Source of the DNA: Candidatus Poribacteria bacterium
Lineage (GTDB): Bacteria > Poribacteria > WGA-4E > WGA-3G
Reading direction: 5' to 3'
Assembly (NCBI GenBank): GCA_028820845.1
Contig: JAPPII010000010.1
Span: 15,537-79,536 of the forward strand
DNA: 64,000 nt
In this document: positions 1 through 64,000 of the stretch, piece after piece
Numbering within the stretch: position 1 is the stretch's first letter
How the letters are laid out: every line of letters begins with the position of its first letter
Made by a program: the position numbers and the translations under genes
The notes under the pieces: model-generated
Told to the model about the DNA's origin: nothing
Seen by the model: only the letters and a program-made list of their open reading frames with translations
Databases searched by the model: none

Positions 1-1
1 T

Positions 2-940
2 AAGGGGGCTACAACCAAAGATGGAGATTTTCTCGAGCATATTTTCGTTGCGACTGCGCACCAGAATATCCTCTTTTTCACAGATTTGGGTAAGTGTTAT
101 ACGCTAAAAGTTCACCAAATTCCCGAAGCGCGCAGACAGTCAGCCGGTCGTGCAGTCGTTAACCTACTGCGCTTAGCACAAGGTGAAAACATCACCGCAT
201 ACGTCCCAGTTCCACCTAAAGCTAAAGTTGCTGATACGAATGGAGACGGGACCACGGAGGACACTTTTGTCTTTATGGCGACGCACCGAGGTATCGTCAA
301 AAAGACGGCACTCGCCAGTTTTGAGAACACTTTGTCAAGCGGCATCATCGCCGTTAAACTTGATGACGGGGACAAACTTATTGGTGCGCAAGTGACGGAC
401 GGTACGTCCGATATTGTCCTTGTTACGCATAAAGGTGTCGCTATTCGATTCAGTGAGGAAGACGTTAGACCGCTTGGACGCAACACACGCGGTGTCCGCG
501 GCATAGAACTCGGGGACGATGATTTCACCGCGCAAATGGTTATTGTTAAGAGTGAGCCTCCTGAAGAGGCGCGACCGAAACGAAGCCGTGCTCTCAAAGA
601 GGACTTGCTGATTGTTACTGAAAATGGATACGGCAAACGCACGGCTGTTGCTGCTTACCGTGTCCAAAAACGGGGTGGTAAAGGCATCATTGCCATTGGA
701 AAATCAACCCGAAATGGAGCGGTTGTTGCTGCAATGCGCGTCGCTAAGACCGATGAGCTCGTCCTCATTAGTTCAAACGGGTACGTGACCCGAACGGCAG
801 TTTCAGATATTCGACGCATCGGGCGGAATACGCAAGGGGTCCGTATTATGGCACTACAAAACGAGGAAACACTTGTTGATGCCGCCAAAATTGAACTCTC
901 CTCCTCTCTACTTAACGGAGGATCTAATTCGGAGGAATAG
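2..940 (+). CDS. gyrA: DNA gyrase subunit A, C-terminal beta-pinwheel domain (5' partial, gene starts upstream of window)
   Basis: Frame is open from base 2 (KGATTKDGDFLEHIFVATAHQNILFFTDLGKCYTLKVHQIPEA...). Repeated blade motifs GRNTRGVRGI / GRNTQGVRIM are typical of the GyrA CTD. TAG stop at 938-940. Confidence 0.9.
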   Translation, partial: KGATTKDGDFLEHIFVATAHQNILFFTDLGKCYTLKVHQIPEARRQSAGRAVVNLLRLAQGENITAYVPVPPKAKVADTNGDGTTEDTFVFMATHRGIVKKTALASFENTLSSGIIAVKLDDGDKLIGAQVTDGTSDIVLVTHKGVAIRFSEEDVRPLGRNTRGVRGIELGDDDFTAQMVIVKSEPPEEARPKRSRALKEDLLIVTENGYGKRTAVAAYRVQKRGGKGIIAIGKSTRNGAVVAAMRVAKTDELVLISSNGYVTRTAVSDIRRIGRNTQGVRIMALQNEETLVDAAKIELSSSLLNGGSNSEE

Positions 941-946
941 TTATCA

Positions 947-981
947 GTTTTTCAGTTACCAGACACTGGAAACTGAAAAAC
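947..981 (+). terminator. Long hairpin built from word repeats, 6 nt after the gyrA stop (possible terminator, no U-tract)
   Basis: gtttttcagtt a ccag aca ctgg a aactgaaaaac: 15 bp with one A-A mismatch. Confidence 0.3.
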
Positions 982-997
982 CGACAACCCTAAAAAA

Positions 998-2716
<1,719 letters not shown>

Positions 2717-2753
2717 CAGATTAGCAATTAGCAGTTAGGGCGTTCCGCTGCGC
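2717..2753 (+). repeat. Post-stop word repeat (CAGATTAGCAATTAGCAGTTAG) ending in a GGGCGTTCCGCTGCGC box
   Basis: Starts 1 nt after the TAG stop. The box recurs at 19102, 31689 (inverted) and 49926 (inverted). Confidence 0.8.
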
Positions 2754-2765
2754 AAATTAAAAAAA

Positions 2766-4448
2766 ATGAAAAATATAACCCTGCTTTTCATTGCTATGCT
2801 ATTGCCTTTAGGCTTGCCGCTCGGAAGTTCGGCGTACGTTTGCGGTACACCGGAGTTAACTGCTGGATGGAAGACTGGAAGCGAAGAAGGATGGAACGAA
2901 GTTCCTTCCGCTCCTGAGCTGCCCGCTGCTCCGGCACTACCTGTCGGGACAGAACGGACCTTCTTCGCACCTGATTTCAGAAGTATGCAGCAATACAGGG
3001 TTTCTACGGTACTGCGCGGTGTAGGCAATTTCTGTTATGTTTTCGTTGAGGATACTGAATGGAATACACGCGTTACCGCCGCTACTGTTCAGGCGATAAT
3101 TCGCGCTTTTGACGCAGCTGTACCGATGAATCCACAACGCGGAATTTACCTGACACTCACGGAAATCTTCGGTGCTCCGCCCGATATTGATAGAAATGGA
3201 AGGATTATCTTACTTCTGCTCAATATCCGAGATAAAGACAATGGCAATCAATATACAGCAGGTTTTTTCAATCCAGCAGATCAGAGCCGAGGTGTTCTTA
3301 GACACCCTGGATTTCGTGGCTTTCCGATTCGCAGTAACGAAGGTGAAATACTGTATATCGATACACACCCGCTGAATCCGAATAGCGAAACCGCTCATAA
3401 TGTTGTCGCACATGAATTTCAGCATATTATCAATTGGACACACGATGCTAAAGAAGCGACTTGGGTTGATGAAGGTTGTGCAGAGTACGCCTCATTTCTC
3501 TGTGGATACTCGCTCCAAGAACATATAACTGCCTTCGAGAAAGCACCGACTATTTCGCTCGTCACATGGCCCGACGCAGGCGGTAATTTGCTGCCCCACT
3601 ACGGTGCTGCTTTCTTGTGGATGCTCTATCTACATGAACAGTATGGCGGTATAGCAACGGTGACTGAAATCGTTCAGAATCGTGGAACATCCTTCACCGG
3701 TATCGCTGATGTCCTCGCATCGCAGGGTGTCCATCAAACGGTCTCCGACATCTTTATTTCATGGAAACTTGCTAATTACTTGTCTGATTATCGGGCAGTA
3801 AATCTCTCTTTATCACCCCGTCGCTGGCACCGTTCCTACCCGAGTGGCACACAAGATGGAGAATTGGGCAATTTTTCAGCGGATTACATTGGGTTTGAAA
3901 ATGCTGGTGGATTAACAATAGGATTTTCCAGCGGTTCCGTGTCGAATACTGCTGTCCACGCTATTGAGTTCCACACCACCGGGGCTGTTGAGGTTCGGGA
4001 GATGGCATTATCTACGAGTAACACGGGTTCTCTCGTCCTACCAACCACCGTTACGGAGGCAGTCCTCGTTCCGAGCCTACAGAGGGATACGCCCAGCTTC
4101 CATTCAGAGAACAAAAAGTACCAATATAGTGGGACACGCGGTGCCCATATTGCATTTACCACGACGGCTCTCCCTAACGCCGTACATCCGCGCTACTGGG
4201 ACATTATCGCTAAACCGAGTGAACCACTTGTTGGGTTAACGCCTATGGTGACCTTAATGCTCCACAACAATAAAGCGGAGCAGCTGTACCGTGAAGCACA
4301 AGCGATGTACCAAGTAACGCGAGACGCTCAGGACAACCACCTGTATCGATTCTCGTTTCTGCTTGAACCGGAAATAGAACCCGAATCTATCAGATACCAA
4401 ATCTCGCTTGATTCAAGAATTGTTGACACAGGTACGCTAACGGAGTAA
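2766..4448 (+). CDS. Secreted zinc metalloprotease-like protein (HExxH, MA-clan/M30-like)
   Basis: Signal peptide MKNITLLFIAMLLPLGLPLGSSA. HEFQH motif (VVAHEFQHIINW) followed by WVDEGCAEY. Confidence 0.6.
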   Translation: MKNITLLFIAMLLPLGLPLGSSAYVCGTPELTAGWKTGSEEGWNEVPSAPELPAAPALPVGTERTFFAPDFRSMQQYRVSTVLRGVGNFCYVFVEDTEWNTRVTAATVQAIIRAFDAAVPMNPQRGIYLTLTEIFGAPPDIDRNGRIILLLLNIRDKDNGNQYTAGFFNPADQSRGVLRHPGFRGFPIRSNEGEILYIDTHPLNPNSETAHNVVAHEFQHIINWTHDAKEATWVDEGCAEYASFLCGYSLQEHITAFEKAPTISLVTWPDAGGNLLPHYGAAFLWMLYLHEQYGGIATVTEIVQNRGTSFTGIADVLASQGVHQTVSDIFISWKLANYLSDYRAVNLSLSPRRWHRSYPSGTQDGELGNFSADYIGFENAGGLTIGFSSGSVSNTAVHAIEFHTTGAVEVREMALSTSNTGSLVLPTTVTEAVLVPSLQRDTPSFHSENKKYQYSGTRGAHIAFTTTALPNAVHPRYWDIIAKPSEPLVGLTPMVTLMLHNNKAEQLYREAQAMYQVTRDAQDNHLYRFSFLLEPEIEPESIRYQISLDSRIVDTGTLTE

Positions 4449-4660
4449 TATTATAGCAGATAGCCGATAGCGAACCGCGAACTGCTAACAGCAATTCGTT
4501 AATGGTTCTTGGTTGATAGTCATTAGTTAAGAGTCTGTCCGTTAAAGGAAACCTTCTTAACCAACAACCAATAACCCGGGGAATGCCATACGGCATTCAT
4601 ACCGTTGATTACGACTAACAACTATATGCGAATAGCGAACCGCTATAAAAAAGGGGTAAA
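4447..4660 (+). repeat. Composite intergenic repeat block (word runs plus a conserved core with GGGGAATGCCATACGG)
   Basis: Contains agcgaaccgcgaactgc and gcgaatagcgaaccgc words. The core at 4578-4622 matches the reverse complement of 31612-31657. Confidence 0.8.
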
Positions 4661-4662
4661 AC

Positions 4663-5634
4663 ATGCAATCTACACTTTATGCAGGAACTATTGGACAAAG
4701 TGTCTGGCGCAGCACCGACAACGGTGATACTTGGGGTCGAGTGAGTAACGGACTCTTTCCGGAAGCCGATATTCGTGCTTTAGCCGTTAGTCCCAGTAAC
4801 CCAGACACGCTCTACGCCGGTACCGAAAACGGCATTTTCCAGACCAACAACGCTGCGGAGTCGTGGCACCATCTTCCAAGCCCCATGGATGGACGGGAAG
4901 TCTGGGCGATTGCCATTGATCTGAACGCACCTGACACGGTCTATGCTGGAACGTGCCCTTCTGCACTTTTCAAATCTACGGATGGAGGTGCTAACTGGAA
5001 GCAGCTCAACGTCGATTTGGCAGAAGAGTGCGAAGGTGTCCCGATTATTCCGCGTGTCACAACTTTCGTGATTGATCCCAACGATTCGCAAACACTCTAC
5101 GCTGGGATCGAAATTGATGGAATGCGTCTCAGCACCGATGGCGGGGAAACATGGACTGAGCGCAGTGAGGGTCTCAGTAGCTTGGATATTCATGGGCTTT
5201 GTGTAGTCCCGGGTTCCCCGAAGACTATCGTCGCTGCAACGAATAACGATGTCTGTGTGACAACAGATATGGGACAGCAGTGGACACCACTGAATGTTAA
5301 AGCGCACTATCCATGGCCATACTGCCGTGCAGCTTTCTTTTTGAACGGTGATGCAGGTCGTGTATTTATCGGAGCAGGGAACGGACCTCCGGGCGATCAA
5401 GGCGGTATTTTTTCAACACGTGACGCTGGCAAATCGTGGACCCGAGCGGACATCGGTCGAACTGCCAACAGCACGATTTGGTGCTTCGCCCACAACCCGA
5501 ATGCTAACGACCTTCTTATCGCTTGTAGCGTAAGCGGGCAGCTTTATCGGAGCACAGATGCGGGTGATTCTTGGACAAAACTCTCACATGAATTCGGAGA
5601 GGTCCGGGCATTAGCGATCGCCGCTTCCGGGTAG
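4663..5634 (+). CDS. BNR/Asp-box repeat beta-propeller protein (Ycf48/sialidase-like fold)
   Basis: Five SxDxGxxW boxes: STDNGDTW, STDGGANW, STDGGETW, TRDAGKSW, STDAGDSW. Confidence 0.8.
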   Translation: MQSTLYAGTIGQSVWRSTDNGDTWGRVSNGLFPEADIRALAVSPSNPDTLYAGTENGIFQTNNAAESWHHLPSPMDGREVWAIAIDLNAPDTVYAGTCPSALFKSTDGGANWKQLNVDLAEECEGVPIIPRVTTFVIDPNDSQTLYAGIEIDGMRLSTDGGETWTERSEGLSSLDIHGLCVVPGSPKTIVAATNNDVCVTTDMGQQWTPLNVKAHYPWPYCRAAFFLNGDAGRVFIGAGNGPPGDQGGIFSTRDAGKSWTRADIGRTANSTIWCFAHNPNANDLLIACSVSGQLYRSTDAGDSWTKLSHEFGEVRALAIAASG

Positions 5635-5683
5635 TCCATTTCCAGTAATGAATGATAACCTTGAATGGAATGTCGGATAAAAG

Positions 5684-5712
5684 TTGACGTATTTCTGTAA
5701 TTTTGGTATGCT
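5684..5712 (+). promoter_or_regulatory. Sigma-70-type promoter TTGACG-N17-TATGCT preceding a structured leader or sRNA candidate
   Basis: ttgacgtatttctgtaattttggtatgct read directly, about 290 nt upstream of the lipoprotein start. Confidence 0.45.
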
Positions 5713-5998
5713 TTTAGCAAAATGTGAGGCAAAGACACGTTGTGCTTCAAGAGCACAATGGGGTTTCCAACGAATATCGGCGCGATTTAGCAATCGCGCC
5801 AACAAGTTGGACAGGGTCTATAGGCTCGCTCGTTGGGAACCCTAAATTTGTCTTAGCCCAAGACATCGGACGCTCCATCACGGGAGTAAAGGAAAGACTT
5901 TTAGAGCACACATTGTAAAGTTAAGTCAAGTTTTTGGCTCTGATTGGTAGAAAATTTGGCTTGAAAATTACACCGAAAATTATAGGAGGCACACTTCA

Positions 5999-6772
5999 GT
6001 GACACGTTTCTTTACAATTCTACTTATACCGCTTCTCTGCCTGGCAATGATGGGCTGTGGGCCAGACGAACCAAAGATCACAACGCCACCGCCAATCACC
6101 GATGCGAAGCGGATTGCTGTCACGCCGTTCTTCACTGAGGCGGAGGCGGAAGATATAAGCAAATTAGGGACGCGTATCAGCGTCAACCTTGCGACCCGTC
6201 TCGAACTCATCTTCAAGGAAGCAGAGTGGGTTTATGACCTCTCAAACAAAGTTAAACCGGTCGATGATAAACTCGGAGAATTGGGGTTGACCCTGAATCA
6301 GATTTACGCTGACCCAGCGTTGGCGGCGAAGCTTGGACAGTCACTTGATACTGATATGATTATCATTGGCATGGTTGAGTCACCGAAATTAACTCGGCAG
6401 GATTACGATCAGCACCTGATGAAGCAGGGGAGTCAGGGCGGAATTTCAGGGACATCCACTTATATCCGCACCCGTCTTACGGCTCTTGGGCGTGTTTGGG
6501 TCAAGGTTGTTGATTCTGGCTCTGGCGAACTTATCTTTAGCAATGGCATTCGTTCCTATCTCAAGTATTGGTACGCCTATCAGACTCAGCAGAGCGAACA
6601 GATAATCTTTAAGAGCGATGTAGATAGACTCGCCGATTTGGGAAAATATCTCCCACTCAGAATTGCTTATATGCTCCATCCAACTGGGTTAAAGTTGGAA
6701 CAAGAACAGCAGATTCTGCTTAAACCGGATATTATCCTCAAGGGAACGGGCGGTATCGTTGAATTTAATTAG
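5999..6772 (+). CDS. Hypothetical lipoprotein
   Basis: GTG start 10 nt after AGGAGG. Lipobox LAMMGC in MTRFFTILLIPLLCLAMMGCG. Confidence 0.6.
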   Translation: MTRFFTILLIPLLCLAMMGCGPDEPKITTPPPITDAKRIAVTPFFTEAEAEDISKLGTRISVNLATRLELIFKEAEWVYDLSNKVKPVDDKLGELGLTLNQIYADPALAAKLGQSLDTDMIIIGMVESPKLTRQDYDQHLMKQGSQGGISGTSTYIRTRLTALGRVWVKVVDSGSGELIFSNGIRSYLKYWYAYQTQQSEQIIFKSDVDRLADLGKYLPLRIAYMLHPTGLKLEQEQQILLKPDIILKGTGGIVEFN

Positions 6773-6900
6773 ATAGTCCATCAATTCGTGGCGTGGTTTG
6801 CAACCTTTTGCTTCAAAAGTGGAGGGGACTCCGCAGTAAAGAGGGGAACCCCAGTTTGCAACCGCGCCTACTCTATGGATTGCAAATATATAAGCACAAA

Positions 6901-7377
6901 CTAAGCACGCGAAGTTTTTAAAAAGAAACGCTCAATCTGGTTGGTATAGGCTTCCCCATACTTCAACAATTCCCAAGAGGCATCGTACAATTCAGATGGT
7001 GGGAGTTCTTGATACGGGTTGGCGATGCTTTCGTAGTAGTCCAAAGCCTTCATGAAAAAGTCCAGCGTTTCTCTATCAATGGTGCTGTTTTGATGTAAGG
7101 CGCGAAAACTGTGATGCTTTTGCAGTGGCGGCGTTTGTCCGCTAAATTCGATGATAACGTTGTTGATATCCACAGCACGTTGGATAATCATGAGGAAGCA
7201 ACTTTTAACGTAGGAGTGTGTAATCCGGTCTCCCTCAACGTATTCTTCTCGGTTCGCAGGCAGCCCATGCCGTAATTGGTCGAAACATTCGCTTATGGAT
7301 TCCAGTTTCGCTTTCACTGGGTTGAATCGACGCGACGCTAACTTTTTAGACCCTTTTTTTGTATTTCTTTTTTTCAT
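6901..7377 (-). CDS. DUF86/HepT-like HEPN-domain protein with degenerate Rx4-6H motif
   Basis: 158-aa ORF whose helix pattern (MIIQRAVDINNVIIE ... FRALHQNSTIDRETLDFFMKALDYYESIANPY) matches the DUF86 layout. The RNxxxHxY position reads YESIANPY. Confidence 0.45.
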   Translation of the reverse strand: MKKRNTKKGSKKLASRRFNPVKAKLESISECFDQLRHGLPANREEYVEGDRITHSYVKSCFLMIIQRAVDINNVIIEFSGQTPPLQKHHSFRALHQNSTIDRETLDFFMKALDYYESIANPYQELPPSELYDASWELLKYGEAYTNQIERFFLKTSRA

Positions 7378-7621
7378 CGTGTTTTCCTCCTTTCAGATGC
7401 ATTCTAATTTTTTATCCTTTTTGTTTTTTAGACGTTGGTACGCCCAAAAGGTTGTAATCTTCTTTTTCCTACGCTTCCGTTTCTATACAAGTCCCGCCGC
7501 GCACCTACCAACCAGAGCCGCGACATATCCGTGCGCCGGTCCTACCTACACTTCGGAAACAGTTTTTTTTTGAAGAAAACCGATATGAAATAAGACAAAT
7601 ATGATGAATTGGAGAAAAAAG

Positions 7622-8605
7622 ATGAAAGCAATTATCAGAACCGGCGATGGTGGACCAGAAGTCTTACAATTGGCTGAAGCACCATCACCCACACCAACAG
7701 CAACGCAACTTTTGGTGGATGTGCATGCGACTGCTTTGAATCGTGCCGACCTGATTCAACGTCGAGGCGGCTATCCCCCACCGCCTGGTGAATCCGAAAT
7801 ACTCGGTCTGGAGATTGCGGGTACCGTTTCAGAAGCAGGTGCTGCCGTAGAGAACGGGATTTCCAAAGGCGATCGAGTCTTCGGGCTTGTCGGAGGCGGT
7901 GGCTATGCAGAACAGGCTGTTATTGATTACCGCATGGCGATGCCTATACCTGATGAGTGGAGTTTTGAACAAGCCGCTGCAGTTCCCGAAGTCTTTTTTA
8001 CGGCAAACGAAAATATCTTCACGTTGGGCAAATTATCAGCAGGTGAGACAATCCTAATTCATGCCGGTGGAAGCGGGGTCGGTAGTGCCGGAATTCAGAT
8101 TTCACGGCATGCGGGTGCCACGGTCTTTGTCACTGCCGGAACATCGGAAAAAATCGATAAATGCCAGGCACTTGGCGCAACAGAGGGGATCAACTACAAA
8201 ACAACTGACTTCGTTGCCGAAATCCAACGTTTAACCGATGGACAGGGCGTTGATGTCGTTTTAGACTTTATTGGTGCTCCGTACCTTGAGCGGAACCTCT
8301 CTATCCTCAAAACAAAGGGGAGACTCCTGCAAGTCGGATTGATCGCTGGGGCGACCGCGGAAATTAATCTTGGCGCGGTGATGTGCAACCGACTCCAGAT
8401 TACCGGATCGGTTATGAGACCGCAATCCATTGACGAAAAGATTGCTATTACACAGCGTTTCGTTGAACGATGGTTGCCAGAATTGAAACATGGCGCGCTA
8501 CAGCCGATTATTGATACCGTCTTTCCGCTCGCCGAGGCACGGCAGGCGCACGAGTATATGGAAGCGAATCGCAATTTTGGTAAAATTCTTTTGAAAGTAG
8601 GATAG
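7622..8605 (+). CDS. NAD(P)H:quinone oxidoreductase, zinc-independent MDR family
   Basis: GGAG lies 7 nt upstream of the ATG at 7622. MKAIIRTGDGGPEVLQL, AGGSGVGSAGIQ nucleotide-binding motif, C-terminal GKILLKV. Confidence 0.85.
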   Translation: MKAIIRTGDGGPEVLQLAEAPSPTPTATQLLVDVHATALNRADLIQRRGGYPPPPGESEILGLEIAGTVSEAGAAVENGISKGDRVFGLVGGGGYAEQAVIDYRMAMPIPDEWSFEQAAAVPEVFFTANENIFTLGKLSAGETILIHAGGSGVGSAGIQISRHAGATVFVTAGTSEKIDKCQALGATEGINYKTTDFVAEIQRLTDGQGVDVVLDFIGAPYLERNLSILKTKGRLLQVGLIAGATAEINLGAVMCNRLQITGSVMRPQSIDEKIAITQRFVERWLPELKHGALQPIIDTVFPLAEARQAHEYMEANRNFGKILLKVG

Positions 8606-8611
8606 CGGAAT

Positions 8612-8690
8612 AGTTATCGGTTATCGGTTGTCAGTTATCAGTTAAAGAGGTTTTTAAATCAAGCAGATAATCTCTTAACCGACGACCGAA
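8612..8690 (+). repeat. Post-stop word repeat (AGTTATCGGTTATCGGTTGTCAGTTATCAGTTAAAGAG) with an imperfect hairpin
   Basis: Read directly, just after the quinone oxidoreductase stop. Confidence 0.75.
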
Positions 8691-8753
8691 AGGAACTCTG
8701 TACAATAGATTTCCGTATCGATTCCTGACAGCCCACGGAAACGAACAAAATAA

Positions 8754-11700
8754 ATGACGCAATTACTCTCACAACAAACAGAAGCGGCACACAAACCTAT
8801 ACGTACACAATTTCGGCTTGCGATCATACTGTCCCTTCTTTTTTTTCTATGTATAGGTAGCGCGACCGCACGGCTTACTCAAGTCACATCAGAGAGCGGA
8901 ATTACCGTTCAATTCACCTTGCCGGAACTAACTATCTCTGAGGTAGTTCGAGACAGGGTCCGCTATCAAGAGGTCCATTACGACGACAGCCGCTTTACCA
9001 ATGAACCCGGTAATCCCAAAGTTCCAGTCACACGGTTGATGTTAGGTATACCGGCGTCAGTTGAAATCGAAGCAATTGATATTTCTGCGGCTCCAGCTGA
9101 GACACGTACCGGTATTCGTCTCGTGCCGGTCTCTATTTTCGATGTGCAGGAACGCAACTCACAACACGCAGCGACACAACACTGGGTAGAAAGCGGTAGT
9201 GCCTATCAATCGACTGGAAACGCTTCCTATCCGGGATTCCCACTTGCCCGCGTCGTCCGGGAAGGTTACATTCGCAGCCAACGCGTCATTGCGGTGGCAT
9301 TGTATCCTGTGCAGTATCTGCCGAGAACCCGTCAATTGCGCCTGTACTCACACCTTACGGTGAACATCCGGTTTTCCAGTAGCGGTCAGCAGTCAGCGGT
9401 CAGCAGTCGGTCAAGAGGAATTAGTGGCAGTGAAGTGGGACACAATCGCCCCACATTGATAGCCGAATCAGAAGCCTTTGAACGTGCCTTGTCCCATCAA
9501 CTTCTCAATGCTGAGCAGGCGCGTAATTTCAGAGTGCCCCGTCCCGTGATGCCTGCAGCACCGGCACTCATTCCTGATGAGACTTCCGATAGTGTCCGCT
9601 TTAAATTATTCGTCGAAGAAACCGGGGTCTATACTGTAACAGCAGAAGCCCTACAGCAGGATTGGGGGATAGAGCTCGTTGGCGCAGATCCAAGGCAACT
9701 TCGACTCACGCACGAGAGTAGAAATATTCCTATCTACATTAGCGGCGCAGGCGACGGCCGTTTTGATCCAGAAGATGCCATCTTTTTCCTTGGACATAAA
9801 CCGAAAAACCGCTATAGTCGTTGGAATATCTATTGGCTCACGCTTGACAATAGGCGGCGCACCTCTGCGCGGGTCCCACAGGTTACTGTCAGCCCCACAG
9901 ATCCAACAGCGACACAAGTCCCTACCTTCCGCTCTAAACTAACCTTTGAAGAGAATTATCTCACGAATAACCTTGAATTTGTATACACAAACACCGTTTC
10001 TCCCGGTAATAAACATGGGTGGTTTGAAGCATTGGATTTCTGGTACTGGGATGGTATCAAAAATGGAAGCGATGTTGGCGAAATGCGCCTTGAGTTTCCG
10101 CTCTATGATGTTGCAAAAAGTTTCGACCCGCTGCACATTTCCGTCGATTTGCAAGGTGGCACACCGGTATCCCATGAAATCTTAGTCGCTATCAACGGGG
10201 TCCGAATAGAGTTTGCGAAATGGAAACAGCAGGACACGCTCACTGTCCAACGGACTTTACGGGCATGGGATACACTCAAAGATAATAGGAACGGCGAACA
10301 AAATGTCTTGTCCCTTGCCCGTGTTGATGATAACGTTGACGAAGACACAACCCGCTATCCGTATCATGTCTATCTCAACCGTTTTTCTGTTGAGTATACC
10401 CGCCTCTTCCGCGCAGTTTCTGATGAACTGTGGTTCACATCACCTACCCCAGATGAAACTTCACAGACGAAACCTACGGGTGGGCGCAAACTTCAGTATG
10501 AAATTAAGGCGTTTGGCGACCCGGGTGTACATATTTTTGAGACAGATGGCAATGTGCTCACTGCTCGGATGCAAGGGGTTACGGTGGAGACGGACATAGA
10601 AAACCCTAATTCCTATAACGCGCTTTTCCAGATGCTCGACACCCGAAACGCCGAGTTTGTTGCGGTTTCTGATACTGCGTTGCGTCAGCCAGAGCGTATT
10701 GAAATCATCGGACCTACGGATTTAGCCACTGCGAATCACGGTGCCGATTATTTGGTCGTGACACATTCAAAATTCCTATCTGCAGCGGAAAGATTAGCAG
10801 CGTGGCGCGCAACGCCTGGCGGTGGCGGATATCGTACGAGGGTCGTTACAACGGATGAGATCTACAATACATTTGGCGGTGGCGCGGTCAGCCCTAAGGC
10901 AATCAAGGCGTTTCTGACCCACGCTTATCAATCTTGGGCACCACCCGCGCTGTCTTACGTTGTCTTTTTTGGCGATGGAACGTTTGATTTTCGCGGTGTT
11001 GACACAGAAATTCACCTCGAACCCCCCGAACTCGATGGTTACATTCCAACACACTATATCCGAACGGATTCATTTGGTCGAACTGCCGCCGATCACTGGT
11101 ACGCGACGGTTTCAGGACACGATGAATTCACCGATTTCTACATCGGGAGGCTCAGCGTTGAAACTGTCAGCCAATCGGAGACTGTTGTTGATAAAATATT
11201 GGCTTATGAACAGAGTCCACCCAGTGGAGATTGGCGTAGGAAGATTATCTCTGTCGCTGACGATGAAGTTAGTAACTCTGGGGATTTTATCTTCAAGAAG
11301 AGTCTCAACGAAATTGCGAAAGACCACACCCGTTTAGGCTATGAGACCATTGAAGTCTTTCTCGAAGATGTCATCGACGAAGTTGAGGCGCGTCCAGCCG
11401 ATTATGCAAACATCTTGCCCCGCTATGTCGCGAGGGAGAGGATTATCAAGGCACTCGGAGAAGGAGCGGTCTTGGCGCAATACGCTGGCCATGGCGGTAG
11501 GACTGTCTGGACGCACGAGTCAATATTTGACAACGCAGACGTTGAGGAGGTTGAGGAGACGGCAAAGATCCCTTTCATGTTGGTGCTCAGCTGCTATAAT
11601 GGCTATTTTGATAAACCGGGTGAACCCAGCATGGCGGAGAAGTTATTGCGAAAAGAGAGAGGCGGTATCATCGGTATGCTGAGTGCCACACGTCTCACTT

Positions 11701-14700
11701 ATGGCAGTGGAAATGATGCCCTCAATCGGATTATCTTTGACATGCTTTTTAAACGGAACATCCGACAACTCGGTCCCTTGAGTTTTGATTCAAAAGTCGA
11801 ACTTCTGATGACAGAGGGGACAGGGCAGATTGATGTCATGATGGAGTATACACTTTTCGGAGACCCCGCTTTACAAATTGCTATCGCTGATGGTGAGATT
11901 CTGCCTAATATTGAGACGAAAACAGTTGCGCCGGGTGACACACTCAGAGTCGCTCCCGGATACGTTCAGACTGCCACCTACGACGCATTGGGGCGGGTCA
12001 AACGCTTTGCAAGAAATACCACTTTTAATGGCACACTTACCGTAAAGGCATTATTCCCTGGAAAAACAGTCATCGCACAAGGCATCTCAGGTCCCGTTAA
12101 TTACTATACCGGCGATGTAATTGTGACGAAAACCCTGAGCGTTAGCAACGGTGCCTATCCTGCGGTAACTTTCACTGTTCCACAAAACATTGCCAGCGGT
12201 GATGCGCACGTTGAGTACTACGCACAGAGTCCCACAACAATCGCTGTCGGTGGTGATGGATTTACTGTTAATATTCCAAAAATTCTTGATGTTCAGACGG
12301 AATTAGTCGGTGAGGACAAATTCCGTATCTCTGTTCAGGTTTCTGATGAAAAGGAAGCACTGACTTCAGTACTCTTGAGTTGGCGGAACCCCATAAGCCG
12401 ACAGTGGGAGTATGTGACGCTTACGCCAGCACCAACACCTTTGTCAGCAGAGGGATGGTGGACAGTTCCCGAACCCCTTGATGCCCCAATAGATGGTTCC
12501 GTTATCCGATACGATATTCAAGTCACAGACGCAGATGGTAATACGGTTGAAAGTCAGGCGTTACGATATTATCCCTATGTCCATCCGAATCTTGCTGTTG
12601 TAGAGGTCGCCAGAACCGCTGTTATTCGGTACGGCTACAACACTGAAGCGCAGCAGTGGTCCCTCTCAGCAGACGTTCAGGTAGAGGGGGATGAGATACA
12701 AACGCCTGTTGAAGTCGCCTTCTTTTACGGCAATCCCGATGTTGACGACGATACGATTATTGATGATAGTGCCAATCTCCTTGGAACTGCTCGAATTCAA
12801 CCCGGGGATTGGATACAACGTTCGCCGTTAGCGAATTCCGAAAATCCGCGTGGGGAAAAAGACGTTTATGAACCCGATCCGTTGAATACACTGCCAATCG
12901 CAACCGCCGCCCTTCCACTAACGGCGAACTTTCCATTTGCCGGTGGACAACACGAAAACGTTGATAGGCGCGGGCTACCTCTCGGTACACACGATATATT
13001 TGTTTATGTGGACCCAAACTTTGGTGAAACAGATCAATCCGGTAAGGTTCTCGAAAACGAGGAGGACGACAATATTGCCTACCGACAAATCTCTGTTGAC
13101 ATGGGTGTGATAGGCGGAACCTCTTCAAATCAGATTGCCAGTTTGGATCGGAACTGCGTTGTTACTGCGCCACCGGGTGTACTTCAAAATCCAACTGTGC
13201 TTAGGGTTGCTACGCTACCAGCAGGCAGTGGTCAGCAGTCAGCAAGACAACAGACTTCGCTGACCGATGATCGCTATTCTGTCAAGCCTGTCCCACTACC
13301 TGGGAACGCTTACGGTTATGAATTGGCTATCGGAAGTCAGCAGTCAGTCGTAAACGTTTTTAATTCCGCAGGTGAGTTACCAACAGCTGACAGCCAACAG
13401 CCGACAGCCATTTCTCTGACTTCTCCAATAGCGATTGACTTCAGTTTTGATCTTGGCGCACTCGGGACGCAGCTCGCTAAAGAATTGTTAGGAAGTGCGG
13501 AGGAGGTTACTGACGTATCGGATACAGCCGCCACAATTGGCACTGCAGTTGAGTCCCGGGCACGCGAGATAGGTATTTATCAGTGGAGTTCGACGCTCAG
13601 CAACTGGATCCGGCTTCCCTCTCAATTATTGACTGGCACTGCGGGAACGTTGCAGCGGCGGATACAGACTACCGACATAAGTGCAAAAAATATTGGCGAA
13701 GGTGAACTCCGGGACATTCGCATCCATCCAGACGGCGCGCCAACTGGAAAATACGTCCTGCTTTTCACAGGTCCGCAAACCTATCGACTCCTCCGCGCAC
13801 CCTTCACAGAAGAAGCGCAGACGCTTGAAGAATTAGAAGTTGTTGCACCGAGAGAACAACTTGCAGGCTTTAGTACAGACTTCCCCAATTTTAGACATGG
13901 ATTTGATGTTAATGTTGAAATTGATCCCGAAGAACCTTTCAGGTTCGGCGATGTTTGGACATTTAACATCACTGCTCTTGAACAACCCTTTGATACTGAC
14001 CCGGACACCTCTCCACAACAAGAGCTGCGTTGGTATGCATCGGGATTCGGAGATGTCAACCGAGGCACCGGAATTGTTAGTTCCATTGAACTCCCACCGG
14101 ATACCGCTATGCCAGAAGATCGGTGGATTATCCTTTTCCTCACTGACACAGAATTTCAAATTGAGGGAGAGAAAACGGGTATCCTACGGTCTCAATCCGG
14201 TGAAAATGCCCCACGCCGCGGGACAGTCGGGCAGCCGTTTTTCTACGCGCCTTACGGTTTACATTTCCAGATTACACAAAGCACGCGTTCTTTCAAACCG
14301 GGGGACAGGTTTCGGTTTGAAACCCGACCTGTAGGGACCATTAGAGCCACGACGGATCGGCTCGGAAGTGTCACACTTTTATACACTGACGATGCTGTAC
14401 CACCGGACATACAGTTGACTATTGGGAATCAGCAACATTTTGTGCCAGGAGATGCGACGGACGCTGAACCGCTCATCGGAGCGACCCTAACGGATCCAAG
14501 TGGCATCGACTATCTCACCCGTTCATTTTTGTTGGAGCTTGGCAGCGGGCTCTCGTATGAACCGATCAATCCCGAAGCCTATCAGTTAACCTACCATCCC
14601 GGCTCGAATCAGCTTGTTTTAACATATCTGTCTCCTGAACTCGAACCGCGGGAGTATGAGATTCGACTCACAGCCAGCGATGTACACGGAAACACTGACA

Positions 14701-15026
14701 CAGAGAGCATTACATTCCGAGTTCACGATACTTTGCAGTTGCTATCGTTTCTGAACTATCCGAATCCGTTCCCGCGTAAAACGACGCTTACCTGCGAACT
14801 AACAGCACCTGCTGACTCGTTTGTTGTGAAAATCTACACACTGAGCGGACGACTTATCCGTGAACTTTCGATACCGGCGACCCCTGGGTTCCTTATGGTG
14901 GAGTGGGATGGTAGGGATGCTGATGGTATTGAGGTAGCGAACGGCGTTTACTACGCAAAACTCCAAATTAAGCGAGAGGGTGAAAAAGACATCACCGAAA
15001 TACTTAAAATGATGAAACTTCGTTGA
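8754..15026 (+). CDS. Giant secreted C25 (gingipain-like) cysteine peptidase with T9SS-type C-terminal sorting domain
   Basis: 2090-aa ORF. C25 core (ADYLVVTH...YVVFFGDGTFDF, catalytic-type YAGHGG and LVLSCYNGYF). C-terminal LNYPNPFPRKTTL...IYTLSGRLIREL...WDGRDADGIEVANGVYYAKL sorting domain. Confidence 0.85.
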   Translation: MTQLLSQQTEAAHKPIRTQFRLAIILSLLFFLCIGSATARLTQVTSESGITVQFTLPELTISEVVRDRVRYQEVHYDDSRFTNEPGNPKVPVTRLMLGIPASVEIEAIDISAAPAETRTGIRLVPVSIFDVQERNSQHAATQHWVESGSAYQSTGNASYPGFPLARVVREGYIRSQRVIAVALYPVQYLPRTRQLRLYSHLTVNIRFSSSGQQSAVSSRSRGISGSEVGHNRPTLIAESEAFERALSHQLLNAEQARNFRVPRPVMPAAPALIPDETSDSVRFKLFVEETGVYTVTAEALQQDWGIELVGADPRQLRLTHESRNIPIYISGAGDGRFDPEDAIFFLGHKPKNRYSRWNIYWLTLDNRRRTSARVPQVTVSPTDPTATQVPTFRSKLTFEENYLTNNLEFVYTNTVSPGNKHGWFEALDFWYWDGIKNGSDVGEMRLEFPLYDVAKSFDPLHISVDLQGGTPVSHEILVAINGVRIEFAKWKQQDTLTVQRTLRAWDTLKDNRNGEQNVLSLARVDDNVDEDTTRYPYHVYLNRFSVEYTRLFRAVSDELWFTSPTPDETSQTKPTGGRKLQYEIKAFGDPGVHIFETDGNVLTARMQGVTVETDIENPNSYNALFQMLDTRNAEFVAVSDTALRQPERIEIIGPTDLATANHGADYLVVTHSKFLSAAERLAAWRATPGGGGYRTRVVTTDEIYNTFGGGAVSPKAIKAFLTHAYQSWAPPALSYVVFFGDGTFDFRGVDTEIHLEPPELDGYIPTHYIRTDSFGRTAADHWYATVSGHDEFTDFYIGRLSVETVSQSETVVDKILAYEQSPPSGDWRRKIISVADDEVSNSGDFIFKKSLNEIAKDHTRLGYETIEVFLEDVIDEVEARPADYANILPRYVARERIIKALGEGAVLAQYAGHGGRTVWTHESIFDNADVEEVEETAKIPFMLVLSCYNGYFDKPGEPSMAEKLLRKERGGIIGMLSATRLTYGSGNDALNRIIFDMLFKRNIRQLGPLSFDSKVELLMTEGTGQIDVMMEYTLFGDPALQIAIADGEILPNIETKTVAPGDTLRVAPGYVQTATYDALGRVKRFARNTTFNGTLTVKALFPGKTVIAQGISGPVNYYTGDVIVTKTLSVSNGAYPAVTFTVPQNIASGDAHVEYYAQSPTTIAVGGDGFTVNIPKILDVQTELVGEDKFRISVQVSDEKEALTSVLLSWRNPISRQWEYVTLTPAPTPLSAEGWWTVPEPLDAPIDGSVIRYDIQVTDADGNTVESQALRYYPYVHPNLAVVEVARTAVIRYGYNTEAQQWSLSADVQVEGDEIQTPVEVAFFYGNPDVDDDTIIDDSANLLGTARIQPGDWIQRSPLANSENPRGEKDVYEPDPLNTLPIATAALPLTANFPFAGGQHENVDRRGLPLGTHDIFVYVDPNFGETDQSGKVLENEEDDNIAYRQISVDMGVIGGTSSNQIASLDRNCVVTAPPGVLQNPTVLRVATLPAGSGQQSARQQTSLTDDRYSVKPVPLPGNAYGYELAIGSQQSVVNVFNSAGELPTADSQQPTAISLTSPIAIDFSFDLGALGTQLAKELLGSAEEVTDVSDTAATIGTAVESRAREIGIYQWSSTLSNWIRLPSQLLTGTAGTLQRRIQTTDISAKNIGEGELRDIRIHPDGAPTGKYVLLFTGPQTYRLLRAPFTEEAQTLEELEVVAPREQLAGFSTDFPNFRHGFDVNVEIDPEEPFRFGDVWTFNITALEQPFDTDPDTSPQQELRWYASGFGDVNRGTGIVSSIELPPDTAMPEDRWIILFLTDTEFQIEGEKTGILRSQSGENAPRRGTVGQPFFYAPYGLHFQITQSTRSFKPGDRFRFETRPVGTIRATTDRLGSVTLLYTDDAVPPDIQLTIGNQQHFVPGDATDAEPLIGATLTDPSGIDYLTRSFLLELGSGLSYEPINPEAYQLTYHPGSNQLVLTYLSPELEPREYEIRLTASDVHGNTDTESITFRVHDTLQLLSFLNYPNPFPRKTTLTCELTAPADSFVVKIYTLSGRLIRELSIPATPGFLMVEWDGRDADGIEVANGVYYAKLQIKREGEKDITEILKMMKLR

Positions 15027-15051
15027 GAATAGTTGTCAGTTAAGAGTCTAT

Positions 15052-16071
15052 ATGAAACATTGTAAGAAAAGTATCTTCTACTATATTACGTCTGTAATTA
15101 TGTTCTGCATCGGACTTGCATCCGCAGACGCGAAATACACGGCTGACTTCTTGACGCTGGGTGTCGGTGCCCGAGTTCTTGGAATGGGGGGTGCAGGCAC
15201 TGCACTGAGTGCTGACGCTTACGCCCCGTACTGGAATTCTGCTGGACTTGGACAACTTACCCGATACGAGGTCAGTTTCATGCATTCCACACTCAACGGG
15301 GAAGATGCCTACGATTTCGTCAGTTACATACACCCTCTTAAAAACCGAGGCGCAATCGGTGTGAGCTGGCTGCGCGTCGGTGTTGACGACATTCTGATCA
15401 CTGGTTTGCCAGTTGCCAGCCGTCCTATCGGAGCGACGAACCGACCTGAAGTTATAGGCACTTTCAACAATACGGATAACGCTTTCCTTTTTGCCTCGGG
15501 ATGGCGACTTCCGTCTCTCTACGGTATGAATCTTCGGGTCGGCGGCACGCTCAAACTGCTCTACATGAGCGGCTATCGGAGCACGAACGCCATTGGTGGT
15601 GGTGCGGACATCGGTTTCATTGCGACGACAAACCCAGAAAAGCCGCATCAACTGACGCTTGGTCTACAAGCGAGCGATGCCTTTCAGACGAAGCTTTATT
15701 GGAACACACCGCCGCCGTCAGCAGATCAGACCTCCCATACTGAAACGATACCGCCCCATCTCAAAATTGGCATTGCAACAACACATAGGCTTAGCGTTTT
15801 CCGAAGTGTGCTGATTCTTGCCTTAGATACCTACATCAAAGACGGTGTTGAACTGCACGCAGGTGCGGAATGGACGCTATTTGACCTGCTCGCCTTACGG
15901 ATTGGGCTTGCGGAACGAAGTGGCAGCCTTGAGAGTGTCCGCCAATTGACAGCAGGTGCAGGATTGAACCTCCGATTCGTCACAGGTGCAGGGGCAGGAT
16001 TGGACTATGCGTTTGCGAACCATCCCGCATTAGGCGGTAGCCATCGTATGTCTCTTCGGATACGGTTTTAG
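15052..16071 (+). CDS. PorV/PorQ-family outer-membrane beta-barrel protein
   Basis: Signal peptide followed by FLTLGVGARVLGMGGAGTALSADAYAPYWNSAGLG, the hallmark N-terminal motif of this family. Alternating beta-strand pattern and aromatic C-terminus (RIRF). Confidence 0.7.
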   Translation: MKHCKKSIFYYITSVIMFCIGLASADAKYTADFLTLGVGARVLGMGGAGTALSADAYAPYWNSAGLGQLTRYEVSFMHSTLNGEDAYDFVSYIHPLKNRGAIGVSWLRVGVDDILITGLPVASRPIGATNRPEVIGTFNNTDNAFLFASGWRLPSLYGMNLRVGGTLKLLYMSGYRSTNAIGGGADIGFIATTNPEKPHQLTLGLQASDAFQTKLYWNTPPPSADQTSHTETIPPHLKIGIATTHRLSVFRSVLILALDTYIKDGVELHAGAEWTLFDLLALRIGLAERSGSLESVRQLTAGAGLNLRFVTGAGAGLDYAFANHPALGGSHRMSLRIRF

Positions 16072-16091
16072 GTGAGGCGAAGGAAAAAGTT

Positions 16092-16940
16092 ATGTTTAAG
16101 TATTTTCTATCTACTTTCGTTTTGAGTGTTGTAATGATCTGTAATGTTTATGCACATGGCGGTGGACTTGACGCCGAGGGTTGACATAACGACAACATTA
16201 ATGGCGGTCGCCATTGCCATAAAAACGTCAATCCTGATCTGGTTGAAGATAATCTGGTTGACGATAATCCGGTTGAAGATAATCCCGTTGAAAATAATCC
16301 CGCTGAAGATAATCCCGTTGAAGATAATCCCGTTGAAAATAATCCCGTTGAAAATAATCCCGCTGAAGATAATCCCGTTGAAGATAATCCCGTTGAAAAT
16401 AATCCCGCTGAAGATAATTCACAACCTGTAGTTCCTCAATTAGATCTACGCTCATATTTATGTCACAAGGTTAAAGTTATTGATGTTTATGATGGAGATA
16501 CAATCACCATAGATATAAACAAAAGACATGTTAGAATTAGACTGGCAGGAATAGATGCTCCCGAATTAAACGCCAAAATGGAAAGAGAAAGAAACGCGGC
16601 GATAGAAGGCCGGGATCATTTAGAAAGGCTTATATTGGACAAAGAGGTTATCGTGTTGTTTGAAGAAAGTGATACGACACTTGATGGTATACATCGCGGT
16701 AATTTTGGGCGGCCAATCGCTTACATATTTATATTGGACAATGAAGCACTGCCAAAGGTGAAAACTTTTGTTAATCGAAATATGATAGATAACGGCAAAG
16801 CGATAAGGTCTAAATACAAGATAGATTTTCCTGTGCTATTTACCAAAGATTTTGATTTGTCCGATATACCCGTAAGTGTTTGGCTGAGTGTAAATGCAAC
16901 AAAGCGAGCAACGACAACTTGGGCAGAATTAAAAAGGTGA
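16092..16940 (+). CDS. Secreted staphylococcal-nuclease-like (thermonuclease) protein with N-terminal His/Cys motif. The reading frame is interrupted by one in-frame TGA at 16182-16184 (selenocysteine candidate or pseudogene).
   Basis: The ATG at 16092 is in the same frame as ORF 16578-16940. Signal peptide MFKYFLSTFVLSVVMICNVYA and HGGGLDAEG lie before the TGA. After it the frame stays open for 131 codons with no ATG/GTG/TTG and encodes HNDNINGGRHCH, DNPVE repeats, and the SNase motifs VIDVYDGDTITI and RLAGIDAPE. Confidence 0.7.
16200..16215 (+). other. SECIS-like hairpin candidate downstream of the in-frame TGA
   Basis: AATGGC-GGTC-GCCATT: a 6-bp stem with a GGUC apical loop. The first loop G lies 21 nt after the TGA. 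Confidence 0.3.
16236..16418 (+). repeat. 15-bp tandem repeat (about 11 full units) encoding a (D/N)NP(V/A)E pentapeptide linker
   Basis: gataatcccgttgaa / aataatcccgctgaa units read directly. In frame with the nuclease gene. Confidence 0.95.
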
Positions 16941-17311
16941 TAGACCTCGCCTTACAGGATATTGTGAAATCCAATTTAAATGTGAGTTTGAAAATAAACT
17001 TGTAGGTCGGGTAGAGCGGTAAATACACACGAAAAACCTTATCATTTGGACAAATATGTTGTTTTTCAAGGCGTTTTCTACCTAAATAGTGGTAGCGAAA
17101 CCCGACATCCTACCTTTATCAAACTCGCGTAATTTAACCAATCCCAAAACTACTTATTTCGTAAAAAAAATGACTTTTTCTGCAAGGTTTGCTATACTTT
17201 CACATTAAGTTGTCAAAAGACGCATTTCGCAATTGCTGCGAATGTATCAATTACCCCACACTTTAGTTTGAATTTTTTTGAACGGATTCCTAAATCGGAA
17301 AGGGAGAATGA

Positions 17312-19081
17312 ATGTATAAGAGACTTTTTTGTTTGATATGTGCTTTTGTAGTGTTAACCCTCACATCAACGCAGTACGCAATAGCTGATTATCGTATTAC
17401 AAACGGCAGCGCGACAGAACCGGCATTTGTGGTATACTCCAGATGGTTACCTGCCAATGGAAATTGGCCAGAAGGCTGGCGGACAAATGGGTATTATCGG
17501 ATTGAACCCGGTGGCACTCGAAACTTGTCTATCCCACAAGGGAATGCATGGGTGTATATCTATGTGCAGCGTGGTGGCAGCGAGATTAAACCAACTGACC
17601 ACGCGACAAGAGACAGCGCACCGTTTTGGATACATCCCTCTGAAGCATTTACAGTCGTGGAAACGACCGAGGGGGATTTCCTGAAAAGCAATCGCGGTAG
17701 ATGGAGTTTAGAGACAGCGACTTTGTATGAATACCGGAACGGCGGCTCACACACCATTCCTGATGAACCGCGTCTCCCAGACCTGACTGCACGACAAATC
17801 TACAATCAGGCAATGAATTCTGTAGTGTGGATTTATAATGTGTATGAAGAAGCAGAAGGTAGTGGTGTATTAATTGATCGAGAACGGAAACTCGTCGTTA
17901 CCAACCAACATGTTACAAACCTATCTAATTGGGTCTTTGTCTATTCCCCAGTGCCAGATCCGAATAGCGAGAATGGAGAATTGATTGGTGATAGAGACTA
18001 CTATGTAGAGAATTATGAAGCACTTGAGAGGACTGGTTATGCCACATGGGGAAGAGTGATTGCTGAAAATGCAAACAGAGATTTGGCGATACTTCAACTT
18101 CATTCACTCCCCGGGATAGCGCGCCAAATTAATCACAATTTGGGCGCGGATCTCTCTCGGAAAGTGAGAAGGAAAGATCCCGTTCATATCCTCGGAAACC
18201 CAGGGAAACTTGATCTATGGCGTTGGACGTTAGGACTTTTCCAATCAGACACTGGAGACTGGTTGCACATCGATGCGGATATATTTGGTGGCAACAGCGG
18301 GGGGCCTGTGCTAAACGAGCAGGGTAAGTTAATCGGGATTGTCGCAAGATCGGACGAGCGTACCACAGCCTCTGCAGTTCCAGTAAGATATGTCAAAGTT
18401 TTGTTGGATACAGTGGGTCCAAAACATACATTCAGGATTATAAACGACGCAGGGCTTACTGTCCCTTACCAAATCAAGTGGTCGAGTAACCACAATTGGG
18501 AGCAACAATCTCTTAATCAAGGAGCGAGTTTGTATTATTGGTGGAATGGTGAAACCGTAGCTTCGGGTTATCCTAAAATCCGTTTTGATGAGATCGTTAA
18601 TGATGGCCGGTTTACTGAGCGTATCTATAGGTTGGATACCTTCCTACGGTACTTTGGGAATAACTACAAGAATCACGTTTCTGTTGATGATGCCTATACC
18701 TACACATTTTCTTACAACCAATGGACGAGAAAAATCAATCTTTCTCGTGATACACTCGCAGCCCCATCCTTAGTCAAAGCGATTCCAAAGGAAACAGTCT
18801 TGCTAACCAACTATCCCAACCCGTTCAATCCCGAAACTTGGATACCCTATCAACTTGCCAAACCTGCCGAGGTGACGGTCACCATCTATGCAGCAGATGG
18901 GAAGTTAGTTCGGAGGCTGGCGTTAGGACATCAACCTGCAGGCGTGTATCAGAGCAAAAGCCGTGCGGCGTATTGGGATGGCAAAAATGATGTCGGGGAG
19001 TCTGTGGCGAGTGGTTTGTATTTCTATACTCTGAAAGCAGGTGAATTTACTGCCACGCGGAAGATGCTGATAAGGAAATAG
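17312..19081 (+). CDS. Secreted trypsin-like (S1C-type) serine protease with T9SS-type C-terminal sorting domain
   Basis: Signal peptide. Triad contexts TNQHV, RDLAILQL, GGNSGGPVL. C-terminal LTNYPNPFNPETWIPYQL...IYAADGKLVRRL...WDGKNDVGESVASGLYFYTL. Confidence 0.85.
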   Translation: MYKRLFCLICAFVVLTLTSTQYAIADYRITNGSATEPAFVVYSRWLPANGNWPEGWRTNGYYRIEPGGTRNLSIPQGNAWVYIYVQRGGSEIKPTDHATRDSAPFWIHPSEAFTVVETTEGDFLKSNRGRWSLETATLYEYRNGGSHTIPDEPRLPDLTARQIYNQAMNSVVWIYNVYEEAEGSGVLIDRERKLVVTNQHVTNLSNWVFVYSPVPDPNSENGELIGDRDYYVENYEALERTGYATWGRVIAENANRDLAILQLHSLPGIARQINHNLGADLSRKVRRKDPVHILGNPGKLDLWRWTLGLFQSDTGDWLHIDADIFGGNSGGPVLNEQGKLIGIVARSDERTTASAVPVRYVKVLLDTVGPKHTFRIINDAGLTVPYQIKWSSNHNWEQQSLNQGASLYYWWNGETVASGYPKIRFDEIVNDGRFTERIYRLDTFLRYFGNNYKNHVSVDDAYTYTFSYNQWTRKINLSRDTLAAPSLVKAIPKETVLLTNYPNPFNPETWIPYQLAKPAEVTVTIYAADGKLVRRLALGHQPAGVYQSKSRAAYWDGKNDVGESVASGLYFYTLKAGEFTATRKMLIRK

Positions 19082-19125
19082 TGGTCAGCGGTCAGCAGTC
19101 AGGGCGCTACGCTTTCAGCATTGCT
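19082..19125 (+). repeat. Post-stop word repeat (TGGTCAGCGGTCAGCAGTCAG) plus a GGGCGCTACGC box variant
   Basis: Begins the base after the TAG stop of the S1 protease gene. Confidence 0.8.
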
Positions 19126-19212
19126 CCGCAAGCCCACGCGCGACTTGCGTAAAAGTCAGGGATATAGGAAATCAGTGGCATTTCCGCACAAAAACGTGTA
19201 TAATACCCGTAT

Positions 19213-20319
19213 ATGGCAGACTTCAATGAAATCCTTGCTTTTTTCATGGACTCCCTCGGACAGTTCGCAGATAGAAGTGCGAAATGGCTGTTATCAAACC
19301 GAGAGAACCTTCGTGGGCTCCTGCAAATTATCGGTAAAGACCTTGTTGAGTCGCTTGACTTCAGCAGAATGCGGCGCGTCAATACGACCTTTATCGCCGA
19401 TAACCTGCGCGAACAAGAGTCGGATCTGGTCTTTCTCTTACCCTTCCGAGATACTGATGAAACAGAGGTGATGATCTATATCCTCATTGAACATCAGTCC
19501 ACGGTAGACCCGGTGATGGGTTTTCGGATGTTATCGTATATGTACCACATCTGGGATGACCAACGGCAGCAGTGGGTCGCTGAGGGTGTCCCGAAGAGCC
19601 AATGGCGGTTTCGTCCGATCATCCCTGTTGTATTTTATACAGGCAAAGCAGAATGGCACTCCGTGATTTCAATGGAGGCGTTGATGGATGTGCCGGAGCC
19701 CTTGCGTCGATTTGTTCCGAGGTTTGAGACGTTGTTTCTGGGTATCCAAGGTGAACCTGATGCGAACTTACTGCAGGCTGAGGGACCGTTTGGGTGGCTG
19801 CTGACGGTTCTCAAACGTGCGGACACGCCGGATCGTTCTGTGTTTGTATCGGTGTTAGAGACGTTAGGGGATCATCTGGGGGGTCTGACGGAGTCGGAGC
19901 GTGCTGCGTGGGTGCAAGCGGTCTACTATCTTCACTTACTGGTTTTCTACAAGCGTTCTGTTGGGGAGCGTGCGGATTTAGATCGGGTCGTTGCTGAACA
20001 CCAAAGGACGTTGACCCTTTCTCAAGCGGAGGTAACTCTCATGCAAACGATGGCTGAACACTATTTGCAACAAGGCATAGAACAAGGTATAGAACAAGGT
20101 ATAGAACAAGGTATTGAAGAAGGTATTGAACAAGGGGCGCGTCGGACGAGTATCGAAAGCACACTTGCTATCCTCAACACTCGCTTCCCAGATGCTGACG
20201 TTCAGACCCTCACGCCTGCACTCGAAGCCATTGCGGACCTCAACCGACTTAAGCAACTCAATATCGAGGCATCTGTCGTAGGCTCCTTTCACGCTTTCCA
20301 AGAACAGATAGATGCATAA
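19213..20319 (+). CDS. Rpn-family recombination-promoting nuclease / putative transposase (PD-(D/E)XK) with DUF4351-like tail
   Basis: DLVFLLPF...EVMIYILIEHQSTVDPVMGFRMLSYM core. C-terminal EQGI x5 repeat followed by ARRTSIESTLAILNTRFP. Confidence 0.75.
   Translation: MADFNEILAFFMDSLGQFADRSAKWLLSNRENLRGLLQIIGKDLVESLDFSRMRRVNTTFIADNLREQESDLVFLLPFRDTDETEVMIYILIEHQSTVDPVMGFRMLSYMYHIWDDQRQQWVAEGVPKSQWRFRPIIPVVFYTGKAEWHSVISMEALMDVPEPLRRFVPRFETLFLGIQGEPDANLLQAEGPFGWLLTVLKRADTPDRSVFVSVLETLGDHLGGLTESERAAWVQAVYYLHLLVFYKRSVGERADLDRVVAEHQRTLTLSQAEVTLMQTMAEHYLQQGIEQGIEQGIEQGIEEGIEQGARRTSIESTLAILNTRFPDADVQTLTPALEAIADLNRLKQLNIEASVVGSFHAFQEQIDA
20071..20135 (+). repeat. 12-bp tandem repeat (caaggtatagaa x5) encoding EQGI repeats in the Rpn-like gene
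   Basis: Read directly. Confidence 0.9.
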
Positions 20320-20352
20320 GCCGAAAGAAAAGCGAACTATCAGTTTTGCGGT

Positions 20353-20910
20353 TCATGAGGTCAATTGTGCCCACGGATAAAGATGGCTCCAATCTTGGCT
20401 GAAGATGACGCGAACAGGTTGATACACTGCTGTCTGTAGCCGTAGAGAAACAGCATACACCAATGCCCTGTGATTTCCATCTTCAAGGTAAAACTTGATT
20501 TTCGGAGCATGCGCCGGTTTCTCATAAGCAGCCAAGGGTCTAATCAACAATTCGCCCATCAAGCGCGGGTCAAATCTCGCGCTGATAATAAAGCAGCCGT
20601 CGAACCACGGTTCATCATGAGAAAGACGCTTAAAGACTTGGAGCGGATGCTGATACGGATATGCCTTCAAAATCCTGTCTACGACATCTTTAAGCGTGCG
20701 GGACTCTCCTTTAGGCGTTAGCGTGTCTACTAAGTTCTTATTACCCGCCCATACATTATCGTTCGCTTCCATGAAAACGAGGTCGTTGAAGTCTGTTTCA
20801 CTCAGCGTGAAGGTCTGATACACCGCGGTGTCGATCTGCTGACGGGTTGCTTCATATTCAGAGGGTGATGCGGATAACCGATTCGCATCCTCTAACAGCA
20901 ATTCTTTCAC
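20353..20910 (-). CDS. Hypothetical protein with possible ParB/Srx-like motif
   Basis: 185-aa ORF. C-terminal YLEDGNHRALVYA resembles the ParB-N DGxHR box. No other recognisable motif. Confidence 0.35.
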   Translation of the reverse strand: MKELLLEDANRLSASPSEYEATRQQIDTAVYQTFTLSETDFNDLVFMEANDNVWAGNKNLVDTLTPKGESRTLKDVVDRILKAYPYQHPLQVFKRLSHDEPWFDGCFIISARFDPRLMGELLIRPLAAYEKPAHAPKIKFYLEDGNHRALVYAVSLRLQTAVYQPVRVIFSQDWSHLYPWAQLTS

Positions 20911-20932
20911 GTTTATCTCCGATTATTATAAA

Positions 20933-22120
20933 TCACGGACACACAAATTTCCCAAGAATTTTCCGAACAGATGCCCCAGTCGCAGAAGGCAAATTTCCAA
21001 CTTGCCCGTGGAGTGTCTCATTTGCCAGAATTGCAAACGCAATCGCTTCCTTGGCATCCGACGAGATACCTGAGTTATCTACGGGTTCAACTGCTGTCCC
21101 GGCTAAGAGTTCACGGAGTCTCCGCATAATCGTTCGATTGTGGACACCGCCACCGCTTACGTAAAGCACGTCTATCGGGTGCTGTTCCACTACAAACTGC
21201 TGAATGTAGTTTGTAATCGTCCGAACCGTCAATTCGGTGAGGGTCGCAATCGTGTCGTTGTCAGCAAGCCGGTGCGAACGACACGCTTCCAGACATTCCA
21301 TTGCAAAGGTATTCCCAAACAGCTCGCGTCCCGTCGTCTTTGGGGGTTGCAGTTGAAAAAAGGGATGCTTTAACCATTCATTCACAAGCCATTGATAAGG
21401 TGTGCCTTGTGCAGCGCGCATACCTGATGTATCATAGCGTTCTCTTCCTTCCGTCATCTCTCTCACGACTGCATCGATACACATATTCCCAGGACCCGTA
21501 TCCGAAGCCGATACACCGTCGGCCGAACAGTCCGCTGGGAGCACTGTGAGATTCGCAATCCCTCCGATGTTCAAAAGCCCCACCGTTTTAACGGAATCAC
21601 GGAACAATAAGTAGTCTGGATAGGAGACCAACGGTGCCCCTTGTCCACCTGCTGCCATATCTGCTACCCGAAAATCAGCAATCGTCGGGATGCCGGTTTC
21701 GTGCGCGATGACCGCAGGTTCGCCAATTTGCAACGTTGATGGATAATGAGAAGCATTTGGATCTCTGGGGAGATGGTGAATCGTTTGACCGTGTGAGCCG
21801 ATAAGGGCAATGTCGTTAGCGGACATGCCGCTTTTTTGTAGGATGTGTTTCGCAGCCTCCGCGAAGAGATGCCCGATATAGAAATTCATCTCACAGATGT
21901 CGTCAACGCGCCCAGTATCGGGATGGCAGAGGGCAAGGATGCGTTGCGGCACCCCGACTGGAAAGGGAAAAGTCTCAAACGCGATTAGATTGACTGTGGT
22001 TTCCAATCCGTGTCCACTAATTTCGACGATGGCTGCATCAATGCCGTCAACTGAAGTCCCGGACATCAAGCCGATAATGTACTTTTTATCTATTTCAAGG
22101 AGTTTGAAAAATTCTTTCAT
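20933..22120 (-). CDS. anmK: Anhydro-N-acetylmuramic acid kinase
   Basis: N-terminal IIGLMSGTSVDGIDAAIVEI and the overall 395-aa layout are typical of AnmK. Confidence 0.9.
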   Translation of the reverse strand: MKEFFKLLEIDKKYIIGLMSGTSVDGIDAAIVEISGHGLETTVNLIAFETFPFPVGVPQRILALCHPDTGRVDDICEMNFYIGHLFAEAAKHILQKSGMSANDIALIGSHGQTIHHLPRDPNASHYPSTLQIGEPAVIAHETGIPTIADFRVADMAAGGQGAPLVSYPDYLLFRDSVKTVGLLNIGGIANLTVLPADCSADGVSASDTGPGNMCIDAVVREMTEGRERYDTSGMRAAQGTPYQWLVNEWLKHPFFQLQPPKTTGRELFGNTFAMECLEACRSHRLADNDTIATLTELTVRTITNYIQQFVVEQHPIDVLYVSGGGVHNRTIMRRLRELLAGTAVEPVDNSGISSDAKEAIAFAILANETLHGQVGNLPSATGASVRKILGKFVCP

Positions 22121-22265
22121 GGTGAGATGGTATGTTATCAGAGTTCTAATCCTTTTTCAAGTATAAAAACTTTGACCCAGATCCATTCAATTGTCGGTTT
22201 TTCGATCCGTTTTTGAAACCTCCAGGCCCGGTAGGCACGGTTTCCTAACCGTGCCGGTTTTAAGC

Positions 22266-22294
22266 TTGCGTTTCTGAGGCGGATAGTGTATACT
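22266..22294 (+). promoter_or_regulatory. Sigma-70-type promoter TTGCGT-N17-TATACT with TG extension, for the Uma2 gene
   Basis: cttgcgtttctgaggcggatagtgtatact read directly. Confidence 0.45.
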
Positions 22295-22357
22295 CATAGG
22301 TGGCAACTCTAAAACCCAAACGTGTTTTTTCAAACAATAACTACAAGGAGGAGACAG

Positions 22358-23086
22358 ATGGCAAGGTATGAAGAAAATCGTGGGGATCTGGGTTCTGCCC
22401 CGACTCAAGACAGCCAACTGTATCCCGAAACGGATGGCAAACCTATGGCAGCAAGTGATGAGCATAGACGTGTACTGATGAATCTGCTGCGTCTGCTTGA
22501 AGCGTTTTTTGCTCAGACCCCAGATACTTACGTCTCTGGAGATATATTGATGTATTATCTTGAGGGGGACCCTCGGAAAGTCGTGTCCCCTGATGTTCTG
22601 GTTACTTTCGGCGTTGGGCAGAAGCTCCGCAAGACATATCGCGTCTGGCAAGAGGGGAAATGCCCGGATTTCGTGCTGGAATTGTCGAGTGAAACGACTT
22701 ACAGGAACGACTTGCGGGAAAAGATGGAACTTTACGCGATATTAGGGATCCCCGAATATTTCTTGGCGGATATAGAGGGGTTATACTTACCAACGCCACT
22801 TATGGGGTTTAGATTAGTAGATGGGGTTTATGAGCCGGTGTCGCCTGGCAGAGACGGTGCGGTGCATGCCTCGGTTCTCGGTTTAGATTTCCACCTGCGT
22901 TTTAGGGATATACAACTTTATGATCCCACCCGGGAGCAGTGGCTTCAGTTACCTGAAGAAGCCGCAGAAACTCGCGCTGAACAAGCAGAAACTCGCGCTG
23001 AACAAGCAGAAACTCGCGCTGAACAAGCAGAAACTGAAGCTGCAGCATTGCGCGCTGAACTCGCCCGCTTGCGGGGGAACCCCTGA
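22358..23086 (+). CDS. Uma2-family (DUF820) endonuclease
   Basis: AGGAGG lies 6 nt before the ATG at 22358. YPETDGKPMA, VSPDVLV, PDFVLELSS, EYFL motifs. C-terminal AETRAEQ x3 repeat. Confidence 0.8.
   Translation: MARYEENRGDLGSAPTQDSQLYPETDGKPMAASDEHRRVLMNLLRLLEAFFAQTPDTYVSGDILMYYLEGDPRKVVSPDVLVTFGVGQKLRKTYRVWQEGKCPDFVLELSSETTYRNDLREKMELYAILGIPEYFLADIEGLYLPTPLMGFRLVDGVYEPVSPGRDGAVHASVLGLDFHLRFRDIQLYDPTREQWLQLPEEAAETRAEQAETRAEQAETRAEQAETEAAALRAELARLRGNP
22964..23037 (+). repeat. 21-bp tandem repeat (gcagaaactcgcgctgaacaa x3.5) encoding AETRAEQ repeats in the Uma2 gene
   Basis: Read directly. Confidence 0.9.
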
Positions 23087-23128
23087 TCCTTCCGCTCTCA
23101 AGCCTCCGATAGGTTGTGGGTGCCTTGA

Positions 23129-24355
23129 TTAATTGTAGGTGTAATATTGTTTTGCGTTATCAACCCATGTCTGTAGTGCTGGAATCCACTTTTTTTCTAT
23201 TTCGTCAACAGACTTCCCATTCATAAGATCGTTTCGGAGCCAGTTATTTCCTGCTAACCTGTCAAAGTGCGAGGTTCGGAACGCAAAATGATCGCTGTAT
23301 TCAGATGTAAGGGTAACTAACATGTAAATGGCTGTTTCTATTGGATGGAAATGTTCCCTATCCGTAACGTGAATTGCGACCCCACCACAAGTCTGTTTTG
23401 CGTGTTTTGTGCTCTCAGTGGCGGGAGCGGGTGTAAAAACAATAGGTCGGAATCGGACACCCGGAAGCCCCAATCCATTCAGTGTTTCTGCCCATTTTTC
23501 ACTATCACACCAAGGCGCGCCGATGTATTCAAACGGCTTCGTCGTTCCGCGCCCTTCGCTCATATTTGTCCCTTCAAATAGACATAAACCCGGATAGAGC
23601 GTCGCCGTTGTGAGGGTCGGCATATTCGGTGATGGCGGCACCCATTGCAAACCTGTGTCGTCGTACCACATCCGACGTTCGTATTCCTGCATCGGCGCGA
23701 CTTTTAACCGACACGACGGTACACGTTCTGCTTTCAGTAACATCGCCAGCTCACCGATTGTCAGACCGTAGCGCATCGGTATCGCGTGTATTCCGACAAA
23801 AGATTCAAACCCACTTGCTAATACAGCTCCTTCTACAGTCGTGCAGCCAATCGGATTTGGTCGGTCAGCGACGATAAATTCTACACCGTGGTCGCTTGCG
23901 GCTTCCATTGCATAGAGCAATGTCGAAATGTAGGTATAGTAGCGCGCCCCTACATCCTGCATATCGTAGACAAGCACATCTATCCCTTCAAGTTGTTCCG
24001 ATGTCGGACGCATAGATTGTCCGTATAGACTGAAAACTTTTTTAACGATTAAATCTGGGCTGCTGCGGACGTTGTCCTTGCAGGTTTTCGGCGAGGTTAA
24101 CGCGCTGTTGACGGCAACACCATCTTGTACGGAACCCCAGAATCCATGCTCTGGCGAGAAAATTGCAGAGAGTTGACAATCAGACGCTTCCGCGAGAAGT
24201 CGATAGTTGCTCCGTAAGGTAGCATCAACACCTGTGTGATTCGTAATCAATCCTATGGATTTCCCTTGAATCCAGTCGCGTTTTTCTGTGAGTAAGACGG
24301 TCAATCCTAATTTAACTTTATGGGATCGCTTTATGAAAGACATCTGTTTTCTCAC
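23129..24355 (-). CDS. DUF1343 family protein (NamZ-like exo-beta-N-acetylmuramidase)
   Basis: GLITNHTGVD and FSPEHGFWG motifs. The start may instead be the ATG at 24343. Confidence 0.8.
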   Translation of the reverse strand: MRKQMSFIKRSHKVKLGLTVLLTEKRDWIQGKSIGLITNHTGVDATLRSNYRLLAEASDCQLSAIFSPEHGFWGSVQDGVAVNSALTSPKTCKDNVRSSPDLIVKKVFSLYGQSMRPTSEQLEGIDVLVYDMQDVGARYYTYISTLLYAMEAASDHGVEFIVADRPNPIGCTTVEGAVLASGFESFVGIHAIPMRYGLTIGELAMLLKAERVPSCRLKVAPMQEYERRMWYDDTGLQWVPPSPNMPTLTTATLYPGLCLFEGTNMSEGRGTTKPFEYIGAPWCDSEKWAETLNGLGLPGVRFRPIVFTPAPATESTKHAKQTCGGVAIHVTDREHFHPIETAIYMLVTLTSEYSDHFAFRTSHFDRLAGNNWLRNDLMNGKSVDEIEKKWIPALQTWVDNAKQYYTYN

Positions 24356-24426
24356 GGTATATGGGGGGAGCCTTGTCCCTACACTATGGTAGGCAATCGT
24401 GACGGTTACAAATCGACTGACAACTA

Positions 24427-25455
24427 TTAAAATATGAGACTGTGGAACATTTTCCGAAATTCGATAATGCCGCGCCGGTCAGCGTCAGGGTGCACTCGAT
24501 TTGTCAACAGAATCGCTGCGAGTTTTCTCTTTAGGCAGATCCGTATTGACGTGCCTGTGAAGCCTGTGTGATAGAGACACCCATCGTCCGTTACAGCCCA
24601 TCCGGTGCATCGACATTCCCCTTCTGCTGAAGCGACCTGTTGCAGGGTCTGAAGGCTCTCTGGACGTAGCAAGGCACCACCGTTATCCATCAGTGCCCTG
24701 CAAAATTTTCCGAGATCCGTTGATGTAGAAAAGAGTCCAGCATTGCCTGAAACACCCCCTAAAAAGTGGGCGTTCTCGTCGTGGACTTGCCCAATAATCA
24801 CGCCTTCTCGCCAGTCGTAGCGTTCATAATTTACCATTCTGCGTTCAAAACTATTAGAATCTTCCGTTGCCGCACAATCTTCACGACAAGCCTGTGGTGG
24901 ATTGAACTGTGTTGATTCCATGCCGAGTGGCGCGAAGATACGCTCCTGCGCCAATTTATCTAAGGATTCTCCGGTTACCCTTTCCAAGAGTTTCCCCAAC
25001 ACAATGTATCCCAAACAGCTATATACCGCCTTCTCACCCGGCTGAGATTCCAATGCGACTTCGGCGAGGTAGGGAATTACGTTCCCACGTGAAGGTGCTC
25101 GCAAATAGAGCGGTAACCAAGCAGGGAGTCCTGAGGTATGTGTCAGTAGGTGGACAAGCGTTACGTTTGTGTGTTTAAACGCTGGCAGGTATTTCGCCAC
25201 CGGTGTGTTGAGGGAGAGTACACCCCTTTCAACTAACTGCATGCAAAGCGTTCCAACAACAATAGGTTTCGTCAGCGATGCTAAATCAAACAACGTTGTC
25301 TGAAGCATCGGTAAACGTTTCGGCTTCACGCATCGGAAGCCGAATGCCTTGTGGTAAAGCACTTTTTTATCCGTGAGAATGTAGGCGACAGCTCCAGGAA
25401 AAACCTTTTCTGCAATACTGTTTTCGATAAGCCTCGGAATTGATTCTTTTATCAA
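24427..25455 (-). CDS. Beta-lactamase-fold serine hydrolase (PBP/esterase family)
   Basis: SxxK motif in FDLASLTKPIVV. 342 aa, class C-like layout. Confidence 0.8.
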   Translation of the reverse strand: MIKESIPRLIENSIAEKVFPGAVAYILTDKKVLYHKAFGFRCVKPKRLPMLQTTLFDLASLTKPIVVGTLCMQLVERGVLSLNTPVAKYLPAFKHTNVTLVHLLTHTSGLPAWLPLYLRAPSRGNVIPYLAEVALESQPGEKAVYSCLGYIVLGKLLERVTGESLDKLAQERIFAPLGMESTQFNPPQACREDCAATEDSNSFERRMVNYERYDWREGVIIGQVHDENAHFLGGVSGNAGLFSTSTDLGKFCRALMDNGGALLRPESLQTLQQVASAEGECRCTGWAVTDDGCLYHTGFTGTSIRICLKRKLAAILLTNRVHPDADRRGIIEFRKMFHSLIF

Positions 25456-25537
25456 TGGTTAATCTTTCTCCACAATAGCGAGATCTCCAATCTCATGTCA
25501 GCAATCAGGATCATTCAGTTTTCCAATAATTTACGTC

Positions 25538-25594
25538 CGGAAGCCCGAACTTGTTCGGGAAAAGTGTGCCTCCCCGAATAAATTCGGGCATCCA
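25538..25594 (-). repeat. REP-like doublet of the palindromic unit GGATGCCCGAAYTTRTTCGGG
   Basis: cggaagcccgaacttgttcggg...ccccgaataaattcgggcatccag. Its reverse complement aligns with 43613-43678. Confidence 0.8.
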
Positions 25595-25801
25595 GAAACG
25601 GGAAGGCTTCAGATATGTAAACTTAACCCTTAAAACTAAATAGCCCTGTGTCAGCAATCGTTTTTAGTTGACGGATAGACTACATATATGATACACTACT
25701 TGTTATATTTTTTTAAGTATTTTTTCACTTAAGAGTTAGGTCGCAACTTGTATTGCCTTACATTGTCCAGTGCGTGTGTCTGGCAGCTCGGAGTGTGGAT
25801 C

Positions 25802-26167
25802 ATGAGTTTACCGCCAAAAGAAATTCAGGATATAGTGACAACTGAAAAGCCTTGGGGTGGTTTCATACAATATGTGCTCAATCAGCAAGTTACCGTCAAA
25901 ATCTTAGAAATTCGGGCGGGTGAACAGGTGAGTTATCAGTATCATCACCATCGGAGCGAGTTGTGGATTCCACTTGATGAGGGTGCTTGCGTGAAGTTGA
26001 ACGGCACGATTCAGCGTCCTGAACCTATGGAACCCGTCTTCATTCCGCAAGGTGCGAGACACCAACTCATCGGTGAATCTAAGGATTACCGGATCCTCGA
26101 AATTGCGTTCGGCGACTTTGACGAAGAAGACATCGTTCGCCTTTCGGACAAGTATGGAAGGGCTTAA
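25802..26167 (+). CDS. Cupin-domain protein (type II phosphomannose-isomerase-like)
   Basis: GGAG lies 8 nt before the ATG at 25802. KPWGGF and SYQYHHHRSELW cupin motifs. Confidence 0.75.
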   Translation: MSLPPKEIQDIVTTEKPWGGFIQYVLNQQVTVKILEIRAGEQVSYQYHHHRSELWIPLDEGACVKLNGTIQRPEPMEPVFIPQGARHQLIGESKDYRILEIAFGDFDEEDIVRLSDKYGRA

Positions 26168-27563
26168 TTCAGAGGAGATTTTGTTGGATAGAAGAATTTA
26201 TCTTTCGCTTGGGGAGTCCCCATCGGTTAAGGGCAAACAATCGACGGAGCAAAAGGTTGATATTGCCTTAGAAAAAATTCATGCCTTATTTCAGGAAGAG
26301 ATGTCAGCACCGCTTTCGGCGTTGGAAGCCGATCTTCGTGCTTGGACCCGGAGCCATCTCCAGACCGAAAATATTGCCGAGGTCGCTACGTTAGCGGCGC
26401 GGGCGCGTGAAGAATTTTCGGTGCTTGTCATCATCGGTATAGGCGGTTCTGACCTAAGTGCGCGAGTCTTTCACGATTCTTTCAACCACCCGTATCATAA
26501 TTTACTGTCGCCTGAAGAACGCGGCAGTGCCCCTGAAGTGTATTTTACCGGTGATACATTTGACCCTCGTAAACTCGCTGGCTTGCTTGAGATGCTTAAA
26601 GCGAGAAATCTTCTCCACAAAACCCTTTTCAACGTCATCAGCAAGTCCGGCACAACAACTGAGACGATGGCTACGCTGATGATTATCCGCGAGGCACTTG
26701 ACACTGTAGACTGGCAACAGCAGGTGCTTGCTACTACGGGATTGACCTCTGACAGTGTCCTATTCCGAATGCACGAGCAATCGCCTTTCTACGGTGAGAC
26801 GCTGCTTCCTGTTCCTAATGGCGTTGGCGGACGGTTTTCTGCTTTTTCTCCGGTCGGTCTGTTCTTCCTTGCCGCGACAGCTGGAAAAGGAGAGACCCCG
26901 GAGACCCGAACCCGTTCGGCATTAGAAGGGGTCGGACAAGCACATGACGACTTCAAACTGCCTCATCGACATCAAGACAACATCGCCTATCAACTCGCAC
27001 GTTGGATTCATCTTGCTGAGGAAGTGGAGGGGAAAGGCACTATTATTTTTTACAATTATGCCGATAATACCTGCCTTGGTGAGTGGTTCGTCCAACTTTA
27101 TACGGAATCTATTCAGGAACGCGGCTCCGGTGCTAACGTCATACCGGCGAAGGGACCTACAAGCAACCACTCAAGTCTCAACGGTATCATCGCCGGTCCG
27201 AGAGATAAAGTCGTTCTTTTTATTCATTGGGAGGAATTGGGAACGGATTTAGTCCTTCCAACAAACACCGGAGTGGACAGCAAATTGATTGCGTTTGAAG
27301 GGATGTCCATGACGCACATGCAGACGGCTTCCTATCGCGGGACTGCCTTGGATTTTAGCAACAAGGGTGTATCCAATGCAACGCTAACCCTTCCCAAACG
27401 AGACATCCAGTCTGTTTGTCAACTCATGCGTGTTTTAATGGATACTATTGCTGTGAAAGGTAAACTTCAAGGCTTACACCTTGACAATACGGGTGGCAAC
27501 GAACTAACATATCTTCAAGATGGGGTTGAGGGTTATAAGCAGAATTTCCGATCCTTTTTATAG
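26154..27563 (+). CDS. pgi: Glucose-6-phosphate isomerase
   Basis: GIGGSDLSARVF and ISKSGTTTET motifs. The ATG at 26154 overlaps the cupin stop by 14 nt. Confidence 0.85.
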   Translation: MEGLNSEEILLDRRIYLSLGESPSVKGKQSTEQKVDIALEKIHALFQEEMSAPLSALEADLRAWTRSHLQTENIAEVATLAARAREEFSVLVIIGIGGSDLSARVFHDSFNHPYHNLLSPEERGSAPEVYFTGDTFDPRKLAGLLEMLKARNLLHKTLFNVISKSGTTTETMATLMIIREALDTVDWQQQVLATTGLTSDSVLFRMHEQSPFYGETLLPVPNGVGGRFSAFSPVGLFFLAATAGKGETPETRTRSALEGVGQAHDDFKLPHRHQDNIAYQLARWIHLAEEVEGKGTIIFYNYADNTCLGEWFVQLYTESIQERGSGANVIPAKGPTSNHSSLNGIIAGPRDKVVLFIHWEELGTDLVLPTNTGVDSKLIAFEGMSMTHMQTASYRGTALDFSNKGVSNATLTLPKRDIQSVCQLMRVLMDTIAVKGKLQGLHLDNTGGNELTYLQDGVEGYKQNFRSFL

Positions 27564-27600
27564 GGACTGTTAGTACACTGACAACTGACAACGAAAGAAA

Positions 27601-29658
27601 ATGAGGAATAAATTCTCCGCCTTACGGCTTCAGGATAAAATATTTATCGCCTACGGCTTCGTCTTCCTCGTGATGTTTGGCGTTATTTTTGGTAGCACCA
27701 ATTTCCTGATTCGACTTGCCTTTAAAAGGGAAATTGATAGTTATGTTAAAACCCTTCAGGCACAAGTTTCAAACAAGTACCGTGCTTTCGTTGAAACCGT
27801 TGAAAAGAAAGTCCACGCCGCAGCCACCGATGTGAGACTACATCGGGCTATAGAGCGGCAATCCGACTATGTTTACTTACCAGCAACGGAATTTGATCTC
27901 TTAGCGTACGGGACCCCGGATGGAAAACTTTTGTATCCCGATTTCGGAGGACGGAGGGACGCACGTAGATATGACCCGTTGGAAAGCCGAGGGGGGCATA
28001 TACAACTCAGAAGTATTCCGCAGCAAGGCGATATAGGTCTACAGTTTGTGGTACAGGCAACCGAAGCGGGAGAGTGGGGTTTTGTTACGGGTGGGGACCG
28101 ATTACAAACGTGGTTAGAGGCTCAAACGAATATCCAGTCCGACGAGCATCCCATCTTTCTTGTCGAGAAGCCGCAAATACCAGATTCGGCATCCTTTGGT
28201 TCCGAACCGAAAATGGATGTAGATAATTGGCTCCCGTTAAATAATGCGTCCCGGGAGACACACAGAGATGGGTGGTCTGAAGCATTTTCCAATGCACAAT
28301 CAGCGCGAGAGGTGTTTTTACAAGAAACGGAAGAAAACGGGGGAAGTGCATATACCGCTTTTCGGATAACGCCTTTTAACTCACCGTTTGCCATAGCGCG
28401 TGAAGCAACCCCTGTTGATCTGATTGTCGCGTATTCCCATAAGCGTCAGATGGCATGGCAGCAGCGACTGACGCTCACACTGCTTTTGAGTGGACTTGGT
28501 GGGCTTGTACTGGTTTATCTCATTAGTTATATTATCAGCCGCCTCGTTACCCGTCCTGTTGAGATGCTCCGAGAAGGGGTCAGTCATATTGCTGCTGGTG
28601 ATCTGGATCATCGCGTTAAAATCCAGTCTCTTAATGAGATAGGACAGCTTGCTGAAGGTTTTAACCACATGGCGCAAGAGTTAAAACGGAGTTTAGAGGA
28701 GCGGATGGCCGCAGAACGCGCAGCGACGTGGCGAGATGTCGCGAGACAGGTGGCGCACGAAATCAAAAATCCGCTGTTTCCGATCCGACTCTCCGTTGAA
28801 AATCTGCAGCAAGCAAAATCAAACCCAGAGGTCTTTGAGCAAATATTTGGTGAATGTACCGACACTGTCATTGAAGAGGTTGATCGGATTGGAAAATTAA
28901 TAGATGAATTCCATCAATTCGCTCGGATGCCGAAACTGCAAAAGAAACCGAGCCAACTCAACAACATTGTCCGATCCGTCTTGAACTTATACATGGGTAG
29001 ACAGATACCCAACCTTGAGCAGAACTCCGAAGCCTCAGCGACTGATATAATGCCCGAAGATACTGTCCTACAGAATTCTATAGACAAGTTTTGGCTTGAA
29101 AATGTTTCCAAGATTAAGGTTGAAACCGAGTTAGCACGACTACCGCAGCTGTCGCTTGATCCTGAACAGATCGCCCAAGCCCTCGGCAACCTCTTCAAAA
29201 ACGCAATTGAAGCAATGCCGGATGGTGGGACGCTGAAGGTAAAAACCTATTTCACACCAAATGGAAGTCAGGGGAATAGCGAACCGCGAACCGCGAATAG
29301 CGGACAGCCGAAAACCATCAAAGGGACAGTTTCGCTTGAAATCCAAGATACCGGTCGCGGTATGTCTGAGGAAACGATGGCAAATCTTTTCGTCCCGTAT
29401 TACACGACGAAGGTGGAGACAGATGGTACAGGTTTGGGGATGCCGATTGTCAAGCGGATTGTCACGGAGCACAGTGCCGAGATGGACTGTCAAAGTGCTG
29501 AGAACGTCGGGACGACGGTCCGTATCCGTTTCCCGTATGACCCAAACGCGCCTTCTGAAGACTTAGCTGCAGAATCGGTCTCCGCGCCCGTTGCTGGGAA
29601 GCCGGAAGAATTAACAATACCCGAAACCAAAGAACAGACGATAGACCCTCAGACCTAA
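27601..29658 (+). CDS. Sensor histidine kinase (two TM segments, large periplasmic region, HAMP, HisKA, HATPase_c)
   Basis: H-box VAHEIKNPL, G1 IQDTGRGM, G2 GTGLGMPIV. Contains an in-frame word-repeat insertion (EPRTANSGQP). Confidence 0.9.
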   Translation: MRNKFSALRLQDKIFIAYGFVFLVMFGVIFGSTNFLIRLAFKREIDSYVKTLQAQVSNKYRAFVETVEKKVHAAATDVRLHRAIERQSDYVYLPATEFDLLAYGTPDGKLLYPDFGGRRDARRYDPLESRGGHIQLRSIPQQGDIGLQFVVQATEAGEWGFVTGGDRLQTWLEAQTNIQSDEHPIFLVEKPQIPDSASFGSEPKMDVDNWLPLNNASRETHRDGWSEAFSNAQSAREVFLQETEENGGSAYTAFRITPFNSPFAIAREATPVDLIVAYSHKRQMAWQQRLTLTLLLSGLGGLVLVYLISYIISRLVTRPVEMLREGVSHIAAGDLDHRVKIQSLNEIGQLAEGFNHMAQELKRSLEERMAAERAATWRDVARQVAHEIKNPLFPIRLSVENLQQAKSNPEVFEQIFGECTDTVIEEVDRIGKLIDEFHQFARMPKLQKKPSQLNNIVRSVLNLYMGRQIPNLEQNSEASATDIMPEDTVLQNSIDKFWLENVSKIKVETELARLPQLSLDPEQIAQALGNLFKNAIEAMPDGGTLKVKTYFTPNGSQGNSEPRTANSGQPKTIKGTVSLEIQDTGRGMSEETMANLFVPYYTTKVETDGTGLGMPIVKRIVTEHSAEMDCQSAENVGTTVRIRFPYDPNAPSEDLAAESVSAPVAGKPEELTIPETKEQTIDPQT

Positions 29659-29698
29659 ATGAATCCGCTCTTTGGATGTTTTGATTAGGATAAGGAAC

Positions 29699-31111
29699 AT
29701 GGAAACTATTCTGATTGTAGACGATGAAAAAAATACGCTTAAGATGTTATCCCAGGGTCTCAAGATGCGTGGGTATCAAGCCCTGACGGCTGCCAGTGGT
29801 GAGCAGGCATTACAACAGTGCGCTAAGTCCGAGGTCAATCTTGTGCTCTTAGATATCCGCATGGAAAACGGTATGGATGGCATTGAGACGCTTGTAAAAC
29901 TCCGGGAACTCTATCCAACGTTGAATGTCGTTATGATGTCGGCGCAACAGGATATCGAGATCGCTGTTAAGACGATGGAGCTCGGTGCAAAGCGGTACAT
30001 CACGAAACCCATCAGTATTGATAAAATTTTATCCAATGTCCAACCGTTTTTGGAAATATCGCGCTTATCACAAGAAAACGAGATTCTGAAGTCACAAATC
30101 ACGATAACCGATGAGATGGTGGGTGAGAGTGCCGCTGTTTCGTATCTCCGTTCACAAATTAAGCGAGTCGCTGGCAGCAAACTTGGGGTTCTGATTTCTG
30201 GGGAGAATGGCACAGGTAAACAACTGGTTGCGAACGCCATTCATCAACAGAGCAGACGCGCTGGGAAAACCTTTATCCCACTCAACTGTGCCGCCCTTCC
30301 CGATGAACTCATTGAGAGTGAACTTTTTGGACATGAGCGAGGCGCATTTACTGGTGCCGATTCGCAACGGAAGGGACGTTTTGAACTCGCACACGGCGGC
30401 ACCCTCTTTCTTGATGAAATCGGCGATATGAGCCTAAAAGCGCAAGCCAAGGTACTCCGCGTCATCGAGACCGGCGAAGTTGAACGCCTCGGTGGTAACC
30501 AGATTCGGACGGTCGATGTCCGAATTATTACAGCGACTAACAAGCGACTTCCAGAAGAAATTGAGAACGGACGGTTCCGGCGCGACCTCTTCTATCGACT
30601 TAACGTTGTGCCTATTCAGGTCCCGCCGCTTCGCGAACGGATGGAGGATATCCCGGTGTTAGTCAAATATTTTGCTGAGCGTTTGCAGCTGGATATGGGG
30701 TCCACGCCAAAGGTCATTGATCCAGCAGCTTACGTCGTATTTCAGAGTTACCATTGGCCCGGGAACATCCGAGAGTTGAAGAATATTGTTGAACGTCTCC
30801 TCATTATGGTGAATCGCGATGTCGTGATGGCACCGGATGTCGCTGAAGCGTTGTCTTTGACCCCTCAGCCCTCTCCACTTTACCCGGCGACTGCACCCTC
30901 CTTGGAGTCTCCTATGGGAATACCCCTCTACAAGCCGGGAATGGCACTAAGTCAGATGGTGGATGATGCCGAAGCGCAATGTATTCTTGCGGCTTTGGAA
31001 GAAAATAAGTGGAACATCCGGCGAACTTCAGAAGTATTAGAGGTTGAGCGGAGTAACTTGTACAAAAAGATGAACAAATACGGCATTTCCCGTCCAGACT
31101 CAGGGAATTAG
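29699..31111 (+). CDS. Sigma-54-dependent response regulator (REC-AAA+-HTH, NtrC family)
   Basis: ILIVDDE / LLDIRM receiver, Walker A GENGTGK, GAFTGA loop, C-terminal Fis-type HTH. Confidence 0.9.
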   Translation: METILIVDDEKNTLKMLSQGLKMRGYQALTAASGEQALQQCAKSEVNLVLLDIRMENGMDGIETLVKLRELYPTLNVVMMSAQQDIEIAVKTMELGAKRYITKPISIDKILSNVQPFLEISRLSQENEILKSQITITDEMVGESAAVSYLRSQIKRVAGSKLGVLISGENGTGKQLVANAIHQQSRRAGKTFIPLNCAALPDELIESELFGHERGAFTGADSQRKGRFELAHGGTLFLDEIGDMSLKAQAKVLRVIETGEVERLGGNQIRTVDVRIITATNKRLPEEIENGRFRRDLFYRLNVVPIQVPPLRERMEDIPVLVKYFAERLQLDMGSTPKVIDPAAYVVFQSYHWPGNIRELKNIVERLLIMVNRDVVMAPDVAEALSLTPQPSPLYPATAPSLESPMGIPLYKPGMALSQMVDDAEAQCILAALEENKWNIRRTSEVLEVERSNLYKKMNKYGISRPDSGN

Positions 31112-31132
31112 GTTGGGGGATTTGTACTGACA

Positions 31133-31567
31133 ATGCCACGGAAACATATCAGCGAAAACAGCGGGATAACTCGCCTCCAACTCCTTATCCTTATTATCAT
31201 AGTTGTTTTGATTGGCGTACTCTCTTTTCCACCATGGTTAGAATATCGTAGAGTGAGCACGGCGGATATAGATGTCGAGACTATTGCTACTGCTATTAAA
31301 AAGTACTTCAGACACACGGGACATTATCCGACGAGTTTGAATGCATTGATGACGGATCCTGGTCTTGAAGGATGGCGTGGAAATTACTTGGAGTCTATCC
31401 CTGAAACACCTTGGGGCGGCAGCTACGCGCTCCTGCAGGACACCTATAAGGTCGGGATAGCGAAAGATCACCCCCGCGTGCCAGAAAAGTATCGCGTCGG
31501 CGGTGTCGCGGAGATCAGTCGCGTCTATCATGCCGACGCCCGTCTCGGTGAGCAGTATTGGTGGTGA
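31133..31567 (+). CDS. GspG-like pseudopilin with atypical prepilin leader
   Basis: NSG/ITRLQLLILIIIVVLIG N-terminus (Gln in place of the canonical Glu+5). T2SS-G-like body (YFRHTGHYPTSLNAL...GWRGNYL...TPWGGSY). Confidence 0.6.
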   Translation: MPRKHISENSGITRLQLLILIIIVVLIGVLSFPPWLEYRRVSTADIDVETIATAIKKYFRHTGHYPTSLNALMTDPGLEGWRGNYLESIPETPWGGSYALLQDTYKVGIAKDHPRVPEKYRVGGVAEISRVYHADARLGEQYWW

Positions 31568-31720
31568 TTGGTTAGCAATTAGCAGTTAGTTATCAGCAGT
31601 TAGCGGTTTATCGTTGGGCGAAATCAACGGCATGAAGGTTTCCGTATGGCATTCCCCGCCTGCCGAGTTACTGACCGCTGAAAGTGGAGCGTAGCGGAAC
31701 GCCCTGACTGCTGACCGCTA
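31568..31720. repeat. Composite intergenic repeat block, inverted copy of the 4447-4660 type
   Basis: Word runs at both ends in inverted orientation, core CCGTATGGCATTCCCC, and box GCGTAGCGGAACGCCC. Confidence 0.8.
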
Positions 31721-31729
31721 TATAAAAAT

Positions 31730-32518
31730 ATGTGGATTTTTATTTTCGTGTTGGGTGCAGCAATCGGAAGTTTTCTCAATGTCTATATCTATCGCATTCC
31801 GCGCGATGGCATGTCGGTTCATTCGCCGCGCCGCTCTTTCTGTCCAGTATGCCAAGAGACAATAAGAACGTTTGACACTATCCCACTTTTAAGTTACCTG
31901 TTCTTACGCGGACAGTGCCGACACTGCAAAACAGGAATTTCGGTGTTGTATCCGTGTGTTGAACTCGCAACCGCACTCCTATTTCTTGTAATGTATTATC
32001 GCTTCGGGTTAACCCTTGAAGGTCTGCTTGCGCTCGTTTTTGTTTCGCTGCTCGTCCCGATTGCTGTCATCGATACGCAGCACTATATTATCCCAAACGT
32101 CCTTATAGTGGTCGGGTTGATTCTCGGTTTTGTTATTGTCTCTGGAATTGCGTATCAGCGCGGTGATGTCTGGTATCTGCTCATACGACTTATTGGTGCT
32201 GTTGTCGGTGGGACAGCGTTGTGGTTAATTGCCGTGATTGGGAGCGCGATTTTACGTAAAAAAGCGATGGGTGGCGGAGACATCAAGTTGATGGCACTCA
32301 ACGGATTGTTCCTCGGCGCGTGGCCCGAACTGGCGATGGTCATCGCCTTCTCTGCTTTTAGTGGTGCGATTGTTGGAACGACGCTTATCATTTCTGGCAT
32401 AAAAGACCGTCAAAGCCCTATTCCGTATGGTCCTTTTCTCGCCGGTGCCGCTGTGCTTGTGCTTTTATGGGGAGATAGCCTCTGGCAGACGTACTTGCAG
32501 TTTATGGGGTGGTATTAA
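31730..32518 (+). CDS. Prepilin peptidase (A24 family)
   Basis: CPVC...CRHC zinc-type motif, polytopic membrane layout, GGGDIKL catalytic Asp box. Confidence 0.9.
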   Translation: MWIFIFVLGAAIGSFLNVYIYRIPRDGMSVHSPRRSFCPVCQETIRTFDTIPLLSYLFLRGQCRHCKTGISVLYPCVELATALLFLVMYYRFGLTLEGLLALVFVSLLVPIAVIDTQHYIIPNVLIVVGLILGFVIVSGIAYQRGDVWYLLIRLIGAVVGGTALWLIAVIGSAILRKKAMGGGDIKLMALNGLFLGAWPELAMVIAFSAFSGAIVGTTLIISGIKDRQSPIPYGPFLAGAAVLVLLWGDSLWQTYLQFMGWY

Positions 32519-32585
32519 TGGGTTCTCAGTAGTCGGTTGTCGGTTTTCAGTTAAGAGAGATTTGGATTCATTTGTTGGAGGAAAT

Positions 32586-34682
32586 ATGAAGACCTTCCAT
32601 ACAATCATTTGTTTGCTAATGTTCTTTTTTACCTATCAGATTGTCTATGCGCAACAAGCACCTACTGCGGGTTTTGTTGATTTGGAAATGCCTCTGGAGG
32701 AAGCACTTACTAAAATTACTTTTATTGTTACGCGGTTAAGTGGTGAAGGCAGCAATGAAGTTGTTAGCAGTGAAGTTGTTTTTGAAGGTGAAGGCGTAAT
32801 CCGGGAAAAAGACTACATAGAACTACGTATACCGCACGACTTTGGGGAGCGTGTCGCCTACAGTATCTATACGCTCCTATCTAAATATGCTGTTGAAAGC
32901 AATCGGTATATTTTTGTGCCTTTTTCTAAGTGGAATGGTAGTTCACGTTCAACGGTGTTTTGGTATTTCTATGTAGTAGATAAAAAAACGCTCAGAATTG
33001 TTGATGGAATTCGCCTGGGGGGGTTCTTGCGCATTGAGGATGTCGTTTTAGCCGATGCGTTCACCAATACTGTGTCCATTACTTATATTAGGGGAGGGAG
33101 CTCGAGGGGTGAAGTTGTATATGACCCCGATAAAGCAATCAAAAGACATCTTCGGATGATAGAAGGTAAATTTCGAGATGTGGAAGATCCTTTAAGTCCG
33201 TCCGATCCTGATATGATGTTCGTTCGGGCAGGCACGTCTTGGATGGGAAGCCACGATGACGATGCGGCGGACGATGAAAAGCACCTGCACATCGTCTACC
33301 TTGATGCATTTCATATTGACAAATACGAAGTGACGAATGCACAATATAAGAAATTTGTTGATGCGAACCCACGGTGGCAAAAGGATCGTATTCCTGAAAA
33401 GTATCATGATGGAGATTATCTGAAACATTGGAATGGGAACAATTACCCATCAGGCAAAGGTAACCATCCCGTTGTTTATGTGAGTTGGTACGCAGCAATG
33501 GCATACGCCGAGTGGCGTGGGAGACGCCTTCCGACAGAAGCAGAATGGGAGAAGGCTGCGCGCGGAGGTCGTCATCCTATTAAATACCCGTGGGGTTCTT
33601 CTCCTGATTTGAACAAGGCAAACTACGGTGGGAAAATTGGCGATACTACCCCCGTTGGGACCTACGAGGCGAATGGATATGGTTTATACGATATGGCAGG
33701 CAATGTTTGGGAATGGTGTCTTGATGAATACGATGCAGGTTTCTATTATATTTCTCCGTATCGTAATCCTGTTGCAGGTGGGACTGTAGATAGTATTTTA
33801 TCTGATTGGACGAATGTTAAAAACGTCCGTGTGCTACGCGGCGGTTCTTGGGTCAGTGATGTCCAATTTATGGTAGTTTCTGATCGGACGCGGTTCACAC
33901 CTCGGATCACGAACAATGCCCGTGGATTCCGTTGTGTGAAACCTGTAACACCTGATCTTGCTACAGAGAACGGCAAGCCGATCAGTAAACAAGTTGCCAT
34001 AACATCGCAGAGTTCTGGAGTTTTTTTTCAATTGGTTGAGCCCATAAAGTTTGCCAATGACACCGTGGTGACATCTATCTCTAAAACTGGTATTGACACC
34101 CTCCGGGATTTACCAGTTCGCCTTGGGGAGAATGAGCATATTAATGGGATAACGATAAAGAACGAAAAAGGCGAAAAGATCCATGTGCGAACGTGTAGAG
34201 AGTATGATGCCGCGCTTAAGCATGGCTATCAGCCCGACTCGACCTTTAAAATAAAAATGTCTGTTTGGTTTGAGCATCAATGTGGTTTGCTAAAGGCTTT
34301 GGAGATGGCAACTGCTCCCCAGCGAAGTTACATATCAAATCCTAATGTGGGGATAGCGAACTTAGATTTACTCCCCTTTGCTATCTTCCCAGCAGGAAGA
34401 GAGTTGGACGCGACCTATCAGGAAAAAATTGAAAACGAAGCACTCGTGGTTAGAGCAAGGAATCGAAATCATTTGGTCACTGAAGGGAAAGGAATCAGAC
34501 AATCGTTAAAGGAAATAGTCCGTGCTGACTTTAACAACGACGGTATTGAAGACATTTTGCTCTTTGAATATCACCATTACATAAAAGGGACCCTGGGAAA
34601 TGGAGAGATTATTATCTTAACCCGTAAATCAATGGATGAAAAATTTGAGGCAGTGCGACCCCTAAATCCGATGCCAGATTGA
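32586..34682 (+). CDS. Secreted multidomain protein with central FGE-sulfatase (SUMF1-like) domain
   Basis: GGAGG lies before the ATG at 32586. Signal peptide MKTFHTIICLLMFFFTYQIVYA. YEVTNAQYKKF, HPVVYVSWYAAMAYAEW, LPTEAEWEKAARGG, NVWEWC, RVLRGGSW, RGFRCV. The flanking N- and C-terminal regions are unassigned. Confidence 0.8.
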   Translation: MKTFHTIICLLMFFFTYQIVYAQQAPTAGFVDLEMPLEEALTKITFIVTRLSGEGSNEVVSSEVVFEGEGVIREKDYIELRIPHDFGERVAYSIYTLLSKYAVESNRYIFVPFSKWNGSSRSTVFWYFYVVDKKTLRIVDGIRLGGFLRIEDVVLADAFTNTVSITYIRGGSSRGEVVYDPDKAIKRHLRMIEGKFRDVEDPLSPSDPDMMFVRAGTSWMGSHDDDAADDEKHLHIVYLDAFHIDKYEVTNAQYKKFVDANPRWQKDRIPEKYHDGDYLKHWNGNNYPSGKGNHPVVYVSWYAAMAYAEWRGRRLPTEAEWEKAARGGRHPIKYPWGSSPDLNKANYGGKIGDTTPVGTYEANGYGLYDMAGNVWEWCLDEYDAGFYYISPYRNPVAGGTVDSILSDWTNVKNVRVLRGGSWVSDVQFMVVSDRTRFTPRITNNARGFRCVKPVTPDLATENGKPISKQVAITSQSSGVFFQLVEPIKFANDTVVTSISKTGIDTLRDLPVRLGENEHINGITIKNEKGEKIHVRTCREYDAALKHGYQPDSTFKIKMSVWFEHQCGLLKALEMATAPQRSYISNPNVGIANLDLLPFAIFPAGRELDATYQEKIENEALVVRARNRNHLVTEGKGIRQSLKEIVRADFNNDGIEDILLFEYHHYIKGTLGNGEIIILTRKSMDEKFEAVRPLNPMPD

Positions 34683-34722
34683 GAGTTTAAATTGTAGCAG
34701 ATTGTAGAATTACTTAGGTACT

Positions 34723-34751
34723 TTGCAATTAACTATCCAATAGAGTATAAT
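34723..34751 (+). promoter_or_regulatory. Sigma-70-type promoter TTGCAA-N17-TATAAT for the nitroreductase gene
   Basis: ttgcaattaactatccaatagagtataat, 27 nt upstream of the ATG, with AAGGAGG between them. Confidence 0.55.
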
Positions 34752-34777
34752 TCAATTCCATAAGGAGGATCTAACGT

Positions 34778-35347
34778 ATGGATGTTAAAGACGCGATTCT
34801 TTCAAGACGCACGATTTTTAAGTTTGAACAGAAACCGGTGCCAGATGATGTCATTGAACAGGTTTTCAGTTTTGGGATATGGGCACCGAATCACCATGTC
34901 ACCGAACCGTGGCGTTTTATCGTGATTGGCGAGAAAACGAAACTAACCCTTGCAGATCGCTATCGCGAGATCAAGATGGAAGATACGCCTGACCACGTTG
35001 ATGCCGAAAATCTTAAGAAAATCGGTGAACTGGCTTACGAGAAATTCATGTCGAAGCCGACGATTATCGCTGTTTCTTGCGTACAAGAAGGGGACGAGCA
35101 ACGTAAACGCGAAGATTATGCCGCTGCCTGCTGTGCGATGCAAAACGTCCAACTCGCCGCATGGGATGCCGGAGTCGGAATGCAGTGGAGTACGGGCAGG
35201 ATCACGATGGAAGAGAATACCTATCAATTGCTCGGCATTGATTCTTCACAAGAGTATATTATCGGCTTCTTCTACACGGGTTACCCCGCCGACATCGGCG
35301 CACCGAAGCGACAACCCGCAGGCGATTTCATCCGTTGGGTGGCATAG
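34778..35347 (+). CDS. Nitroreductase-family protein
   Basis: RRTIFKFEQKPV N-terminus, 189 aa, typical nitroreductase length and pattern. Confidence 0.8.
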   Translation: MDVKDAILSRRTIFKFEQKPVPDDVIEQVFSFGIWAPNHHVTEPWRFIVIGEKTKLTLADRYREIKMEDTPDHVDAENLKKIGELAYEKFMSKPTIIAVSCVQEGDEQRKREDYAAACCAMQNVQLAAWDAGVGMQWSTGRITMEENTYQLLGIDSSQEYIIGFFYTGYPADIGAPKRQPAGDFIRWVA

Positions 35348-35369
35348 ACCGAGACTATGAGGAATCTCC

Positions 35370-35831
35370 ATGGAAGAGCAAAACAGGGATAGACGATCAT
35401 CAATGTTCACAGTCCGGAATGCCGAGAACGCGATGATCGCATTCACAATTTTTGCGCTGTTCTGTCTGTTGATGGTGCTCTTCCATGAGATGTTGGTCGC
35501 AAGTCAAAATTTTGTTGGTGCACTTTACAGTGTTGCAAGGAATATCTCAAAGATTATGTCAGGGGCAACATTACTGACGATATTTGAGGAGGCAATTGAC
35601 ATCATGTTTCAACGTATTAGGGATACTCTGAAAAAGGAGAGAGAACTTAAAGCGCAAGCTATAGCCGAAGGTAAAGCCGAAGGTAAAGCCGAAGGTAAAG
35701 CCGAAGGTAAAGCCGAAGGTAAAGCCGAAGCCTACCAAGAGGTGGCTGAGTGGAATCGCCGCAGAATGGCAGCGGAAGCCCGCGGTGAAAAATTCACAGA
35801 ACCACCTCCTGGATTACCGCTAAATCGTTAA
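35370..35831 (+). CDS. Hypothetical membrane protein with AEGK x5 repeat
   Basis: One hydrophobic helix (MIAFTIFALFCLLMVLF) and a 12-bp tandem repeat. No recognised domain. Confidence 0.4.
   Translation: MEEQNRDRRSSMFTVRNAENAMIAFTIFALFCLLMVLFHEMLVASQNFVGALYSVARNISKIMSGATLLTIFEEAIDIMFQRIRDTLKKERELKAQAIAEGKAEGKAEGKAEGKAEGKAEAYQEVAEWNRRRMAAEARGEKFTEPPPGLPLNR
35664..35729 (+). repeat. 12-bp tandem repeat (gccgaaggtaaa x5.5) encoding AEGK repeats
   Basis: Read directly. Confidence 0.9.
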
Positions 35832-36653
35832 CTGATACGCTGCTTTGGCGTTCTGCCAGAAGAACTTCGCTTTGACTGCATCGCCTTTCGCGCTGAAGTA
35901 GTCGTTCACAATCTTTTGGACGACTTCGTAAGATGCGAAGCGTTCAGAGACGGGCCAATTGCTTCCGTAGATGAGCCGGTCTTCACCAAACGCGTCCCAC
36001 AAGACATCTATCGTTGGGGTGTAATAGGCGACATCGGTTGGCGCGGGAATTTGCCCGGTGTGTTCCGCTAACCCCGATACCTTACAGTAGATGTTCGGAT
36101 AGCGAGCCACCTCACGGATTGCTGAGACCCATGCTGCATCAGGCGGTTGTTCGGATATGCGTGCCCCGGCAATATGATTGATGACAATCCGCATTTCCGG
36201 TGTATGCTCGACCAGCGTCGGTAAGATGGATAAGGCTTCGGGGTTAATTAGCAGATCCAAGGTGAGTTCCTTCGCTGCTAACTTTTCAATACTCGCCAAG
36301 AACGTTGGGTCACCGATTGTCCGTAGGTGTCCGCTGCCGAGACGTATCCCGCGAAAAAGTGGATTCGCGGAAAACCGGTTCAGATTATCCTCAAAATCAG
36401 CTGTCGGTTCCAAATGTCCCACGAACCCGACAATGAAAGGTTCTTCTGCGGCGAGGTCAAGAATCCACCGGTTATCCTCAAGCCATTTGCTTGCCTCAAC
36501 AACAACGGTGCCTGTTACGCCTTCAGGGACTGCGAGGATTTTGTAGTCTTCGGGCATAACGCGTCGGTAGAGGACTTCATCGTTCGGATTGGGCCACGGC
36601 ACGCCTTCAGGACGTGTCGGATCGTAGAAATGCGTATGTGTATCAATAATCAT
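35820..36653 (-). CDS. Amidohydrolase-2 family metal-dependent hydrolase (TIM barrel)
   Basis: MIIDTHTHFYDP start at the ATG at 36653. C-terminal DRLIYGSNWP. Confidence 0.8.
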   Translation of the reverse strand: MIIDTHTHFYDPTRPEGVPWPNPNDEVLYRRVMPEDYKILAVPEGVTGTVVVEASKWLEDNRWILDLAAEEPFIVGFVGHLEPTADFEDNLNRFSANPLFRGIRLGSGHLRTIGDPTFLASIEKLAAKELTLDLLINPEALSILPTLVEHTPEMRIVINHIAGARISEQPPDAAWVSAIREVARYPNIYCKVSGLAEHTGQIPAPTDVAYYTPTIDVLWDAFGEDRLIYGSNWPVSERFASYEVVQKIVNDYFSAKGDAVKAKFFWQNAKAAYQLTI

Positions 36654-36788
36654 ATTTTTAACTATTGCTCCTGGGCATCGTTCCACTACGTTTCACGATG
36701 ATTTTCGGTTAATTTAGAAACATTTTGAAATCCAAAATAGGTTCATAATTTAACGTGCGTTTGAAAAAAGATTAATTGGTAAGTTTCT

Positions 36789-37625
36789 GTGCATAATGCT
36801 GTTTTTTTCTTTTGTATTAATGTTAGGCTTTTCATCGTAGTTGGACTCTTAACCTATTTGCTATCGGGATGTAATCCGTCCGATCAGGCACAGCAACAGC
36901 GGCGCGAACTTCAACGTGATGCTTTGCGGCTTGAAATGGGACAGGCACTCAACCCGACAGATGCGGAGGGGTACATCCAACTCGGAAAAATCTATCGCGA
37001 ATTGGGTGAGTACGAGAAAGCACTGGACGCGTTTCAGGGTGCTATCGCACTTGATGACGAGCACGCACACGCCTACAACAATCTCGGTCTGGTTTATATT
37101 GATCTCGGTCTGTATGTCCTCGCTATTGATATGTTCCAGGCCGCGCTTGAGTTCGATCCCGGAAATCCTGCCTTCTATAACAACCTCGGCTATGCGTACG
37201 ATAAAACCGACCAATTTGCTGAAGCTCTCGCCGCCTTTCGTACCGCAATTGAAGAAGATCCAACCTTCGTTGATGCCTATAACAACCTCGCGGATGCGTA
37301 TCTCTACCGCGAAATGTATCAGGAGGCTATCCAGCAGTATGAAGCAGCCCTTGAAATAGAAGCCGGGGACGCTGATGTCTATTTCAATCTCGGTTTCGCT
37401 TACGAGGAGACTGGGGAATTCCTCCGCGCCATCCAGTCCTATGAAAGAGGTATATCCCTCGATAGCAGCGACGCAGAGGCATATTATCGCCTTGCACAGG
37501 TGTATGAGAAAAATGGTGACACACTCATGATGCGTCGTTATCTGGAGGCGTTCTTAATGCGCGCGAGGGATATTCCATACCTCCAAGAGCAGGTTCGCAC
37601 CGCTGAGGAACTGCTGGATAGGTAG
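36789..37625 (+). CDS. TPR-repeat lipoprotein
   Basis: Lipobox LLSGC. Consecutive AYNNLG.. / AYYRLAQVY TPR units. Confidence 0.75.
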   Translation: MHNAVFFFCINVRLFIVVGLLTYLLSGCNPSDQAQQQRRELQRDALRLEMGQALNPTDAEGYIQLGKIYRELGEYEKALDAFQGAIALDDEHAHAYNNLGLVYIDLGLYVLAIDMFQAALEFDPGNPAFYNNLGYAYDKTDQFAEALAAFRTAIEEDPTFVDAYNNLADAYLYREMYQEAIQQYEAALEIEAGDADVYFNLGFAYEETGEFLRAIQSYERGISLDSSDAEAYYRLAQVYEKNGDTLMMRRYLEAFLMRARDIPYLQEQVRTAEELLDR

Positions 37626-38928
37626 TGTCCTTCCGCAGAATTAGCAGGAATTCCGATTTCATACCATCCGGGTTCTTGTTTTTCCGCGCCCCGAAAAGTT
37701 TTCGTGTCTGAATCCGATCCTCGTAAACCTTTTCAAACGTAAACCCGCGTTCCGTAAAATACTCCGCTAATATCCGCCACAATTCGACCGTTATACCGTC
37801 AATTCGTGGATTGCCGACGAAGATACAGGCAGCAGCATTCGGTTTCAACTGATTCATTGCGTTTTCAAGGGCATTGACTGTGTGACAGAAATAGGAGTCC
37901 AACCGTTTTCGGAGATCCTCCCGCGTGAGCATCTCTCTGATTTTATTTAGCGTTTCTGTTTGAACAATCCGATCTGCCTTCCGATACGGGATTTCAAGCC
38001 GTGATAACTCTCTAACCTCTTCCTCAGTGTGTCCCAACCAAAACAGTTCCATCTTCGTCGAGCGGATATATTCTTGCGCTTGAAGATACGGGGGCGACGT
38101 TATCAAAGCATCACACGTCCACGGCACCGTAACGTAAGACGAATCCACCCCACCCTTAAACGCAACCTTACTTTCGGATGTATACTGTTGTGTGGACATC
38201 ACGAAGTCGTTGAGGCTTTTTAACGTCTTCAAGGAGAGACTGTGAACCATTTCATCTAATTGGTCTCTCCAATTTTCCTTTAGCAGCTCCTCTACAGCTT
38301 TCAACTTACGCTTGGATCTCGCAAGTTTAGGAGTTCTGTCTTCTGTATAGGAGAACCGTTTGCCCGCCTTCAACAACGCTGATTTGATAATGTCGCAATA
38401 GATACTGTTGTCCGTGTTATTGATAAATCCCCAATAATAGGTCAATACCTCTAAAATTTCAGGCGGGTACCAGTAATCAACACTCGACCAATGCGGTATA
38501 AACTGGTGTTTGCTTTCTCTCATATCCTCTAATAGTTTGAACAAATCCGCTTCGCGCAGCCGCTCTTTTCCACGATAGACCTTCAATGGCATGATGTGGT
38601 TTAGAAGTAGATTCAAATCAAGGAGAAAGGTATTACGTTTGCACAGATACGCCTCAACCCCCACCGTTCCTGAGCCTGCAAACGGATCCACGATCCAATC
38701 GCCTTCCTTTGTGTAGGTCGTAATCGCATACCGAACAATCTGTGGAATGAATTTCGCAGGATAAGCAAAGATGGCATGTGTCAAATAGCCGGTGTCTTTG
38801 ATTTCAGGGACGAGCTCTCGGAACGAAACCAACTCTATTTCGCCAGATGTAGAGTCGTTTCTTGGGAGCTGAGGTTCGGTGTCTGTCGGGAAAAGTGTGA
38901 ACTGTTCTGGCGAATTATGGTTTGTCAT
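37525..38928 (-). CDS. Orphan DNA methyltransferase (N4-C/N6-A type; motif I, then a long variable region, then SPPY)
   Basis: DPFAGSGTVGVEA (FxGxG) and ITSPPYLQAQEY (motif IV) about 195 aa apart. No nuclease gene adjacent. Confidence 0.75.
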   Translation of the reverse strand: MTNHNSPEQFTLFPTDTEPQLPRNDSTSGEIELVSFRELVPEIKDTGYLTHAIFAYPAKFIPQIVRYAITTYTKEGDWIVDPFAGSGTVGVEAYLCKRNTFLLDLNLLLNHIMPLKVYRGKERLREADLFKLLEDMRESKHQFIPHWSSVDYWYPPEILEVLTYYWGFINNTDNSIYCDIIKSALLKAGKRFSYTEDRTPKLARSKRKLKAVEELLKENWRDQLDEMVHSLSLKTLKSLNDFVMSTQQYTSESKVAFKGGVDSSYVTVPWTCDALITSPPYLQAQEYIRSTKMELFWLGHTEEEVRELSRLEIPYRKADRIVQTETLNKIREMLTREDLRKRLDSYFCHTVNALENAMNQLKPNAAACIFVGNPRIDGITVELWRILAEYFTERGFTFEKVYEDRIQTRKLFGARKNKNPDGMKSEFLLILRKDTTYPAVPQRCEPALGGMEYPSRALRTPPDNDAS

Positions 38929-38930
38929 TA

Positions 38931-40190
38931 CTATTCCAATTCTTCTTCGGTGAGTTGAAAGTCGAAGACCGCTTCCCCATCTTCCGTTCCACCAACTTCC
39001 TCTTCCGTCAACTGAAAATCAAAAACCACCTCCGCCTCTTCAACTGATTCCGTCTCTGTGTCCGGCGTTACAGTGCCTTGGACTTGTTCTGTAGATTGTG
39101 AGGTCTCTTGTGTTTCGAGTTTCGGAGAACTTGCGCCGAGGATAGTCAGACCGACAATTCCTATGACACAGACGCTTGTGACCGTCAACGCGACTGGACG
39201 TTTCCAGAGAACAACCCGCTCGCTTTTGTCTAAAAACGGAAGGAGGAGCAATAGCACCATGCCGACTGTCGGGATGACAAACGTCCCAATGATCTCAAAG
39301 GGACCCTGGAAGTATTTCAGGAGTTGAAACAGAAATAGAAAATACCACTCGGGTCGCGGGTCATAATCCGCATTCGTCGGATCAGCGACATCTTCAAGCG
39401 GAACGGGAACAAATAGGGCGACAGATGCAAGGACTGCAAAGAGGATCAACATGCCGACAACATCTTCAAATACCTGATCGGGATAGAACGGTTTCCCAGT
39501 CTTCATCTCTTCTGGCGTGTTTTCCGGTTTACCTGAAGAACCGTAATATCGGACGAAGAAGAGATGCACACCGACCAAGCCGAAAGCTAACCACGGCAAC
39601 CAGATGGTGTGAAGTGCGTAGAACCTCGACAGCGTCACGGCACCTATCTCTGCGCCACCGCGCATCACCTTCGCGACAAAATCACCTAACACGGGCGCAG
39701 TGCTGGCGATTTCCACACCGACAACCGTTGCCCAATACGCCTTCTCGTCCCACGGGAGCAGGTAGCCTGTAAATCCGAAACCGAGCACAATCAATAGTAG
39801 GAAAACGCCGAATATCCAGGTGAGTTCGCGCGGTGCTTTGTATGAACCGTAGAGAACAACACGGAGCAGATGCAGAAACACGATGATGACCATCGCGCTC
39901 GCGCCCCAATGGTGCAAGCCCCGCACGAAGGCACCGAACGGAACCTCTTCGCTGATATAGGTTACGGCGTTATGGGCGTGTTCGGGTGAGGGTGAATAGT
40001 ATAACGCAAGGAAAGCACCTGTGACAGCTTGAAGGAGGAGCAGAAACATCGCCAAGCTACCGAGCGAGAATAGCAGATTAATATGTTTCGGCAGCGGTTT
40101 GCGGAGGTGTCTGTCCACCGACTCTAATGGAAGGCGTTCACGCATAAACGCCATCCACCCTTCCGACCTTCCATCCTTCCGACCTTCCAT
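38931..40190 (-). CDS. Cytochrome b (bc-complex type) with acidic repeat tail
   Basis: Heme-ligand contexts GLHHWGASAMVIIVFLHLLR and FYALHTIWLPW...GVHLFFV. The true start may be MAFMRERL (M13). Confidence 0.85.
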   Translation of the reverse strand: MEGRKDGRSEGWMAFMRERLPLESVDRHLRKPLPKHINLLFSLGSLAMFLLLLQAVTGAFLALYYSPSPEHAHNAVTYISEEVPFGAFVRGLHHWGASAMVIIVFLHLLRVVLYGSYKAPRELTWIFGVFLLLIVLGFGFTGYLLPWDEKAYWATVVGVEIASTAPVLGDFVAKVMRGGAEIGAVTLSRFYALHTIWLPWLAFGLVGVHLFFVRYYGSSGKPENTPEEMKTGKPFYPDQVFEDVVGMLILFAVLASVALFVPVPLEDVADPTNADYDPRPEWYFLFLFQLLKYFQGPFEIIGTFVIPTVGMVLLLLLPFLDKSERVVLWKRPVALTVTSVCVIGIVGLTILGASSPKLETQETSQSTEQVQGTVTPDTETESVEEAEVVFDFQLTEEEVGGTEDGEAVFDFQLTEEELE

Positions 40191-40194
40191 CCTG

Positions 40195-40683
40195 CTACGT
40201 CTCCTTCACGTATAAAATACCGGCTTCCACTTTGGTCTCGAGTCTCTGCAACGGCTCTGGCGGCGGACCCGCAACAACCGCGCCAGTCTTATCGAATATC
40301 GCACCGTGACACGGACAGAGGAAAGATTCCTTCTGCTCATCCCACCGGACGAGACAACCGAGGTGCGAACAGGTACGCGAGAAAACGCTCCACTCCCCAT
40401 TGCCGGTGTCGGTTACATAGACGGAACGTTTTTTCGTCGCTTGAACCCAGCCGTCTTTCGCGGTGAAGGTGTAATCTACCTTTTTAAAGCGACTGTTTCT
40501 CAGCCGATCAGCGAGTCCCAAATCGACCCATTTCGATTCCGGCTTCTTAAAAGCAGGTGAGATCGCAAAACCGATGAGCGGAATTCCGGCGGCGAGGCTC
40601 AGAATTCCACCAATCAGTGCTGTTGCGAGTTCTAAAAATGAACGTCTGCTCTCTTTCTTCTCCATCGGTTTCTCCATGCACAA
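40195..40683 (-). CDS. Rieske [2Fe-2S] subunit with Tat-type signal
   Basis: SRRSFLE twin-arginine motif. CSHLGC and CPCHG cluster-binding boxes. Confidence 0.9.
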   Translation of the reverse strand: MCMEKPMEKKESRRSFLELATALIGGILSLAAGIPLIGFAISPAFKKPESKWVDLGLADRLRNSRFKKVDYTFTAKDGWVQATKKRSVYVTDTGNGEWSVFSRTCSHLGCLVRWDEQKESFLCPCHGAIFDKTGAVVAGPPPEPLQRLETKVEAGILYVKET

Positions 40684-40706
40684 CCTAACAGATCATGGGA
40701 CAAAGA

Positions 40707-41771
40707 TTAATTCTTCCGAGTTTGGCCTTCAAAGGGTGTACGGAGGTCGTAGCGTCCTTCTTCCAAGACGGGTAGTGTGCCGTCGTTAACCATAATTTCA
40801 AGCGGTAGTTCTTTCGTTTCCATCGGCATCGTGACGACGTTCTTAATTCGCAGCGACTCGTAGATAGCCAACATAATTTCAAGCGTATAGCGGGCTTGGA
40901 CACCACTCCCGCGATGGTCAGAAATGTCACCCTCGATCCACTCAATGAGTTCCTGAAACTGGTTCTTAGGCTCTGGTGGCGGTGTGATCGTTTGCCATCC
41001 CTGTGCGTCTCCGTTTTGGAGGAGGATCGTGCCATCAGGACCGTTGCGAATCTGCCCTTCTGTGCCAGCAATTTGAGGCATTGAGACGGGTGGTTCCGGT
41101 AGGTCGCCTTCATAGATACCGCGTGCACCGCCTTCAAAGCAGACCAAACCCATACAGAGGTCTTCACAAATCGTCCGGCGTTCCCACCGGTCAGTGGTTC
41201 GGGATGTCTGTCCAATAACCCACAACGTTTCTGGGTCAGACAGCATGAATCGCCAGCCGTCGATAGCGTGTGTACCTGTATTGAGCAGTCCGGCGTGCTG
41301 TTTGGCGCGGTGATGGACGGTTGTCGGTTCGCCAATAGCTCCTGCAGCGACGAGTCGTCGTATTTCTATGTTTGCCGGTCTGTATCTACCTTGATGCCCG
41401 ATGATGAGTTTGACGTTGTTTTCTTCGCAGGCGGCAATCATGGCATCGGCTTGTCCGAGCGAAGCTGCCATCGGTTTTTCTCCGATGATCCCTTTCACAC
41501 CTGCCTTCGCTGCTGCGACAGTGGCTTCTGCTCGGGGGCCCTGCCACGTTGTGATGCTAACGATGTCCAAATCCTCTTTTGACAACATTTCGTCAACGTC
41601 GGTATAGGTAGCCGGAATGTCGTATTCATCAGCCGTCCGTTTCGCGGATTCCTCGAAGATGTCCATTGCTGCGACGACTTGGACATCGGGATTGTTTTTC
41701 CACGCTCTGGAATGGGACCTACCCATCCCCCCGCATCCGATGATTCCGATTCGGTATGTCTGGTTTGCCAT
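40707..41771 (-). CDS. Gfo/Idh/MocA-family oxidoreductase
   Basis: AGGAGG lies 8 nt before the ATG at 41771. YRIGIIGCGGMGRSH Rossmann motif. Confidence 0.85.
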   Translation of the reverse strand: MANQTYRIGIIGCGGMGRSHSRAWKNNPDVQVVAAMDIFEESAKRTADEYDIPATYTDVDEMLSKEDLDIVSITTWQGPRAEATVAAAKAGVKGIIGEKPMAASLGQADAMIAACEENNVKLIIGHQGRYRPANIEIRRLVAAGAIGEPTTVHHRAKQHAGLLNTGTHAIDGWRFMLSDPETLWVIGQTSRTTDRWERRTICEDLCMGLVCFEGGARGIYEGDLPEPPVSMPQIAGTEGQIRNGPDGTILLQNGDAQGWQTITPPPEPKNQFQELIEWIEGDISDHRGSGVQARYTLEIMLAIYESLRIKNVVTMPMETKELPLEIMVNDGTLPVLEEGRYDLRTPFEGQTRKN

Positions 41772-41921
41772 CAGTTTCGCCTCCTTTTGTATTGATAAGG
41801 ATTCTATCAATTTTTACCCTTTCGGTCAACAGAAAACTAAACGGCCCTAATCTTTCCTTCTGGGATGTGTAAAGTTTTCGACCCTAAATCCTCAAGAATA
41901 TAAACCACCAACACATTTTAA

Positions 41922-41950
41922 CTTGACAAAATTTAGCAAATATAATATAA
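41922..41950 (+). promoter_or_regulatory. Consensus sigma-70-type promoter TTGACA-N17-TATAAT
   Basis: cttgacaaaatttagcaaatataatataat in the AT-rich divergent region. AAGGAGG and a GTG follow about 30 nt downstream. Confidence 0.6.
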
Positions 41951-42138
41951 TATAGTATCCCTATCTTCAAAGGAGGACAGACGCCGTGAATCTCTCAACA
42001 CTGAACATGTCAATAATACCATTAACCCGCTCCTGCAAAATGTTACACTTTTCGCCAAATTATTTTTTTTATAACAGAAAATTAAACATCAACAAACCCT
42101 TACGGCCACTATGTTCTCTAACGTTACACACTGGACAC

Positions 42139-42164
42139 AAAATGTTACACCAGTGTAACATTTT
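42139..42164. promoter_or_regulatory. Perfect 12+2+12 palindrome AAAATGTTACAC-CA-GTGTAACATTTT (operator candidate)
   Basis: Read directly. A further AAAATGTTACAC copy lies at 42037-42048, with related boxes at 42122 and 42283. Confidence 0.55.
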
Positions 42165-42320
42165 TAAGGGTAAATTGCTCAAAAATATACTGTTAAGTTA
42201 ATACTATATTCACAATAATATCATCCTGTAAATCCATAAATCCTGATTCTGAAGTAGTCAGCATCTTGACAAACTTTCGGAAGTGTGTAAACATAAGGAA
42301 AAACGAAAGGGAGTTCTTGT

Positions 42321-43418
42321 ATGGCAGACTATCAAGATAAAGGTTCTCAGATTCGAGTGACAAACCTTGAGGCTTTCCCAATGGGTGTGAAAGCATACGT
42401 CAAGATTGAAACGAACATGGGGGTTACAGGTTGGGGCGAGATTAACAACATGGAGACAACCGTCACTTGTGCGTTGGCACGCTCCTTGTCGGAACTGATT
42501 ATCGGAGAAAACCCGACGCGGATTGAGCATCACTGGCAACGCCTCTTCCGCGCACACCGAAACATCCGAGGTGGCGGTTTGATGGTGCATACTATCTCCG
42601 CGATTGATATGGCGTTGTGGGATATTGCTGGAAAGTTGTGGGGCGTGCCGGTGTATCGCCTGCTCGGCGGTCCCTGCCGAGATAAGATTTGGAAGTATCC
42701 GAGTCCGAAAGCGATCAAGACGGGACCGGGAGGTTCCAAACCTTTTGCTGGCACCCCCGATGAAATCGCCGATTTGGTGCAGCGCGTGCGGGATGCACGA
42801 GAGAAGGTCGGTTCCGACGGTGCAGTCATGTTTGACGCGCATAGCTGCCTACCGCCCCCTATCGTCAAACAGTTCGCCAGTTATCTGCAACCCGATGACC
42901 TGCTTTTCTTAGAAGAGGCGTGGGTGCCGGGCAACATTGAAGTGATGCGTAAGATCCGAGAGTCAGTCCCTGTCCCCTTAGCGACGGGTGAGCGCGATCG
43001 CACAATATGGGAGGTCCGCGAAATCCTTGAGGCGCAGGTGATTGATATCCTTCAACCCGATGTCGGACACGGCGGCGGTATTACACAGGTTAAAAAAGTC
43101 GCTGCGCTCGCCGAGGCGCATCACGTCCCGATCGCACCACACTGCACGATGTCCTACCTCGGTCTCACCGCAAGTTTTCACCTATCTGCTGCAGTGCCGT
43201 TTTTCCTGATCCACGAGGGTTATGAAAACGTCCTTCCAGACGGAGTCGCCCACAAAACGTGGGAGATGGATGAGGAAGGCTACGTTTCGCTGCCAGAAGG
43301 CCCCGGTTTAGGTGTTGAAGTAGATGAGGCAAAAGTGATTGAAGTCGGTCAAGAGGCGGGAAGGCGGTTTACTTGGCCCGATAATAGATTAGCGGATGGC
43401 TCCATCGCGGATTATTAG
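42321..43418 (+). CDS. Enolase-superfamily enzyme (mandelate racemase / sugar-acid dehydratase subgroup)
   Basis: KIETNMGVTGWGE capping region. MFDAHS, LEEAW, ATGER metal-ligand contexts. DVGHGGGIT. Confidence 0.85.
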   Translation: MADYQDKGSQIRVTNLEAFPMGVKAYVKIETNMGVTGWGEINNMETTVTCALARSLSELIIGENPTRIEHHWQRLFRAHRNIRGGGLMVHTISAIDMALWDIAGKLWGVPVYRLLGGPCRDKIWKYPSPKAIKTGPGGSKPFAGTPDEIADLVQRVRDAREKVGSDGAVMFDAHSCLPPPIVKQFASYLQPDDLLFLEEAWVPGNIEVMRKIRESVPVPLATGERDRTIWEVREILEAQVIDILQPDVGHGGGITQVKKVAALAEAHHVPIAPHCTMSYLGLTASFHLSAAVPFFLIHEGYENVLPDGVAHKTWEMDEEGYVSLPEGPGLGVEVDEAKVIEVGQEAGRRFTWPDNRLADGSIADY

Positions 43419-43461
43419 AATTTCCCATCATAGTGTTCTGTCACATCTAAACTGAGAGGTA

Positions 43462-43522
43462 GTTCGTAGTAGGGCAATTCATTGCCCGTTTCTGACGTGC
43501 GATAAATCGCACTACTACGAAC
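43462..43522 (+). other. 61-nt element predicted to fold as a three-way junction
   Basis: 11-bp outer stem gttcgtagtag/ctactacgaac enclosing two 7-bp hairpins, gggcaat-tc-attgccc and gtgcgat-aa-atcgcac. Confidence 0.5.
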
Positions 43523-43612
43523 CAGGGTTTCCCCATCATTTGAAGGTTGACAGACTAATAGTTATAGGAACACTTTGATGAGGTAAAAAAATAATTCGGT
43601 AGTGTTCCAACT

Positions 43613-43678
43613 CTGGATGCCCGAACTTGTTCGGGGCTGTTTCGCTCACCCGCGTCCCAACAAGTTGGGGCATCCAAG
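43613..43678 (+). repeat. REP-like doublet of the palindromic unit GGATGCCCGAAYTTRTTCGGG
   Basis: ctggatgcccgaacttgttcgggg...cccaacaagttggggcatccaag. The two halves are inverted copies of each other. Confidence 0.8.
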
Positions 43679-43809
43679 AAAATTATCGATCCCTCTATGT
43701 ATTCCTCTATTTCCCTCCATAGCAAAAAATTTTGCATAAAAATTCATTTTATGCAACCTTTCCACCCTTAAAATCCCACTTAACATCACAAGGCAATATT
43801 CTTTAGGAG

Positions 43810-46803
43810 ATGGTCATGAAAAACGACGATATTGATCTGATTCATCGTATCTTGTCAGGTGATGAAGATGCGTTCACTACATTGATGCAAAAGCACCGAC
43901 GTTGGGTGTATTCACTTGCATGGCGTGAGATTGGTGATTTTCACGCGGCGCAGGAGATTACGCAAGATACCTTTATCCAAGCTTTTAAGTCGCTGCCGAG
44001 TTTAAGAGATCCGAATCGTTTTTCTGGGTGGTTGCATGCGATAGCGAAGCGTCAATGCGTTGCGTGGCTACAAAAGAAGCCGATTGCGATGCAGTCCCTG
44101 GATACGCTGCCGAAAGCCGAATTGGAACAGTTGTTTTATACACAGTACCTTGAAGAGGAACGGATACAGGCATCAACGGCTGATTTGCGAGAAGTTGTGG
44201 AATATCTCCTGCAAAAGTTACCCGTTGGTGAACGTTCTGTAATGGTTCTGCACTATTACAAAGGCTTGACCTGTGAAGAGATGAGTGAGCGTTTAGAGGT
44301 GTCGTTGAATACAGTGAAAAGTCGTTTATATCGTGCAAGGAAGCGATTAGAGAAGGAGGAATCAATGCTTCGAGAAAACGTCGGTCCGAACCTATTGAGA
44401 AGTGAGCCGCGCCGCGTTGACATTCAGACGACTGCGGCAACGGAAACGGGTGATCATTTGGCAGAAGGCGGTTTTAACTTCAACCAAACTTCTAAGGTCT
44501 TTACATCTTCTGGCTTTCACACGAAAGGTTGGGGTGGCGGCGATCCATCGCCGATGTACATGTTACTGCACTATCTCACCCACGGTTGGATTGACCTTTT
44601 TAAATTTCCTTTGGTTTCGGGTAGTTCGTGGGAACAGGAAGGCGGTTGGAAATCACGAGGGACAGCAACCGTTGAGGCTTATGAAACGGTAAATGTATCC
44701 GCGGGCACTTTTCCAATGTGCCTGAAGCATAAGACTGTTTTCACGGATGCTGATGTAGAAGATACCAACGCTGAGTTGCGAAGTGCGCTTGTAAACGGGA
44801 CGCGTTATCTGTGGTTTGCCAAAGGTGTTGGACTCGTGAAGATGCGTTATGAACATTCCAACGGTGTCGCAACAGAAGCCGAATTGCTTAAATACGAAAC
44901 GCCGACGCAGCAAGGCGAAACGTACTTTCCTGTTCAGATAGACACGCAGTGGACATACAAGTGGCATAATACCTATCGCGATAAAGCGGTTATTGAGGTG
45001 TGGCGTGTCATCAGGAATTTCCGTCAACTTGAGGATGCTGGTAACCCGGTGCAACTTGAATCGGCAAGATATGAGGTCAGTGTTGATGCGAATGAGCCGC
45101 GCGTAGCGAATGTCAAGTGTATCCTAACGCCAAAAAGCGGCGGTGGTACGAAAAATGACCGAAAGCGTTTGTTTTTTTCTATGAGTCGTTTTGGTACCGA
45201 TTGGTTGTACGATGGATATGCCCGTTCTCTTAGAGATGTGACGGCTACTGATGCGAAAGGTAAAGCACTGGTTGTAGAAGAGATTGCCAAAACGCAGTGG
45301 GTCGTTGAAACACGTGATGCATCGCCTGTGACACTCCAATACAAAGTGTTGCTGGATCACGATGAACGGGATTGGCCCTTTGGTAGAGACGAAGCTCCGT
45401 ATGCCCAAGACGATTGTATTTTCTGGCCCGGATATGCGCTGTTTATCGTTGGTGAGGTGGACGATATTGAACTGTCTGTTGATGTACCTGATAATTGGTC
45501 CGTCTCGACCCCTTGGGAGCGGATTGAACCCAACGGACACCGTTTTGTTTGTAAAAATCAAGACGATCTGATGTATGCGTACCTCGTGCTTGGTGAACAT
45601 TCTGAGCGTCTGGTAAGTTCAGGAGAGGCAGAGATTGTGCTTGCACTGGGGGGACGCTTTAAAGCTTCAATGGATAAAGTTGCGTCTGCTGTCGAGGCAA
45701 TTCTACAGGCATATTCAGGCATATTTGGTGGAACCCCGAAAGGCAGCATGCTATTTGTCATGAATCCTTATGGCGGGGAAGAATACCGCAGCGGTGGGGC
45801 ATCAGAAAGAAGCATCACGGCTCTGATCGGTGGCGCATTGGACGACGGCAGAGCGGATTTTTGGGGACCCTTGGTTGCAAATGTGATTGGTTATATCTGG
45901 AACGGAAAAGTTATTCATTTTGCTGAGCAGGAGTATGGGTTCAGCGAAGTTAATGAACAGGAGTATTGGTTCAGCGAAGGTTTCAGTAAGTATTATTCAA
46001 GTGTTATCTGTACTCGCCTCGGACTTATTTCTGAAGGCGATTTTCTCAGGAGTCTTGAACTTGCATGGGAATCGTATCTGTCTCAACAGGGCGAACGCTC
46101 CATTCGAGAGGCCGGTGAAGATAAATTAGCCAATCGAGAACTCGTCTACGACGGTGGGCGTTTAATCGCTGCCGCACTGGATTTACAGATTCGTAATCTA
46201 ACGAAAAATCGAAGCAGTTTGGACGATGTGATGCAGCAGATGTATCGAGAGTTTGGTCTCACCGATACTGCGTACACGATGGACGATGTCATCAGGATCG
46301 TCAGCCAAGTTGCGGGTGAAAACTTTGAACCTTTCTTCAGCAAATACGTGACGGGGACGGAAAGGTTACCGTTAGAGGAATACCTTAAGGACGTGGGTGT
46401 GGATGTTGAGATAGACCTTGGAGAACGGCTCCCGAAACTTGGGTATATCATCCATGAAATGCTGGGTATCGGTTCATTTGGGGGACCGCCGGGTGGCGGC
46501 ATGTTCATCCATCGATCCCGAAAGTTTCAGGATGATGACAGGCTGATAGGTATTGACGGCACACCGGTGAAGACGCGTGACGACATTAGAAGGGCTGCCA
46601 AAGATTGGAAATCTGGGGATGTGGTGAGGTTGACACTTGAAAGAGAGGGAGCAGAGATTGTCTTGCCTGTTACATTAGAAGGGGATCCGTCTAAAGAACC
46701 GCCATTGGAGTCGGATGTTACTGATGTCGCTATTAGAAAAAAAACGGATAACACAGAGTCGCAACGTGCAATTTGGTCGGGAATCTTAGGTGAGGATCAG
46801 TGA
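43810..46803 (+). CDS. ECF sigma factor fused to a ~800-aa C-terminal extension (unassigned region, catalytically degenerate M61-like peptidase, PDZ)
   Basis: Sigma region 2 (DEDAFTTLMQKHRRWVYSLAWREIGDFHAAQEITQDTF) and region 4 (LPVGERSVMVLHYYKGLTCEEMSERLEVSLNTVKSRLYRARKRL). This is followed by a continuous ORF with the M61-like WFSEGFSKYY box, ANVIGYIW in place of HExxH, and a terminal PDZ-like segment (GIDGTPVKTRDDI...GDVVRLTLEREG). The ATG at 43816 has better SD spacing. Confidence 0.8.
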   Translation: MVMKNDDIDLIHRILSGDEDAFTTLMQKHRRWVYSLAWREIGDFHAAQEITQDTFIQAFKSLPSLRDPNRFSGWLHAIAKRQCVAWLQKKPIAMQSLDTLPKAELEQLFYTQYLEEERIQASTADLREVVEYLLQKLPVGERSVMVLHYYKGLTCEEMSERLEVSLNTVKSRLYRARKRLEKEESMLRENVGPNLLRSEPRRVDIQTTAATETGDHLAEGGFNFNQTSKVFTSSGFHTKGWGGGDPSPMYMLLHYLTHGWIDLFKFPLVSGSSWEQEGGWKSRGTATVEAYETVNVSAGTFPMCLKHKTVFTDADVEDTNAELRSALVNGTRYLWFAKGVGLVKMRYEHSNGVATEAELLKYETPTQQGETYFPVQIDTQWTYKWHNTYRDKAVIEVWRVIRNFRQLEDAGNPVQLESARYEVSVDANEPRVANVKCILTPKSGGGTKNDRKRLFFSMSRFGTDWLYDGYARSLRDVTATDAKGKALVVEEIAKTQWVVETRDASPVTLQYKVLLDHDERDWPFGRDEAPYAQDDCIFWPGYALFIVGEVDDIELSVDVPDNWSVSTPWERIEPNGHRFVCKNQDDLMYAYLVLGEHSERLVSSGEAEIVLALGGRFKASMDKVASAVEAILQAYSGIFGGTPKGSMLFVMNPYGGEEYRSGGASERSITALIGGALDDGRADFWGPLVANVIGYIWNGKVIHFAEQEYGFSEVNEQEYWFSEGFSKYYSSVICTRLGLISEGDFLRSLELAWESYLSQQGERSIREAGEDKLANRELVYDGGRLIAAALDLQIRNLTKNRSSLDDVMQQMYREFGLTDTAYTMDDVIRIVSQVAGENFEPFFSKYVTGTERLPLEEYLKDVGVDVEIDLGERLPKLGYIIHEMLGIGSFGGPPGGGMFIHRSRKFQDDDRLIGIDGTPVKTRDDIRRAAKDWKSGDVVRLTLEREGAEIVLPVTLEGDPSKEPPLESDVTDVAIRKKTDNTESQRAIWSGILGEDQ

Positions 46804-46823
46804 TTTTGTAATGAGGTGAGTTT

Positions 46824-48350
46824 ATGCATACACTTTGGCTAATTATCCAACGAGAATTCGTCTCAAATGTGTTGACATCCCGATTTATGATTGGGTTTAT
46901 CGTGTGTCTGCTTTCAACTGCCGTTGCTGTTTTCGTCCAAGTGGACGATTACGAAAAACGTTTGGCGGGATATAACACCGCGATACGGGAGGCACAAGAG
47001 GAAACTCGGACATGGGAGCTCTATGTTGACATCAAGCCGAAAGCGCACCGAAAACCAAACCTGCTCGGAATATTTAACGTAGGGACAGAGAACTTCGGGG
47101 CAAATACGGTCACCGTTGAACTCTCAAAACCCATCTTTGAATTCATTACTTTCCCTATCTGGTTGCCCCCGACGCAAAAGCGGGGTTCAGACAACCCCTT
47201 CCTTGCCATGTTCCTGGCTGTTGATGTGGTTTTCATCTTCAAAATCGTTCTCAGTGCTTTGGCGATTCTGTTCGCTTACAACACAATTTCGGGTGAGAGA
47301 GAGGATGGCACGTTGAAACTTGTGTTATCCAATGCGGTACCGAGAGATGTAGTCGTGCTGGGGAAATACCTTGGTGGAATGTTATCGCTGTTTCCTATCA
47401 TCTTGGTGAGTTTACTCGTGGTCCTGTTAATATCTTTCGCTTCACCAGTTACCGCTTTTGATGGAAACGACATCGCACATATCATCTTAATATTTGGTGT
47501 TTCGTTGTTGTACGTGTCAACGTGGTATCTTTTAGGGTTTGTCCTATCCGTTTGGACGAAGGAAGCGGCGACAACGTTAATTCTTTCGATGTTTATTTGG
47601 GTGATTCTGACGAGCGTTCATTCAAATGTAGTGACGTTTGCAGTGGAGAAGTTCCCGCCACATCCATCTAAATCCGAACAGTCGGTCCTTCAGCCCGCCT
47701 TTGATGTCTGGGATCAGTTCAGAAAGGAACGGGATGCCTACGTTAAACAGCGGGGCTATGATGATTTGAAAGAGTCAATTACTTGGGAACCTGAGACATC
47801 TTCAACGGGAACGAGGTCTGGTTCTATGTCTGGGGGCTATTTCTTGACAGAGAGTTATAGCGTCAACAGTGTTAGTAAAGCGGATACCTCTATCTTCCAG
47901 GAGATTTTAGGCTATCAGGAACAACTTCGGGTTACATACGCGAACAAAGCGGAGGAAATTCTCAAAGAACCTGCGGAAATTCGAGAGCGAAATGTGAGAT
48001 TCGCAGACGCGCTCTCGCGTATTTCCTTCGCGGATGTTTATAATTTCGCTGTTGGTGCGATAGCGGGGACCGATCGGCAGCGTTATAACGATTTTATTGC
48101 CGACTCCAGAGCCTATAAACGCGAGATTGTTGAGTATTTGAAGGATAAGAAGGCGTTTTCGTCGCGAGCATGGTTTTCCACGGATAAGGGTGCTGCGGAA
48201 TTGACAGATTTACCGGTTTTCAAGCATCGGCGGCTTTCCCTTTCTGAAAGTTTTTCACAGGCATCAATGGATGTTTTGATATTGTTGGCGTGGAATATTG
48301 TTCTGTTCATGACGGCTTATGTATCCTTCCTACGGTATGATATGAGTTGA
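46824..48350 (+). CDS. ABC-2-type permease-like polytopic protein with long C-terminal soluble region (paralog 1 of 4)
   Basis: ISGEREDGTLKLVLSNAVPR motif. N-terminal helix, loop, TM bundle, ~200-aa soluble region, final TM. Confidence 0.75.
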   Translation: MHTLWLIIQREFVSNVLTSRFMIGFIVCLLSTAVAVFVQVDDYEKRLAGYNTAIREAQEETRTWELYVDIKPKAHRKPNLLGIFNVGTENFGANTVTVELSKPIFEFITFPIWLPPTQKRGSDNPFLAMFLAVDVVFIFKIVLSALAILFAYNTISGEREDGTLKLVLSNAVPRDVVVLGKYLGGMLSLFPIILVSLLVVLLISFASPVTAFDGNDIAHIILIFGVSLLYVSTWYLLGFVLSVWTKEAATTLILSMFIWVILTSVHSNVVTFAVEKFPPHPSKSEQSVLQPAFDVWDQFRKERDAYVKQRGYDDLKESITWEPETSSTGTRSGSMSGGYFLTESYSVNSVSKADTSIFQEILGYQEQLRVTYANKAEEILKEPAEIRERNVRFADALSRISFADVYNFAVGAIAGTDRQRYNDFIADSRAYKREIVEYLKDKKAFSSRAWFSTDKGAAELTDLPVFKHRRLSLSESFSQASMDVLILLAWNIVLFMTAYVSFLRYDMS

Positions 48351-48365
48351 AAGGAGGAGAGACGA

Positions 48366-49817
48366 ATGATTCTACACATTGCGACGAAAGAGATACATCA
48401 CAATCTCACGACCCTCCGATTTGCCTTGATGATTATTCTTTTGCCTCTCCTGTTTTTGGCGAACGCGTTGATATACAGTTTAGGCGGTTACGGCTATACC
48501 ACGCAGATTAATACCTATAATCGACAGGTGGAACAGAAGAGAAAGCATATTAAAAATCACGCGGATACGAGTTTGGCGGAGTTAGCACTCAGGGGCCCTG
48601 GAGAGATTCCGAAGTTTCCGAGCCCAATGACTTTCTGTGCGGATGGAACTGATGAGCTCGTCCCGCGTTTTGTCAAGATGACCGGCGAAGGATCGTCCAG
48701 CCGCAGCGGTCAGAATCAAACTGAGGATTACGGATGGACACCGCCGTGGACACTGGAGTATCCTTTGCAGAGTAAAGTCGGGGGCGCGATGCAGCGGATT
48801 AAGATTGACTGGGTCTTCATCGGGGGCCTCATGAGTTTCTTTGCGATTTTATTCACTTTTGATGCGATCGCTGGGGAGAGAGCCCGCGGCACGCTGAGCC
48901 TCATAATGTCTAATACTGTCTCGCGCAGCCAAGTGTTATTAGGTAAATACCTCGGAGCGTTTTTGACCCTTATGGTTCCACTTGTAATTGGTATCCTGAT
49001 GAACCTGTTGTTTATCCTTATTTCCCGGAATATTCCTTTTGCGTCGAGTGAGTGGTTGCGAGTTTTGGGGATGGTCGGGTTGTTTGCATTACACGTCTCT
49101 GTTTTCATCTTTCTCGGGTTGTTTTTCTCAAGTCGGGTTTCAAACGCAATCACAAGTTTAGTATGGCTCTTATTGACTTGGGTCTGCTTGGCGTTCGTAT
49201 TTCCGAGTCTGCTTGGGACTTTTGTTGGCAATCTAAATCCGATTCCCTCCGTTGACGAAGTGTCAATGCAGAAAGATGTGCAGTTAAAACAGTTGAGAGA
49301 TGAATACCGACCTTTTGGTGGGTCAGAATCTAAGTTAAGGAAGGCAGCAGCCATCGAGAATCCCGAAGCAACGCGACGCTGGGCGACCTACCTCACCAAA
49401 GAGATAGAGACGAAAACTCGATTTAATGATGGACAAATCGACCAGCAGTTTAAGCAGGTGCAGCTCGCCCGAGATATTACTCAAATCTCACCGATAACGA
49501 CCTTCCAGTATGCAATGGAAGGACTTGCGAATACCGGCATCGTCAGTTATATGAATTTCGTCAAACAGGCGCGCCGTTATCGACAGACGTTCATAGATTT
49601 CATCGAAACCGAAGATCAGAGCGATCCGGAGAGTCTACACATCTATCCTGTAAAAGAGGGGTTGTCGCAGAAGCCGGTGAATCCAGCGGCGGTGCCGGTG
49701 TTCACAGAGCATATCTCGTATCGGAGTGTGTTATCTCAGGTCGGTTTGTTGGTGTTGTTTAATCTGCTATTTTTTATTATGGCGCAGGTTTCTTTTTTGA
49801 TGAGTGAGGTAAAATAG
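48366..49817 (+). CDS. ABC-2-type permease-like polytopic protein (paralog 2 of 4)
   Basis: IAGERARGTLSLIMSNTVSR motif. Same topology as 46824-48350. Confidence 0.75.
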   Translation: MILHIATKEIHHNLTTLRFALMIILLPLLFLANALIYSLGGYGYTTQINTYNRQVEQKRKHIKNHADTSLAELALRGPGEIPKFPSPMTFCADGTDELVPRFVKMTGEGSSSRSGQNQTEDYGWTPPWTLEYPLQSKVGGAMQRIKIDWVFIGGLMSFFAILFTFDAIAGERARGTLSLIMSNTVSRSQVLLGKYLGAFLTLMVPLVIGILMNLLFILISRNIPFASSEWLRVLGMVGLFALHVSVFIFLGLFFSSRVSNAITSLVWLLLTWVCLAFVFPSLLGTFVGNLNPIPSVDEVSMQKDVQLKQLRDEYRPFGGSESKLRKAAAIENPEATRRWATYLTKEIETKTRFNDGQIDQQFKQVQLARDITQISPITTFQYAMEGLANTGIVSYMNFVKQARRYRQTFIDFIETEDQSDPESLHIYPVKEGLSQKPVNPAAVPVFTEHISYRSVLSQVGLLVLFNLLFFIMAQVSFLMSEVK

Positions 49818-49960
49818 CGGTCAGCGGTCAGGTCGCTATGCTTCAGCAGTCAGTAGTTCGTTTGTGGCGGGTGAAAACGTCCACAACTGATAGATGCTCT
49901 TACTGATTGCTGAGAGTGGCGGACGCAGCACGCAACGCCCTGATGACTGAACGCTAACTA
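49818..49960. repeat. Word-repeat element filling the convergent junction between the two permease/TolC operons
   Basis: gcggtcagcggtcagg...cagcagtcagtag on the left. Inverted ...gcacgcaacgccctgatgactgaacgctaacta on the right. Confidence 0.75.
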
Positions 49961-51340
49961 CTATTCAATCCACTCCATTGTTTCTCGGAGTTTTTCCTTT
50001 GCCCTTGCATGATCTCGGCGGGTTTGATAATAGACGCGTTGTGCCTCTGTAAATTGTGCTTGTGCTTGAAACGCATCGTTGTAGGTTAGACCTTGGTAAC
50101 CGGGGATTTCGACGGTGACTTCATCCAGCACGCGTTCAATCGTCCGTAACTGTTGCTCGAAAATTCTCACCCGCTTTTCTTCAATTTCCATCCGTTCTCT
50201 TGCATTTGCCACCTCACGGTAGTCCCGTCGCACCTCTACACGGATTAACTTTGTTTTTTCGACGTACTCGAGCTGCATTCGCTCAAGTTCTGCGACTTCT
50301 CGGGAGCGAAGGTTCTTCGTCTTATTTCCATCGTATAACGGGATGTTGAACTTAAAACCCAGTTCCCATCCATCTTGGGTGCGTGGATTTGTCTCAAAGA
50401 GACTCGCGCCATCTCGTTCACGGTCAAGTATCACCGGATCATAGATGGCTTTTGCGTCCCACGTCTGGTTACCTGCTTGTTGCTCCAGGAGCACACTGAG
50501 ATCCTTATAGCGTGCTTCAGCAGAGAGTTCAGGGAAGCGGTTCCAGATAGTCTCTCCGGCGAGACGTTCTTGACGCAACATATCGCCTTGTAAGTCGCGA
50601 AGGTCAAGACTATTGGTGATTGCGAGTTCAACGGCAGCTTCGAGCGTTACATCGTCGTCTGGAAGGGGGCGCGAAAGGACAACCTGTGCAAGTGGGTCAA
50701 GTCCAGTGAGACTGATGAGTTCAGCGGTATCCACGTCGAGTTGTCGTTGGAGTTCGTTGAGTGCGAGTTGCTGTTCTGAGAGTTCCAATTCTGTGTTGAG
50801 TTGCCTGAGAAATGGAATCCGCCTTTGGGTCTGTTCAATTTTTGTGCCTTCTAATTTCTTTTCGAGTTCCACCGCAATCGCACCCCGTTCTTTAATTTCT
50901 TCTTGCGTGAGAATAATATTATGCCAGAGATTCCGAACAGCGTAGACGATCTCCTTCTTGGCGCGTTCGTATTCAATTTCGGCTTTGCGAACCTCTTCCT
51001 GTGCGGCATCAAGACCTTGCGGGATTTCACCGAATTGCGCAAAGAGCATGCTCGCTTGTGCGCGAGTGAGATAGTCTCTGTCTTCGATGTCGCCATCTTT
51101 CTGTCTTTGATATTCGCCGGTGAGTCCGACCTGTGGGAGGTAAACAGCTTTAGAGACACGGAGGTTTGCCTTGGCGCGCTCGACAACTTTCTCTGCTTTT
51201 TTGACTGTTTCGTTGTTTTGTAAAGCGAGTGCTATTGCGCGTTCTGGCTGAAGTGAGACAAGGCGTTGTGCTGAGACGACACCCGCAATACTGAGAAACA
51301 GACACACTGCAAGTGCCGTCAACTTTTTGTTCATTCTCAA
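49961..51340 (-). CDS. TolC-family outer-membrane efflux protein
   Basis: Signal peptide. Two-fold repeat of long helical segments. AIALALQNNETVKKAEK...LPQVGLTGEY start is typical of OEP proteins. Confidence 0.8.
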   Translation of the reverse strand: MRMNKKLTALAVCLFLSIAGVVSAQRLVSLQPERAIALALQNNETVKKAEKVVERAKANLRVSKAVYLPQVGLTGEYQRQKDGDIEDRDYLTRAQASMLFAQFGEIPQGLDAAQEEVRKAEIEYERAKKEIVYAVRNLWHNIILTQEEIKERGAIAVELEKKLEGTKIEQTQRRIPFLRQLNTELELSEQQLALNELQRQLDVDTAELISLTGLDPLAQVVLSRPLPDDDVTLEAAVELAITNSLDLRDLQGDMLRQERLAGETIWNRFPELSAEARYKDLSVLLEQQAGNQTWDAKAIYDPVILDRERDGASLFETNPRTQDGWELGFKFNIPLYDGNKTKNLRSREVAELERMQLEYVEKTKLIRVEVRRDYREVANARERMEIEEKRVRIFEQQLRTIERVLDEVTVEIPGYQGLTYNDAFQAQAQFTEAQRVYYQTRRDHARAKEKLRETMEWIE

Positions 51341-51345
51341 GCTCC

Positions 51346-53709
51346 TTAACGGCGGCTGATGCGGATTGTGACAACCACAATCGCAATCATAAGGAGAATC
51401 AACGCACCGAAAAGGAGCGTCGTTACCGACATTTGCGTCTGTGATTCAACCTGTACTGTAATTGAACGGTCGCGTGCCTCAAACTTCCGGTTATCGACCG
51501 TGACTTCGGCGTTTAACTTCGCTTGATATTCGCCAACCCCGATATCCGCAGGTGGACTTAAGGTCAGTTGTATCTCCGTCTCCGCATTCCGTCCGAGTGA
51601 ACTGACAACTTCGGGGATAACCGTGTATTTCCAGTCCGTGTTGACATCAACGATCATACGGATATCGACGAGGTCGCGGGTACCGATATTCTTTAACGTC
51701 GCTGTCATGTTGACCTCTTCGCCTATTTTAATTGTCTGGAACGCATTCGGCACGAATACCTCAATCTCTGGAACACCTTTTGGAATCAGTTCAAACCGTT
51801 CAACCCCGCCTTGTATCCCCGCGATCCTATCGGCGGGTAAATCCAAGCGATTGTTGACCCCACCGAGTTCGTTTGCCTCTGCCTCGTCCAAAACAGCAAC
51901 ATAGAACTCAAGTGTACTGTCAAGATAGGAGGCATCCAGTTCTTCTGGCAGATAGACGATTAGGGACAAACTCCGTTTCGACTGTTCCTGCGTGAACTTC
52001 ACCTGTGACTGACGCGACTGCGTTTCTGGGTCTTGGAATTCAAAGGAGAGGCGGTTCAGCAGGTTAATGACGCGGAGTTGGAAAGTGTTTTCTGTTTCAG
52101 CCAACCGATCCAATGTCAAGTCATAAGTGACGCTGCTGCCGAGGTTCCCCTCCTGCGAAAATCGTAATGAACTGACGTTTACCACATCCAAGGCAGATTC
52201 TTTTTGTAGATAGATGAGGCGTGTGTCGGGTTCGGGGAGTTCGGGATACTTCAACTCCACCTTCAAGCTTTCGACATCTTTCTGAAGTTGAAACGTCAGT
52301 TCCACGGTTTCGTTGTAGCCGAGGACGGGTATCTTCGTTTCATAAGGTTTGACGATGTTTGTGTCATCGGTGACATCGAGCAAGGAGACGTAAATTCCTC
52401 GGATCTCGTTTGCCGCTGCAATCTCTTCAGGGGTTGCGTTGCTCGGCATCGCCTCGGTTGTGGAGGTGTTCTTGAGTTGAAGCGTCACCATCATTTGGTT
52501 GTCCACGCGAAACTTCTTCGCACTCAGGATAGAAATGTGGCGTGTATCTTCCTCAAGATGGATTTTTTTCGGGTACGGCTTGTCAAGGTATAGAATATGA
52601 ACCGTAACGCTATCAATATTCCGTCGGAGTTCAAAATCAAGAGTTGTCGCCTGTCCATCTTTCAGCGATGGGATCCGGTATTCGTAGGGGAAACCGATAA
52701 TCGCGTCAGTTTCGTCTCTGATGGAGACATAGACGTTGTTAATCTCTTGCGCTGTCGCGCCATTCGAGTAATCTGTGGGGTCAGTGGTGTCTGTTTCTTT
52801 TCTCTCTCCCTTTATGGCACCGTAGGTAAGTACAACCTCCAAGTGCCGTCGGTCGCCCTTCTTGTAGCGTCTCGCTGACACGACGGAGATGTAGGGGTCT
52901 TCCTGTTTTAAGTGGATATTCTTATTGTCAGTCTCACCCGAGTATATCAACTCGACAACGACATCTCGTACATCCTCTTTTATGAGTTCAAACTCTAACG
53001 TAACGGCTTCACCCTCTTTGAGCGTTTCGATGCGTTGTTCGTAAGGTTCAGCGATAATTGCCCCACTTGTGCCGTAACCTTCCTGCTCTTTAATCGACAC
53101 AAAGATGTCGTCAATCTGTGCACTAATAATAATTTCGCGTCCCAACACTTTGGAGCTCTCAACGAGTGTGACGGGGGATGAGCTATTCCGCAACGTGATT
53201 GAGAACAGTTCTCTTCCGTCGTCGGATTCATATAAGTTTGTGCTTTCGACAGTGATGTGCCACTCGTCCTTGAGCGAGTTAAGTTCGGTGTCTTGCAGCG
53301 TCAGTTTTGCTTGTTCGTATTCGGAGACGGCGGTTTCGTAATCTTCCTCCGCTTTATTCACTTGAGAGACAGTGACGATATTATTTGCCTCCATCATCAT
53401 CGCTTTAAGATTTTCAAGTTCAACCAACTTCTTTTTCATCAGTTGTTCCTTGAGTTCCATTTCCAAGCGTTTCGTCTCTATCTGGATTTGGCGGCTCTGT
53501 TCCTCTTTGGTTTTTGCTCTGTTCTCATCGGAAACCGGTTGGGTCTCTTCTGCAAACGCTATCGGTGTTTCTGTAGGCAGCAATATCCCTATCGTGCCGA
53601 TAAAAATAAACACGAGCATTGGAATTGAAAGATTGGAAGGTTGGAAGATTGGTGTCACCCATTCTTCCATCCATCCATCTGTCCGTCCAAGTATCTTCCA
53701 TCCATCCAT
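51346..53709 (-). CDS. Doubly membrane-anchored 787-aa protein: N-terminal TM, coiled coil, three ~116-aa internal repeats, NEW3/CARDB-like domain, C-terminal TM
   Basis: Hydrophobic segments MLVFIFIGTIGILL and LLFGALILLMIAIVVV. Heptad-rich aa 60-145. Repeats share the pattern VYVSI..(x)..PYE.RI..LK.G...TL.FEL...V..V.V...Y....K.IHL.E. C-terminal TLKNIGTRDL...GEYQAKL pattern. Confidence 0.7.
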   Translation of the reverse strand: MDGWKILGRTDGWMEEWVTPIFQPSNLSIPMLVFIFIGTIGILLPTETPIAFAEETQPVSDENRAKTKEEQSRQIQIETKRLEMELKEQLMKKKLVELENLKAMMMEANNIVTVSQVNKAEEDYETAVSEYEQAKLTLQDTELNSLKDEWHITVESTNLYESDDGRELFSITLRNSSSPVTLVESSKVLGREIIISAQIDDIFVSIKEQEGYGTSGAIIAEPYEQRIETLKEGEAVTLEFELIKEDVRDVVVELIYSGETDNKNIHLKQEDPYISVVSARRYKKGDRRHLEVVLTYGAIKGERKETDTTDPTDYSNGATAQEINNVYVSIRDETDAIIGFPYEYRIPSLKDGQATTLDFELRRNIDSVTVHILYLDKPYPKKIHLEEDTRHISILSAKKFRVDNQMMVTLQLKNTSTTEAMPSNATPEEIAAANEIRGIYVSLLDVTDDTNIVKPYETKIPVLGYNETVELTFQLQKDVESLKVELKYPELPEPDTRLIYLQKESALDVVNVSSLRFSQEGNLGSSVTYDLTLDRLAETENTFQLRVINLLNRLSFEFQDPETQSRQSQVKFTQEQSKRSLSLIVYLPEELDASYLDSTLEFYVAVLDEAEANELGGVNNRLDLPADRIAGIQGGVERFELIPKGVPEIEVFVPNAFQTIKIGEEVNMTATLKNIGTRDLVDIRMIVDVNTDWKYTVIPEVVSSLGRNAETEIQLTLSPPADIGVGEYQAKLNAEVTVDNRKFEARDRSITVQVESQTQMSVTTLLFGALILLMIAIVVVTIRISRR

Positions 53710-53729
53710 ATTTTTTCACCCTTCTCTCT

Positions 53730-54464
53730 CTACTCAGGCGCGTCTTCTTCAGATTCATATCCAGCGACATAGTGCAGGTACAACGCCTCAAGGTCCTCTT
53801 TTTGAATCTCGTCGCGCGTGAGTTCCCGCTCCAGGTTACCTTCCACAAGGATTCCTATCCTATCGGCGATCTCCTTCGCACGGAAAATATCGTGCGTGGA
53901 CATGAAGATGGCTTTCCCTTCCTCTTTGAGTTGGCGGAGTAGGTTCAAGAAATCGGCACCGCCCTTGGGATCCAAGCCGGAGGTCGGTTCATCGAGCAGG
54001 ACGGCTTGTGCGTTCTTCATAATCGCAATAGCAATCCCCAAGCGTTGACGCATCCCTTTAGAGAACGTCTTGACGCGCCGTGTAAACGCTTCCTCTGGTA
54101 AACCGACACGTCCGAGTGTTGCATCTAATTCCTCATTGGATACCTTCTTCCGTCCACCGAGTTTCGCAAAGAAAGACAGGTTTTGACGTGCCGTGAAGTT
54201 GCGATAGAGTTCGACGTTCTCGGAGACGTAGGCGAGATGCTTCTTGGCTTCCAGTGGAAACTTAGGTATCTCAATGTCCCCGACGAGTGCGGTGCCGCTT
54301 GTAGGTTCGATAAAGTTCAGGAGCATGGAGATGGTCGTACTTTTCCCTGCTCCGTTTGCGCCGAGAACGACATAGATTTCGCCATCATCCACTTTTAGAT
54401 TCAAGTTGTTAACGGCTAAAACGCTTTCATTATAGACTTTCGTGAGTTCGCGGGTTTCTAACAT
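53730..54464 (-). CDS. ABC transporter ATP-binding protein
   Basis: Walker A GANGAGKST, signature SKGMRQR, Walker B VLLDEPTSGLD. Confidence 0.92.
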   Translation of the reverse strand: MLETRELTKVYNESVLAVNNLNLKVDDGEIYVVLGANGAGKSTTISMLLNFIEPTSGTALVGDIEIPKFPLEAKKHLAYVSENVELYRNFTARQNLSFFAKLGGRKKVSNEELDATLGRVGLPEEAFTRRVKTFSKGMRQRLGIAIAIMKNAQAVLLDEPTSGLDPKGGADFLNLLRQLKEEGKAIFMSTHDIFRAKEIADRIGILVEGNLERELTRDEIQKEDLEALYLHYVAGYESEEDAPE

Positions 54465-54536
54465 TGGGTTTCTCCTACAGTTGGTTTTCTCTGTGTATAT
54501 GATACCAGAAATTTAAAGGGTTTTCAAGCGAGACCT

Positions 54537-55211
54537 TTATCGGTTTTTGCTGTTGCCAGTGCGAATGCTCTCAGTAATATTGGTAGAACTGAAGGGTCCT
54601 TTCTCGCTGTGATGGAACTGTTCTCTCGCGCCCAGAATCTCGATACGGTGATTTACCAACTTATCCATATAAGCAGCTTTGTAAGTTTCCCAATCCGTTG
54701 TCGGTGGAATATCCAAAATGCCTAACTGTTGCAGATTCGGGTTGTCTTCGAGAAGTGCCAACGTGTGCCGTTTTGATAGGTAGCGTGAGTAGTCGCCGAA
54801 ATTTTCTATGGTAACGCCTCCGTCCAGAAGGTGTTGGAGCCATTCTTCTCGCGGGTATCTTGCATCTATCTCGCGTTCTGTGAAGGTGCTAACATAATTT
54901 GCGGTTTCTATGCCAACGCCTTTACGATGGATATTCACCTCGGTCTTTGCATGTCCACGGTTGTAGTCTGCATTAAATGCTTGCATAAGTTCACGTGCGT
55001 TTTGGGGTCCAGTATACTTTTTGTGATTGGGGGGTGCTGACCAACTGAATTCTACATGTTCGCGTAACTGGATATTCGCTATTTCGCTTTCAGAAATGTA
55101 TTTCTGCGTGTGCGAATAGTCGGAGCAACTGCTGAGAAAAATGGCAAGTCCCAAAACTGTGAAAAGTGAAAGTCTGGATAGAACGTCTACGCTGCGAAAA
55201 GTGTTTTTCAT
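54537..55211 (-). CDS. Hypothetical lipoprotein
   Basis: Lipobox FLSSC after a hydrophobic leader. No recognised domain. Confidence 0.55.
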   Translation of the reverse strand: MKNTFRSVDVLSRLSLFTVLGLAIFLSSCSDYSHTQKYISESEIANIQLREHVEFSWSAPPNHKKYTGPQNARELMQAFNADYNRGHAKTEVNIHRKGVGIETANYVSTFTEREIDARYPREEWLQHLLDGGVTIENFGDYSRYLSKRHTLALLEDNPNLQQLGILDIPPTTDWETYKAAYMDKLVNHRIEILGAREQFHHSEKGPFSSTNITESIRTGNSKNR

Positions 55212-55321
55212 TTTTTGGTCTCCTTTGTTTGTGTAACCTGAAGGATGTTGTATCCCTTCATTCTATTTTTTCGTAGGGTTACCGAGAGATATACTGACTT
55301 ATGTTTATAGTGACGCGTTTT

Positions 55322-55349
55322 GAAGGCAAAAAGGTTGCATTATTTTTTT
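55322..55349 (-). promoter_or_regulatory. ECF-type promoter candidate TGCAAC-N18-CGTC upstream of the lipoprotein/ATPase/repeat-protein/TolC operon
   Basis: Minus strand reads aatgcaacctttttgccttcaaaacgcgtcact, near-identical to the element at 63538-63564. Confidence 0.55.
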
Positions 55350-55459
55350 CAGTATGTTACACACCTATTATTGGAAAGAGTTCCTAAAAGACACTATCTG
55401 GAGATAGGTGCATACTGATAACCTGGGATTGCAAGCTCTGCCGACAAAGGCGTTCTTTA

Positions 55460-57148
55460 CTATCGCTGACTTAACATCATGGTTACGAAGAAAAGGATAG
55501 GGGCGAGCCTTGCTATTGCATCAATCGGTTTTTCTTCGGGTGAGAGTGTCAGTTCCAGCGATGCCGCATCCGCTCCGACAGCGAGCGAAGCGAACAGAAC
55601 CCCTACTTTTTGTGTGAACGCAATTACCTCCGGTCTCCACCACGGAAGTCCCTCAGTTTCAACAAAAGGTAAAAGCTTTTCTATGTTGAGTTGGAACAAG
55701 CACGCTGGATTTGCCGGTAAATCTTCCAGTCTCCTTTTAAAGCTGGATGTCGGATTTCCAGTCAAAAGATTATCAACGATGGATTTATACTGTTTTTCAG
55801 ACAGTGCTATCACAAATAGTTCGTTGACACTTCCATAATAGAGGGTGCCGGATATAGCAGCAGTGTTAAAGGTCATGCCTTTATAGTCAAACTGTTGGGG
55901 GGATTCGGTACTGAGTTTTTCGAGGAGACCGTTGAAAAGAGCCCGCCATTTCAAGGGAGAAGCGGGATTAAAAATCAACCCTAAATCCGTCTCCGCAAAT
56001 TCAACTTTAAACCTTTCAATCTTTCCACCCGTCAATCCGGTGTTAAAATTAGGAGGTTTCTCTAAGAAGGAAATATCCGCGCTGATAACAAGTTCGCCTG
56101 TCACTGCCGCAAGCAGATCGGTCTGATCGGGTATCAGAAAACTCCTGAGGCTCTCATCGATGGAGGTTGTGTTCCTCTCGGAAGCAAAGAGCATCCGCCA
56201 AAAGGTCTGGGAACTTGATGGCGCGACCGTAAGGAAGAGCACCTCGTCCCCTGACAAGCCCTGAATGGCTTGCATTTTAGATGGCTCTTGGAACAGCGAG
56301 ATGAGTGTACCTTGTCCACCATTCTTCAATGTGCCGGACAGCTGTTGGCTGCCACCCGGTTTCAGCAGATCCCACCTGTAGACCAACGTCTGGAAAGCGT
56401 CTAATTGTTTACCAACAACAGGCGGTAGGAGTGCTTTCAGATAAGGACCTCCTGTTTCCACATCCACATACGCGAATACCTCGCTTTTCCCAAATTTATC
56501 CGCAACAGGACGATAGGCAGTGTTTTCAGTGATGGCACGTCCTTTAGTCTTGTAGGTGTCCACCATTTTCTCAAAGCTACCAGGGGTAATGCCCACCAGC
56601 AGAAGGGTTTCATCAACGCGCCCGTATGTGAGTTCCAGTGTGTTAAGTTGTGCAGTATGGTACGTGATGCCTTGATAGTCTCCTACCTCAGGTTGTACGG
56701 GGTTTCCTGCCATGCCGCTGAGGGTTGTCACGACTTGGGATAAGATTTGTTCGGCTGCTTGGCGTTGGTTCCCGCTGTTTTCAATAACGATTCCCACCAT
56801 CAACCCCGCTGCGCCAGGCGAAACTGTCACTGCGACTTGGCTTCCCAAAAAGGTTTCGATTAAACCTTGGATGTCCGCCCCTGTAAACATGGGCAGTGCC
56901 TGCATGAGTTGTTGAATATCTTGCCACTGTGAGGCAGCGGAGATGAAACCTGCAGCCGCCTTCCAGTTTTCGGAGCTCCCAATTGCCACACGACATTCTT
57001 GTAGGTTTTGGAGTTTGAGGTAGAGGAAGCTATCCGATGGAATGACGGTTTCTATCGTTTGGGCGTGCGTTGCTGATCCAAGCAGGACAGTGAAGATAGA
57101 GATGAGCCACAGATAGGATAAGGAACGTGTAGGGATTCTTTTTATCAT
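55460..57148 (-). CDS. Secreted protein, DUF3352-like
   Basis: Signal peptide ending THAQ. N-terminal IPSDSFLYLKLQNL pattern and ~560-aa size are reminiscent of DUF3352. Assignment is from memory only. Confidence 0.45.
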   Translation of the reverse strand: MIKRIPTRSLSYLWLISIFTVLLGSATHAQTIETVIPSDSFLYLKLQNLQECRVAIGSSENWKAAAGFISAASQWQDIQQLMQALPMFTGADIQGLIETFLGSQVAVTVSPGAAGLMVGIVIENSGNQRQAAEQILSQVVTTLSGMAGNPVQPEVGDYQGITYHTAQLNTLELTYGRVDETLLLVGITPGSFEKMVDTYKTKGRAITENTAYRPVADKFGKSEVFAYVDVETGGPYLKALLPPVVGKQLDAFQTLVYRWDLLKPGGSQQLSGTLKNGGQGTLISLFQEPSKMQAIQGLSGDEVLFLTVAPSSSQTFWRMLFASERNTTSIDESLRSFLIPDQTDLLAAVTGELVISADISFLEKPPNFNTGLTGGKIERFKVEFAETDLGLIFNPASPLKWRALFNGLLEKLSTESPQQFDYKGMTFNTAAISGTLYYGSVNELFVIALSEKQYKSIVDNLLTGNPTSSFKRRLEDLPANPACLFQLNIEKLLPFVETEGLPWWRPEVIAFTQKVGVLFASLAVGADAASLELTLSPEEKPIDAIARLAPILFFVTMMLSQR

Positions 57149-57162
57149 AGTTTTTTCCTTTT

Positions 57163-58722
57163 TTATACCTCTGAACGGATAAAAATCAGGAATGCCCCTA
57201 AAAGAAATACGCCGAGCAGTCCGACGAGCAACAGTATATCCAGTATTGCTGCGTTGAAGGTATCGCTAAAAGTGATTTTATCCTCGAAGTTTGGAAGTGC
57301 CTGCGGTGAAATCGGCTTGTTGGACATTCCCTCCGGGATTCCGATGATATGGGGGCTTTCTGTATCGGCACGATCGGTTTCAATGATGAAGTCTCGGAAC
57401 TGTCTGATATGAAGGTGCACACTGTCAAGAAATTGCAGGTGGCGGTTCAACCCCGTACCAGTCATAGATTCAAGGGCGTATTGGACGATGGCTGCTGGCG
57501 AGAAACGTGTCACCGCCCTGGCGCGCTGGACTTGCGCGAGTTGTGCCCTTAAATGCTCGCGGTTTAGCCGCTCCCGGATTTCGACATCTTTGTTGACAAA
57601 CTCAGCCTTGATACGCAATTCTTCCTCATCTGCATCTGCCTTTTCGGCTTCGGCTTTCGCCATCGCCGCCATAAGTTCTGCTTGTTTCTCCTTTGCCAAT
57701 TTTTCCGCTTCTTTCGGCGAGGTTTTCGCAAGGTCCATGAGTTGACTGAGAAGACCTCCGGTTTGTGATTGCGCTTTGTCCATCATTTGCTGGTCGAAAT
57801 CATCGTTAATCTGCTCAAGCGCGCGCCTTTTTGCGGTTTCCCTTTGATGAGCGGTTTGGACGGGAGACATCCATTTTGTGGAGAGCGTGCCGAGAGTGGA
57901 AGGCATAAAGACGACGAGTGCCACCCAGATAATCAACAGCACGACGAGACTCACCCGGGTGTCTCGCGTGCCAGCGGAGACCATCAACCCGATTGCGATG
58001 AAGATACTGGCGTAACCTAAGGCGATCAGCATAATCATCCCCAAACGTCCCCAGTCTGCCGCCCCGAGCTGCGTCCAACTATCTGTGGAAATTACCGCCA
58101 GATTCAACAGTACTGCAAAACAGAACGGAATGAGAACGGCTATCAGGGTACCTAAGAACTTTCCGACTAAGAGTGCGGGACGCGAAATCGGGTTGGCGAG
58201 GCATAATCGGAGCGTTCCGCTTTCTCTTTCGCCAGAGAGGGCATCGAAGGTAAACAAGAGGGGAATGAAAGAGAGTAGATAGGTAATGATAAATACGTAG
58301 TCTATCTTTGTCGCCTTGGGACGTAGGTCCCGCGCATTCGGATTGGCGGTGGGATAGTCCGCCGACCAGATGCTTTTGACTTGTATGCCTAATCCCGCAG
58401 TTCTACTCCAGGATCCCCAATTTTGCGTGCCGCGATTCGGCAAAAAGGCATCCGCGCTGTCTGCAATGAAAGTCAATGCGGATGGCTGTTTGTAAAGTGT
58501 CCCAGGCCCCTTTCTCAGGAGTTCATAGAGCTCCGTCCGCGACTGCAATGTGTCGCGGTCACGGGCGACGTTCTCAGAATAGCTCCGGACCTTGTCTGGC
58601 TGGCTCTGAAGGTGCACCACGGCATTGGTTATCATGAGTGCTGCCATGATGATGACAGTCAAGGCGAAGCGGAGGCTGTTGAGATGGTCAAAGAACTCTC
58701 TTTGAATGATATGTCTAATCAT
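57163..58722 (-). CDS. ABC-2-type permease-like polytopic protein (paralog 3 of 4)
   Basis: AAGGAG lies 8 nt before the ATG at 58722 (MIRHIIQREF). LSGERESGTLRLCLANPISR motif. Confidence 0.75.
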   Translation of the reverse strand: MIRHIIQREFFDHLNSLRFALTVIIMAALMITNAVVHLQSQPDKVRSYSENVARDRDTLQSRTELYELLRKGPGTLYKQPSALTFIADSADAFLPNRGTQNWGSWSRTAGLGIQVKSIWSADYPTANPNARDLRPKATKIDYVFIITYLLSFIPLLFTFDALSGERESGTLRLCLANPISRPALLVGKFLGTLIAVLIPFCFAVLLNLAVISTDSWTQLGAADWGRLGMIMLIALGYASIFIAIGLMVSAGTRDTRVSLVVLLIIWVALVVFMPSTLGTLSTKWMSPVQTAHQRETAKRRALEQINDDFDQQMMDKAQSQTGGLLSQLMDLAKTSPKEAEKLAKEKQAELMAAMAKAEAEKADADEEELRIKAEFVNKDVEIRERLNREHLRAQLAQVQRARAVTRFSPAAIVQYALESMTGTGLNRHLQFLDSVHLHIRQFRDFIIETDRADTESPHIIGIPEGMSNKPISPQALPNFEDKITFSDTFNAAILDILLLVGLLGVFLLGAFLIFIRSEV

Positions 58723-58735
58723 TGTGTTTTCTCCT

Positions 58736-60211
58736 TTAAACTTCAACTCTGATAAAAATCAGAAAGCTTACCATAAACAGCACCAGATTCATGAGGAAAA
58801 GAATTGATACATCTGGCAGGGCGCGTTGTGCGTTTTCGGAGACATCCGCCCGCGCGAAGCGAAACTGCGGCAAATCCCACCAATCTACTGCACCTTGGTC
58901 AGAAGCAAACCAGCGTCGACTCGCAAACGCGTCTTTATCGTGCAAATAGTCAATCAGTATCTGGCGGTATGCCTGGACTGCGCCGACGAAATCTAACATG
59001 CCATTCATATCCGTGCCTGCCCAGGCGGAAGTTGCAAAGGTATAGAGGCTTGCTGGGCTGAATTTCATCAACCGTTCATCCCATGTTGCTTGTCGAATGG
59101 TGGTTCGTGCCAAGCGTTGTTCGTTTATCAATCCTGCCTTTTCTGCTGCGCGGATGTGCGTTGTACCGATGAACGCTTGATAGTTTTGGAAATGCGGGAG
59201 ACTCGGTTCTGAATCGGCGTTCACTTTGATCATGTTAAACCCATATCTTCTGTCGGAAGAAGATGATGATCCTGAATAACCGATATTAAACCGAGGCGGT
59301 TCCCCCTCAAGCGGACTGTTGGCTAAGAACCGTTGTTCTTCCCGTTCGACTTCTTCCCAAATTTGATTAATCTGTTGATTCGCGGATTGTCTTTCTGCGC
59401 GCATATCGCCCACGGGATTAAGGGTAAATCGACTCCAGTTCGGATAAACAAGTACCAAAACGACCCATAGAAACATACAGAGCATCAGGGACGTAGCCGT
59501 GCGGCGGGTCATAGTGGAAATCAACAGTCCAATCAGATAAAAAACAGATAAGTAGACAATTGTAGTACCGACGATTCCACCAACCCTCAGAAAATCTGTT
59601 GCATCCAGCTGAATCGAACTGGCGAGGGAAAGCTGAAGCATCACTATCAGTAAGCTCATCAGCACAGGCAGCAGCAGACACACCATCGCGGCGAGATATT
59701 TGGCAAATAGAATCGTCCCTCGTCGGACCGGATGCGAGATAACCAGACGCAAGGTGCCGCTTTCCCAATCGCCTGCGATTGCATCGTAAGCGAAAAGCAG
59801 GGCGAGTAGACTTAGCACCACTTGAAAGATAGACACCAGATCGATCTGAGAAAAAAGATTTAGGTACGGGTTCTCCAAGTTTCGTGCGGAGACGCTTGAA
59901 ATCGTCGGTACCTCGCCGTGATAAATTTCAACGGTTGTCCCGAGACGCTTCTCTAATCCTGCACTCAAAAGGCTAAGCGGATTCGGGGGGCGTTCAACGA
60001 AAAGTTCTAACTGCGAATAGGTTTCTGCCTCTACCGCTTTCTCACGATGGACTTTCGCTTGTTGGCTGTAACTCGCGACTCGGTTTTCGTGAGCGTCAAT
60101 CAGCACAACGGTATTGGCGACAACGAGCAGGAGCGTAATCACAACGGCGGCTAAAAACCGCGCGCTCATCAAATGTCCCACGAGTTCTTGGCGTATTAGG
60201 GTGTGTAACAT
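58736..60211 (-). CDS. ABC-2-type permease-like polytopic protein (paralog 4 of 4)
   Basis: MLHTLIRQEL start. IAGDWESGTLRLVISHPVRR motif. Same topology as the other three. Confidence 0.75.
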   Translation of the reverse strand: MLHTLIRQELVGHLMSARFLAAVVITLLLVVANTVVLIDAHENRVASYSQQAKVHREKAVEAETYSQLELFVERPPNPLSLLSAGLEKRLGTTVEIYHGEVPTISSVSARNLENPYLNLFSQIDLVSIFQVVLSLLALLFAYDAIAGDWESGTLRLVISHPVRRGTILFAKYLAAMVCLLLPVLMSLLIVMLQLSLASSIQLDATDFLRVGGIVGTTIVYLSVFYLIGLLISTMTRRTATSLMLCMFLWVVLVLVYPNWSRFTLNPVGDMRAERQSANQQINQIWEEVEREEQRFLANSPLEGEPPRFNIGYSGSSSSSDRRYGFNMIKVNADSEPSLPHFQNYQAFIGTTHIRAAEKAGLINEQRLARTTIRQATWDERLMKFSPASLYTFATSAWAGTDMNGMLDFVGAVQAYRQILIDYLHDKDAFASRRWFASDQGAVDWWDLPQFRFARADVSENAQRALPDVSILFLMNLVLFMVSFLIFIRVEV

Positions 60212-60225
60212 AATCTAAACCTCGG

Positions 60226-60268
60226 TGTTGGTTATTGGTTTTCAGTTAACTGACAACCCTGAAAGGTC
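60226..60268. repeat. Word repeat with CAGTTAACTG palindrome
   Basis: ggttattggttttcagttaactgacaaccctgaaagg between the secreted-protein and permease genes. Confidence 0.6.
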
Positions 60269-60337
60269 TTTATTAATTAAAGATACAATCTAAGGGCAAA
60301 AAAGTTGCTTAATTTTTCAAAAAAGGCTATCAGGAGC

Positions 60338-62005
60338 TTACCGAACAGAGATTCGGGCTCGAAAAGCGTTGGTGCCTCCTTCCTGATTGACCCAACCGCC
60401 AGTGGCACGGAGTTGAAAGACCTGCCCCTTGTCAAATCGATAAGTGATTGTTCCGGTTTCACGGGGTTGGATTCCCCATGCCTGGGCGAGTGCGTTCTGA
60501 GGTGTTCCTTCTGTCTGAAGTGCATTGTCGCCAGGGAACAGATCGAACGAACCGACAAGGTCTGCCCTACCAACTTGAATGGCGATGGTGAGTGTGCCGC
60601 CGTTTTCAAAGGCGGTCGTATCAATTCTTATAACAGTGGCATCTTGAGGGGCAGTCGCATAACCAAAAGTGTCCAGTACTTCCACGGACGGTTGTATCCG
60701 GTCGAGGACAACCCCGCGACTGCTTGACAGTGGCATCGGGATGCTCTCACCGACTCCGGGGCGTTTTCCTGCCAACGCTTCTGAAAGGAACAGCCGATAC
60801 GCCTTCGCCTTATTGCGCAAGGGGAGCTCGTTAACAGGCTGCCTACCCATGAGTTCAAGTTCAGGTGAGATAATCAAAGAATCTATAGGTGAGAGTCTCT
60901 TCCAGCCCTGAACGATGATTTGTGTCAAAGGCGGTAGGTCGTCAATAGTGTTTGCATCTCGTAAGCGTTTCATGTCGGTATTGAGTACCCACGTGTTGAT
61001 AAAACTGTCGTTCAAGAGTTCGATATTTTTATCATCAGAGAGAGCAACTGCCCTCAGGCTCTTGCCGCTCCCTCCGCACGCTTCATCAGTCAGTGGACCA
61101 TTTGTTGAAACAATGTGAATCGGTTTCTGTTCTGCCCGTGCCATTTCTAAAGCTGCATCTACCGATACCCAGTTAATGTACTGTGATTTGTAAAAACGTC
61201 GTATTAAGATACGTTCGGCTTCTGATAGAGGTATTGCTTCAGAGAATTGGGTATCTTGAATTATAGTTTCTGTACCGGCACGAAGTTCGATTTGCGGGCA
61301 GAAGCCGGCATCCGTTGTAAAGATGCGCCTATCGTTATGGTATCGGTTGACATCGAAGTTGAGTGTGCCGTGAGGGACGTACATTTGAAAGAAGGCGACT
61401 TTCTCGTCTGGACGGTTGAGGACGAGATGTCCAGTAAACTGTGAAGGGGTGAACCAACCGTCCGCTAACCTGAACTCTGCATGAACGCGAAACACGATGT
61501 GGGCTATTTCGGCATTGTAGGCACGTAGACACGCCCATGCCCCGCGCGAATCTCCCGAATTGATGTGCATATCGAGATGTGGGTTCGGGTGAAGTTGCCT
61601 CAGCAACGCCAGTAAACCGTCTTGTTCGATTTCCCAGAGATCGCCAACAGAGACACCATTCCCACGTGATGTCGGATTTTCGCGGAGGAGGCTTTGCAAC
61701 CTTTGGAGGAACGTTTTCCCGCTCCCCTTTCGTAAGCCTACTTCCGTCGGAAGAAACGCCTGAAAGACCGCTGTCGGATACTGCTTTTCAGGCTCGGCGA
61801 CTCGTAGGTTCGCCAGTGCGTCCCACTCTACATGGAAATTGCTTCCGGTGTACGCAATCGGGGCGATAAAGCCTTTGACGACAACGTTAGCGTCGCTGTC
61901 AAGCGTGAGAGTGATTCTGTTGGCAGTGGGTGTGTCAGCTGCAAATCCCCAGTATGGCAGGAACAGAACAGAAATCAGAAGGTTCCCGATGCCTAATTTC
62001 TTCAT
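60338..62005 (-). CDS. Secreted protein sharing a ~105-aa C-terminal domain with the adjacent sigma/anti-sigma fusion
   Basis: GGAGG lies 7 nt before the ATG at 62005. Signal peptide MKKLGIGNLLISVLFLPYWGFA. The C-terminus ATVIRIDTTAFENGGTLTIAIQVG...GTITYRFDKGQVFQL...GGTNAFRARISVR aligns with the C-terminus of 62050-63381. Confidence 0.7.
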   Translation of the reverse strand: MKKLGIGNLLISVLFLPYWGFAADTPTANRITLTLDSDANVVVKGFIAPIAYTGSNFHVEWDALANLRVAEPEKQYPTAVFQAFLPTEVGLRKGSGKTFLQRLQSLLRENPTSRGNGVSVGDLWEIEQDGLLALLRQLHPNPHLDMHINSGDSRGAWACLRAYNAEIAHIVFRVHAEFRLADGWFTPSQFTGHLVLNRPDEKVAFFQMYVPHGTLNFDVNRYHNDRRIFTTDAGFCPQIELRAGTETIIQDTQFSEAIPLSEAERILIRRFYKSQYINWVSVDAALEMARAEQKPIHIVSTNGPLTDEACGGSGKSLRAVALSDDKNIELLNDSFINTWVLNTDMKRLRDANTIDDLPPLTQIIVQGWKRLSPIDSLIISPELELMGRQPVNELPLRNKAKAYRLFLSEALAGKRPGVGESIPMPLSSSRGVVLDRIQPSVEVLDTFGYATAPQDATVIRIDTTAFENGGTLTIAIQVGRADLVGSFDLFPGDNALQTEGTPQNALAQAWGIQPRETGTITYRFDKGQVFQLRATGGWVNQEGGTNAFRARISVR

Positions 62006-62049
62006 TTTCAAACCTCCAAACAAAGTTGAAAGAATAAGTAAAAATAGGA

Positions 62050-63381
62050 TTACCGAATGGAAATTTGTGCGTAAAAGGCGTTGGTACTTCCTTTTTCGCT
62101 CTGCCAATCGCTTGCAGCTCCCAATCGAAAGGCTTGCCCCTTGTCAAATTGATAGGTGATTGTTCCTGTACCACCGGGTGGGATTCCCCACTGATGTGCA
62201 AGCGCATCGCTTGATCTACGTATGCCTCCCCTTGGAAGTTTGCTGTCGCCATCAAATAGGTCGAATGAACCCGCTGCTTCGCCGCTACCGACGCGAATGT
62301 CAATCGTTAACATCCCGCCGTCTTCAAACGCTGTGGCATCAATGTGGACAACGGTATAGTCCAGATGCCCGCTTTCCGGCATCCGAAAAAAGTCCAATAC
62401 CTCCATCTGCGTCTGCTGTGTTTCTTCTGTTAGCACTTCCGGGTCTTTTGCTTCGAGAGCTGCCATTCGGTGGGTATCTGCCCCTGGACTGGATCCGGTG
62501 TTTCTTCCCGGTGTATCTGTGCGACCGAGTTGGGTTTTCACGGCGGGTTTAACCTGCCTCATAGGTGCCGCAGGTGCCTCTACGATGTCAATTCTCATCT
62601 CCGAAGTCGCGTCTAAACTGTAGGGGTGCTGGAAATAGGTTATATATTCATTGCCCATTCCGAGGATCAGCAGTGCCACGATAGCAGTTGAAGCGGTTAC
62701 TGCCCAAGGGAGCTGGGGCGTGTTTCCTTTCGGTGGTGCAGGTTTGATGCCGCCTCCTTTGTCTTTCACGGCTTGTATGATGTTCTCAGTCAAATTTGGA
62801 GAGATCTGGAAGGTGCTGAGTGCCTCTTGAATCAAGGGTTCTTCCTTCTTCAAACGTTGACGGGCGCGACTGAGCCGACTCTTAATCGTATTGGCGGATA
62901 CCCCCAGAAACTTGCTAATTTCTTCACACGTCATCTCTCCGAAGTAGTAAAGTGTTATGATGGTGCGATCGCTCTCTTGTAATTTGGCAAGCAATTTTTT
63001 GACGACTTCTCGCTGTGCTTCAGTTACTGTTTTTGCTTGCTCATCTGCCACATGTTGGGAATAGGTGTCTTTTCCTTTTCTCATAAGGTCAATATCCTCC
63101 ACGAGTTGGGCATGCAGCCGTTTCTTCCGGAGCCGCGCAATGCAGCACCGGGTCACAATCACATATAGCCATCCCGGAAATCGCTCCAGTTCTTTCAGGG
63201 TTGCCAGATTTTGATGGACTTTCAGAAAGGTCTCTTGCGTAATATCTTCAGCGATATGGAAGTCCCCAATTTTGCGCCACGCGAGGGCGTGGACGTGTTT
63301 CTGGTGTTTTTTCACGAGCGTGGTGAAAGCGGTTTCATCGCCATCAAGTGTGCGGCGAATTAATTCAGCGTCATTTTGCAT
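62050..63381 (-). CDS. ECF sigma factor fused to a single-pass transmembrane anti-sigma-like module and an extracytoplasmic C-terminal domain
   Basis: Sigma regions 2 and 4 (DETAFTTLVKKHQKHVHALAWRKIGDFHIAEDITQETF; LQESDRTIITLYYFGEMTCEEISKFLGVSANTIKSRLSRARQRL), a TM helix (LPWAVTASTAIVALLILGMG), then ~200 further residues. Confidence 0.8.
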   Translation of the reverse strand: MQNDAELIRRTLDGDETAFTTLVKKHQKHVHALAWRKIGDFHIAEDITQETFLKVHQNLATLKELERFPGWLYVIVTRCCIARLRKKRLHAQLVEDIDLMRKGKDTYSQHVADEQAKTVTEAQREVVKKLLAKLQESDRTIITLYYFGEMTCEEISKFLGVSANTIKSRLSRARQRLKKEEPLIQEALSTFQISPNLTENIIQAVKDKGGGIKPAPPKGNTPQLPWAVTASTAIVALLILGMGNEYITYFQHPYSLDATSEMRIDIVEAPAAPMRQVKPAVKTQLGRTDTPGRNTGSSPGADTHRMAALEAKDPEVLTEETQQTQMEVLDFFRMPESGHLDYTVVHIDATAFEDGGMLTIDIRVGSGEAAGSFDLFDGDSKLPRGGIRRSSDALAHQWGIPPGGTGTITYQFDKGQAFRLGAASDWQSEKGSTNAFYAQISIR

Positions 63382-63537
63382 CGGATACCTCCAAGAAGGG
63401 ATTTTTCGTATGGGGCGTAGGAGTTACGCGTTCATCAAGCGTTCCTGATAAGCTCTCCAGTTAACTATAACTGCTTCGATCCTATTCGTCAATTGAGGAA
63501 GCAAAGAGGTGGCGTTAATCCCGAATTGCCCATTAAT

Positions 63538-63564
63538 GACGCGCGTTGAGGAAAAATGGTTGCA
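63538..63564 (-). promoter_or_regulatory. ECF-type promoter candidate TGCAAC-N17-CGTC upstream of the sigma/anti-sigma fusion gene
   Basis: Minus strand reads tatgcaaccatttttcctcaacgcgcgtcatt, about 150 nt upstream of the ATG at 63381. Confidence 0.55.
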
Positions 63565-63574
63565 TAATTATATA

Positions 63575-63605
63575 AAAAAGAAGATTCGGAGAAAATCTTC
63601 TTTTT
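63575..63605. terminator. AT-rich bidirectional hairpin with flanking T/A runs (weak intrinsic terminator candidate for the PD40-like gene)
   Basis: aaaaagaagatt-cggagaa-aatcttcttttt, followed by T-runs on both strands. Confidence 0.4.
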
Positions 63606-63731
63606 TCTTTTTGCCTCTAAAATTGGGTGTGCCGTGCAACATCAAATATCCAACCTGAAAAATTTCAGGAATGCCACGGTCGTCAACACGATTCCAGAAA
63701 AGCAGAGCAGTAACACATCAACCACTTTTCG

Positions 63732-64000
63732 TCAATCTCTGGTTTTTATCTTCCCCCAGACTGTTGTTAACAGCTGGGGTTGTGGCGAGACTGGCAAGGC
63801 AAACGCCGGATCGAACCAATCCGCACCTACATTATCACCACGATCTGTGAGTTTTTCTGGAATTCCATCAGCCAAGGCGATTTTGAAGAGGTGGACGGTT
63901 TCACGGATCTGTTTTTCATAAATAAGTTCATCTCCCTGCGGTGCCCAGATGGGGTGGGATGTTGCGCCATCCTCTGCATCAGCAATCTGCCTCAGTTCGC
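63732..64000 (-). CDS. PD40/WD40-like beta-propeller protein, C-terminal fragment (gene starts beyond window end)
   Basis: The minus frame is open from 63998 to the TGA at 63732-63734: ...HPIWAPQGDELIYEK...DWFDPAFALPVSPQPQLLTTVWGKIKTRD. Not in the ORF track because no start codon lies in the window. Confidence 0.6.
   Translation of the reverse strand, partial: ELRQIADAEDGATSHPIWAPQGDELIYEKQIRETVHLFKIALADGIPEKLTDRGDNVGADWFDPAFALPVSPQPQLLTTVWGKIKTRD

Follow-up and report, generated by a model that had tools for sequence, protein, structure and literature searches.

In bacterial selenoprotein genes with an intragenic SECIS (selenocysteine insertion sequence), of which E. coli fdhF is the prototype, an in-frame UGA occupies a codon homologous to a cysteine codon, and the SECIS stem-loop lies just downstream inside the coding sequence. 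The minimal SECIS of fdhF has the loop GGUC. Bacterial SECIS (bSECIS) elements are defined by an apical loop of 3 to 9 nt with a G within the first two loop positions, an upper stem of 4 to 16 bp, a spacing of 16 to 37 nt between UGA and loop and a free energy of -7.5 kcal/mol or lower (PMC13188914). In BSepDB a canonical SECIS is present in only 87.4% of entries. Among predicted selenoproteins, the SaoB/SaoX, YHS-domain, CopZ-like and MbdU proteins have their selenocysteine (Sec) in a small module that is metal-associated or exported, and they display the motifs CU, GxU and UxxC (PMC13188914). A His3/Asp Zn site has been predicted for YHYH domains by Iyer et al. (PMC7824862). In YHYH and YHYH_alt proteins the motif H-x-G-x4-5-G-[C/G]-H-x(5-22)-H-[C/Y]-H directly follows the signal peptide, and widespread proteins fuse signal peptide, YHYH_alt and thermonuclease (e.g. 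P0037, P0040, P0043).

The gene described here shares traits with all of these systems. It lies in a window of 64 kb, i.e. the whole stretch of DNA that was analysed, and its parts are listed in Table 1. We consider it highly probable that the gene is intact and encodes a secreted Ca2+-type staphylococcal-nuclease-like (SNase-like) protein of a Poribacteria-type bacterium, with Sec in the N-terminal YHYH_alt module. A first-pass annotation of the locus had left two readings of the in-frame TGA, selenocysteine or a fresh pseudogene or sequencing error. Cys homologues and a conserved hairpin support the former, while the latter did not stand.

Table 1. Features of the nuclease gene and its 5' flank (positions within the window)
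Feature	Position	Strand	Description and basis
Complete gene	16092..16940	+	282 codons including one in-frame TGA, plus terminator TGA; by translation
Shine-Dalgarno-like AAGGA	16080..16084	+	7 nt 5' of ATG 16092; direct sequence reading
Predicted signal peptide MFKYFLSTFVLSVVMICNVYA	16092..16154	+	hydrophobic N-terminus, predicted signal-peptidase site VYA|H
YHYH_alt His-rich module HGGGLDAEG-U-HNDNINGGRHCH	16155..16220	+	NCBIfam NF033223; 22 residues
In-frame TGA, proposed selenocysteine codon	16182..16184	+	aligned with Cys of homologues
SECIS-like hairpin AAUGGC (stem)-GGUC (loop)-GCCAUU (stem)	16200..16215	+	RNAalifold consensus
Tandem-repeat linker, 15 nt x 11.8 copies, encoding [VA]E[DN]NP	16242..16418	+	Tandem Repeats Finder
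SNase-like (SNase/OB-fold) domain and C-terminal extension ending ...TTWAELKR	16461..16937	+	Pfam PF00565
Genuine TGA terminator of the nuclease gene	16938..16940	+	homologues stop at the same ...WAELK[RM] position

The layout given in the first pass was reproduced throughout. Frame +1 from the ATG ran through signal peptide, HGGGLDAEG, TGA and the remaining module into the repeat linker, DGDTI and RLAGIDAPE and ended at the second TGA; the first in-frame ATG, GTG or TTG after the in-frame TGA was codon 132 (ATG 16578), past the DGDT catalytic motif. The hairpin started 15 nt past the TGA, and the linker was found again as a repeat with 90% matches and zero indels, in place of which the homologues have short Pro-rich linkers. 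The full-length Cys homologues P0001 and P0002 covered 100% of the gene. At the ...WAELK[RM] position homologues terminate with TAA, TAG or TGA; TGA is the terminator in five TGA-form homologues and in the window gene, TAA or TAG in the other homologues. In most homologues GGAG or AGGA stands ahead of the equivalent signal-peptide ATG, which supports initiation upstream of the in-frame TGA. The signal peptides themselves were divergent in sequence with the frame retained. A hydrophobic N-terminus and an AxA-type site right before the first His were present in 49 of the 49 YHYH_alt proteins examined, and cleavage at VYA|H would probably yield a mature protein that starts with His.

The C-terminal part belongs to the SNase family with a Pfam PF00565 score of 27.2 bits (cutoff 21), an OB fold and counterparts of the catalytic residues. 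The AlphaFold2 model of the domain had a pLDDT of 85, and the top PDB matches of the model in Foldseek were S. aureus nuclease (E 2e-7, TM 0.63-0.68). The motifs DGDT, R-x4-D-x-P-E and GR align with SNase D19/D21, R35, D40, E43 and R87. Thus the domain resembles S. aureus Nuc, likewise a secreted protein as predicted here, in its OB-fold and its aligned Ca2+-binding and catalytic residues. It differs by an identity of only ~25%, by Ala in place of T41, by an extra C-terminal extension of ~45 residues and by the N-terminal Sec module and linker, both absent from Nuc. The nuclease would presumably degrade extracellular nucleic acid.

The N-terminal module had been likened to the YHYH type and, more specifically, to PF14240. 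The broader likeness was borne out by NCBIfam YHYH_alt (NF033223): the full-length protein with Cys at the TGA position scored 32.8 bits and hence above the curated cutoff of 30. The assignment to PF14240 failed, as neither the Cys nor the Gly version of the site gave a match to this Pfam family at E<=10. In a 40-residue excerpt, Cys at the TGA position was the best residue for NF033223 with 37.3 bits, followed by Gly with 35.4 bits, while W, S, R, L or X gave 29.7-31.9 bits. The module departs from other YHYH_alt and YHYH proteins in that the [C/G] position is a UGA and HxH is preceded by Arg (RHCH) instead of Tyr. When the PDB was searched by sequence, neither the full-length Cys form nor the 30-residue module gave a match; therefore there is no solved YHYH structure in which the Sec could be placed.

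Twelve independent genes have TGA at this very codon, i.e. the window gene and 11 homologues whose upstream DNA was read (window, L001, L002, L003, two genes of L121, L122, L124, L125, L126, L127 and L210). L123, a separate Logan assembly, has the sequence of L122 and was counted with it. The genes come from a variety of samples and were put together by different assemblers (long-read, metaSPAdes/MEGAHIT-style and Logan assemblies), L001 residing on a 5.55-Mb contig labelled circular, ctg160213_45x_c of ENA ERZ25068633. In a neighbour-joining tree they span at least three deep clades, down to ~37% amino-acid identity. For every TGA-form gene examined, public protein sets wrongly list a nuclease that is truncated at the N-terminus and has no signal peptide (P0003-P0013, P0016-P0018). 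Scans of JGI metagenomes and of IMG/VR by SNase alignment yielded only distant generic SNases, with at most ~51% identity over short segments and mostly 30-40%. The IMG/VR loci were judged by identity alone; a motif scan found the conserved motif in none of the JGI loci.

The proposal that the TGA occupies a Cys-type position was confirmed by alignment. Four close loci have Cys there, encoded by TGC in L004, L005 and L119/L120 and by TGT in L006; L004, L005 and L006 all come from Poribacteria MAGs, the first two from the Cys-only genome OZ241845.1. In the wider YHYH_alt family Cys occupies the position in 44 of 49 proteins, and it covaries with the Cys of the H-C-H motif. The in-frame UGA thus aligns with Cys homologues as in known Sec/Cys pairs. 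Because of the covariation the putative Sec may be paired with the H-C-H Cys, either through a selenylsulfide bridge or with Se and S both serving as ligands beside the predicted His/Asp metal site.

The hairpin picked out in the first pass coincides with the consensus structure computed by RNAalifold. All 12 TGA-form genes keep the 6-bp stem with a 4-nt loop, and in each of the 11 aligned genes the stem was fully (100%) paired. Its substitutions were exclusively G.U-compatible (GGC>GGU, CGC>CGU); compensatory double substitutions in the hairpin were absent from the aligned TGA-form genes. The pairwise synonymous difference was 0.13 in the stem codons vs. 0.45-0.60 in the flanking codons, i.e. 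roughly fourfold lower. The Arg codon of the stem is CGY, though the family prefers AGA for Arg, and with the family's own codon usage the coding sequence of NGGRHC would form a hairpin by chance with a probability of 0.043 per lineage. These codon comparisons show synonymous-site selection on the hairpin, which overlaps the conserved peptide N-G-G-R-H-C.

Compared with bSECIS elements the hairpin conformed in three of the four respects, namely loop and stem size (4 nt, 6 bp), the loop G and the spacing. Ten of the 12 genes have a GGUC loop, the one of the fdhF minimal SECIS, and two have GGGC. The distance from UGA to apical loop is 21 nt in all TGA-form genes, so that the range suggested for loop and spacing in the first pass was correct (PMC13188914). 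The same 21-nt spacing fits the bSECIS consensus of Zhang & Gladyshev (per PMC13188914), where Cys homologues, some of them structure-less, exist as well. The caveat of a short stem was also justified. Unlike the usual bSECIS the nuclease hairpin lacks a conserved lower stem and is limited to 6 bp; on its own it is weaker than the -7.5 kcal/mol threshold, with -6.2 kcal/mol in the window and -3.5 to -6.2 across the genes. The minimum free energy of UGA plus 57 nt (60-nt local) was -7.3 to -12.4, with structures that differed between genes. The hairpin was lost in the distant Cys forms L006 and L120 but is intact in the TGC paralogues L004 and L005 and is therefore not exclusive to TGA forms. 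Rfam gave no match at gathering threshold across the whole window and, around the site, one chance sRNA match with an E of 2.5.

An alternative 8-bp hairpin, AUGGCGGU-CGCC-AUUGCCAU, was the minimum-free-energy structure in four genes. It is impossible with the codon pair TGT-CAC and was therefore rejected as a conserved element.

Next to the TGA the coding sequence was conserved on both sides. In the nine codons 5' of it the amino acids are kept while 60% of the synonymous comparisons differ, and the flanks on either side combine conserved amino acids with synonymous sites that are 45-60% different. By this pattern of substitution the codons on either side of the TGA are under purifying selection. 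The first in-frame start lies at least 22 codons past the TGA in 10 of 11 genes, and past the DGDT motif in the window gene and L121b. Thus HNDNxNGGRHCH could not be translated by re-initiation.

The simplest view of a lone sequence would be a fresh pseudogene, or a TGA produced from TGC, TGT or GGA by a sequencing or assembly error, and disrupted relatives do exist, i.e. L210 with frameshifts and L120 with a poly-C frameshift. Yet this would have to explain the same codon in 12 independent genes across samples, assemblers and clades, 11 of which are free of other disruptions, together with the purifying selection on either side. Both refute it, and we assign it a negligible probability. A genome-wide reassignment of TGA to Trp (code 4) or Gly (code 25) finds some backing in Gly being the second-best residue at the site in the YHYH_alt profile. 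In these codes UGA never serves as terminator, whereas TGA ends 8 of the 37 long ORFs in the window; moreover, the nuclease gene itself ends in a TGA where homologues have TAA or TAG, and the related genomes are Poribacteria of 4.6-5.5 Mb, which are not among the lineages known for reassigned codes. Reassignment is thus excluded, as the first-pass annotation had already held from the stops in this DNA.

A UGA that is recoded, with insertion of a residue other than Sec, is a more serious alternative, albeit an improbable one. Here SelB and the hairpin, or near-cognate suppression, would deliver Cys by a tRNA of the tRNA-ReC (SelC*) type, or Trp or Cys by read-through. A C stands right after the UGA in 12 of 12 genes, and UGA-C is a weak termination context. 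SelA, SelB and SelD were not found by tblastn with E. coli queries in the 64-kb window or in 15 related loci with short flanks, nor was a tRNA-Sec by ARAGORN in the window or 13 of these loci, sequences that make up a small part of each genome. A tRNA-ReC that decodes SECIS-associated UGA as Cys is present in some Sec-type genomes (PMC13582414). On the other hand, Cys can be encoded directly, and that at least three deep clades retain a costly UGA and hairpin is as expected of true Sec/Cys pairs. Trp at the site scores only 31.8 bits with NF033223, well below Cys, and the phylum is already reported to use Sec, since Poribacteria MAGs encode Sec-type group 4 [NiFeSe] hydrogenases (PMC13582414). 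We regard it as very improbable that the UGA is a conserved regulatory terminator, which would release a 30-residue leader and throttle a toxic nuclease by rare read-through with the hairpin as a read-through or pausing element. The retention of the hairpin in L004 and L005, which possibly reflects a role other than that of a SECIS, its weakness as a SECIS and the frequent location of the genes in mobile or defence-like neighbourhoods would agree with such a switch. It leaves unexplained why the stop is the Cys-homologous codon of a 25-residue domain in every clade and why that Cys covaries with the Cys of H-C-H; the GGUC loop, the spacing and the stem match the SelB-type SECIS model, and in any read-through product this site, elsewhere a Cys, would still have to hold a residue that functions. 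Taken together, the presence of TGA and hairpin at the same Cys position in 12 independent copies means that the TGA very probably encodes selenocysteine.

Under the selenocysteine reading translation would start at ATG 16092, and the hairpin AAUGGC-GGUC-GCCAUU, which codes for N-G-G-R-H-C, would recruit SelB.GTP.Sec-tRNA(Sec) to UGA 16182, where Sec would be inserted in place of termination. At UGA 16938, which is not followed by such a hairpin, normal termination would ensue. Export and cleavage of the signal peptide would then give the mature sequence H-G-G-G-L-D-A-E-G-U-H-...-R-H-C-H. The residue inserted at UGA 16182 is accordingly denoted U, for the Sec that the comparison with Cys homologues suggests.

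The nuclease very probably represents a new selenoprotein family that is not yet listed as such, as far as comparison of genes can tell. The 2026 catalogue of 119 prokaryotic selenoprotein families and subfamilies contains no nuclease, no YHYH family and no precedent for Sec in a nuclease accessory module, and NCBIfam release 20 has no dedicated model for the family. It would be an unusual type of family, an exported nuclease with Sec in a tiny His-rich module. Counted from the predicted mature N-terminus, the Sec would lie 9 residues into an exported hydrolase, a setting unlike that of thioredoxin-like or molybdopterin enzymes. With SaoB/SaoX, YHS-domain, CopZ-like and MbdU proteins it would share the placement of Sec outside a classical redox enzyme, in a small module of metal-associated or exported type; however, there is no sequence relationship, those proteins have no nuclease fusion, and the motif here is G-U-H...H-C-H. 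With its 16 nt the GGUC hairpin ranks with the smallest SECIS candidates of bacteria and is useful for the refinement of SECIS models, and the truncated public calls of TGA-form genes can be corrected by annotation pipelines.

Because Sec normally marks a chemically critical Cys, the pair [C/G]-H / H-[C/Y]-H may be the functional heart of the YHYH/YHYH_alt domain. The pair would offer a direct biochemical handle on this uncharacterised domain. More tentatively, and in our opinion rather doubtfully, the Sec could have a function of its own, binding metal or acting as redox centre within a histidine-brace-like site, instead of being a passive structural replacement of Cys. Such a site would comprise the mature N-terminal His, Asp8, His11, His20/His22, Sec10 and Cys21. 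In that case the 'enigmatic' YHYH module would serve catalysis or the sensing of metal, an extracellular nucleic-acid hydrolase would for the first time be seen to carry a selenoenzyme module, and Poribacteria would spend selenium on secreted digestive or defence enzymes.

Finally, a scan of the window for further ORF pairs linked through an in-frame TGA revealed no second selenoprotein candidate. Apart from off-frame noise it gave only one pair of adjacent tandem genes, at 46824-48350 and 48366-49817.

The read-through product served as query in a search of protein databases for homologues of the nuclease. Three were full-length (the database proteins P0001, P0002 and P0014) and had DGCHNDN at the TGA site, and many further ones were short, with 161 to 187 aa that spanned just the C-terminal ~60%. 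The DNA of the short homologues was retrieved and read in frame upstream of the called start. In each case it encoded a signal peptide, HxGRLAxDG, TGA and HNDxxNGGRHCH. Because the upstream DNA continues the module in frame through the TGA, the short proteins are gene-calling artefacts. Public records list the TGA-form genes as N-terminally truncated, signal-less SNases (P0003-P0013, P0016-P0018), the annotated start was an arbitrary internal ATG, GTG or TTG in every TGA-form gene examined, and the mis-annotation of this family in public collections is systematic.

TGA occupied the identical codon in 12 independent genes, i.e. that of the window and those at the loci L001, L002, L003, L124, L125, L126, L127, L121 (two), L122 and L210; L123, which gives the L122 sequence in a separate Logan assembly, was entered with L122 as one gene. 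The TGA forms originated from different samples and from long-read as well as short-read assemblies, that of L001 being located on a 5.55-Mb contig labelled circular. The nearest genome records were Candidatus Poribacteria MAGs (L004, L005 and L006) with TGC or TGT at the codon. The first-pass annotation had proposed Cys for this position, and this was borne out by TGC in L004 and L005 (two paralogues in OZ241845.1) and in L119/L120 and by TGT in L006. In an NJ tree the TGA forms were spread over at least three deep clades, and L004 and L005 fell within the main TGA clade.

Features of the nuclease gene and its neighbourhood in the window
Feature	Position	Strand	Description
C25 (gingipain-like) peptidase	8754-15026		2090 aa, FlgD_ig tail
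UPF0164 protein	15052-16071
Nuclease gene	16092-16940	+	translation: MFKYFLSTFVLSVVMICNVYA-HGGGLDAEG-TGA-HNDNINGGRHCH, repeat linker, SNase domain, terminal TGA
In-frame TGA	16182-16184	+	between HGGGLDAEG and HNDNINGGRHCH
Hairpin	16200-16215	+	AATGGC-GGTC-GCCATT, read from sequence
Tandem-repeat linker	16242-16418	+	15-nt unit, 11.8 copies, 90% matches, no indels
Trypsin-like peptidase	17312-19081		T9SS-type tail (Por_Secre_tail/FlgD_ig C-terminus)
YhgA-like transposase	19213-20319

All features previously described for the gene (frame, TGA, starts, linker, hairpin and nuclease motifs) were found again. The nine codons 5' of the TGA kept their residues (H, G/P, G, R, L, A, A, D, G), as did the five 3' of it; 60% of the synonymous pairwise comparisons differed in these codons and 45% in the five after the TGA. 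The signal peptides of the homologues diverged strongly, but the frame was never lost, and GGAG- or AGGA-type SD motifs were located upstream of most of them. In 10 of 11 genes the earliest codon downstream of the TGA that could serve as a start (in-frame ATG, GTG or TTG) was at least 22 codons on and followed the invariant HNDxxNGGRHCH; in the window gene (132 codons on, at 16578) and in L121b it was beyond the catalytic DGDT. The conserved flanking codons, the kept frame and the lack of an early downstream start thus argue that the sequence on either side of the TGA is translated into a single polypeptide.

Using RNAalifold on 11 aligned TGA forms we obtained a single consensus element with a 6-bp stem and a 4-nt loop, 15 nt 3' of the UGA. 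Each of the 66 cells was paired, variation was limited to three one-sided G.U changes (GGC to GGU once, CGC to CGU twice), and compensatory double changes were absent among the 11 sequences. Because the hairpin overlaps the conserved peptide N-G-G-R-H-C, synonymous sites were tested. The pairwise synonymous difference was 0.13 in the four stem codons versus 0.60, 0.45 and 0.47 in flanking groups. Asn and His of the stem were always encoded by AAU and CAU, with mixed usage in adjacent Asn and His codons, and Arg always by CGY, the main Arg codon of the family being AGA. Given the family's own codon usage the probability of this peptide forming the hairpin was 0.043; it was formed in 12 of 12 TGA-form genes from at least three clades. 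Loop size, stem length and the UGA-to-loop spacing of 21 nt agreed with the bSECIS constraints taken from PMC13188914, as did the presence of G within the first two loop nucleotides (the loop read GGUC in 10 of 12 genes and GGGC in 2 of 12). On energy the element was borderline; the hairpin by itself gave -6.2 kcal/mol, and the MFE of the local 60 nt ranged from -7.3 to -12.4. No Rfam family matched the hairpin. It was gone from L006 and L120, two distantly related Cys forms. Yet, it is not exclusive to TGA forms because the nested TGC forms L004 and L005 retain it, which fits a fossil SECIS after a recent Sec-to-Cys switch.

Taken together the TGA is a recoding site, conserved and specific to its context, that shows the comparative pattern typical of selenocysteine: a Sec/Cys pair exists, the UGA persists across clades, coding is conserved on either flank, and the downstream GGUC stem-loop is selected at synonymous sites. 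A pseudogene or a sequencing error, which the first-pass annotation had entertained, is refuted by 12 independent genes from varied samples and assemblies with conserved flanks. Genome-wide reassignment of TGA was excluded, since TGA ends 8 of the 37 window ORFs of at least 250 codons and terminates, at WAELK[RM], the window gene itself and five TGA-form homologues, the others having TAA or TAG there. The TGA very probably encodes Sec; most of the remaining probability goes to recoding of the UGA to a non-Sec residue, by tRNA-ReC or read-through, or to regulatory termination. As to the Sec machinery, neither SelA, SelB and SelD homologues nor tRNAs were found within the 64-kb window or the fetched loci. 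Sec-type group 4 [NiFeSe] hydrogenases have been reported in Poribacteria MAGs (PMC13582414), and in a study of sponge-symbiont bins from several phyla, with Poribacteria among the bins covered, SelA and SelB occur together in most bins (PMC5649159).

The catalogue of prokaryotic selenoproteins from 2026 (119 families and subfamilies; PMC13188914) has no entry for nuclease, SNase, YHYH or NF033223. The main texts of BSepDB, deep-Sep and a 2022 review mention no nuclease, SNase or YHYH selenoprotein, NCBIfam release 20 has no dedicated selenoprotein model for the window nuclease, and full-text literature searches returned nothing that ties YHYH or thermonuclease to a selenoprotein. The nuclease appears to be a new selenoprotein family, the mechanism itself being known.

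The N-terminal motif had been likened to the YHYH type. It matched NCBIfam NF033223 (YHYH_alt) above cutoff, but not Pfam PF14240. When residues were substituted at the TGA position of a 40-residue excerpt and scored against YHYH_alt, Cys scored highest (37.3 bits), followed by Gly (35.4) and the others (29.7-31.9). In a library-wide HMMER search the tight clade was small (4 clusters below 1e-30) and the signal peptide-YHYH_alt(-SNase) architecture widespread. The TGA-equivalent residue covaried with x of the final H-x-H in 49 YHYH_alt proteins (e.g. P0036-P0167), the pairs being C/C (44), G/Y (3), G/F (1) and G/C (1). This covariation makes a contact between the paired residues (Cys and Cys, in the window protein Sec and Cys) most likely. 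Sec might form a selenylsulfide with the Cys of H-C-H, or Se and S might serve as ligands in the His/Asp metal site that has been predicted. For YHYH domains a His3/Asp Zn site was predicted by Iyer et al. (PMC7824862); a sequence search yielded no solved YHYH structure. In all 49 proteins an AxA-type signal-peptidase site immediately preceded the module's first His, hence the mature N-terminus is probably His. The module possibly contains a histidine-brace-like metal site.

The C-terminal part matched Pfam SNase with 27.2 bits (cutoff 21). The 173 residues at the C-terminus were modelled with AlphaFold2 at a pLDDT of 85, and the top PDB matches of the model were structures of S. aureus nuclease (E 2e-7, TM 0.63-0.68), whose D19/D21, R35, D40, E43 and R87 have aligned equivalents in the Poribacteria enzyme. 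Because the fold was matched and the catalytic residues align, the modelled domain looks active. The window linker, which joins the YHYH_alt module to the nuclease domain and encodes acidic [VA]E[DN]NP, is confined to this copy, and its repeat looks recently expanded; the linkers of homologues are short and Pro-rich.

The window gene is part of a secreted-hydrolase cluster followed by a transposase gene. Homologous loci often adjoin integrases, DNA methylases, Mrr/TIR genes, Rep3 or YHYH-SNase paralogues. Non-Sec YHYH-type genes with GGH...YHYH and one GCH...YHCH motif, several of them fused to SNase domains, stand immediately beside the TGA-form gene at L003 (~1350, ~3680, ~4470), L125 (1992-2798) and L126 (3580-3987); these groups are local arrays of paralogous secreted nucleases. 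Elsewhere in the window two long ORFs of 508 and 483 aa (46824-48350 and 48366-49817) share a frame with TGA and five codons between them; they were judged to be tandem genes and not a recoding site, since ATG comes after the TGA.

The tandem paralogues of L121 (1173-1919 and 2785-3546) lie on one contig, each with TGA and hairpin. Because the upstream copy combines a diverged SNase domain with a dockerin repeat at its C-terminus, the Sec module is joined to differing C-terminal architectures. The twelfth TGA form, L210 (3600-4560), has an intact TGA and hairpin and two frameshifts in the nuclease domain. Its contig is long-read with low coverage, Rep3_N and DNA methylase genes adjoin, and either the frameshifts are artefactual assembly indels or the gene is decaying on a plasmid-like element. 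The Cys form L119/L120 (2760-3549), identical in two independent assemblies, has RHWH for RHCH, lacks the hairpin and is split by a frameshift within a 10-C run. Phase variation could account for the frameshift, and so could a homopolymer error. Many small ORFs, RlaP and tRNA-Leu give the surroundings of this gene, close to the end of a 272-kb contig, a phage-like character.

Follow-up and report, generated by a model that had tools for sequence, protein, structure and literature searches.

The locus described here lies in a 64-kb window, the whole stretch of DNA that was analysed, from Candidatus Poribacteria, a sponge symbiont. It comprises 12 genes, encoding two ECF sigma factors, four permeases, one ATPase, one TolC-like outer membrane factor (OMF), a NEW3-domain protein of 787 aa and three accessory proteins (Table 1). 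Re-examination bore out the gene content and coordinates of the initial annotation, which had also placed each sigma gene at the head of an operon with a permease pair. On the minus strand this needs correction, as a 555-aa secreted protein and a separate promoter-like site come between the sigma gene and permC and permD. Over its last ~120 aa, the 555-aa protein shares 53% identity with the periplasmic domain of the 443-aa sigma. The 562-aa secreted protein is missing from the variant locus L002, and conservation of this protein and of the lipoprotein is confined to close relatives.

Table 1. Genes and sequence features of the locus, in order along the window
Feature	Coordinates	Strand	Remarks
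ECF-type promoter-like site, TATGCAACC-N17-CCAC	43750..43786	+	before sigma-M61 gene
ECF sigma (997 aa, sigma-M61) with DUF3108-like domain, M61-family pseudo-peptidase and PDZ	43810..46803	+	Pfam
permA, ABC-2 (NosY-like) permease, 508 aa	46824..48350	+	
permB, ABC-2/DUF3526 permease, 483 aa	48366..49817	+	
Long imperfect hairpin between convergent operons	49818..49960		folding
TolC-like OMF, 459 aa	49961..51340	-	signal peptide; Pfam OEP
787-aa adaptor-like NEW3 protein	51346..53709	-	signal peptide, hairpin, beta-sandwiches, TM anchor
ABC ATPase, 244 aa	53730..54464	-	DrrA/GldA-like nucleotide-binding domain; sole one in window
Lipoprotein, 224 aa	54537..55211	-	lipobox LSSC; no family match
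Complete ECF-type promoter-like site, TGCAACC-N17-CGTC	55312..55341	-	before lipoprotein-ATPase-NEW3-OMF operon
Secreted protein, 562 aa	55460..57148	-	hydrophobic C-terminus; no family match
permD, ABC-2/DUF3526 permease, ORF 527 aa	57163..58746	-	
permC, ABC-2/DUF3526 permease, 491 aa	58736..60211	-	
Promoter-like site upstream of permC	60285..60311	-	common -35 TAAGCAACTTTTT, weak -10
Secreted protein, 555 aa	60338..62005	-	last ~120 aa resemble 443-aa sigma periplasmic domain
ECF sigma (443 aa)	62050..63381	-	one TM helix (224-242), then periplasmic domain
Complete ECF-type promoter-like site, TGCAACC-N16-CGTC	63538..63566	-	before 443-aa sigma gene

Both sigma proteins contain sigma-70 regions 2 and 4 only, scoring above the Pfam cut-offs for Sigma70_r2 and Sigma70_r4_2 and at 88–93 bits against TIGR02937 (cut-off 42.9). 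The sigma domains encoded from 43810 (+) and 63381 (-) share 44% identity across 196 aa (E = 1e-51), which confirms that the two are paralogous. Three independent metagenome contigs encode the 997-aa fusion as one ORF, and it is matched by the M61_N and M61 profiles with 43.4 bits (cut-off 23) and 31.7 bits (cut-off 22), respectively. The catalytic HExxH of its M61 domain is lost and reads NVIGY, with RLVCY, GVVCY and YMVSS at this position in three fused orthologues, whereas M61 paralogues without a sigma domain retain HEVFH or HEFFH. A search for a TM segment in the 997-aa sigma found none. This sigma would be cytoplasmic, with the dead M61 and PDZ module presumably serving as a ligand-sensing inhibitor in cis; the 443-aa sigma would be linked via its TM helix with a sensor domain in the periplasm, and proteolysis would presumably set it free.

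The 443-aa protein resembles IutY and ECF52, in which sigma, TM helix and periplasmic domain follow in the same order (PMC8999054). Among known extended ECFs, IutY/ECF243 and ECF48/52/53 have a TM segment and ECF41/42 are soluble; unlike these, the 443-aa sigma lacks a zinc-finger anti-sigma motif. The 997-aa protein, as a soluble sigma with a long C-terminal extension, can be compared with ECF41/42, but its extension differs from those of known extended ECFs in consisting of a DUF3108-like domain, a dead M61 peptidase and PDZ. The paper that re-classified the ECFs (PMC7826278) uses neither 'peptidase' nor 'PDZ' in its main text.

Each of the four transcription units is preceded, in the sense direction, by a promoter-like motif, TATGCAACC-N16-18-CG(T/A)C. 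The motif has 6 matches versus 0.72 expected, a number reached in none of 100 shuffles, and four of the six lie at the expected places and on the expected strands, upstream of the four units. The full bipartite form has two matches (0.17 expected), found only before the 443-aa sigma gene and the ATPase operon. The site before the sigma-M61 gene is kept upstream of its orthologues in L084, L085 and L086, which read CGAC, and the motif recurs before the permease pair in L084. A further site lies at 6797. Generic scans for sigma-70 promoters and terminators remained at chance level. The presence of the motif before all four units and its retention before orthologues agree with the ECF control of the locus proposed in the initial annotation. 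The site before the 443-aa sigma gene points to autoregulation, and we propose that the two paralogous sigmas, both autoregulated, would drive expression through a common TGCAACC -35 element.

The plus- and minus-strand operons converge on a region that had been described as a word-repeat element. The repeats are 7–11 nt long and carry no weight, but the convergent operons do meet there and the region is a long imperfect hairpin, with an MFE of -60.6 kcal/mol on the plus strand (z = -3.9; 0 of 200 shuffles as stable) and z = -3.0 on the minus strand. The hairpin is confined to near-identical loci and is not a repeated mobile element. It is likely a bidirectional terminator or an RNA stabiliser.

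All four permeases match Pfam ABC2_membrane_2 (PF12679) with 96–111 bits (cut-off 27.2), carry the (S/A)GE(R)xxGTLxLxxS box, and have six TM segments, a loop of ~100 aa following TM1 and an insert of ~200 aa preceding TM6. For DUF3526 (PF12040, gathering score 25 bits), permB (27.7), permD (33.3) and permC (36.4) pass, and permA, at 20.4 bits, stays under the cut-off. The Pfam matches, the pairwise identities and the box in four of four proteins bear out the four paralogues of identical topology that were first described. The nearest paralogues are permA and permC (32%) and permB and permD (31%), so that a pair was duplicated as a unit. The start of permD is probably at 58722, since the gene call in L001 is 519 aa. 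By sequence, the nearest solved structure is NosY (E = 4e-8), and in a Foldseek search with the permease model, which is moderately confident (pLDDT 64) and has large periplasmic domains, the top 11 matches are all NosY (E = 6e-5 to 7e-4, target-normalised TM-score ≤0.71). Sorting the permeases of other phyla into 'A/C-type' and 'B/D-type', i.e. strict heterodimer alternation, was not robust. The whole 64-kb window encodes exactly one ABC ATPase, in agreement with the initial annotation.

The OMF matches Pfam OEP (PF02321) in two stretches, both repeats above cut-off, with 121.5 bits (cut-off 22; E = 4.8e-35); TIGR01844 matches it only below its cut-off. The 787-aa NEW3 protein, whose true start may be M31 at 53619, consists of a signal peptide, an alpha-hairpin (68–149), 5–6 beta-sandwich domains including NEW3/CARDB, and a C-terminal TM segment (762–786). 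The AF2 model (pLDDT 76.8) shows two helices (68–106 and 114–149), beta-sandwich domains and the C-terminal TM helix, with a block-mean pLDDT of 75–93 in the hairpin region (residues 71–150). The protein had been thought to be anchored at both ends. However, the N-terminal hydrophobic segment is a cleavable signal peptide, with orthologue N-termini reading MRVLVFIGAMGVLLPIITPMVYA or MKKLITTTMLFLLVAQISFA up to the cleavage point and EE or QT, respectively, after it; the protein is therefore anchored by its C-terminal helix alone.

No Pfam HlyD, biotin-lipoyl or beta-barrel profile matched any of the 12 proteins, as expected from the earlier observation that a recognisable HlyD-type adaptor is absent. 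Even at E ≤ 5, adaptor profiles did not match the first 216 residues that follow the signal peptide of the 787-aa protein. Pfam at E ≤ 5 returned nothing meaningful for the hairpin region, the 562-, 224- and 555-aa proteins, or the periplasmic domain of the 443-aa sigma. The whole 787-aa sequence found nothing in the PDB, and Foldseek of the full model found no adaptor, only generic tandem-Ig proteins (hydin, alpha-2-macroglobulin and complement) that are uninformative on function. Of two adaptor traits, the N-terminal membrane or lipid anchor is absent from the NEW3 protein and the alpha-helical hairpin is present in its AF2 model. When the N-terminal hairpin profile of the family (A6) was compared with 177,635 PDB sequences, ~24 of the 34 matches were periplasmic adaptors, including the hairpins of MacA (the best, E = 1.8e-5), MexJ (E = 9e-5), MexA, EmrA and AcrA. 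The alignments span the region of the RLS motif, RxxxLxxxxxxS, which lies at the adaptor hairpin tip and binds TolC (PMC3391258). Among 106 family representatives, the RLS positions are occupied by R in 45%, by L in 87% and by S/T in 80%; the protein in the window has the conservative variant K102-M106-T113, and a profile of its own matches no adaptor significantly (MexJ at E about 1). A profile of the poribacterial hairpin (A7) proves homologous to A6 in hhalign (probability 98%, E = 1e-13). The match of A6 to adaptor hairpins argues for the suggestion, made in the initial annotation, that the 787-aa protein may stand in for the adaptor.

Homologue searches with the NEW3 protein and the permeases returned almost only Poribacteria and so had little taxonomic reach; the genome scan for the family used alignment A2 and the pattern LELIPRGVG. 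The family occurs in Latescibacterota, Gemmatimonadota, Acidobacteriota, KSB1, Bacteroidota and others, with a common layout of signal peptide, alpha-hairpin, beta-sandwich stalk and C-terminal membrane anchor. The NEW3 gene typically adjoins one ATPase gene and 2–8 ABC-2/DUF3526 permease genes in the order OMF-NEW3-ATPase-permeases, and of 77 NEW3 loci from many phyla, 57 contain an ATPase gene, 60 contain permease genes and 32 have an OMF gene. A sigma-54 two-component system is usual at these loci. In Poribacteria, the OMF, NEW3 protein, ATPase and permeases remain clustered in the diverged loci L081/L082 and L083, and ECF sigma genes also occur in L081 and L082. In L084 and L085, the sigma-M61/permease operon has no OMF-NEW3-ATPase operon beside it, and L080 has NEW3 and OMF without permeases. 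Apart from these exceptions, the parts co-localise in related genomes, as had been anticipated. Literature searches on DUF3526, on PF12679, on NEW3 together with ABC transporters, and on ABC-2 together with an OMF and an adaptor gave no description of such a system. The system is not unique to this genome but represents one form of a widespread and apparently undescribed family, normally under sigma-54 control.

We consider it most likely, with moderate confidence, that the locus encodes a tripartite, OMF-coupled ABC-2 pump with the NEW3 protein as adaptor, under ECF control. PermA with permB and permC with permD would form alternative heterodimers of NosY-type fold with large periplasmic domains, both powered by the one common ATPase. 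The NEW3 protein would be held in the inner membrane by its C-terminal helix and span the periplasm with its beta-sandwich stalk, and the hairpin at the far end, of membrane-fusion-protein (MFP, periplasmic-adaptor) type, would dock on the TolC-like OMF. In this way it would act as a periplasmic adaptor, and substrate taken up at the membrane or from the periplasm would leave the cell by the OMF, much as MacAB-TolC works. We count several observations against a pump: the OMF is nearby in just 32 of 77 loci, L084/L085 and L080 do not keep the parts together, the Pfam adaptor profiles are silent and the full model resembles only generic tandem-Ig proteins, the hairpin tip in the window is a variant whose profile reaches MexJ at E about 1, and the pLDDT of the permease model is 64. 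In addition, NosFY, the nearest solved relative, is not a conventional exporter.

To our knowledge, all well-studied tripartite pumps use HlyD-family adaptors. Like MacAB-TolC, the proposed pump would combine one ATPase activity with a TolC-family duct and with permeases whose periplasmic domains are large, and the MacAB-TolC adaptor docks the duct via an alpha-hairpin bearing RxxxLxxxxxxS, MacA being the top PDB match of A6. In contrast, the permeases here have an ABC-2/NosY fold with six TM segments instead of the MacB/FtsX fold with four, and the NEW3 protein has no lipoyl, beta-barrel or membrane-proximal domains, is anchored C-terminally and carries its hairpin at the N-terminal end of an Ig-like stalk. 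YbhGFSR of E. coli combines an ABC-2 heterodimer (YbhS/YbhR) with the MFP YbhG, a canonical HlyD-family protein, and with YbhF, which has two nucleotide-binding domains. The locus would resemble it in combining a heterodimer of ABC-2 permeases with an accessory adaptor in the periplasm, and would differ in having one single-domain ATPase for two (elsewhere up to four) permease pairs and a putative adaptor outside the HlyD family.

NosDFYL, the ABC-2 machine from which nitrous oxide reductase obtains its copper, contains the nearest solved permease relative (TM-score up to 0.71), and, as in nos clusters with their NosL lipoprotein, a lipoprotein gene lies in the ATPase operon here. With NosY the sole significant structural and sequence relative of the permeases, whose large periplasmic domains would also fit, the complex could instead be a NosDFY-like mechanotransducer, in which ATP drives conformational work on the NEW3 protein, the lipoprotein and the 562-aa protein that loads, matures or inserts an envelope component, the OMF being a target or structural partner and not an exit duct. 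We consider this unlikely: the RLS-like hairpin of MFP type and the frequently adjoining OMF suggest duct docking, the lipoprotein and the 562-aa protein are kept in close relatives only, and Pfam and NCBIfam detect no NosD-like or NosL-like protein. The absence of a NosD periplasmic beta-helix protein and a NosL lipoprotein led us to reject NosDFYL membership, and the permeases are also twice as long, with a periplasmic DUF3526 insert, and accompanied by an OMF and a hairpin protein. The genes may alternatively form a co-regulated stress regulon and not one machine, with the permease pairs as separate transporters, maybe using ATPases encoded elsewhere in the genome, the NEW3 protein and OMF in a role of their own, and only ECF promoters in common. 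The four separate promoter-like sites, the sigma-M61/permease-pair operon alone in L084 and L085, and L080 with NEW3 and OMF only would be explained in this way, but the tight adjacency of NEW3, several permeases and a single ATPase in distant phyla, and the lack of a second ATPase within 64 kb, make it rather improbable. A Gld-type (GldAFG) gliding-motility transporter or another named ABC-2 system is highly improbable, and GldAFG was rejected, as the weak NCBIfam matches of permA/permB to GldF (24–30 bits) and of the ATPase to GldA (139 bits) fall far below the curated cut-offs (288.5 and 402.6) and Pfam finds no GldG/ABC_transp_aux protein at the locus.

More tentatively than for the OMF-coupled pump itself, we suggest that the NEW3 family could be an unrecognised class of periplasmic adaptor, with a C-tail-anchored Ig-like stalk and an MFP-type hairpin tip bearing RLS, joining arrays of interchangeable ABC-2 permease heterodimers (2–8 genes) and one shared ATPase to a TolC-like duct. 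The result would be a modular tripartite exporter of multiple specificity, widespread in the FCB group, Acidobacteriota and Poribacteria. In Poribacteria, sigma-54 control would have given way to two ECF sigmas, one sensing via a dead M61 peptidase and PDZ module; such a sigma–pseudo-peptidase fusion would be a new way to gate an ECF sigma factor. If true, a second and structurally unrelated scaffold, in which nothing but the TolC-docking hairpin is retained, would reveal what an adaptor cannot do without, and a large unannotated family of envelope machines would be exposed in poorly studied phyla. The many permease pairs per ATPase suggest a plug-in widening of substrate range, and such a pump may bear on the tolerance of sponge symbionts to host or microbial compounds.

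The twelve genes of the locus, identified by ORF listing and Pfam/NCBIfam scans, are collected in the table and are flanked by housekeeping genes unrelated to them. The same 12-gene locus is present on contig VXZL01000546 of GCA_009845505.1, and the 787-aa protein is identical to a 'NEW3 domain-containing protein' annotated in a Candidatus Poribacteria MAG. Sweeping all window ORFs with phmmer returned two ECF sigma factors, four permeases and exactly one ABC ATPase, and no HlyD-type domain was detected by Pfam among the 12 locus proteins. The gene content, paralogies and single ATPase described in the initial annotation check out. The word-repeat element it had placed between the convergent operons did not hold up, the 143-nt region containing trivial short repeats only. 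This region folds into a single long, imperfect hairpin (MFE -60.6 kcal/mol, z=-3.9) that would suit the role of a bidirectional terminator, and no further copies were found elsewhere. A near-identical strain variant of the locus (L002, ENA ERZ21830300) lacks the 562-aa gene and has a truncated 555-aa homologue, a split permB and one more permease gene, located upstream of the sigma gene.

Genes of the locus (window positions; minus-strand genes in transcription order)
Feature	Position	Strand	Remark
997-aa protein (sigma-M61): ECF sigma domain, DUF3108-like domain, Peptidase_M61_N, M61, PDZ	43810-46803	+	
permA	46824-48350	+	
permB	48366-49817	+	
443-aa ECF sigma	63381-62050	-	
555-aa secreted protein	62005-60338	-	
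permC	60211-58736	-	
permD	58746-57163	-	
562-aa secreted protein	57148-55460	-	
224-aa lipoprotein	55211-54537	-	
ABC ATPase	54464-53730	-	
787-aa NEW3 protein	53709-51346	-	
TolC-like outer-membrane factor (OMF)	51340-49961	-	

When 1.84 billion cluster representatives were searched exhaustively with HMMER, 408 relatives of the NEW3 protein emerged, most of them ~500 aa long and matching query residues 430-787; signal peptide, helical N-terminal region and beta-rich domains are common to the relatives, as is a C-terminal TM helix with the ending ...SRR. Using a conserved peptide for a genome scan, we retrieved 77 loci from Latescibacterota, Gemmatimonadota, Aminicenantes/Acidobacteriota, KSB1, Bacteroidota, Calditrichota, Glassbacteria and others, whose ORFs were searched with the window proteins, the remainder being clustered and representatives scanned against Pfam. 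A sigma-54 response regulator (40/77) and a GAF histidine kinase (33/77) are usually transcribed divergently from the NEW3 module, and the canonical order after these two-component genes is OMF (32/77), NEW3, one ABC ATPase (57/77) and permeases, with 2-8 ABC-2/DUF3526 permease genes per locus in 60/77. In nine loci, the OMF or NEW3 gene is preceded, at a distance of 11-235 nt, by a TGGCA-N6-TTGC sigma-54-type promoter; these account for nine of the 22 matches in 2.4 Mb of sequence. The suspected NEW3/ATPase/permease association therefore extends far beyond the poribacterial genome, and the family as a rule combines many permeases with a single ATPase. Among four diverged long-form NEW3 relatives, L081 and L082 (44% identity) show the order ECF sigma, four permeases, ECF sigma, NEW3, OMF, ATPase; in L083 (64%), four or more permeases face ATPase-NEW3-OMF, and L080 (49%) has NEW3 and OMF alone. 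The window also encodes a histidine kinase with a HAMP domain and a sigma-54 response regulator of NtrC type (27601-31111, +), 13 kb upstream of the locus; in other phyla, the NEW3 module usually has a sigma-54 two-component system next to it. The window pair may be a remnant or a coincidence.

The 787-aa protein had been proposed as an adaptor stand-in anchored at both ends. The adaptor role is supported while the anchoring is inverted, as the N-terminal hydrophobic stretch is a cleavable signal peptide; its orthologues start with classic signal peptides ending AxA. In the AlphaFold2 model (39-sequence alignment, mean pLDDT 76.8), the leader is disordered and is followed by an antiparallel alpha-hairpin with helices 68-106 and 114-149; residues 152-755 form five to six beta-sandwich domains, and the chain ends in a C-terminal TM helix. 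Foldseek with the whole model returned generic tandem-Ig proteins only and Pfam found no HlyD-family domain in the protein, which therefore lies outside the membrane fusion protein (MFP, or periplasmic adaptor) family. In MacA, AcrA, MexA and HlyD, RxxxLxxxxxxS forms the TolC-binding tip (PMC3391258). When a hairpin profile built from 38 short-form NEW3 relatives was searched against all PDB sequences, about 24 of 34 matches were periplasmic adaptors, aligned on their own hairpins across this motif; the matches include MacA (E=1.8e-5), MexJ (9e-5), 4l8j, AcrA, EmrA, MexA and ZneB. Among 106 representatives, 45% have R, 87% L and 80% S/T in the respective motif columns; the window equivalents, K102, M106 and T113, map to the tip of the hairpin in the model. 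On its own, the poribacterial hairpin profile was not significant against adaptors (MexJ, E about 1); its homology to the short-form hairpin is clear (hhalign probability 98%, E=1e-13), and thus transitive homology supports the adaptor role. The predicted order is C-terminal anchor, Ig-like stalk and hairpin at the far end, and the putative adaptor of the locus retains the MFP hairpin only.

All four permeases carry the GE(R)xxGTLxL box and are arranged as TM1, loop, TM2-5, ~200-aa insert, TM6, bearing out their description as paralogs. permA is nearest to permC (32%) and permB to permD (31%), and therefore a pair was duplicated as a unit. A GldF identity was rejected, the matches scoring far below the GldF cut-off. 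The nearest solved relative by sequence is NosY of NosDFY (E=4e-8), and by fold the 11 top Foldseek matches are also NosY chains (target-normalised TM-score <=0.71), with ABCG, ABCH and PmtD following only at E>0.1. In the permease model (pLDDT 64), a low-confidence loop (55-123) and the helical DUF3526 domain (~271-431) are both on the periplasmic side. A structural study of NosDFY reportedly describes NosFY, this nearest relative, as working as a mechanotransducer and not as a conventional exporter; a rival reading is that the locus may act in the same way. The export or envelope machine proposed in the initial annotation is supported as a predicted assembly.

The two sigma domains share 44% identity (E=1e-51), in keeping with their proposed paralogy. 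In the 443-aa sigma, a single TM helix is combined with a periplasmic domain that shares 53% identity with the last ~120 residues of the 555-aa protein; this sigma resembles IutY and ECF52-type fusions, which are presumed to be proteolytically activated (PMC8999054). The 997-aa sigma lacks a TM helix. Its fusion is also found in L084 and L085, each time as one ORF (992-996 aa), and, interrupted by the contig end, in L086, and is therefore real, being present on three independent metagenome contigs. The M61 domain aligns to PDB 4fgm (E=3.5e-17) with NVIGY in place of HExxH. HExxH is absent from all four sigma-fused proteins and kept in relatives that lack the sigma domain (L087, two in L088, L054), indicating that the M61 domain is a pseudo-peptidase; it is most plausibly a sensing or inhibitory module. 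Neither 'peptidase' nor 'PDZ' occurs in the main text of the ECF re-classification paper (PMC7826278). The poribacterial sigma-less paralogues (L087 1140-4193; L088 9719-12805 and 14401-17418) have two DUF3108-like domains and an intact HEVFH site, and are likely active ancestors of the sensor module. In the Gemmatimonadales MAG locus L054, an M61 peptidase with PDZ and an intact active site (14177-15940, +) lies directly downstream of the NEW3/ATPase/permease module, which hints that M61 peptidases are more widely linked to this transporter family.

Reading the upstream regions of the four transcription units yielded the motif TAWGCAACYWTTT, which with at most one mismatch has six copies in the window versus 0.72 expected (0/100 shuffles reach six), four of them upstream of and in sense with the four units, at 43750(+), 55341(-), 60311(-) and 63566(-). 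The full bipartite TGCAACC-N16-18-CGWC occurs only twice in the window (0.17 expected), preceding exactly the 443-aa sigma gene and the lipoprotein-ATPase-NEW3-OMF operon. ECF promoters typically combine an AAC-containing -35 element with a CGT-type -10 element, and the window motif has this layout. The sigma-M61 orthologues of L084, L085 and L086, 66-78% identical to the query over a 301-aa junction segment, share the conserved upstream block CATTTTATGCAACCTTTcc.ccCTTAAAA.ACGAC. The motif is repeated in L084 before the permease pair, the site of an inserted extra ORF, in L085 before an extra gene, and in L081 before the NEW3 gene and before a sigma gene. The promoter-like motif before four units and its conservation among orthologues agree with the dedicated ECF control suspected earlier, and support control that would be both autoregulated and dedicated. 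The ORF inserted in L084 between the sigma-M61 gene and its permease pair is unannotated (376 aa, 12874-14004, -), with the duplicated motif downstream of it (14371-14410, +). A fifth window copy, TTTGCAACCTTTTGCTTCAAAA (6797-6830, +), is a near-match to the ATPase-operon site without the CGTC -10 element; it follows gene 5999-6772 and precedes a zinc alcohol dehydrogenase gene (7601-8605) by ~800 nt, with a HepT-like toxin ORF (6901-7377) on the opposite strand.

Elsewhere in the window, a 2090-aa gingipain-like Peptidase_C25 protein with a C-terminal FlgD_ig domain (8754-15026, +) and a 589-aa trypsin-like protease with a Por_Secre_tail (type IX secretion) sorting domain (17312-19081, +) suggest type IX secretion cargo in this poribacterium. 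G+C falls to 0.41 at 16001-18000 versus about 0.48 elsewhere, and a YhgA-like transposase gene lies at 19213-20319. A 751-aa FGE-sulfatase-domain protein (32427-34682, +) overlaps the end of a prepilin peptidase gene, near a 467-aa DNA methylase (37525-38928, -).

In L084 and L085, no OMF-NEW3-ATPase operon adjoins the sigma-M61/permease operon, and the two halves are therefore separable modules. A literature search found no published description of this system. Taken together, the locus is predicted to be a poribacterial, ECF-rewired variant of an OMF-coupled ABC-2 system that is widespread and apparently undescribed.

Follow-up and report, generated by a model that had tools for sequence, protein, structure and literature searches.

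Why should a sigma factor carry some 800 further residues that resemble a peptidase, and could that peptidase still cleave anything? The question is raised by one gene in a 64,000-nt stretch of a Candidatus Poribacteria contig (hereafter the window), from an uncultivated, sponge-associated phylum; public annotation describes the product merely as a “sigma-70 family RNA polymerase sigma factor”. Among sigma factors, ECFs that carry a fused extension correspond to one-component systems, and to our knowledge few types of extension have been described and fewer are understood. With slightly better than even confidence, we read the fused protein as a one-component ECF sigma that drives its own gene and is itself controlled in cis by its pseudo-peptidase extension.

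The original prediction described a single continuous 997-aa ORF running from an ECF sigma through a cytoplasmic pseudo-M61 peptidase to a PDZ domain. That architecture is correct as judged by Pfam, PDB alignment, Foldseek, and profile search, and the ORF encodes, in order, sigma2, sigma4, a flexible junction, a LolA-like/DUF3108-like domain, M61_N, a dead M61 body, and PDZ. Its features are as follows.

43810..46803, + strand: fused sigma ORF, 997 aa (995 aa from the probable true start, ATG at 43816)
43882..44076, + strand: sigma region 2 (aa 25-89; Pfam PF04542 Sigma70_r2, 1.4e-13)
44194..44349, + strand: sigma region 4 (aa 129-180; Pfam PF08281 Sigma70_r4_2, 2.7e-15)
44365..44424, + strand: junction or flexible linker from sigma4 to the extension (aa 186-205; AF2 pLDDT <50 for aa 186-201)
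44425..45054, + strand: LolA-like/DUF3108-like all-beta domain (aa ~206-415; weak Pfam match, AF2, Foldseek)
45070..45573, + strand: Peptidase_M61_N beta-sandwich (aa 421-588; Pfam PF17899, 4.8e-11; PDB and Foldseek matches)
45607..46389, + strand: M61 catalytic-type body, thermolysin-like plus helical, catalytically dead (aa ~600-860; PF05299, phmmer, Foldseek)
45880..45894, + strand: former HExxH, now N691-V-I-G-Y695 (residue-by-residue alignment to 4fgm and 8j9c; columns in 72 orthologs)
45925..45984, + strand: two tandem 30-nt units, EQEYGFSEVN and EQEYWFSEGF (repeat search)
46402..46689, + strand: PDZ domain (aa ~865-960; Pfam PDZ_2 1.7e-4, sub-gathering; profile search, AF2)

An AGGAG ribosome-binding site occupies 43805-43809, just 5' of the ORF. 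Translation probably starts at the ATG at 43816, since the orthologs and the NCBI model (P0001, 995 aa) begin MKNDD. As had been predicted for the extension, no TM segment is found in the fused protein (the top 19-residue Kyte-Doolittle mean is 1.02), so the extension must act in the cytoplasm.

The N-terminal part is, as foreseen, a complete ECF sigma. Regions 2 and 4, the domains that define ECF (group 4) sigmas, both score above their Pfam cutoffs; Pfam gives no match to an r3 domain, and neither sigma3 nor sigma1.1 is present. The sigma70-ECF superfamily model TIGR02937 (NCBIfam) reaches 87.7 bits, its cutoff being 42.9; every match to an NCBIfam equivalog model falls far under its cutoff, and the solved structures nearest to the sigma core are SigW, AlgU, and RpoE. 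Region 4 leads into the flexible junction of 15-20 aa, across which the reading frame is unbroken in all orthologs.

It is a LolA-like domain, not the peptidase, that directly adjoins the sigma. This separate domain of ~210 aa, lying between sigma and M61_N, was absent from the earlier description. Pfam DUF3108_like matches it weakly in the window protein and reaches significance only in paralogs (3.8e-10). Used alone as the query in a word-indexed homolog search, it returned mostly short fragments, with long proteins missing, and revealed stand-alone and lipoprotein forms; the AF2 alignment was built using homologs from this search, and the model of the domain by itself has a pLDDT of 85 and a pTM of 0.83. 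Its best Foldseek matches are LolA3 (9tp6, 3e-5), 3bk5, and 3fzx, at E values of 3e-5 to 5e-3 and with low TM scores of 0.40-0.42. The domain also stands straight after the sigma in several fusion families, one of which, a sister family of 415 aa, consists of sigma plus LolA-like domain and nothing else. Given that sister family, the proximal regulator may be the LolA-like domain, and the M61/PDZ part may not be the regulatory element. Such recurrence would also suit a positive docking module, by analogy with the TPR extension of ECF42, in which the sigma would work only once the dead M61/PDZ or the LolA-like domain has bound a partner, candidates being an active M61 paralog, the ABC-2 transporter described below, and a lipid or lipoprotein-like ligand. 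The 2022 review of ECF sigmas describes ECF42-type extensions as essential for activity and thought to act through protein interaction, a precedent for this kind of control. We nonetheless consider it unlikely, and a TM of only ~0.4 weakens the LolA-like assignment on which part of it depends.

That an M61-type body follows was confirmed by HMM search, which finds both M61_N and M61 (PF05299 Peptidase_M61, aa 696-765, 2.2e-7), and by structure comparison: phmmer aligns the body with 4fgm at 3.7e-17, and the top Foldseek matches of the AF2 model are the M61 structures 4fgm, 8j9c, and 7xyo, with probability 1.0. The PF05299 match begins at profile position 13, consistent with loss of the motif just upstream. 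Alignment to the solved enzymes places that motif where it had been predicted, at ANVIGYIW (nt 45877-45900): C-HEYFH-sWN in 4fgm and A-HEFNH-SWNGK in 8j9c correspond to A-NVIGY-IWNGK (aa 690-700) in the window protein, so that the substitutions are H to N691, E to V692, and H to Y695. The claim that His, Glu, and His are all lost thus holds for the window protein, and HExxH is absent in 71 of 72 orthologs; it fails for the remaining one (P0069/L034), which keeps HEIGH together with the third Glu. This third zinc-ligand Glu, of the W-F-x-E-G-F motif, is kept as E723 in the window's subclade and is Ala in 60 of the 72 orthologs. Judged by these residues, the fused M61 body is not expected to bind zinc or to cleave peptides.

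The C-terminal module had been described as PDZ-like, and it is indeed a PDZ domain. The single-sequence Pfam PDZ_2 score is 22.3 bits against a gathering threshold of 27; a profile of the C-terminal 140 aa, however, matches the PDZ domains of DegQ (2.3e-5), DegP, an RseP homolog, YlbL, and many other PDZ chains, and the AF2 secondary structure of the region is compatible with a PDZ fold. The carboxylate-binding-loop region, EMLGIGSFGG here, varies among orthologs and has no conserved classic GLGF motif. What did not stand is the view of PDZ as a separate addition: active paralogs that carry no sigma have the same C-terminus, so PDZ is a native part of this M61 clade.

Just past the dead active site lies the 30-nt tandem duplication that had also been anticipated, with 45924-45949 and 45954-45979 92% identical at a spacing of 30. 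Tandem Repeats Finder did not call it; it was found by a separate repeat search. The second unit contains the retained third-ligand Glu, E723 (45976-45978). The duplication is polymorphic, being present in the window, P0003, P0004, P0007, P0054, and P0061 and absent in P0005, P0006, P0008, and P0066.

A duplication of this kind, together with the lost catalytic residues, is what one might see if a lost stop, a frameshift, or a mis-assembly had joined a sigma to a decaying peptidase pseudogene. Such an artefactual or non-functional origin is extremely improbable, and we rejected it on conservation and dN/dS. The fusion recurs in other genomes: the same continuous ORF is present in more than 100 protein clusters and ~55 independently assembled GTDB species genomes, chromosome-level assemblies included, all of them Candidatus Poribacteria. 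In total, 62 GTDB loci were found, every one in this phylum, and ~55 of them have the fused ORF; among the matches listed, at least 120 clusters share the same Pfam set at 985-1010 aa and down to 66% identity. The dN/dS is about 0.17 (0.14-0.20 overall and 0.08-0.30 in each extension domain), and mean pairwise identity is 0.71-0.74 in the extension domains versus 0.86-0.87 in the sigma. By these sequence measures, the extension is under purifying selection.

We took as reference the 209 columns with at least 95% invariance across 38 active paralogs. The 50 fused proteins keep 176 of these columns (84%), and in them H691 (16% kept), E692 (0%), H695 (0%), and E723 (24%) have been wiped out. On this residue pattern, the fused M61 is a pseudoenzyme rather than a product of decay, with its zinc ligands and catalytic Glu lost and the family's invariant residues otherwise kept, and it offers a clean example in which four residues with zinc-binding or catalytic roles have been lost selectively. 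That selection has kept a dead M61 suggests that the former enzyme now serves the sigma as an in-built sensor or regulator.

The relatives of the fused protein bear on how such regulation might work. In the tree, the fused clade is sister to a clade of active M61 paralogs, and an HExxH-intact M61 paralog lies directly downstream of the fused gene in ~30 loci, often overlapping its stop codon. Co-operonic and translationally coupled genes in ~30 species, whose products have the same fold as the dead M61, would be natural partners were the extension to dock an activating protein; yet these paralogs are missing from the operon in the window's clade (the window and ~20 other species), and tblastn across the 64-kb window finds no further M61 paralog. 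In other paralogous Poribacteria fusions (L055/L056, P0130, P0154, and the window's second sigma), the sigma is followed by a TM, beyond which an M61 or another domain lies outside the cytoplasm. L055/L056 represent a membrane-spanning family with an intact M61 and 53% identity over residues 3-994 of the fused protein.

The topology of these TM-bearing fusions requires that their sigma be released by proteolysis, which is one of the three mechanisms known for extension-bearing ECFs according to the 2022 review. By extension, the 800-aa tail of the soluble protein might be an inhibitory tether or bulky cap, with signal-dependent cleavage at the junction (aa 186-205) freeing a minimal sigma, and the predicted disorder of the junction is in keeping with this. 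We hold this reading, like docking, to be improbable: the neighbourhood has no conserved protease save the M61 paralogs, which belong to a family whose characterised members are mostly aminopeptidases and which are absent in the window, and strong purifying selection on a catalytic-site-adjacent scaffold over 800 aa exceeds what a tether would need.

In the reading that we prefer, with regulation in cis by the extension, the sigma would also be autoregulated, on account of the upstream DNA. The relevant features outside the ORF are these.

43745..43800, + strand: conserved ECF-type promoter block (TGCAACC at 43752-43758; -10-like element at 43776-43779)
46824..49817, + strand: two ABC-2 family permease genes (508 and 483 aa), the first beginning 20 nt past the sigma gene
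55312..55340, - strand: related ECF-type promoter motif, ATGCAACC-N17-CGTC (two matches in the window versus 0.08 expected)

The block, of consensus TGCAACC-N17/18-CGAC, precedes the fused gene at 51 of the 57 loci. None of these 51 deviates from TGCAACC, and 48 have CGAC; the window's -10-like element is CCAC. ECF-type promoters are marked by AAC in the -35 element and CG in the -10 element, and such a promoter ahead of a sigma's own gene would imply autoregulation. The pattern matches once in the window versus 0.00 expected, and no sigma-70-type site is called between 43300 and 43810. A 38-nt insertion in the 5'-UTR of some orthologs was considered as a riboregulator and rejected, its folding being no more stable than that of shuffled sequence (z -0.62). 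Further copies of the promoter motif stand ahead of ABC-2 genes and of other genes downstream. The ABC-2 permease pair is probably co-transcribed with the sigma gene; at most loci this pair stands behind either the fused gene or paralogs of it, and in ~10 loci with a longer gap it has its own copy of the motif. The upstream neighbour is an MR_MLE enolase-superfamily gene, and no recognisable anti-sigma Pfam domain occurs in the genes neighbouring the fused sigma, where a divergent anti-sigma is possible.

The motif at 55312..55340 lies upstream of a convergent operon (55211..49961) that encodes a 224-aa ORF, an ABC ATPase, a 787-aa protein, and a TolC-like outer-membrane factor (OEP). Its assignment to the fused sigma is tentative: the window has paralogous sigmas whose promoter motifs are similar, which makes the regulon ambiguous, and the motif could instead belong to the one at 62050-63381. 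Past the second promoter motif, the window encodes a 443-aa protein that is itself another ECF sigma. Kinship between this protein and a 442-aa protein that follows the motif in locus L003 was rejected, as the two have no similarity.

These elements can be combined into a working model of cis regulation. The extension would be a cytoplasmic module that holds the sigma inactive (or activation-competent) and would switch when a ligand or partner fills the former substrate groove, the PDZ, or both. The ligand would most plausibly be a peptide akin to the one on which the active M61 paralogs encoded downstream in many species act. Once active, the sigma would transcribe its own operon from the TGCAACC...CGAC promoter, including the active M61 paralogs, where present, and the ABC-2 permease pair; in the window it would probably also drive the convergent operon with its ABC ATPase and TolC-like OEP. 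The full-length AF2 model has a pTM of 0.48, and we infer the direction of regulation, the ligand, and any binding of peptide C-termini by the extension. A logic of sensing the neighbours' substrate cannot hold locally in the window and ~20 other species, where the operon has no active paralogs.

A bolder version, which we put forward tentatively and as doubtful, is that a duplicated neighbouring M61 was fused to the sigma, lost catalysis, and now signals when cytoplasmic peptides, perhaps bioactive ones that are taken up or made by the cell itself, fill its groove or PDZ, switching on active M61s and ABC-2/TolC-type export. If true, this would be the first peptidase-derived ECF extension and would parallel the PDZ-gated sigma-E pathway within one cytoplasmic polypeptide, and the membrane-spanning paralogs with an active peptidase (L055 type) would be evolutionary intermediates. 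The same genomes provide a comparison series of sigma plus LolA-like domain, sigma plus dead M61, sigma-TM-active M61, and free active M61; with the sharply defined promoter, this opens the regulatory logic to direct test in a heterologous host.

Among known systems, the closest in layout are the ECF groups with soluble extensions. SnoaL-like, TPR, Cys-rich, DUF1835, and multi-TM extensions are named in the 2021 re-classification of ECF sigmas (main text) and in the 2022 review, and a LolA-like/M61/PDZ type is named in neither; measured against these two sources, a dead peptidase plus PDZ is unlike the described types, in keeping with the original prediction, to which no such type was known. 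Literature searches on Poribacteria with ECF and on ECF with pseudoenzymes found nothing relevant. Like the fused protein, ECF41/56/294/295 (SnoaL-like), ECF42 (TPR), ECF238 (CorE-type, Cys-rich), and ECF264 (DUF1835) combine sigma2 and sigma4 with a C-terminal cis regulator, and they also share with it the lack of a TM, the lack of an adjacent anti-sigma, and an ECF-type promoter suggestive of autoregulation; in its main text, the 2021 re-classification has ECFs with C-terminal extensions as typically lacking anti-sigma factors. They differ in that their extensions are 20-200 aa long as compared to 800 aa, and contain nothing like a LolA-like domain followed by a complete but dead M61 with PDZ. 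The membrane-spanning hybrids (ECF52 SCO4117, IutY-type, and ECF01-Gob) share their topology of sigma, TM, and extracytoplasmic domains with the Poribacteria paralogs, whereas the fused protein has no TM and its peptidase is dead.

From the enzyme side, M61 peptidases (the glycyl aminopeptidase family, 4fgm and 8j9c; the endopeptidase MfuP, 7xyo), whose characterised members are mostly aminopeptidases, have the same M61_N, M61, and C-terminal PDZ architecture and fold, from which the fused protein departs by NVIGY in place of HExxH, the extra N-terminal LolA-like domain, and the sigma fusion. In RpoE-type pathways, it is through PDZ domains, which sense the C-termini of peptides, that release of the sigma is gated. 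The fused protein recalls the RpoE/SigW-type envelope-stress ECFs with DegS and RseP in that its sigma core is nearest to SigW/AlgU/RpoE and its PDZ profile matches DegQ, DegP, and an RseP homolog; unlike in that pathway, the PDZ is cytoplasmic and in the same polypeptide, with no RseA-like anti-sigma and no active protease domain attached, so the likeness would be a conceptual one. Within this comparison, the extension of the fused protein is by far the largest soluble type and the sole enzyme-derived one, and it is conserved phylum-wide.

A single unbroken ORF of 997 aa occupies 43810..46803 (+) of the window, in agreement with the original prediction. Because an AGGAG lies just 5' of it (43805-43809) and all orthologs, an identical NCBI protein of 995 aa among them, start with MKN(D/E)D, the true start of the fused gene is most likely the ATG at 43816. 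The domains of the fused protein are as follows.

aa 25-89, Sigma70_r2 (Pfam)
aa 129-180, Sigma70_r4_2 (Pfam)
aa ~206-415, LolA-like/DUF3108-like all-beta domain (Pfam marginal, with AF2 and PDB matches)
aa 421-588, Peptidase_M61_N (Pfam)
aa 696-765, Peptidase_M61 (Pfam)
aa 905-955, PDZ_2 (Pfam, sub-threshold)

The prediction of an ECF sigma factor with regions 2 and 4 is borne out by Pfam and by the NCBIfam ECF superfamily model (87.7 bits, cutoff 42.9), and the solved structures nearest to the sigma core are SigW, AlgU, and RpoE. The highest 19-residue Kyte-Doolittle mean is 1.02; the fused protein therefore has no TM helix or signal peptide, as had been said of the extension, and this architecture is cytoplasmic. 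The M61-type body was likewise recovered: a phmmer search of PDB sequences finds two solved M61 enzymes, 4fgm and 8j9c, that align with the extension, and the top PDB matches of a whole-protein AF2 model (72-sequence alignment, mean pLDDT 68.7) are three M61 crystal structures, followed by M1 aminopeptidases. The earlier list of sigma, M61, and PDZ stands, with the addition of the LolA-like domain, which it had overlooked.

The search for the same fusion in other genomes gave at least 120 protein clusters; the 120 listed are 985-1010 aa, share identity down to 66%, and all carry the sigma and M61 Pfam set, their named members being Candidatus Poribacteria. A GTDB scan of one genome per species yielded 62 loci, many chromosome-level, ∼55 of them with the fused ORF; all are from Poribacteria MAGs, bar a few records titled merely “uncultured bacterium”. 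This recurrence shows that the fusion is genuine and phylum-wide. An assembly artefact, with a stop or frameshift lost between sigma and extension, is excluded by the same ∼55 loci and 120 listed clusters, and the frameshift worry is therefore answered without reads.

The peptidase active site has been lost. The zinc motifs C-HEYFH-sWN (4fgm) and A-HEFNH-SWNGK (8j9c) align with A-NVIGY-IWNGK (aa 690-700, nt 45877 onward), where the original prediction had placed the replaced HExxH; the Pfam M61 match begins at profile position 13, leaving the model's N-terminal positions unmatched. HExxH is missing from the H/E/H columns of 71 of 72 orthologs, and outside the one exception its Glu column holds V, L, M, or I. 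The window protein keeps the third-ligand Glu (E723, in the W-F-x-E-G-F motif), at a column that is Ala in 60 of the 72. We compared 50 fused proteins with 38 catalytically intact, sigma-less paralogs, among which 209 columns are at least 95% invariant: 176 of these are kept, and, apart from a few conservative exchanges of hydrophobic residues, those essentially erased are H691, E692, H695, and E723. Mean pairwise identity is 0.71-0.74 for the extension domains versus 0.86-0.87 for sigma2/sigma4. In Nei-Gojobori comparisons of the window gene with seven orthologs, dN/dS is 0.14-0.20 across the extension and 0.05-0.14 across the sigma. These patterns indicate targeted loss of catalysis under purifying selection, and identify the extension, as judged from sequence, as a maintained M61 pseudoenzyme. 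The exception, the only soluble fused ortholog of the 72 with full HEIGH and WFSEGF, third Glu included, is L034:6004-8961 (protein P0069, MAG CBDHGE010000001.1), which a rough NJ tree places close to the base of the fused clade. Its site was either retained from the ancestor, in which case the losses elsewhere would have occurred in parallel, or acquired from a paralog by gene conversion.

The predicted 30-nt duplication is present as tandem units (45924-45949 and 45954-45979, 92% identity, spacing 30) within 45925-45984, coding the 10-aa units EQEYGFSEVN and EQEYWFSEGF. It is carried by the window protein and homologs P0003, P0004, P0007, P0054, and P0061, and is absent from the closely related P0005, P0006, P0008, and P0066. 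This patchiness among close relatives marks the repeat as polymorphic and prone to slippage, not as a sequencing error, and suggests that slippage has repeatedly added or removed a unit in the loop that separates the former HExxH from the third-ligand motif. In another clade, this place is taken by an unrelated insert of 9 aa (IDIREGTGAI).

The predicted PDZ is weak and sub-threshold in single-sequence Pfam search, but is upheld by a profile of the last 140 residues of 21 family members, which matches the PDZ of DegQ (2.3e-5), DegP, an RseP homolog, YlbL, and MamP. For aa ~206-415, DUF3108_like is marginal in the fused protein and significant in paralogs. A dedicated AF2 model (pLDDT 85, pTM 0.83) best matches LolA3, a putative lipoprotein-sorting protein, DUF1329, and YmcC-like BF2203; since TM-scores are only ∼0.4, we label this separate domain LolA-like/DUF3108-like with reservations. 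Stand-alone homologs (P0288, P0289, P0298, and P0302) have lipoprotein-type signal peptides (e.g. ...LVMASC...), so the domain is predicted in both exported and cytoplasmic forms within the phylum.

The surroundings of the fused gene in the window are:

upstream, an enolase-superfamily gene
downstream, two ABC-2 permease genes, the first beginning just 20 nt past the stop codon
a convergent operon of a 224-aa protein, DrrA-like ABC ATPase, 787-aa protein, and TolC-like OEP

No recognisable anti-sigma gene was found in this neighbourhood, nor any further M61 copy within the 64-kb window. In other species, the fused gene and the ABC-2 pair of the syntenic locus are separated by one or two additional M61 genes, which frequently overlap the fused stop codon; the fused gene is in operon linkage with active paralogs and/or ABC-2 permeases. 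Of the two paralog types, one is soluble (e.g. L001:10966-13365, HEICH) and one bears a membrane anchor or signal at its N-terminus (L001:13458-16100, HEVFH); both have the LolA-like domain and PDZ. An active paralog is present in ∼30 loci and absent in ∼20, including the window. In the NJ tree the soluble fused proteins form a single clade whose sister is the soluble downstream paralog.

Closely related sigma cores underlie a whole series of Poribacteria fusions, found in islands where [sigma-extension][X][ABC-2][ABC-2] modules repeat; within this series, the fused protein represents the form that is soluble and catalytically dead. The other forms are:

sigma and LolA-like only, 415 aa, 30 members, 60% identical to aa 3-403 of the fused protein
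sigma, TM, LolA-like, intact M61, PDZ (loci L055 and L056)
sigma, TM, Big_5, M61 with RELFH (protein P0130)
sigma, TM, LolA-like, Big_5 (protein P0154)
sigma, TM, unknown domain (window 62050-63381, -)

The last, a second ECF sigma of 443 aa (core 45% identical to the fused sigma), has a TM at ~aa 224-242 and then a ∼200-aa extension without Pfam match. On the same strand 3' of it, down to 55460 (-), lie genes for a 589-aa protein (no Pfam), ABC-2 permeases of 491 and 527 aa, and a 562-aa protein (no Pfam). A module of ECF-with-extension plus ABC-2 pair thus occurs twice in the window. The membrane-spanning paralogs L055:5986-9309 (OZ241378.1) and L056:10-3243 (VXXH01000350.1), 1107 and 1077 aa and both from Poribacteria MAGs, have the TM at ~aa 226 and intact HEIFH and WFSEGF; L055 shares its chromosome record with the soluble dead L046, and L056 its MAG with L042. 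The soluble sigma plus LolA-like gene L067:6001-7248 (P0159 family) lies ∼12 kb downstream of a sigma-M61 gene on the contig of L024; its island also encodes two DUF3108_like proteins, a C-type-lectin protein, more ABC-2 pairs, one more ECF sigma, and an OEP.

In 51 of 57 loci the fused gene is preceded, at a distance of 56-103 nt, by a conserved putative promoter block, CATTTTATGCAACCTT...TTAAAA(T/C)ACGAC. All 51 have TGCAACC and 48 have CGAC; the window and L002 have CCAC. Allowing ≤3 mismatches, the block matches the window only once (0 expected), no sigma-70-type site was called in the window's intergenic region upstream of the fused gene, and in ∼20 loci the block recurs downstream, before ABC-2 or other genes. 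ECF promoters have an AAC/CGT architecture. By this analogy the block looks like an autoregulated ECF promoter with a small regulon. The window has two copies of ATGCAACC-N16/17-CGTC versus 0.08 expected:

55340-55312 (-), upstream of the operon of 224-aa ORF, ABC ATPase, 787-aa protein, and TolC-like OEP
63565-63538 (-), upstream of the second ECF sigma

Because both are similar to the promoter of the fused sigma itself, promoters may be shared or cross-regulated among the paralogous sigmas; the paralog with the 45% identical core could share the ATGCAACC sites. Between block and start codon, about half of the ortholog loci (e.g. L001, 7950-7990, and L003) have a 38-nt 5' UTR insert with hairpin potential, which accounts for two promoter-start spacing classes (∼64 and ∼100 nt); its predicted fold is no better than that of shuffled sequence (z -0.62). 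The 390-nt intergenic region upstream of the block in the window has several short inverted repeats at 43560-43690 (e.g. GGAACACT...AGTGTTCC; CCCAACAAGTTGGGG) that are not conserved in ortholog loci.

By analogy with other ECFs that bear extensions, we infer that the extension would regulate its sigma in cis, with a peptide-like ligand or partner protein perhaps acting by way of the LolA-like domain, the PDZ, or what was once the substrate groove. The characterised M61 enzymes comprise aminopeptidases and a single endopeptidase, which cleaves lanthipeptides; these activities are compatible with a peptide-related role. A rival explanation is that sigma might be released by proteolysis at the junction, where the AF2 model renders aa 186-201 as flexible (pLDDT <50); another is that the extension has a required docking role. 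Compared with M61 enzymes, the fused protein is a family member by fold that lacks HExxH. As the original prediction supposed, a dead peptidase plus PDZ does not figure among ECF extension types in the main text of the 2021 classification or in the 2022 review. If regulation is indeed in cis, the fused protein would work like the soluble-extension ECFs (ECF41, 42, 56, 238, and 264).
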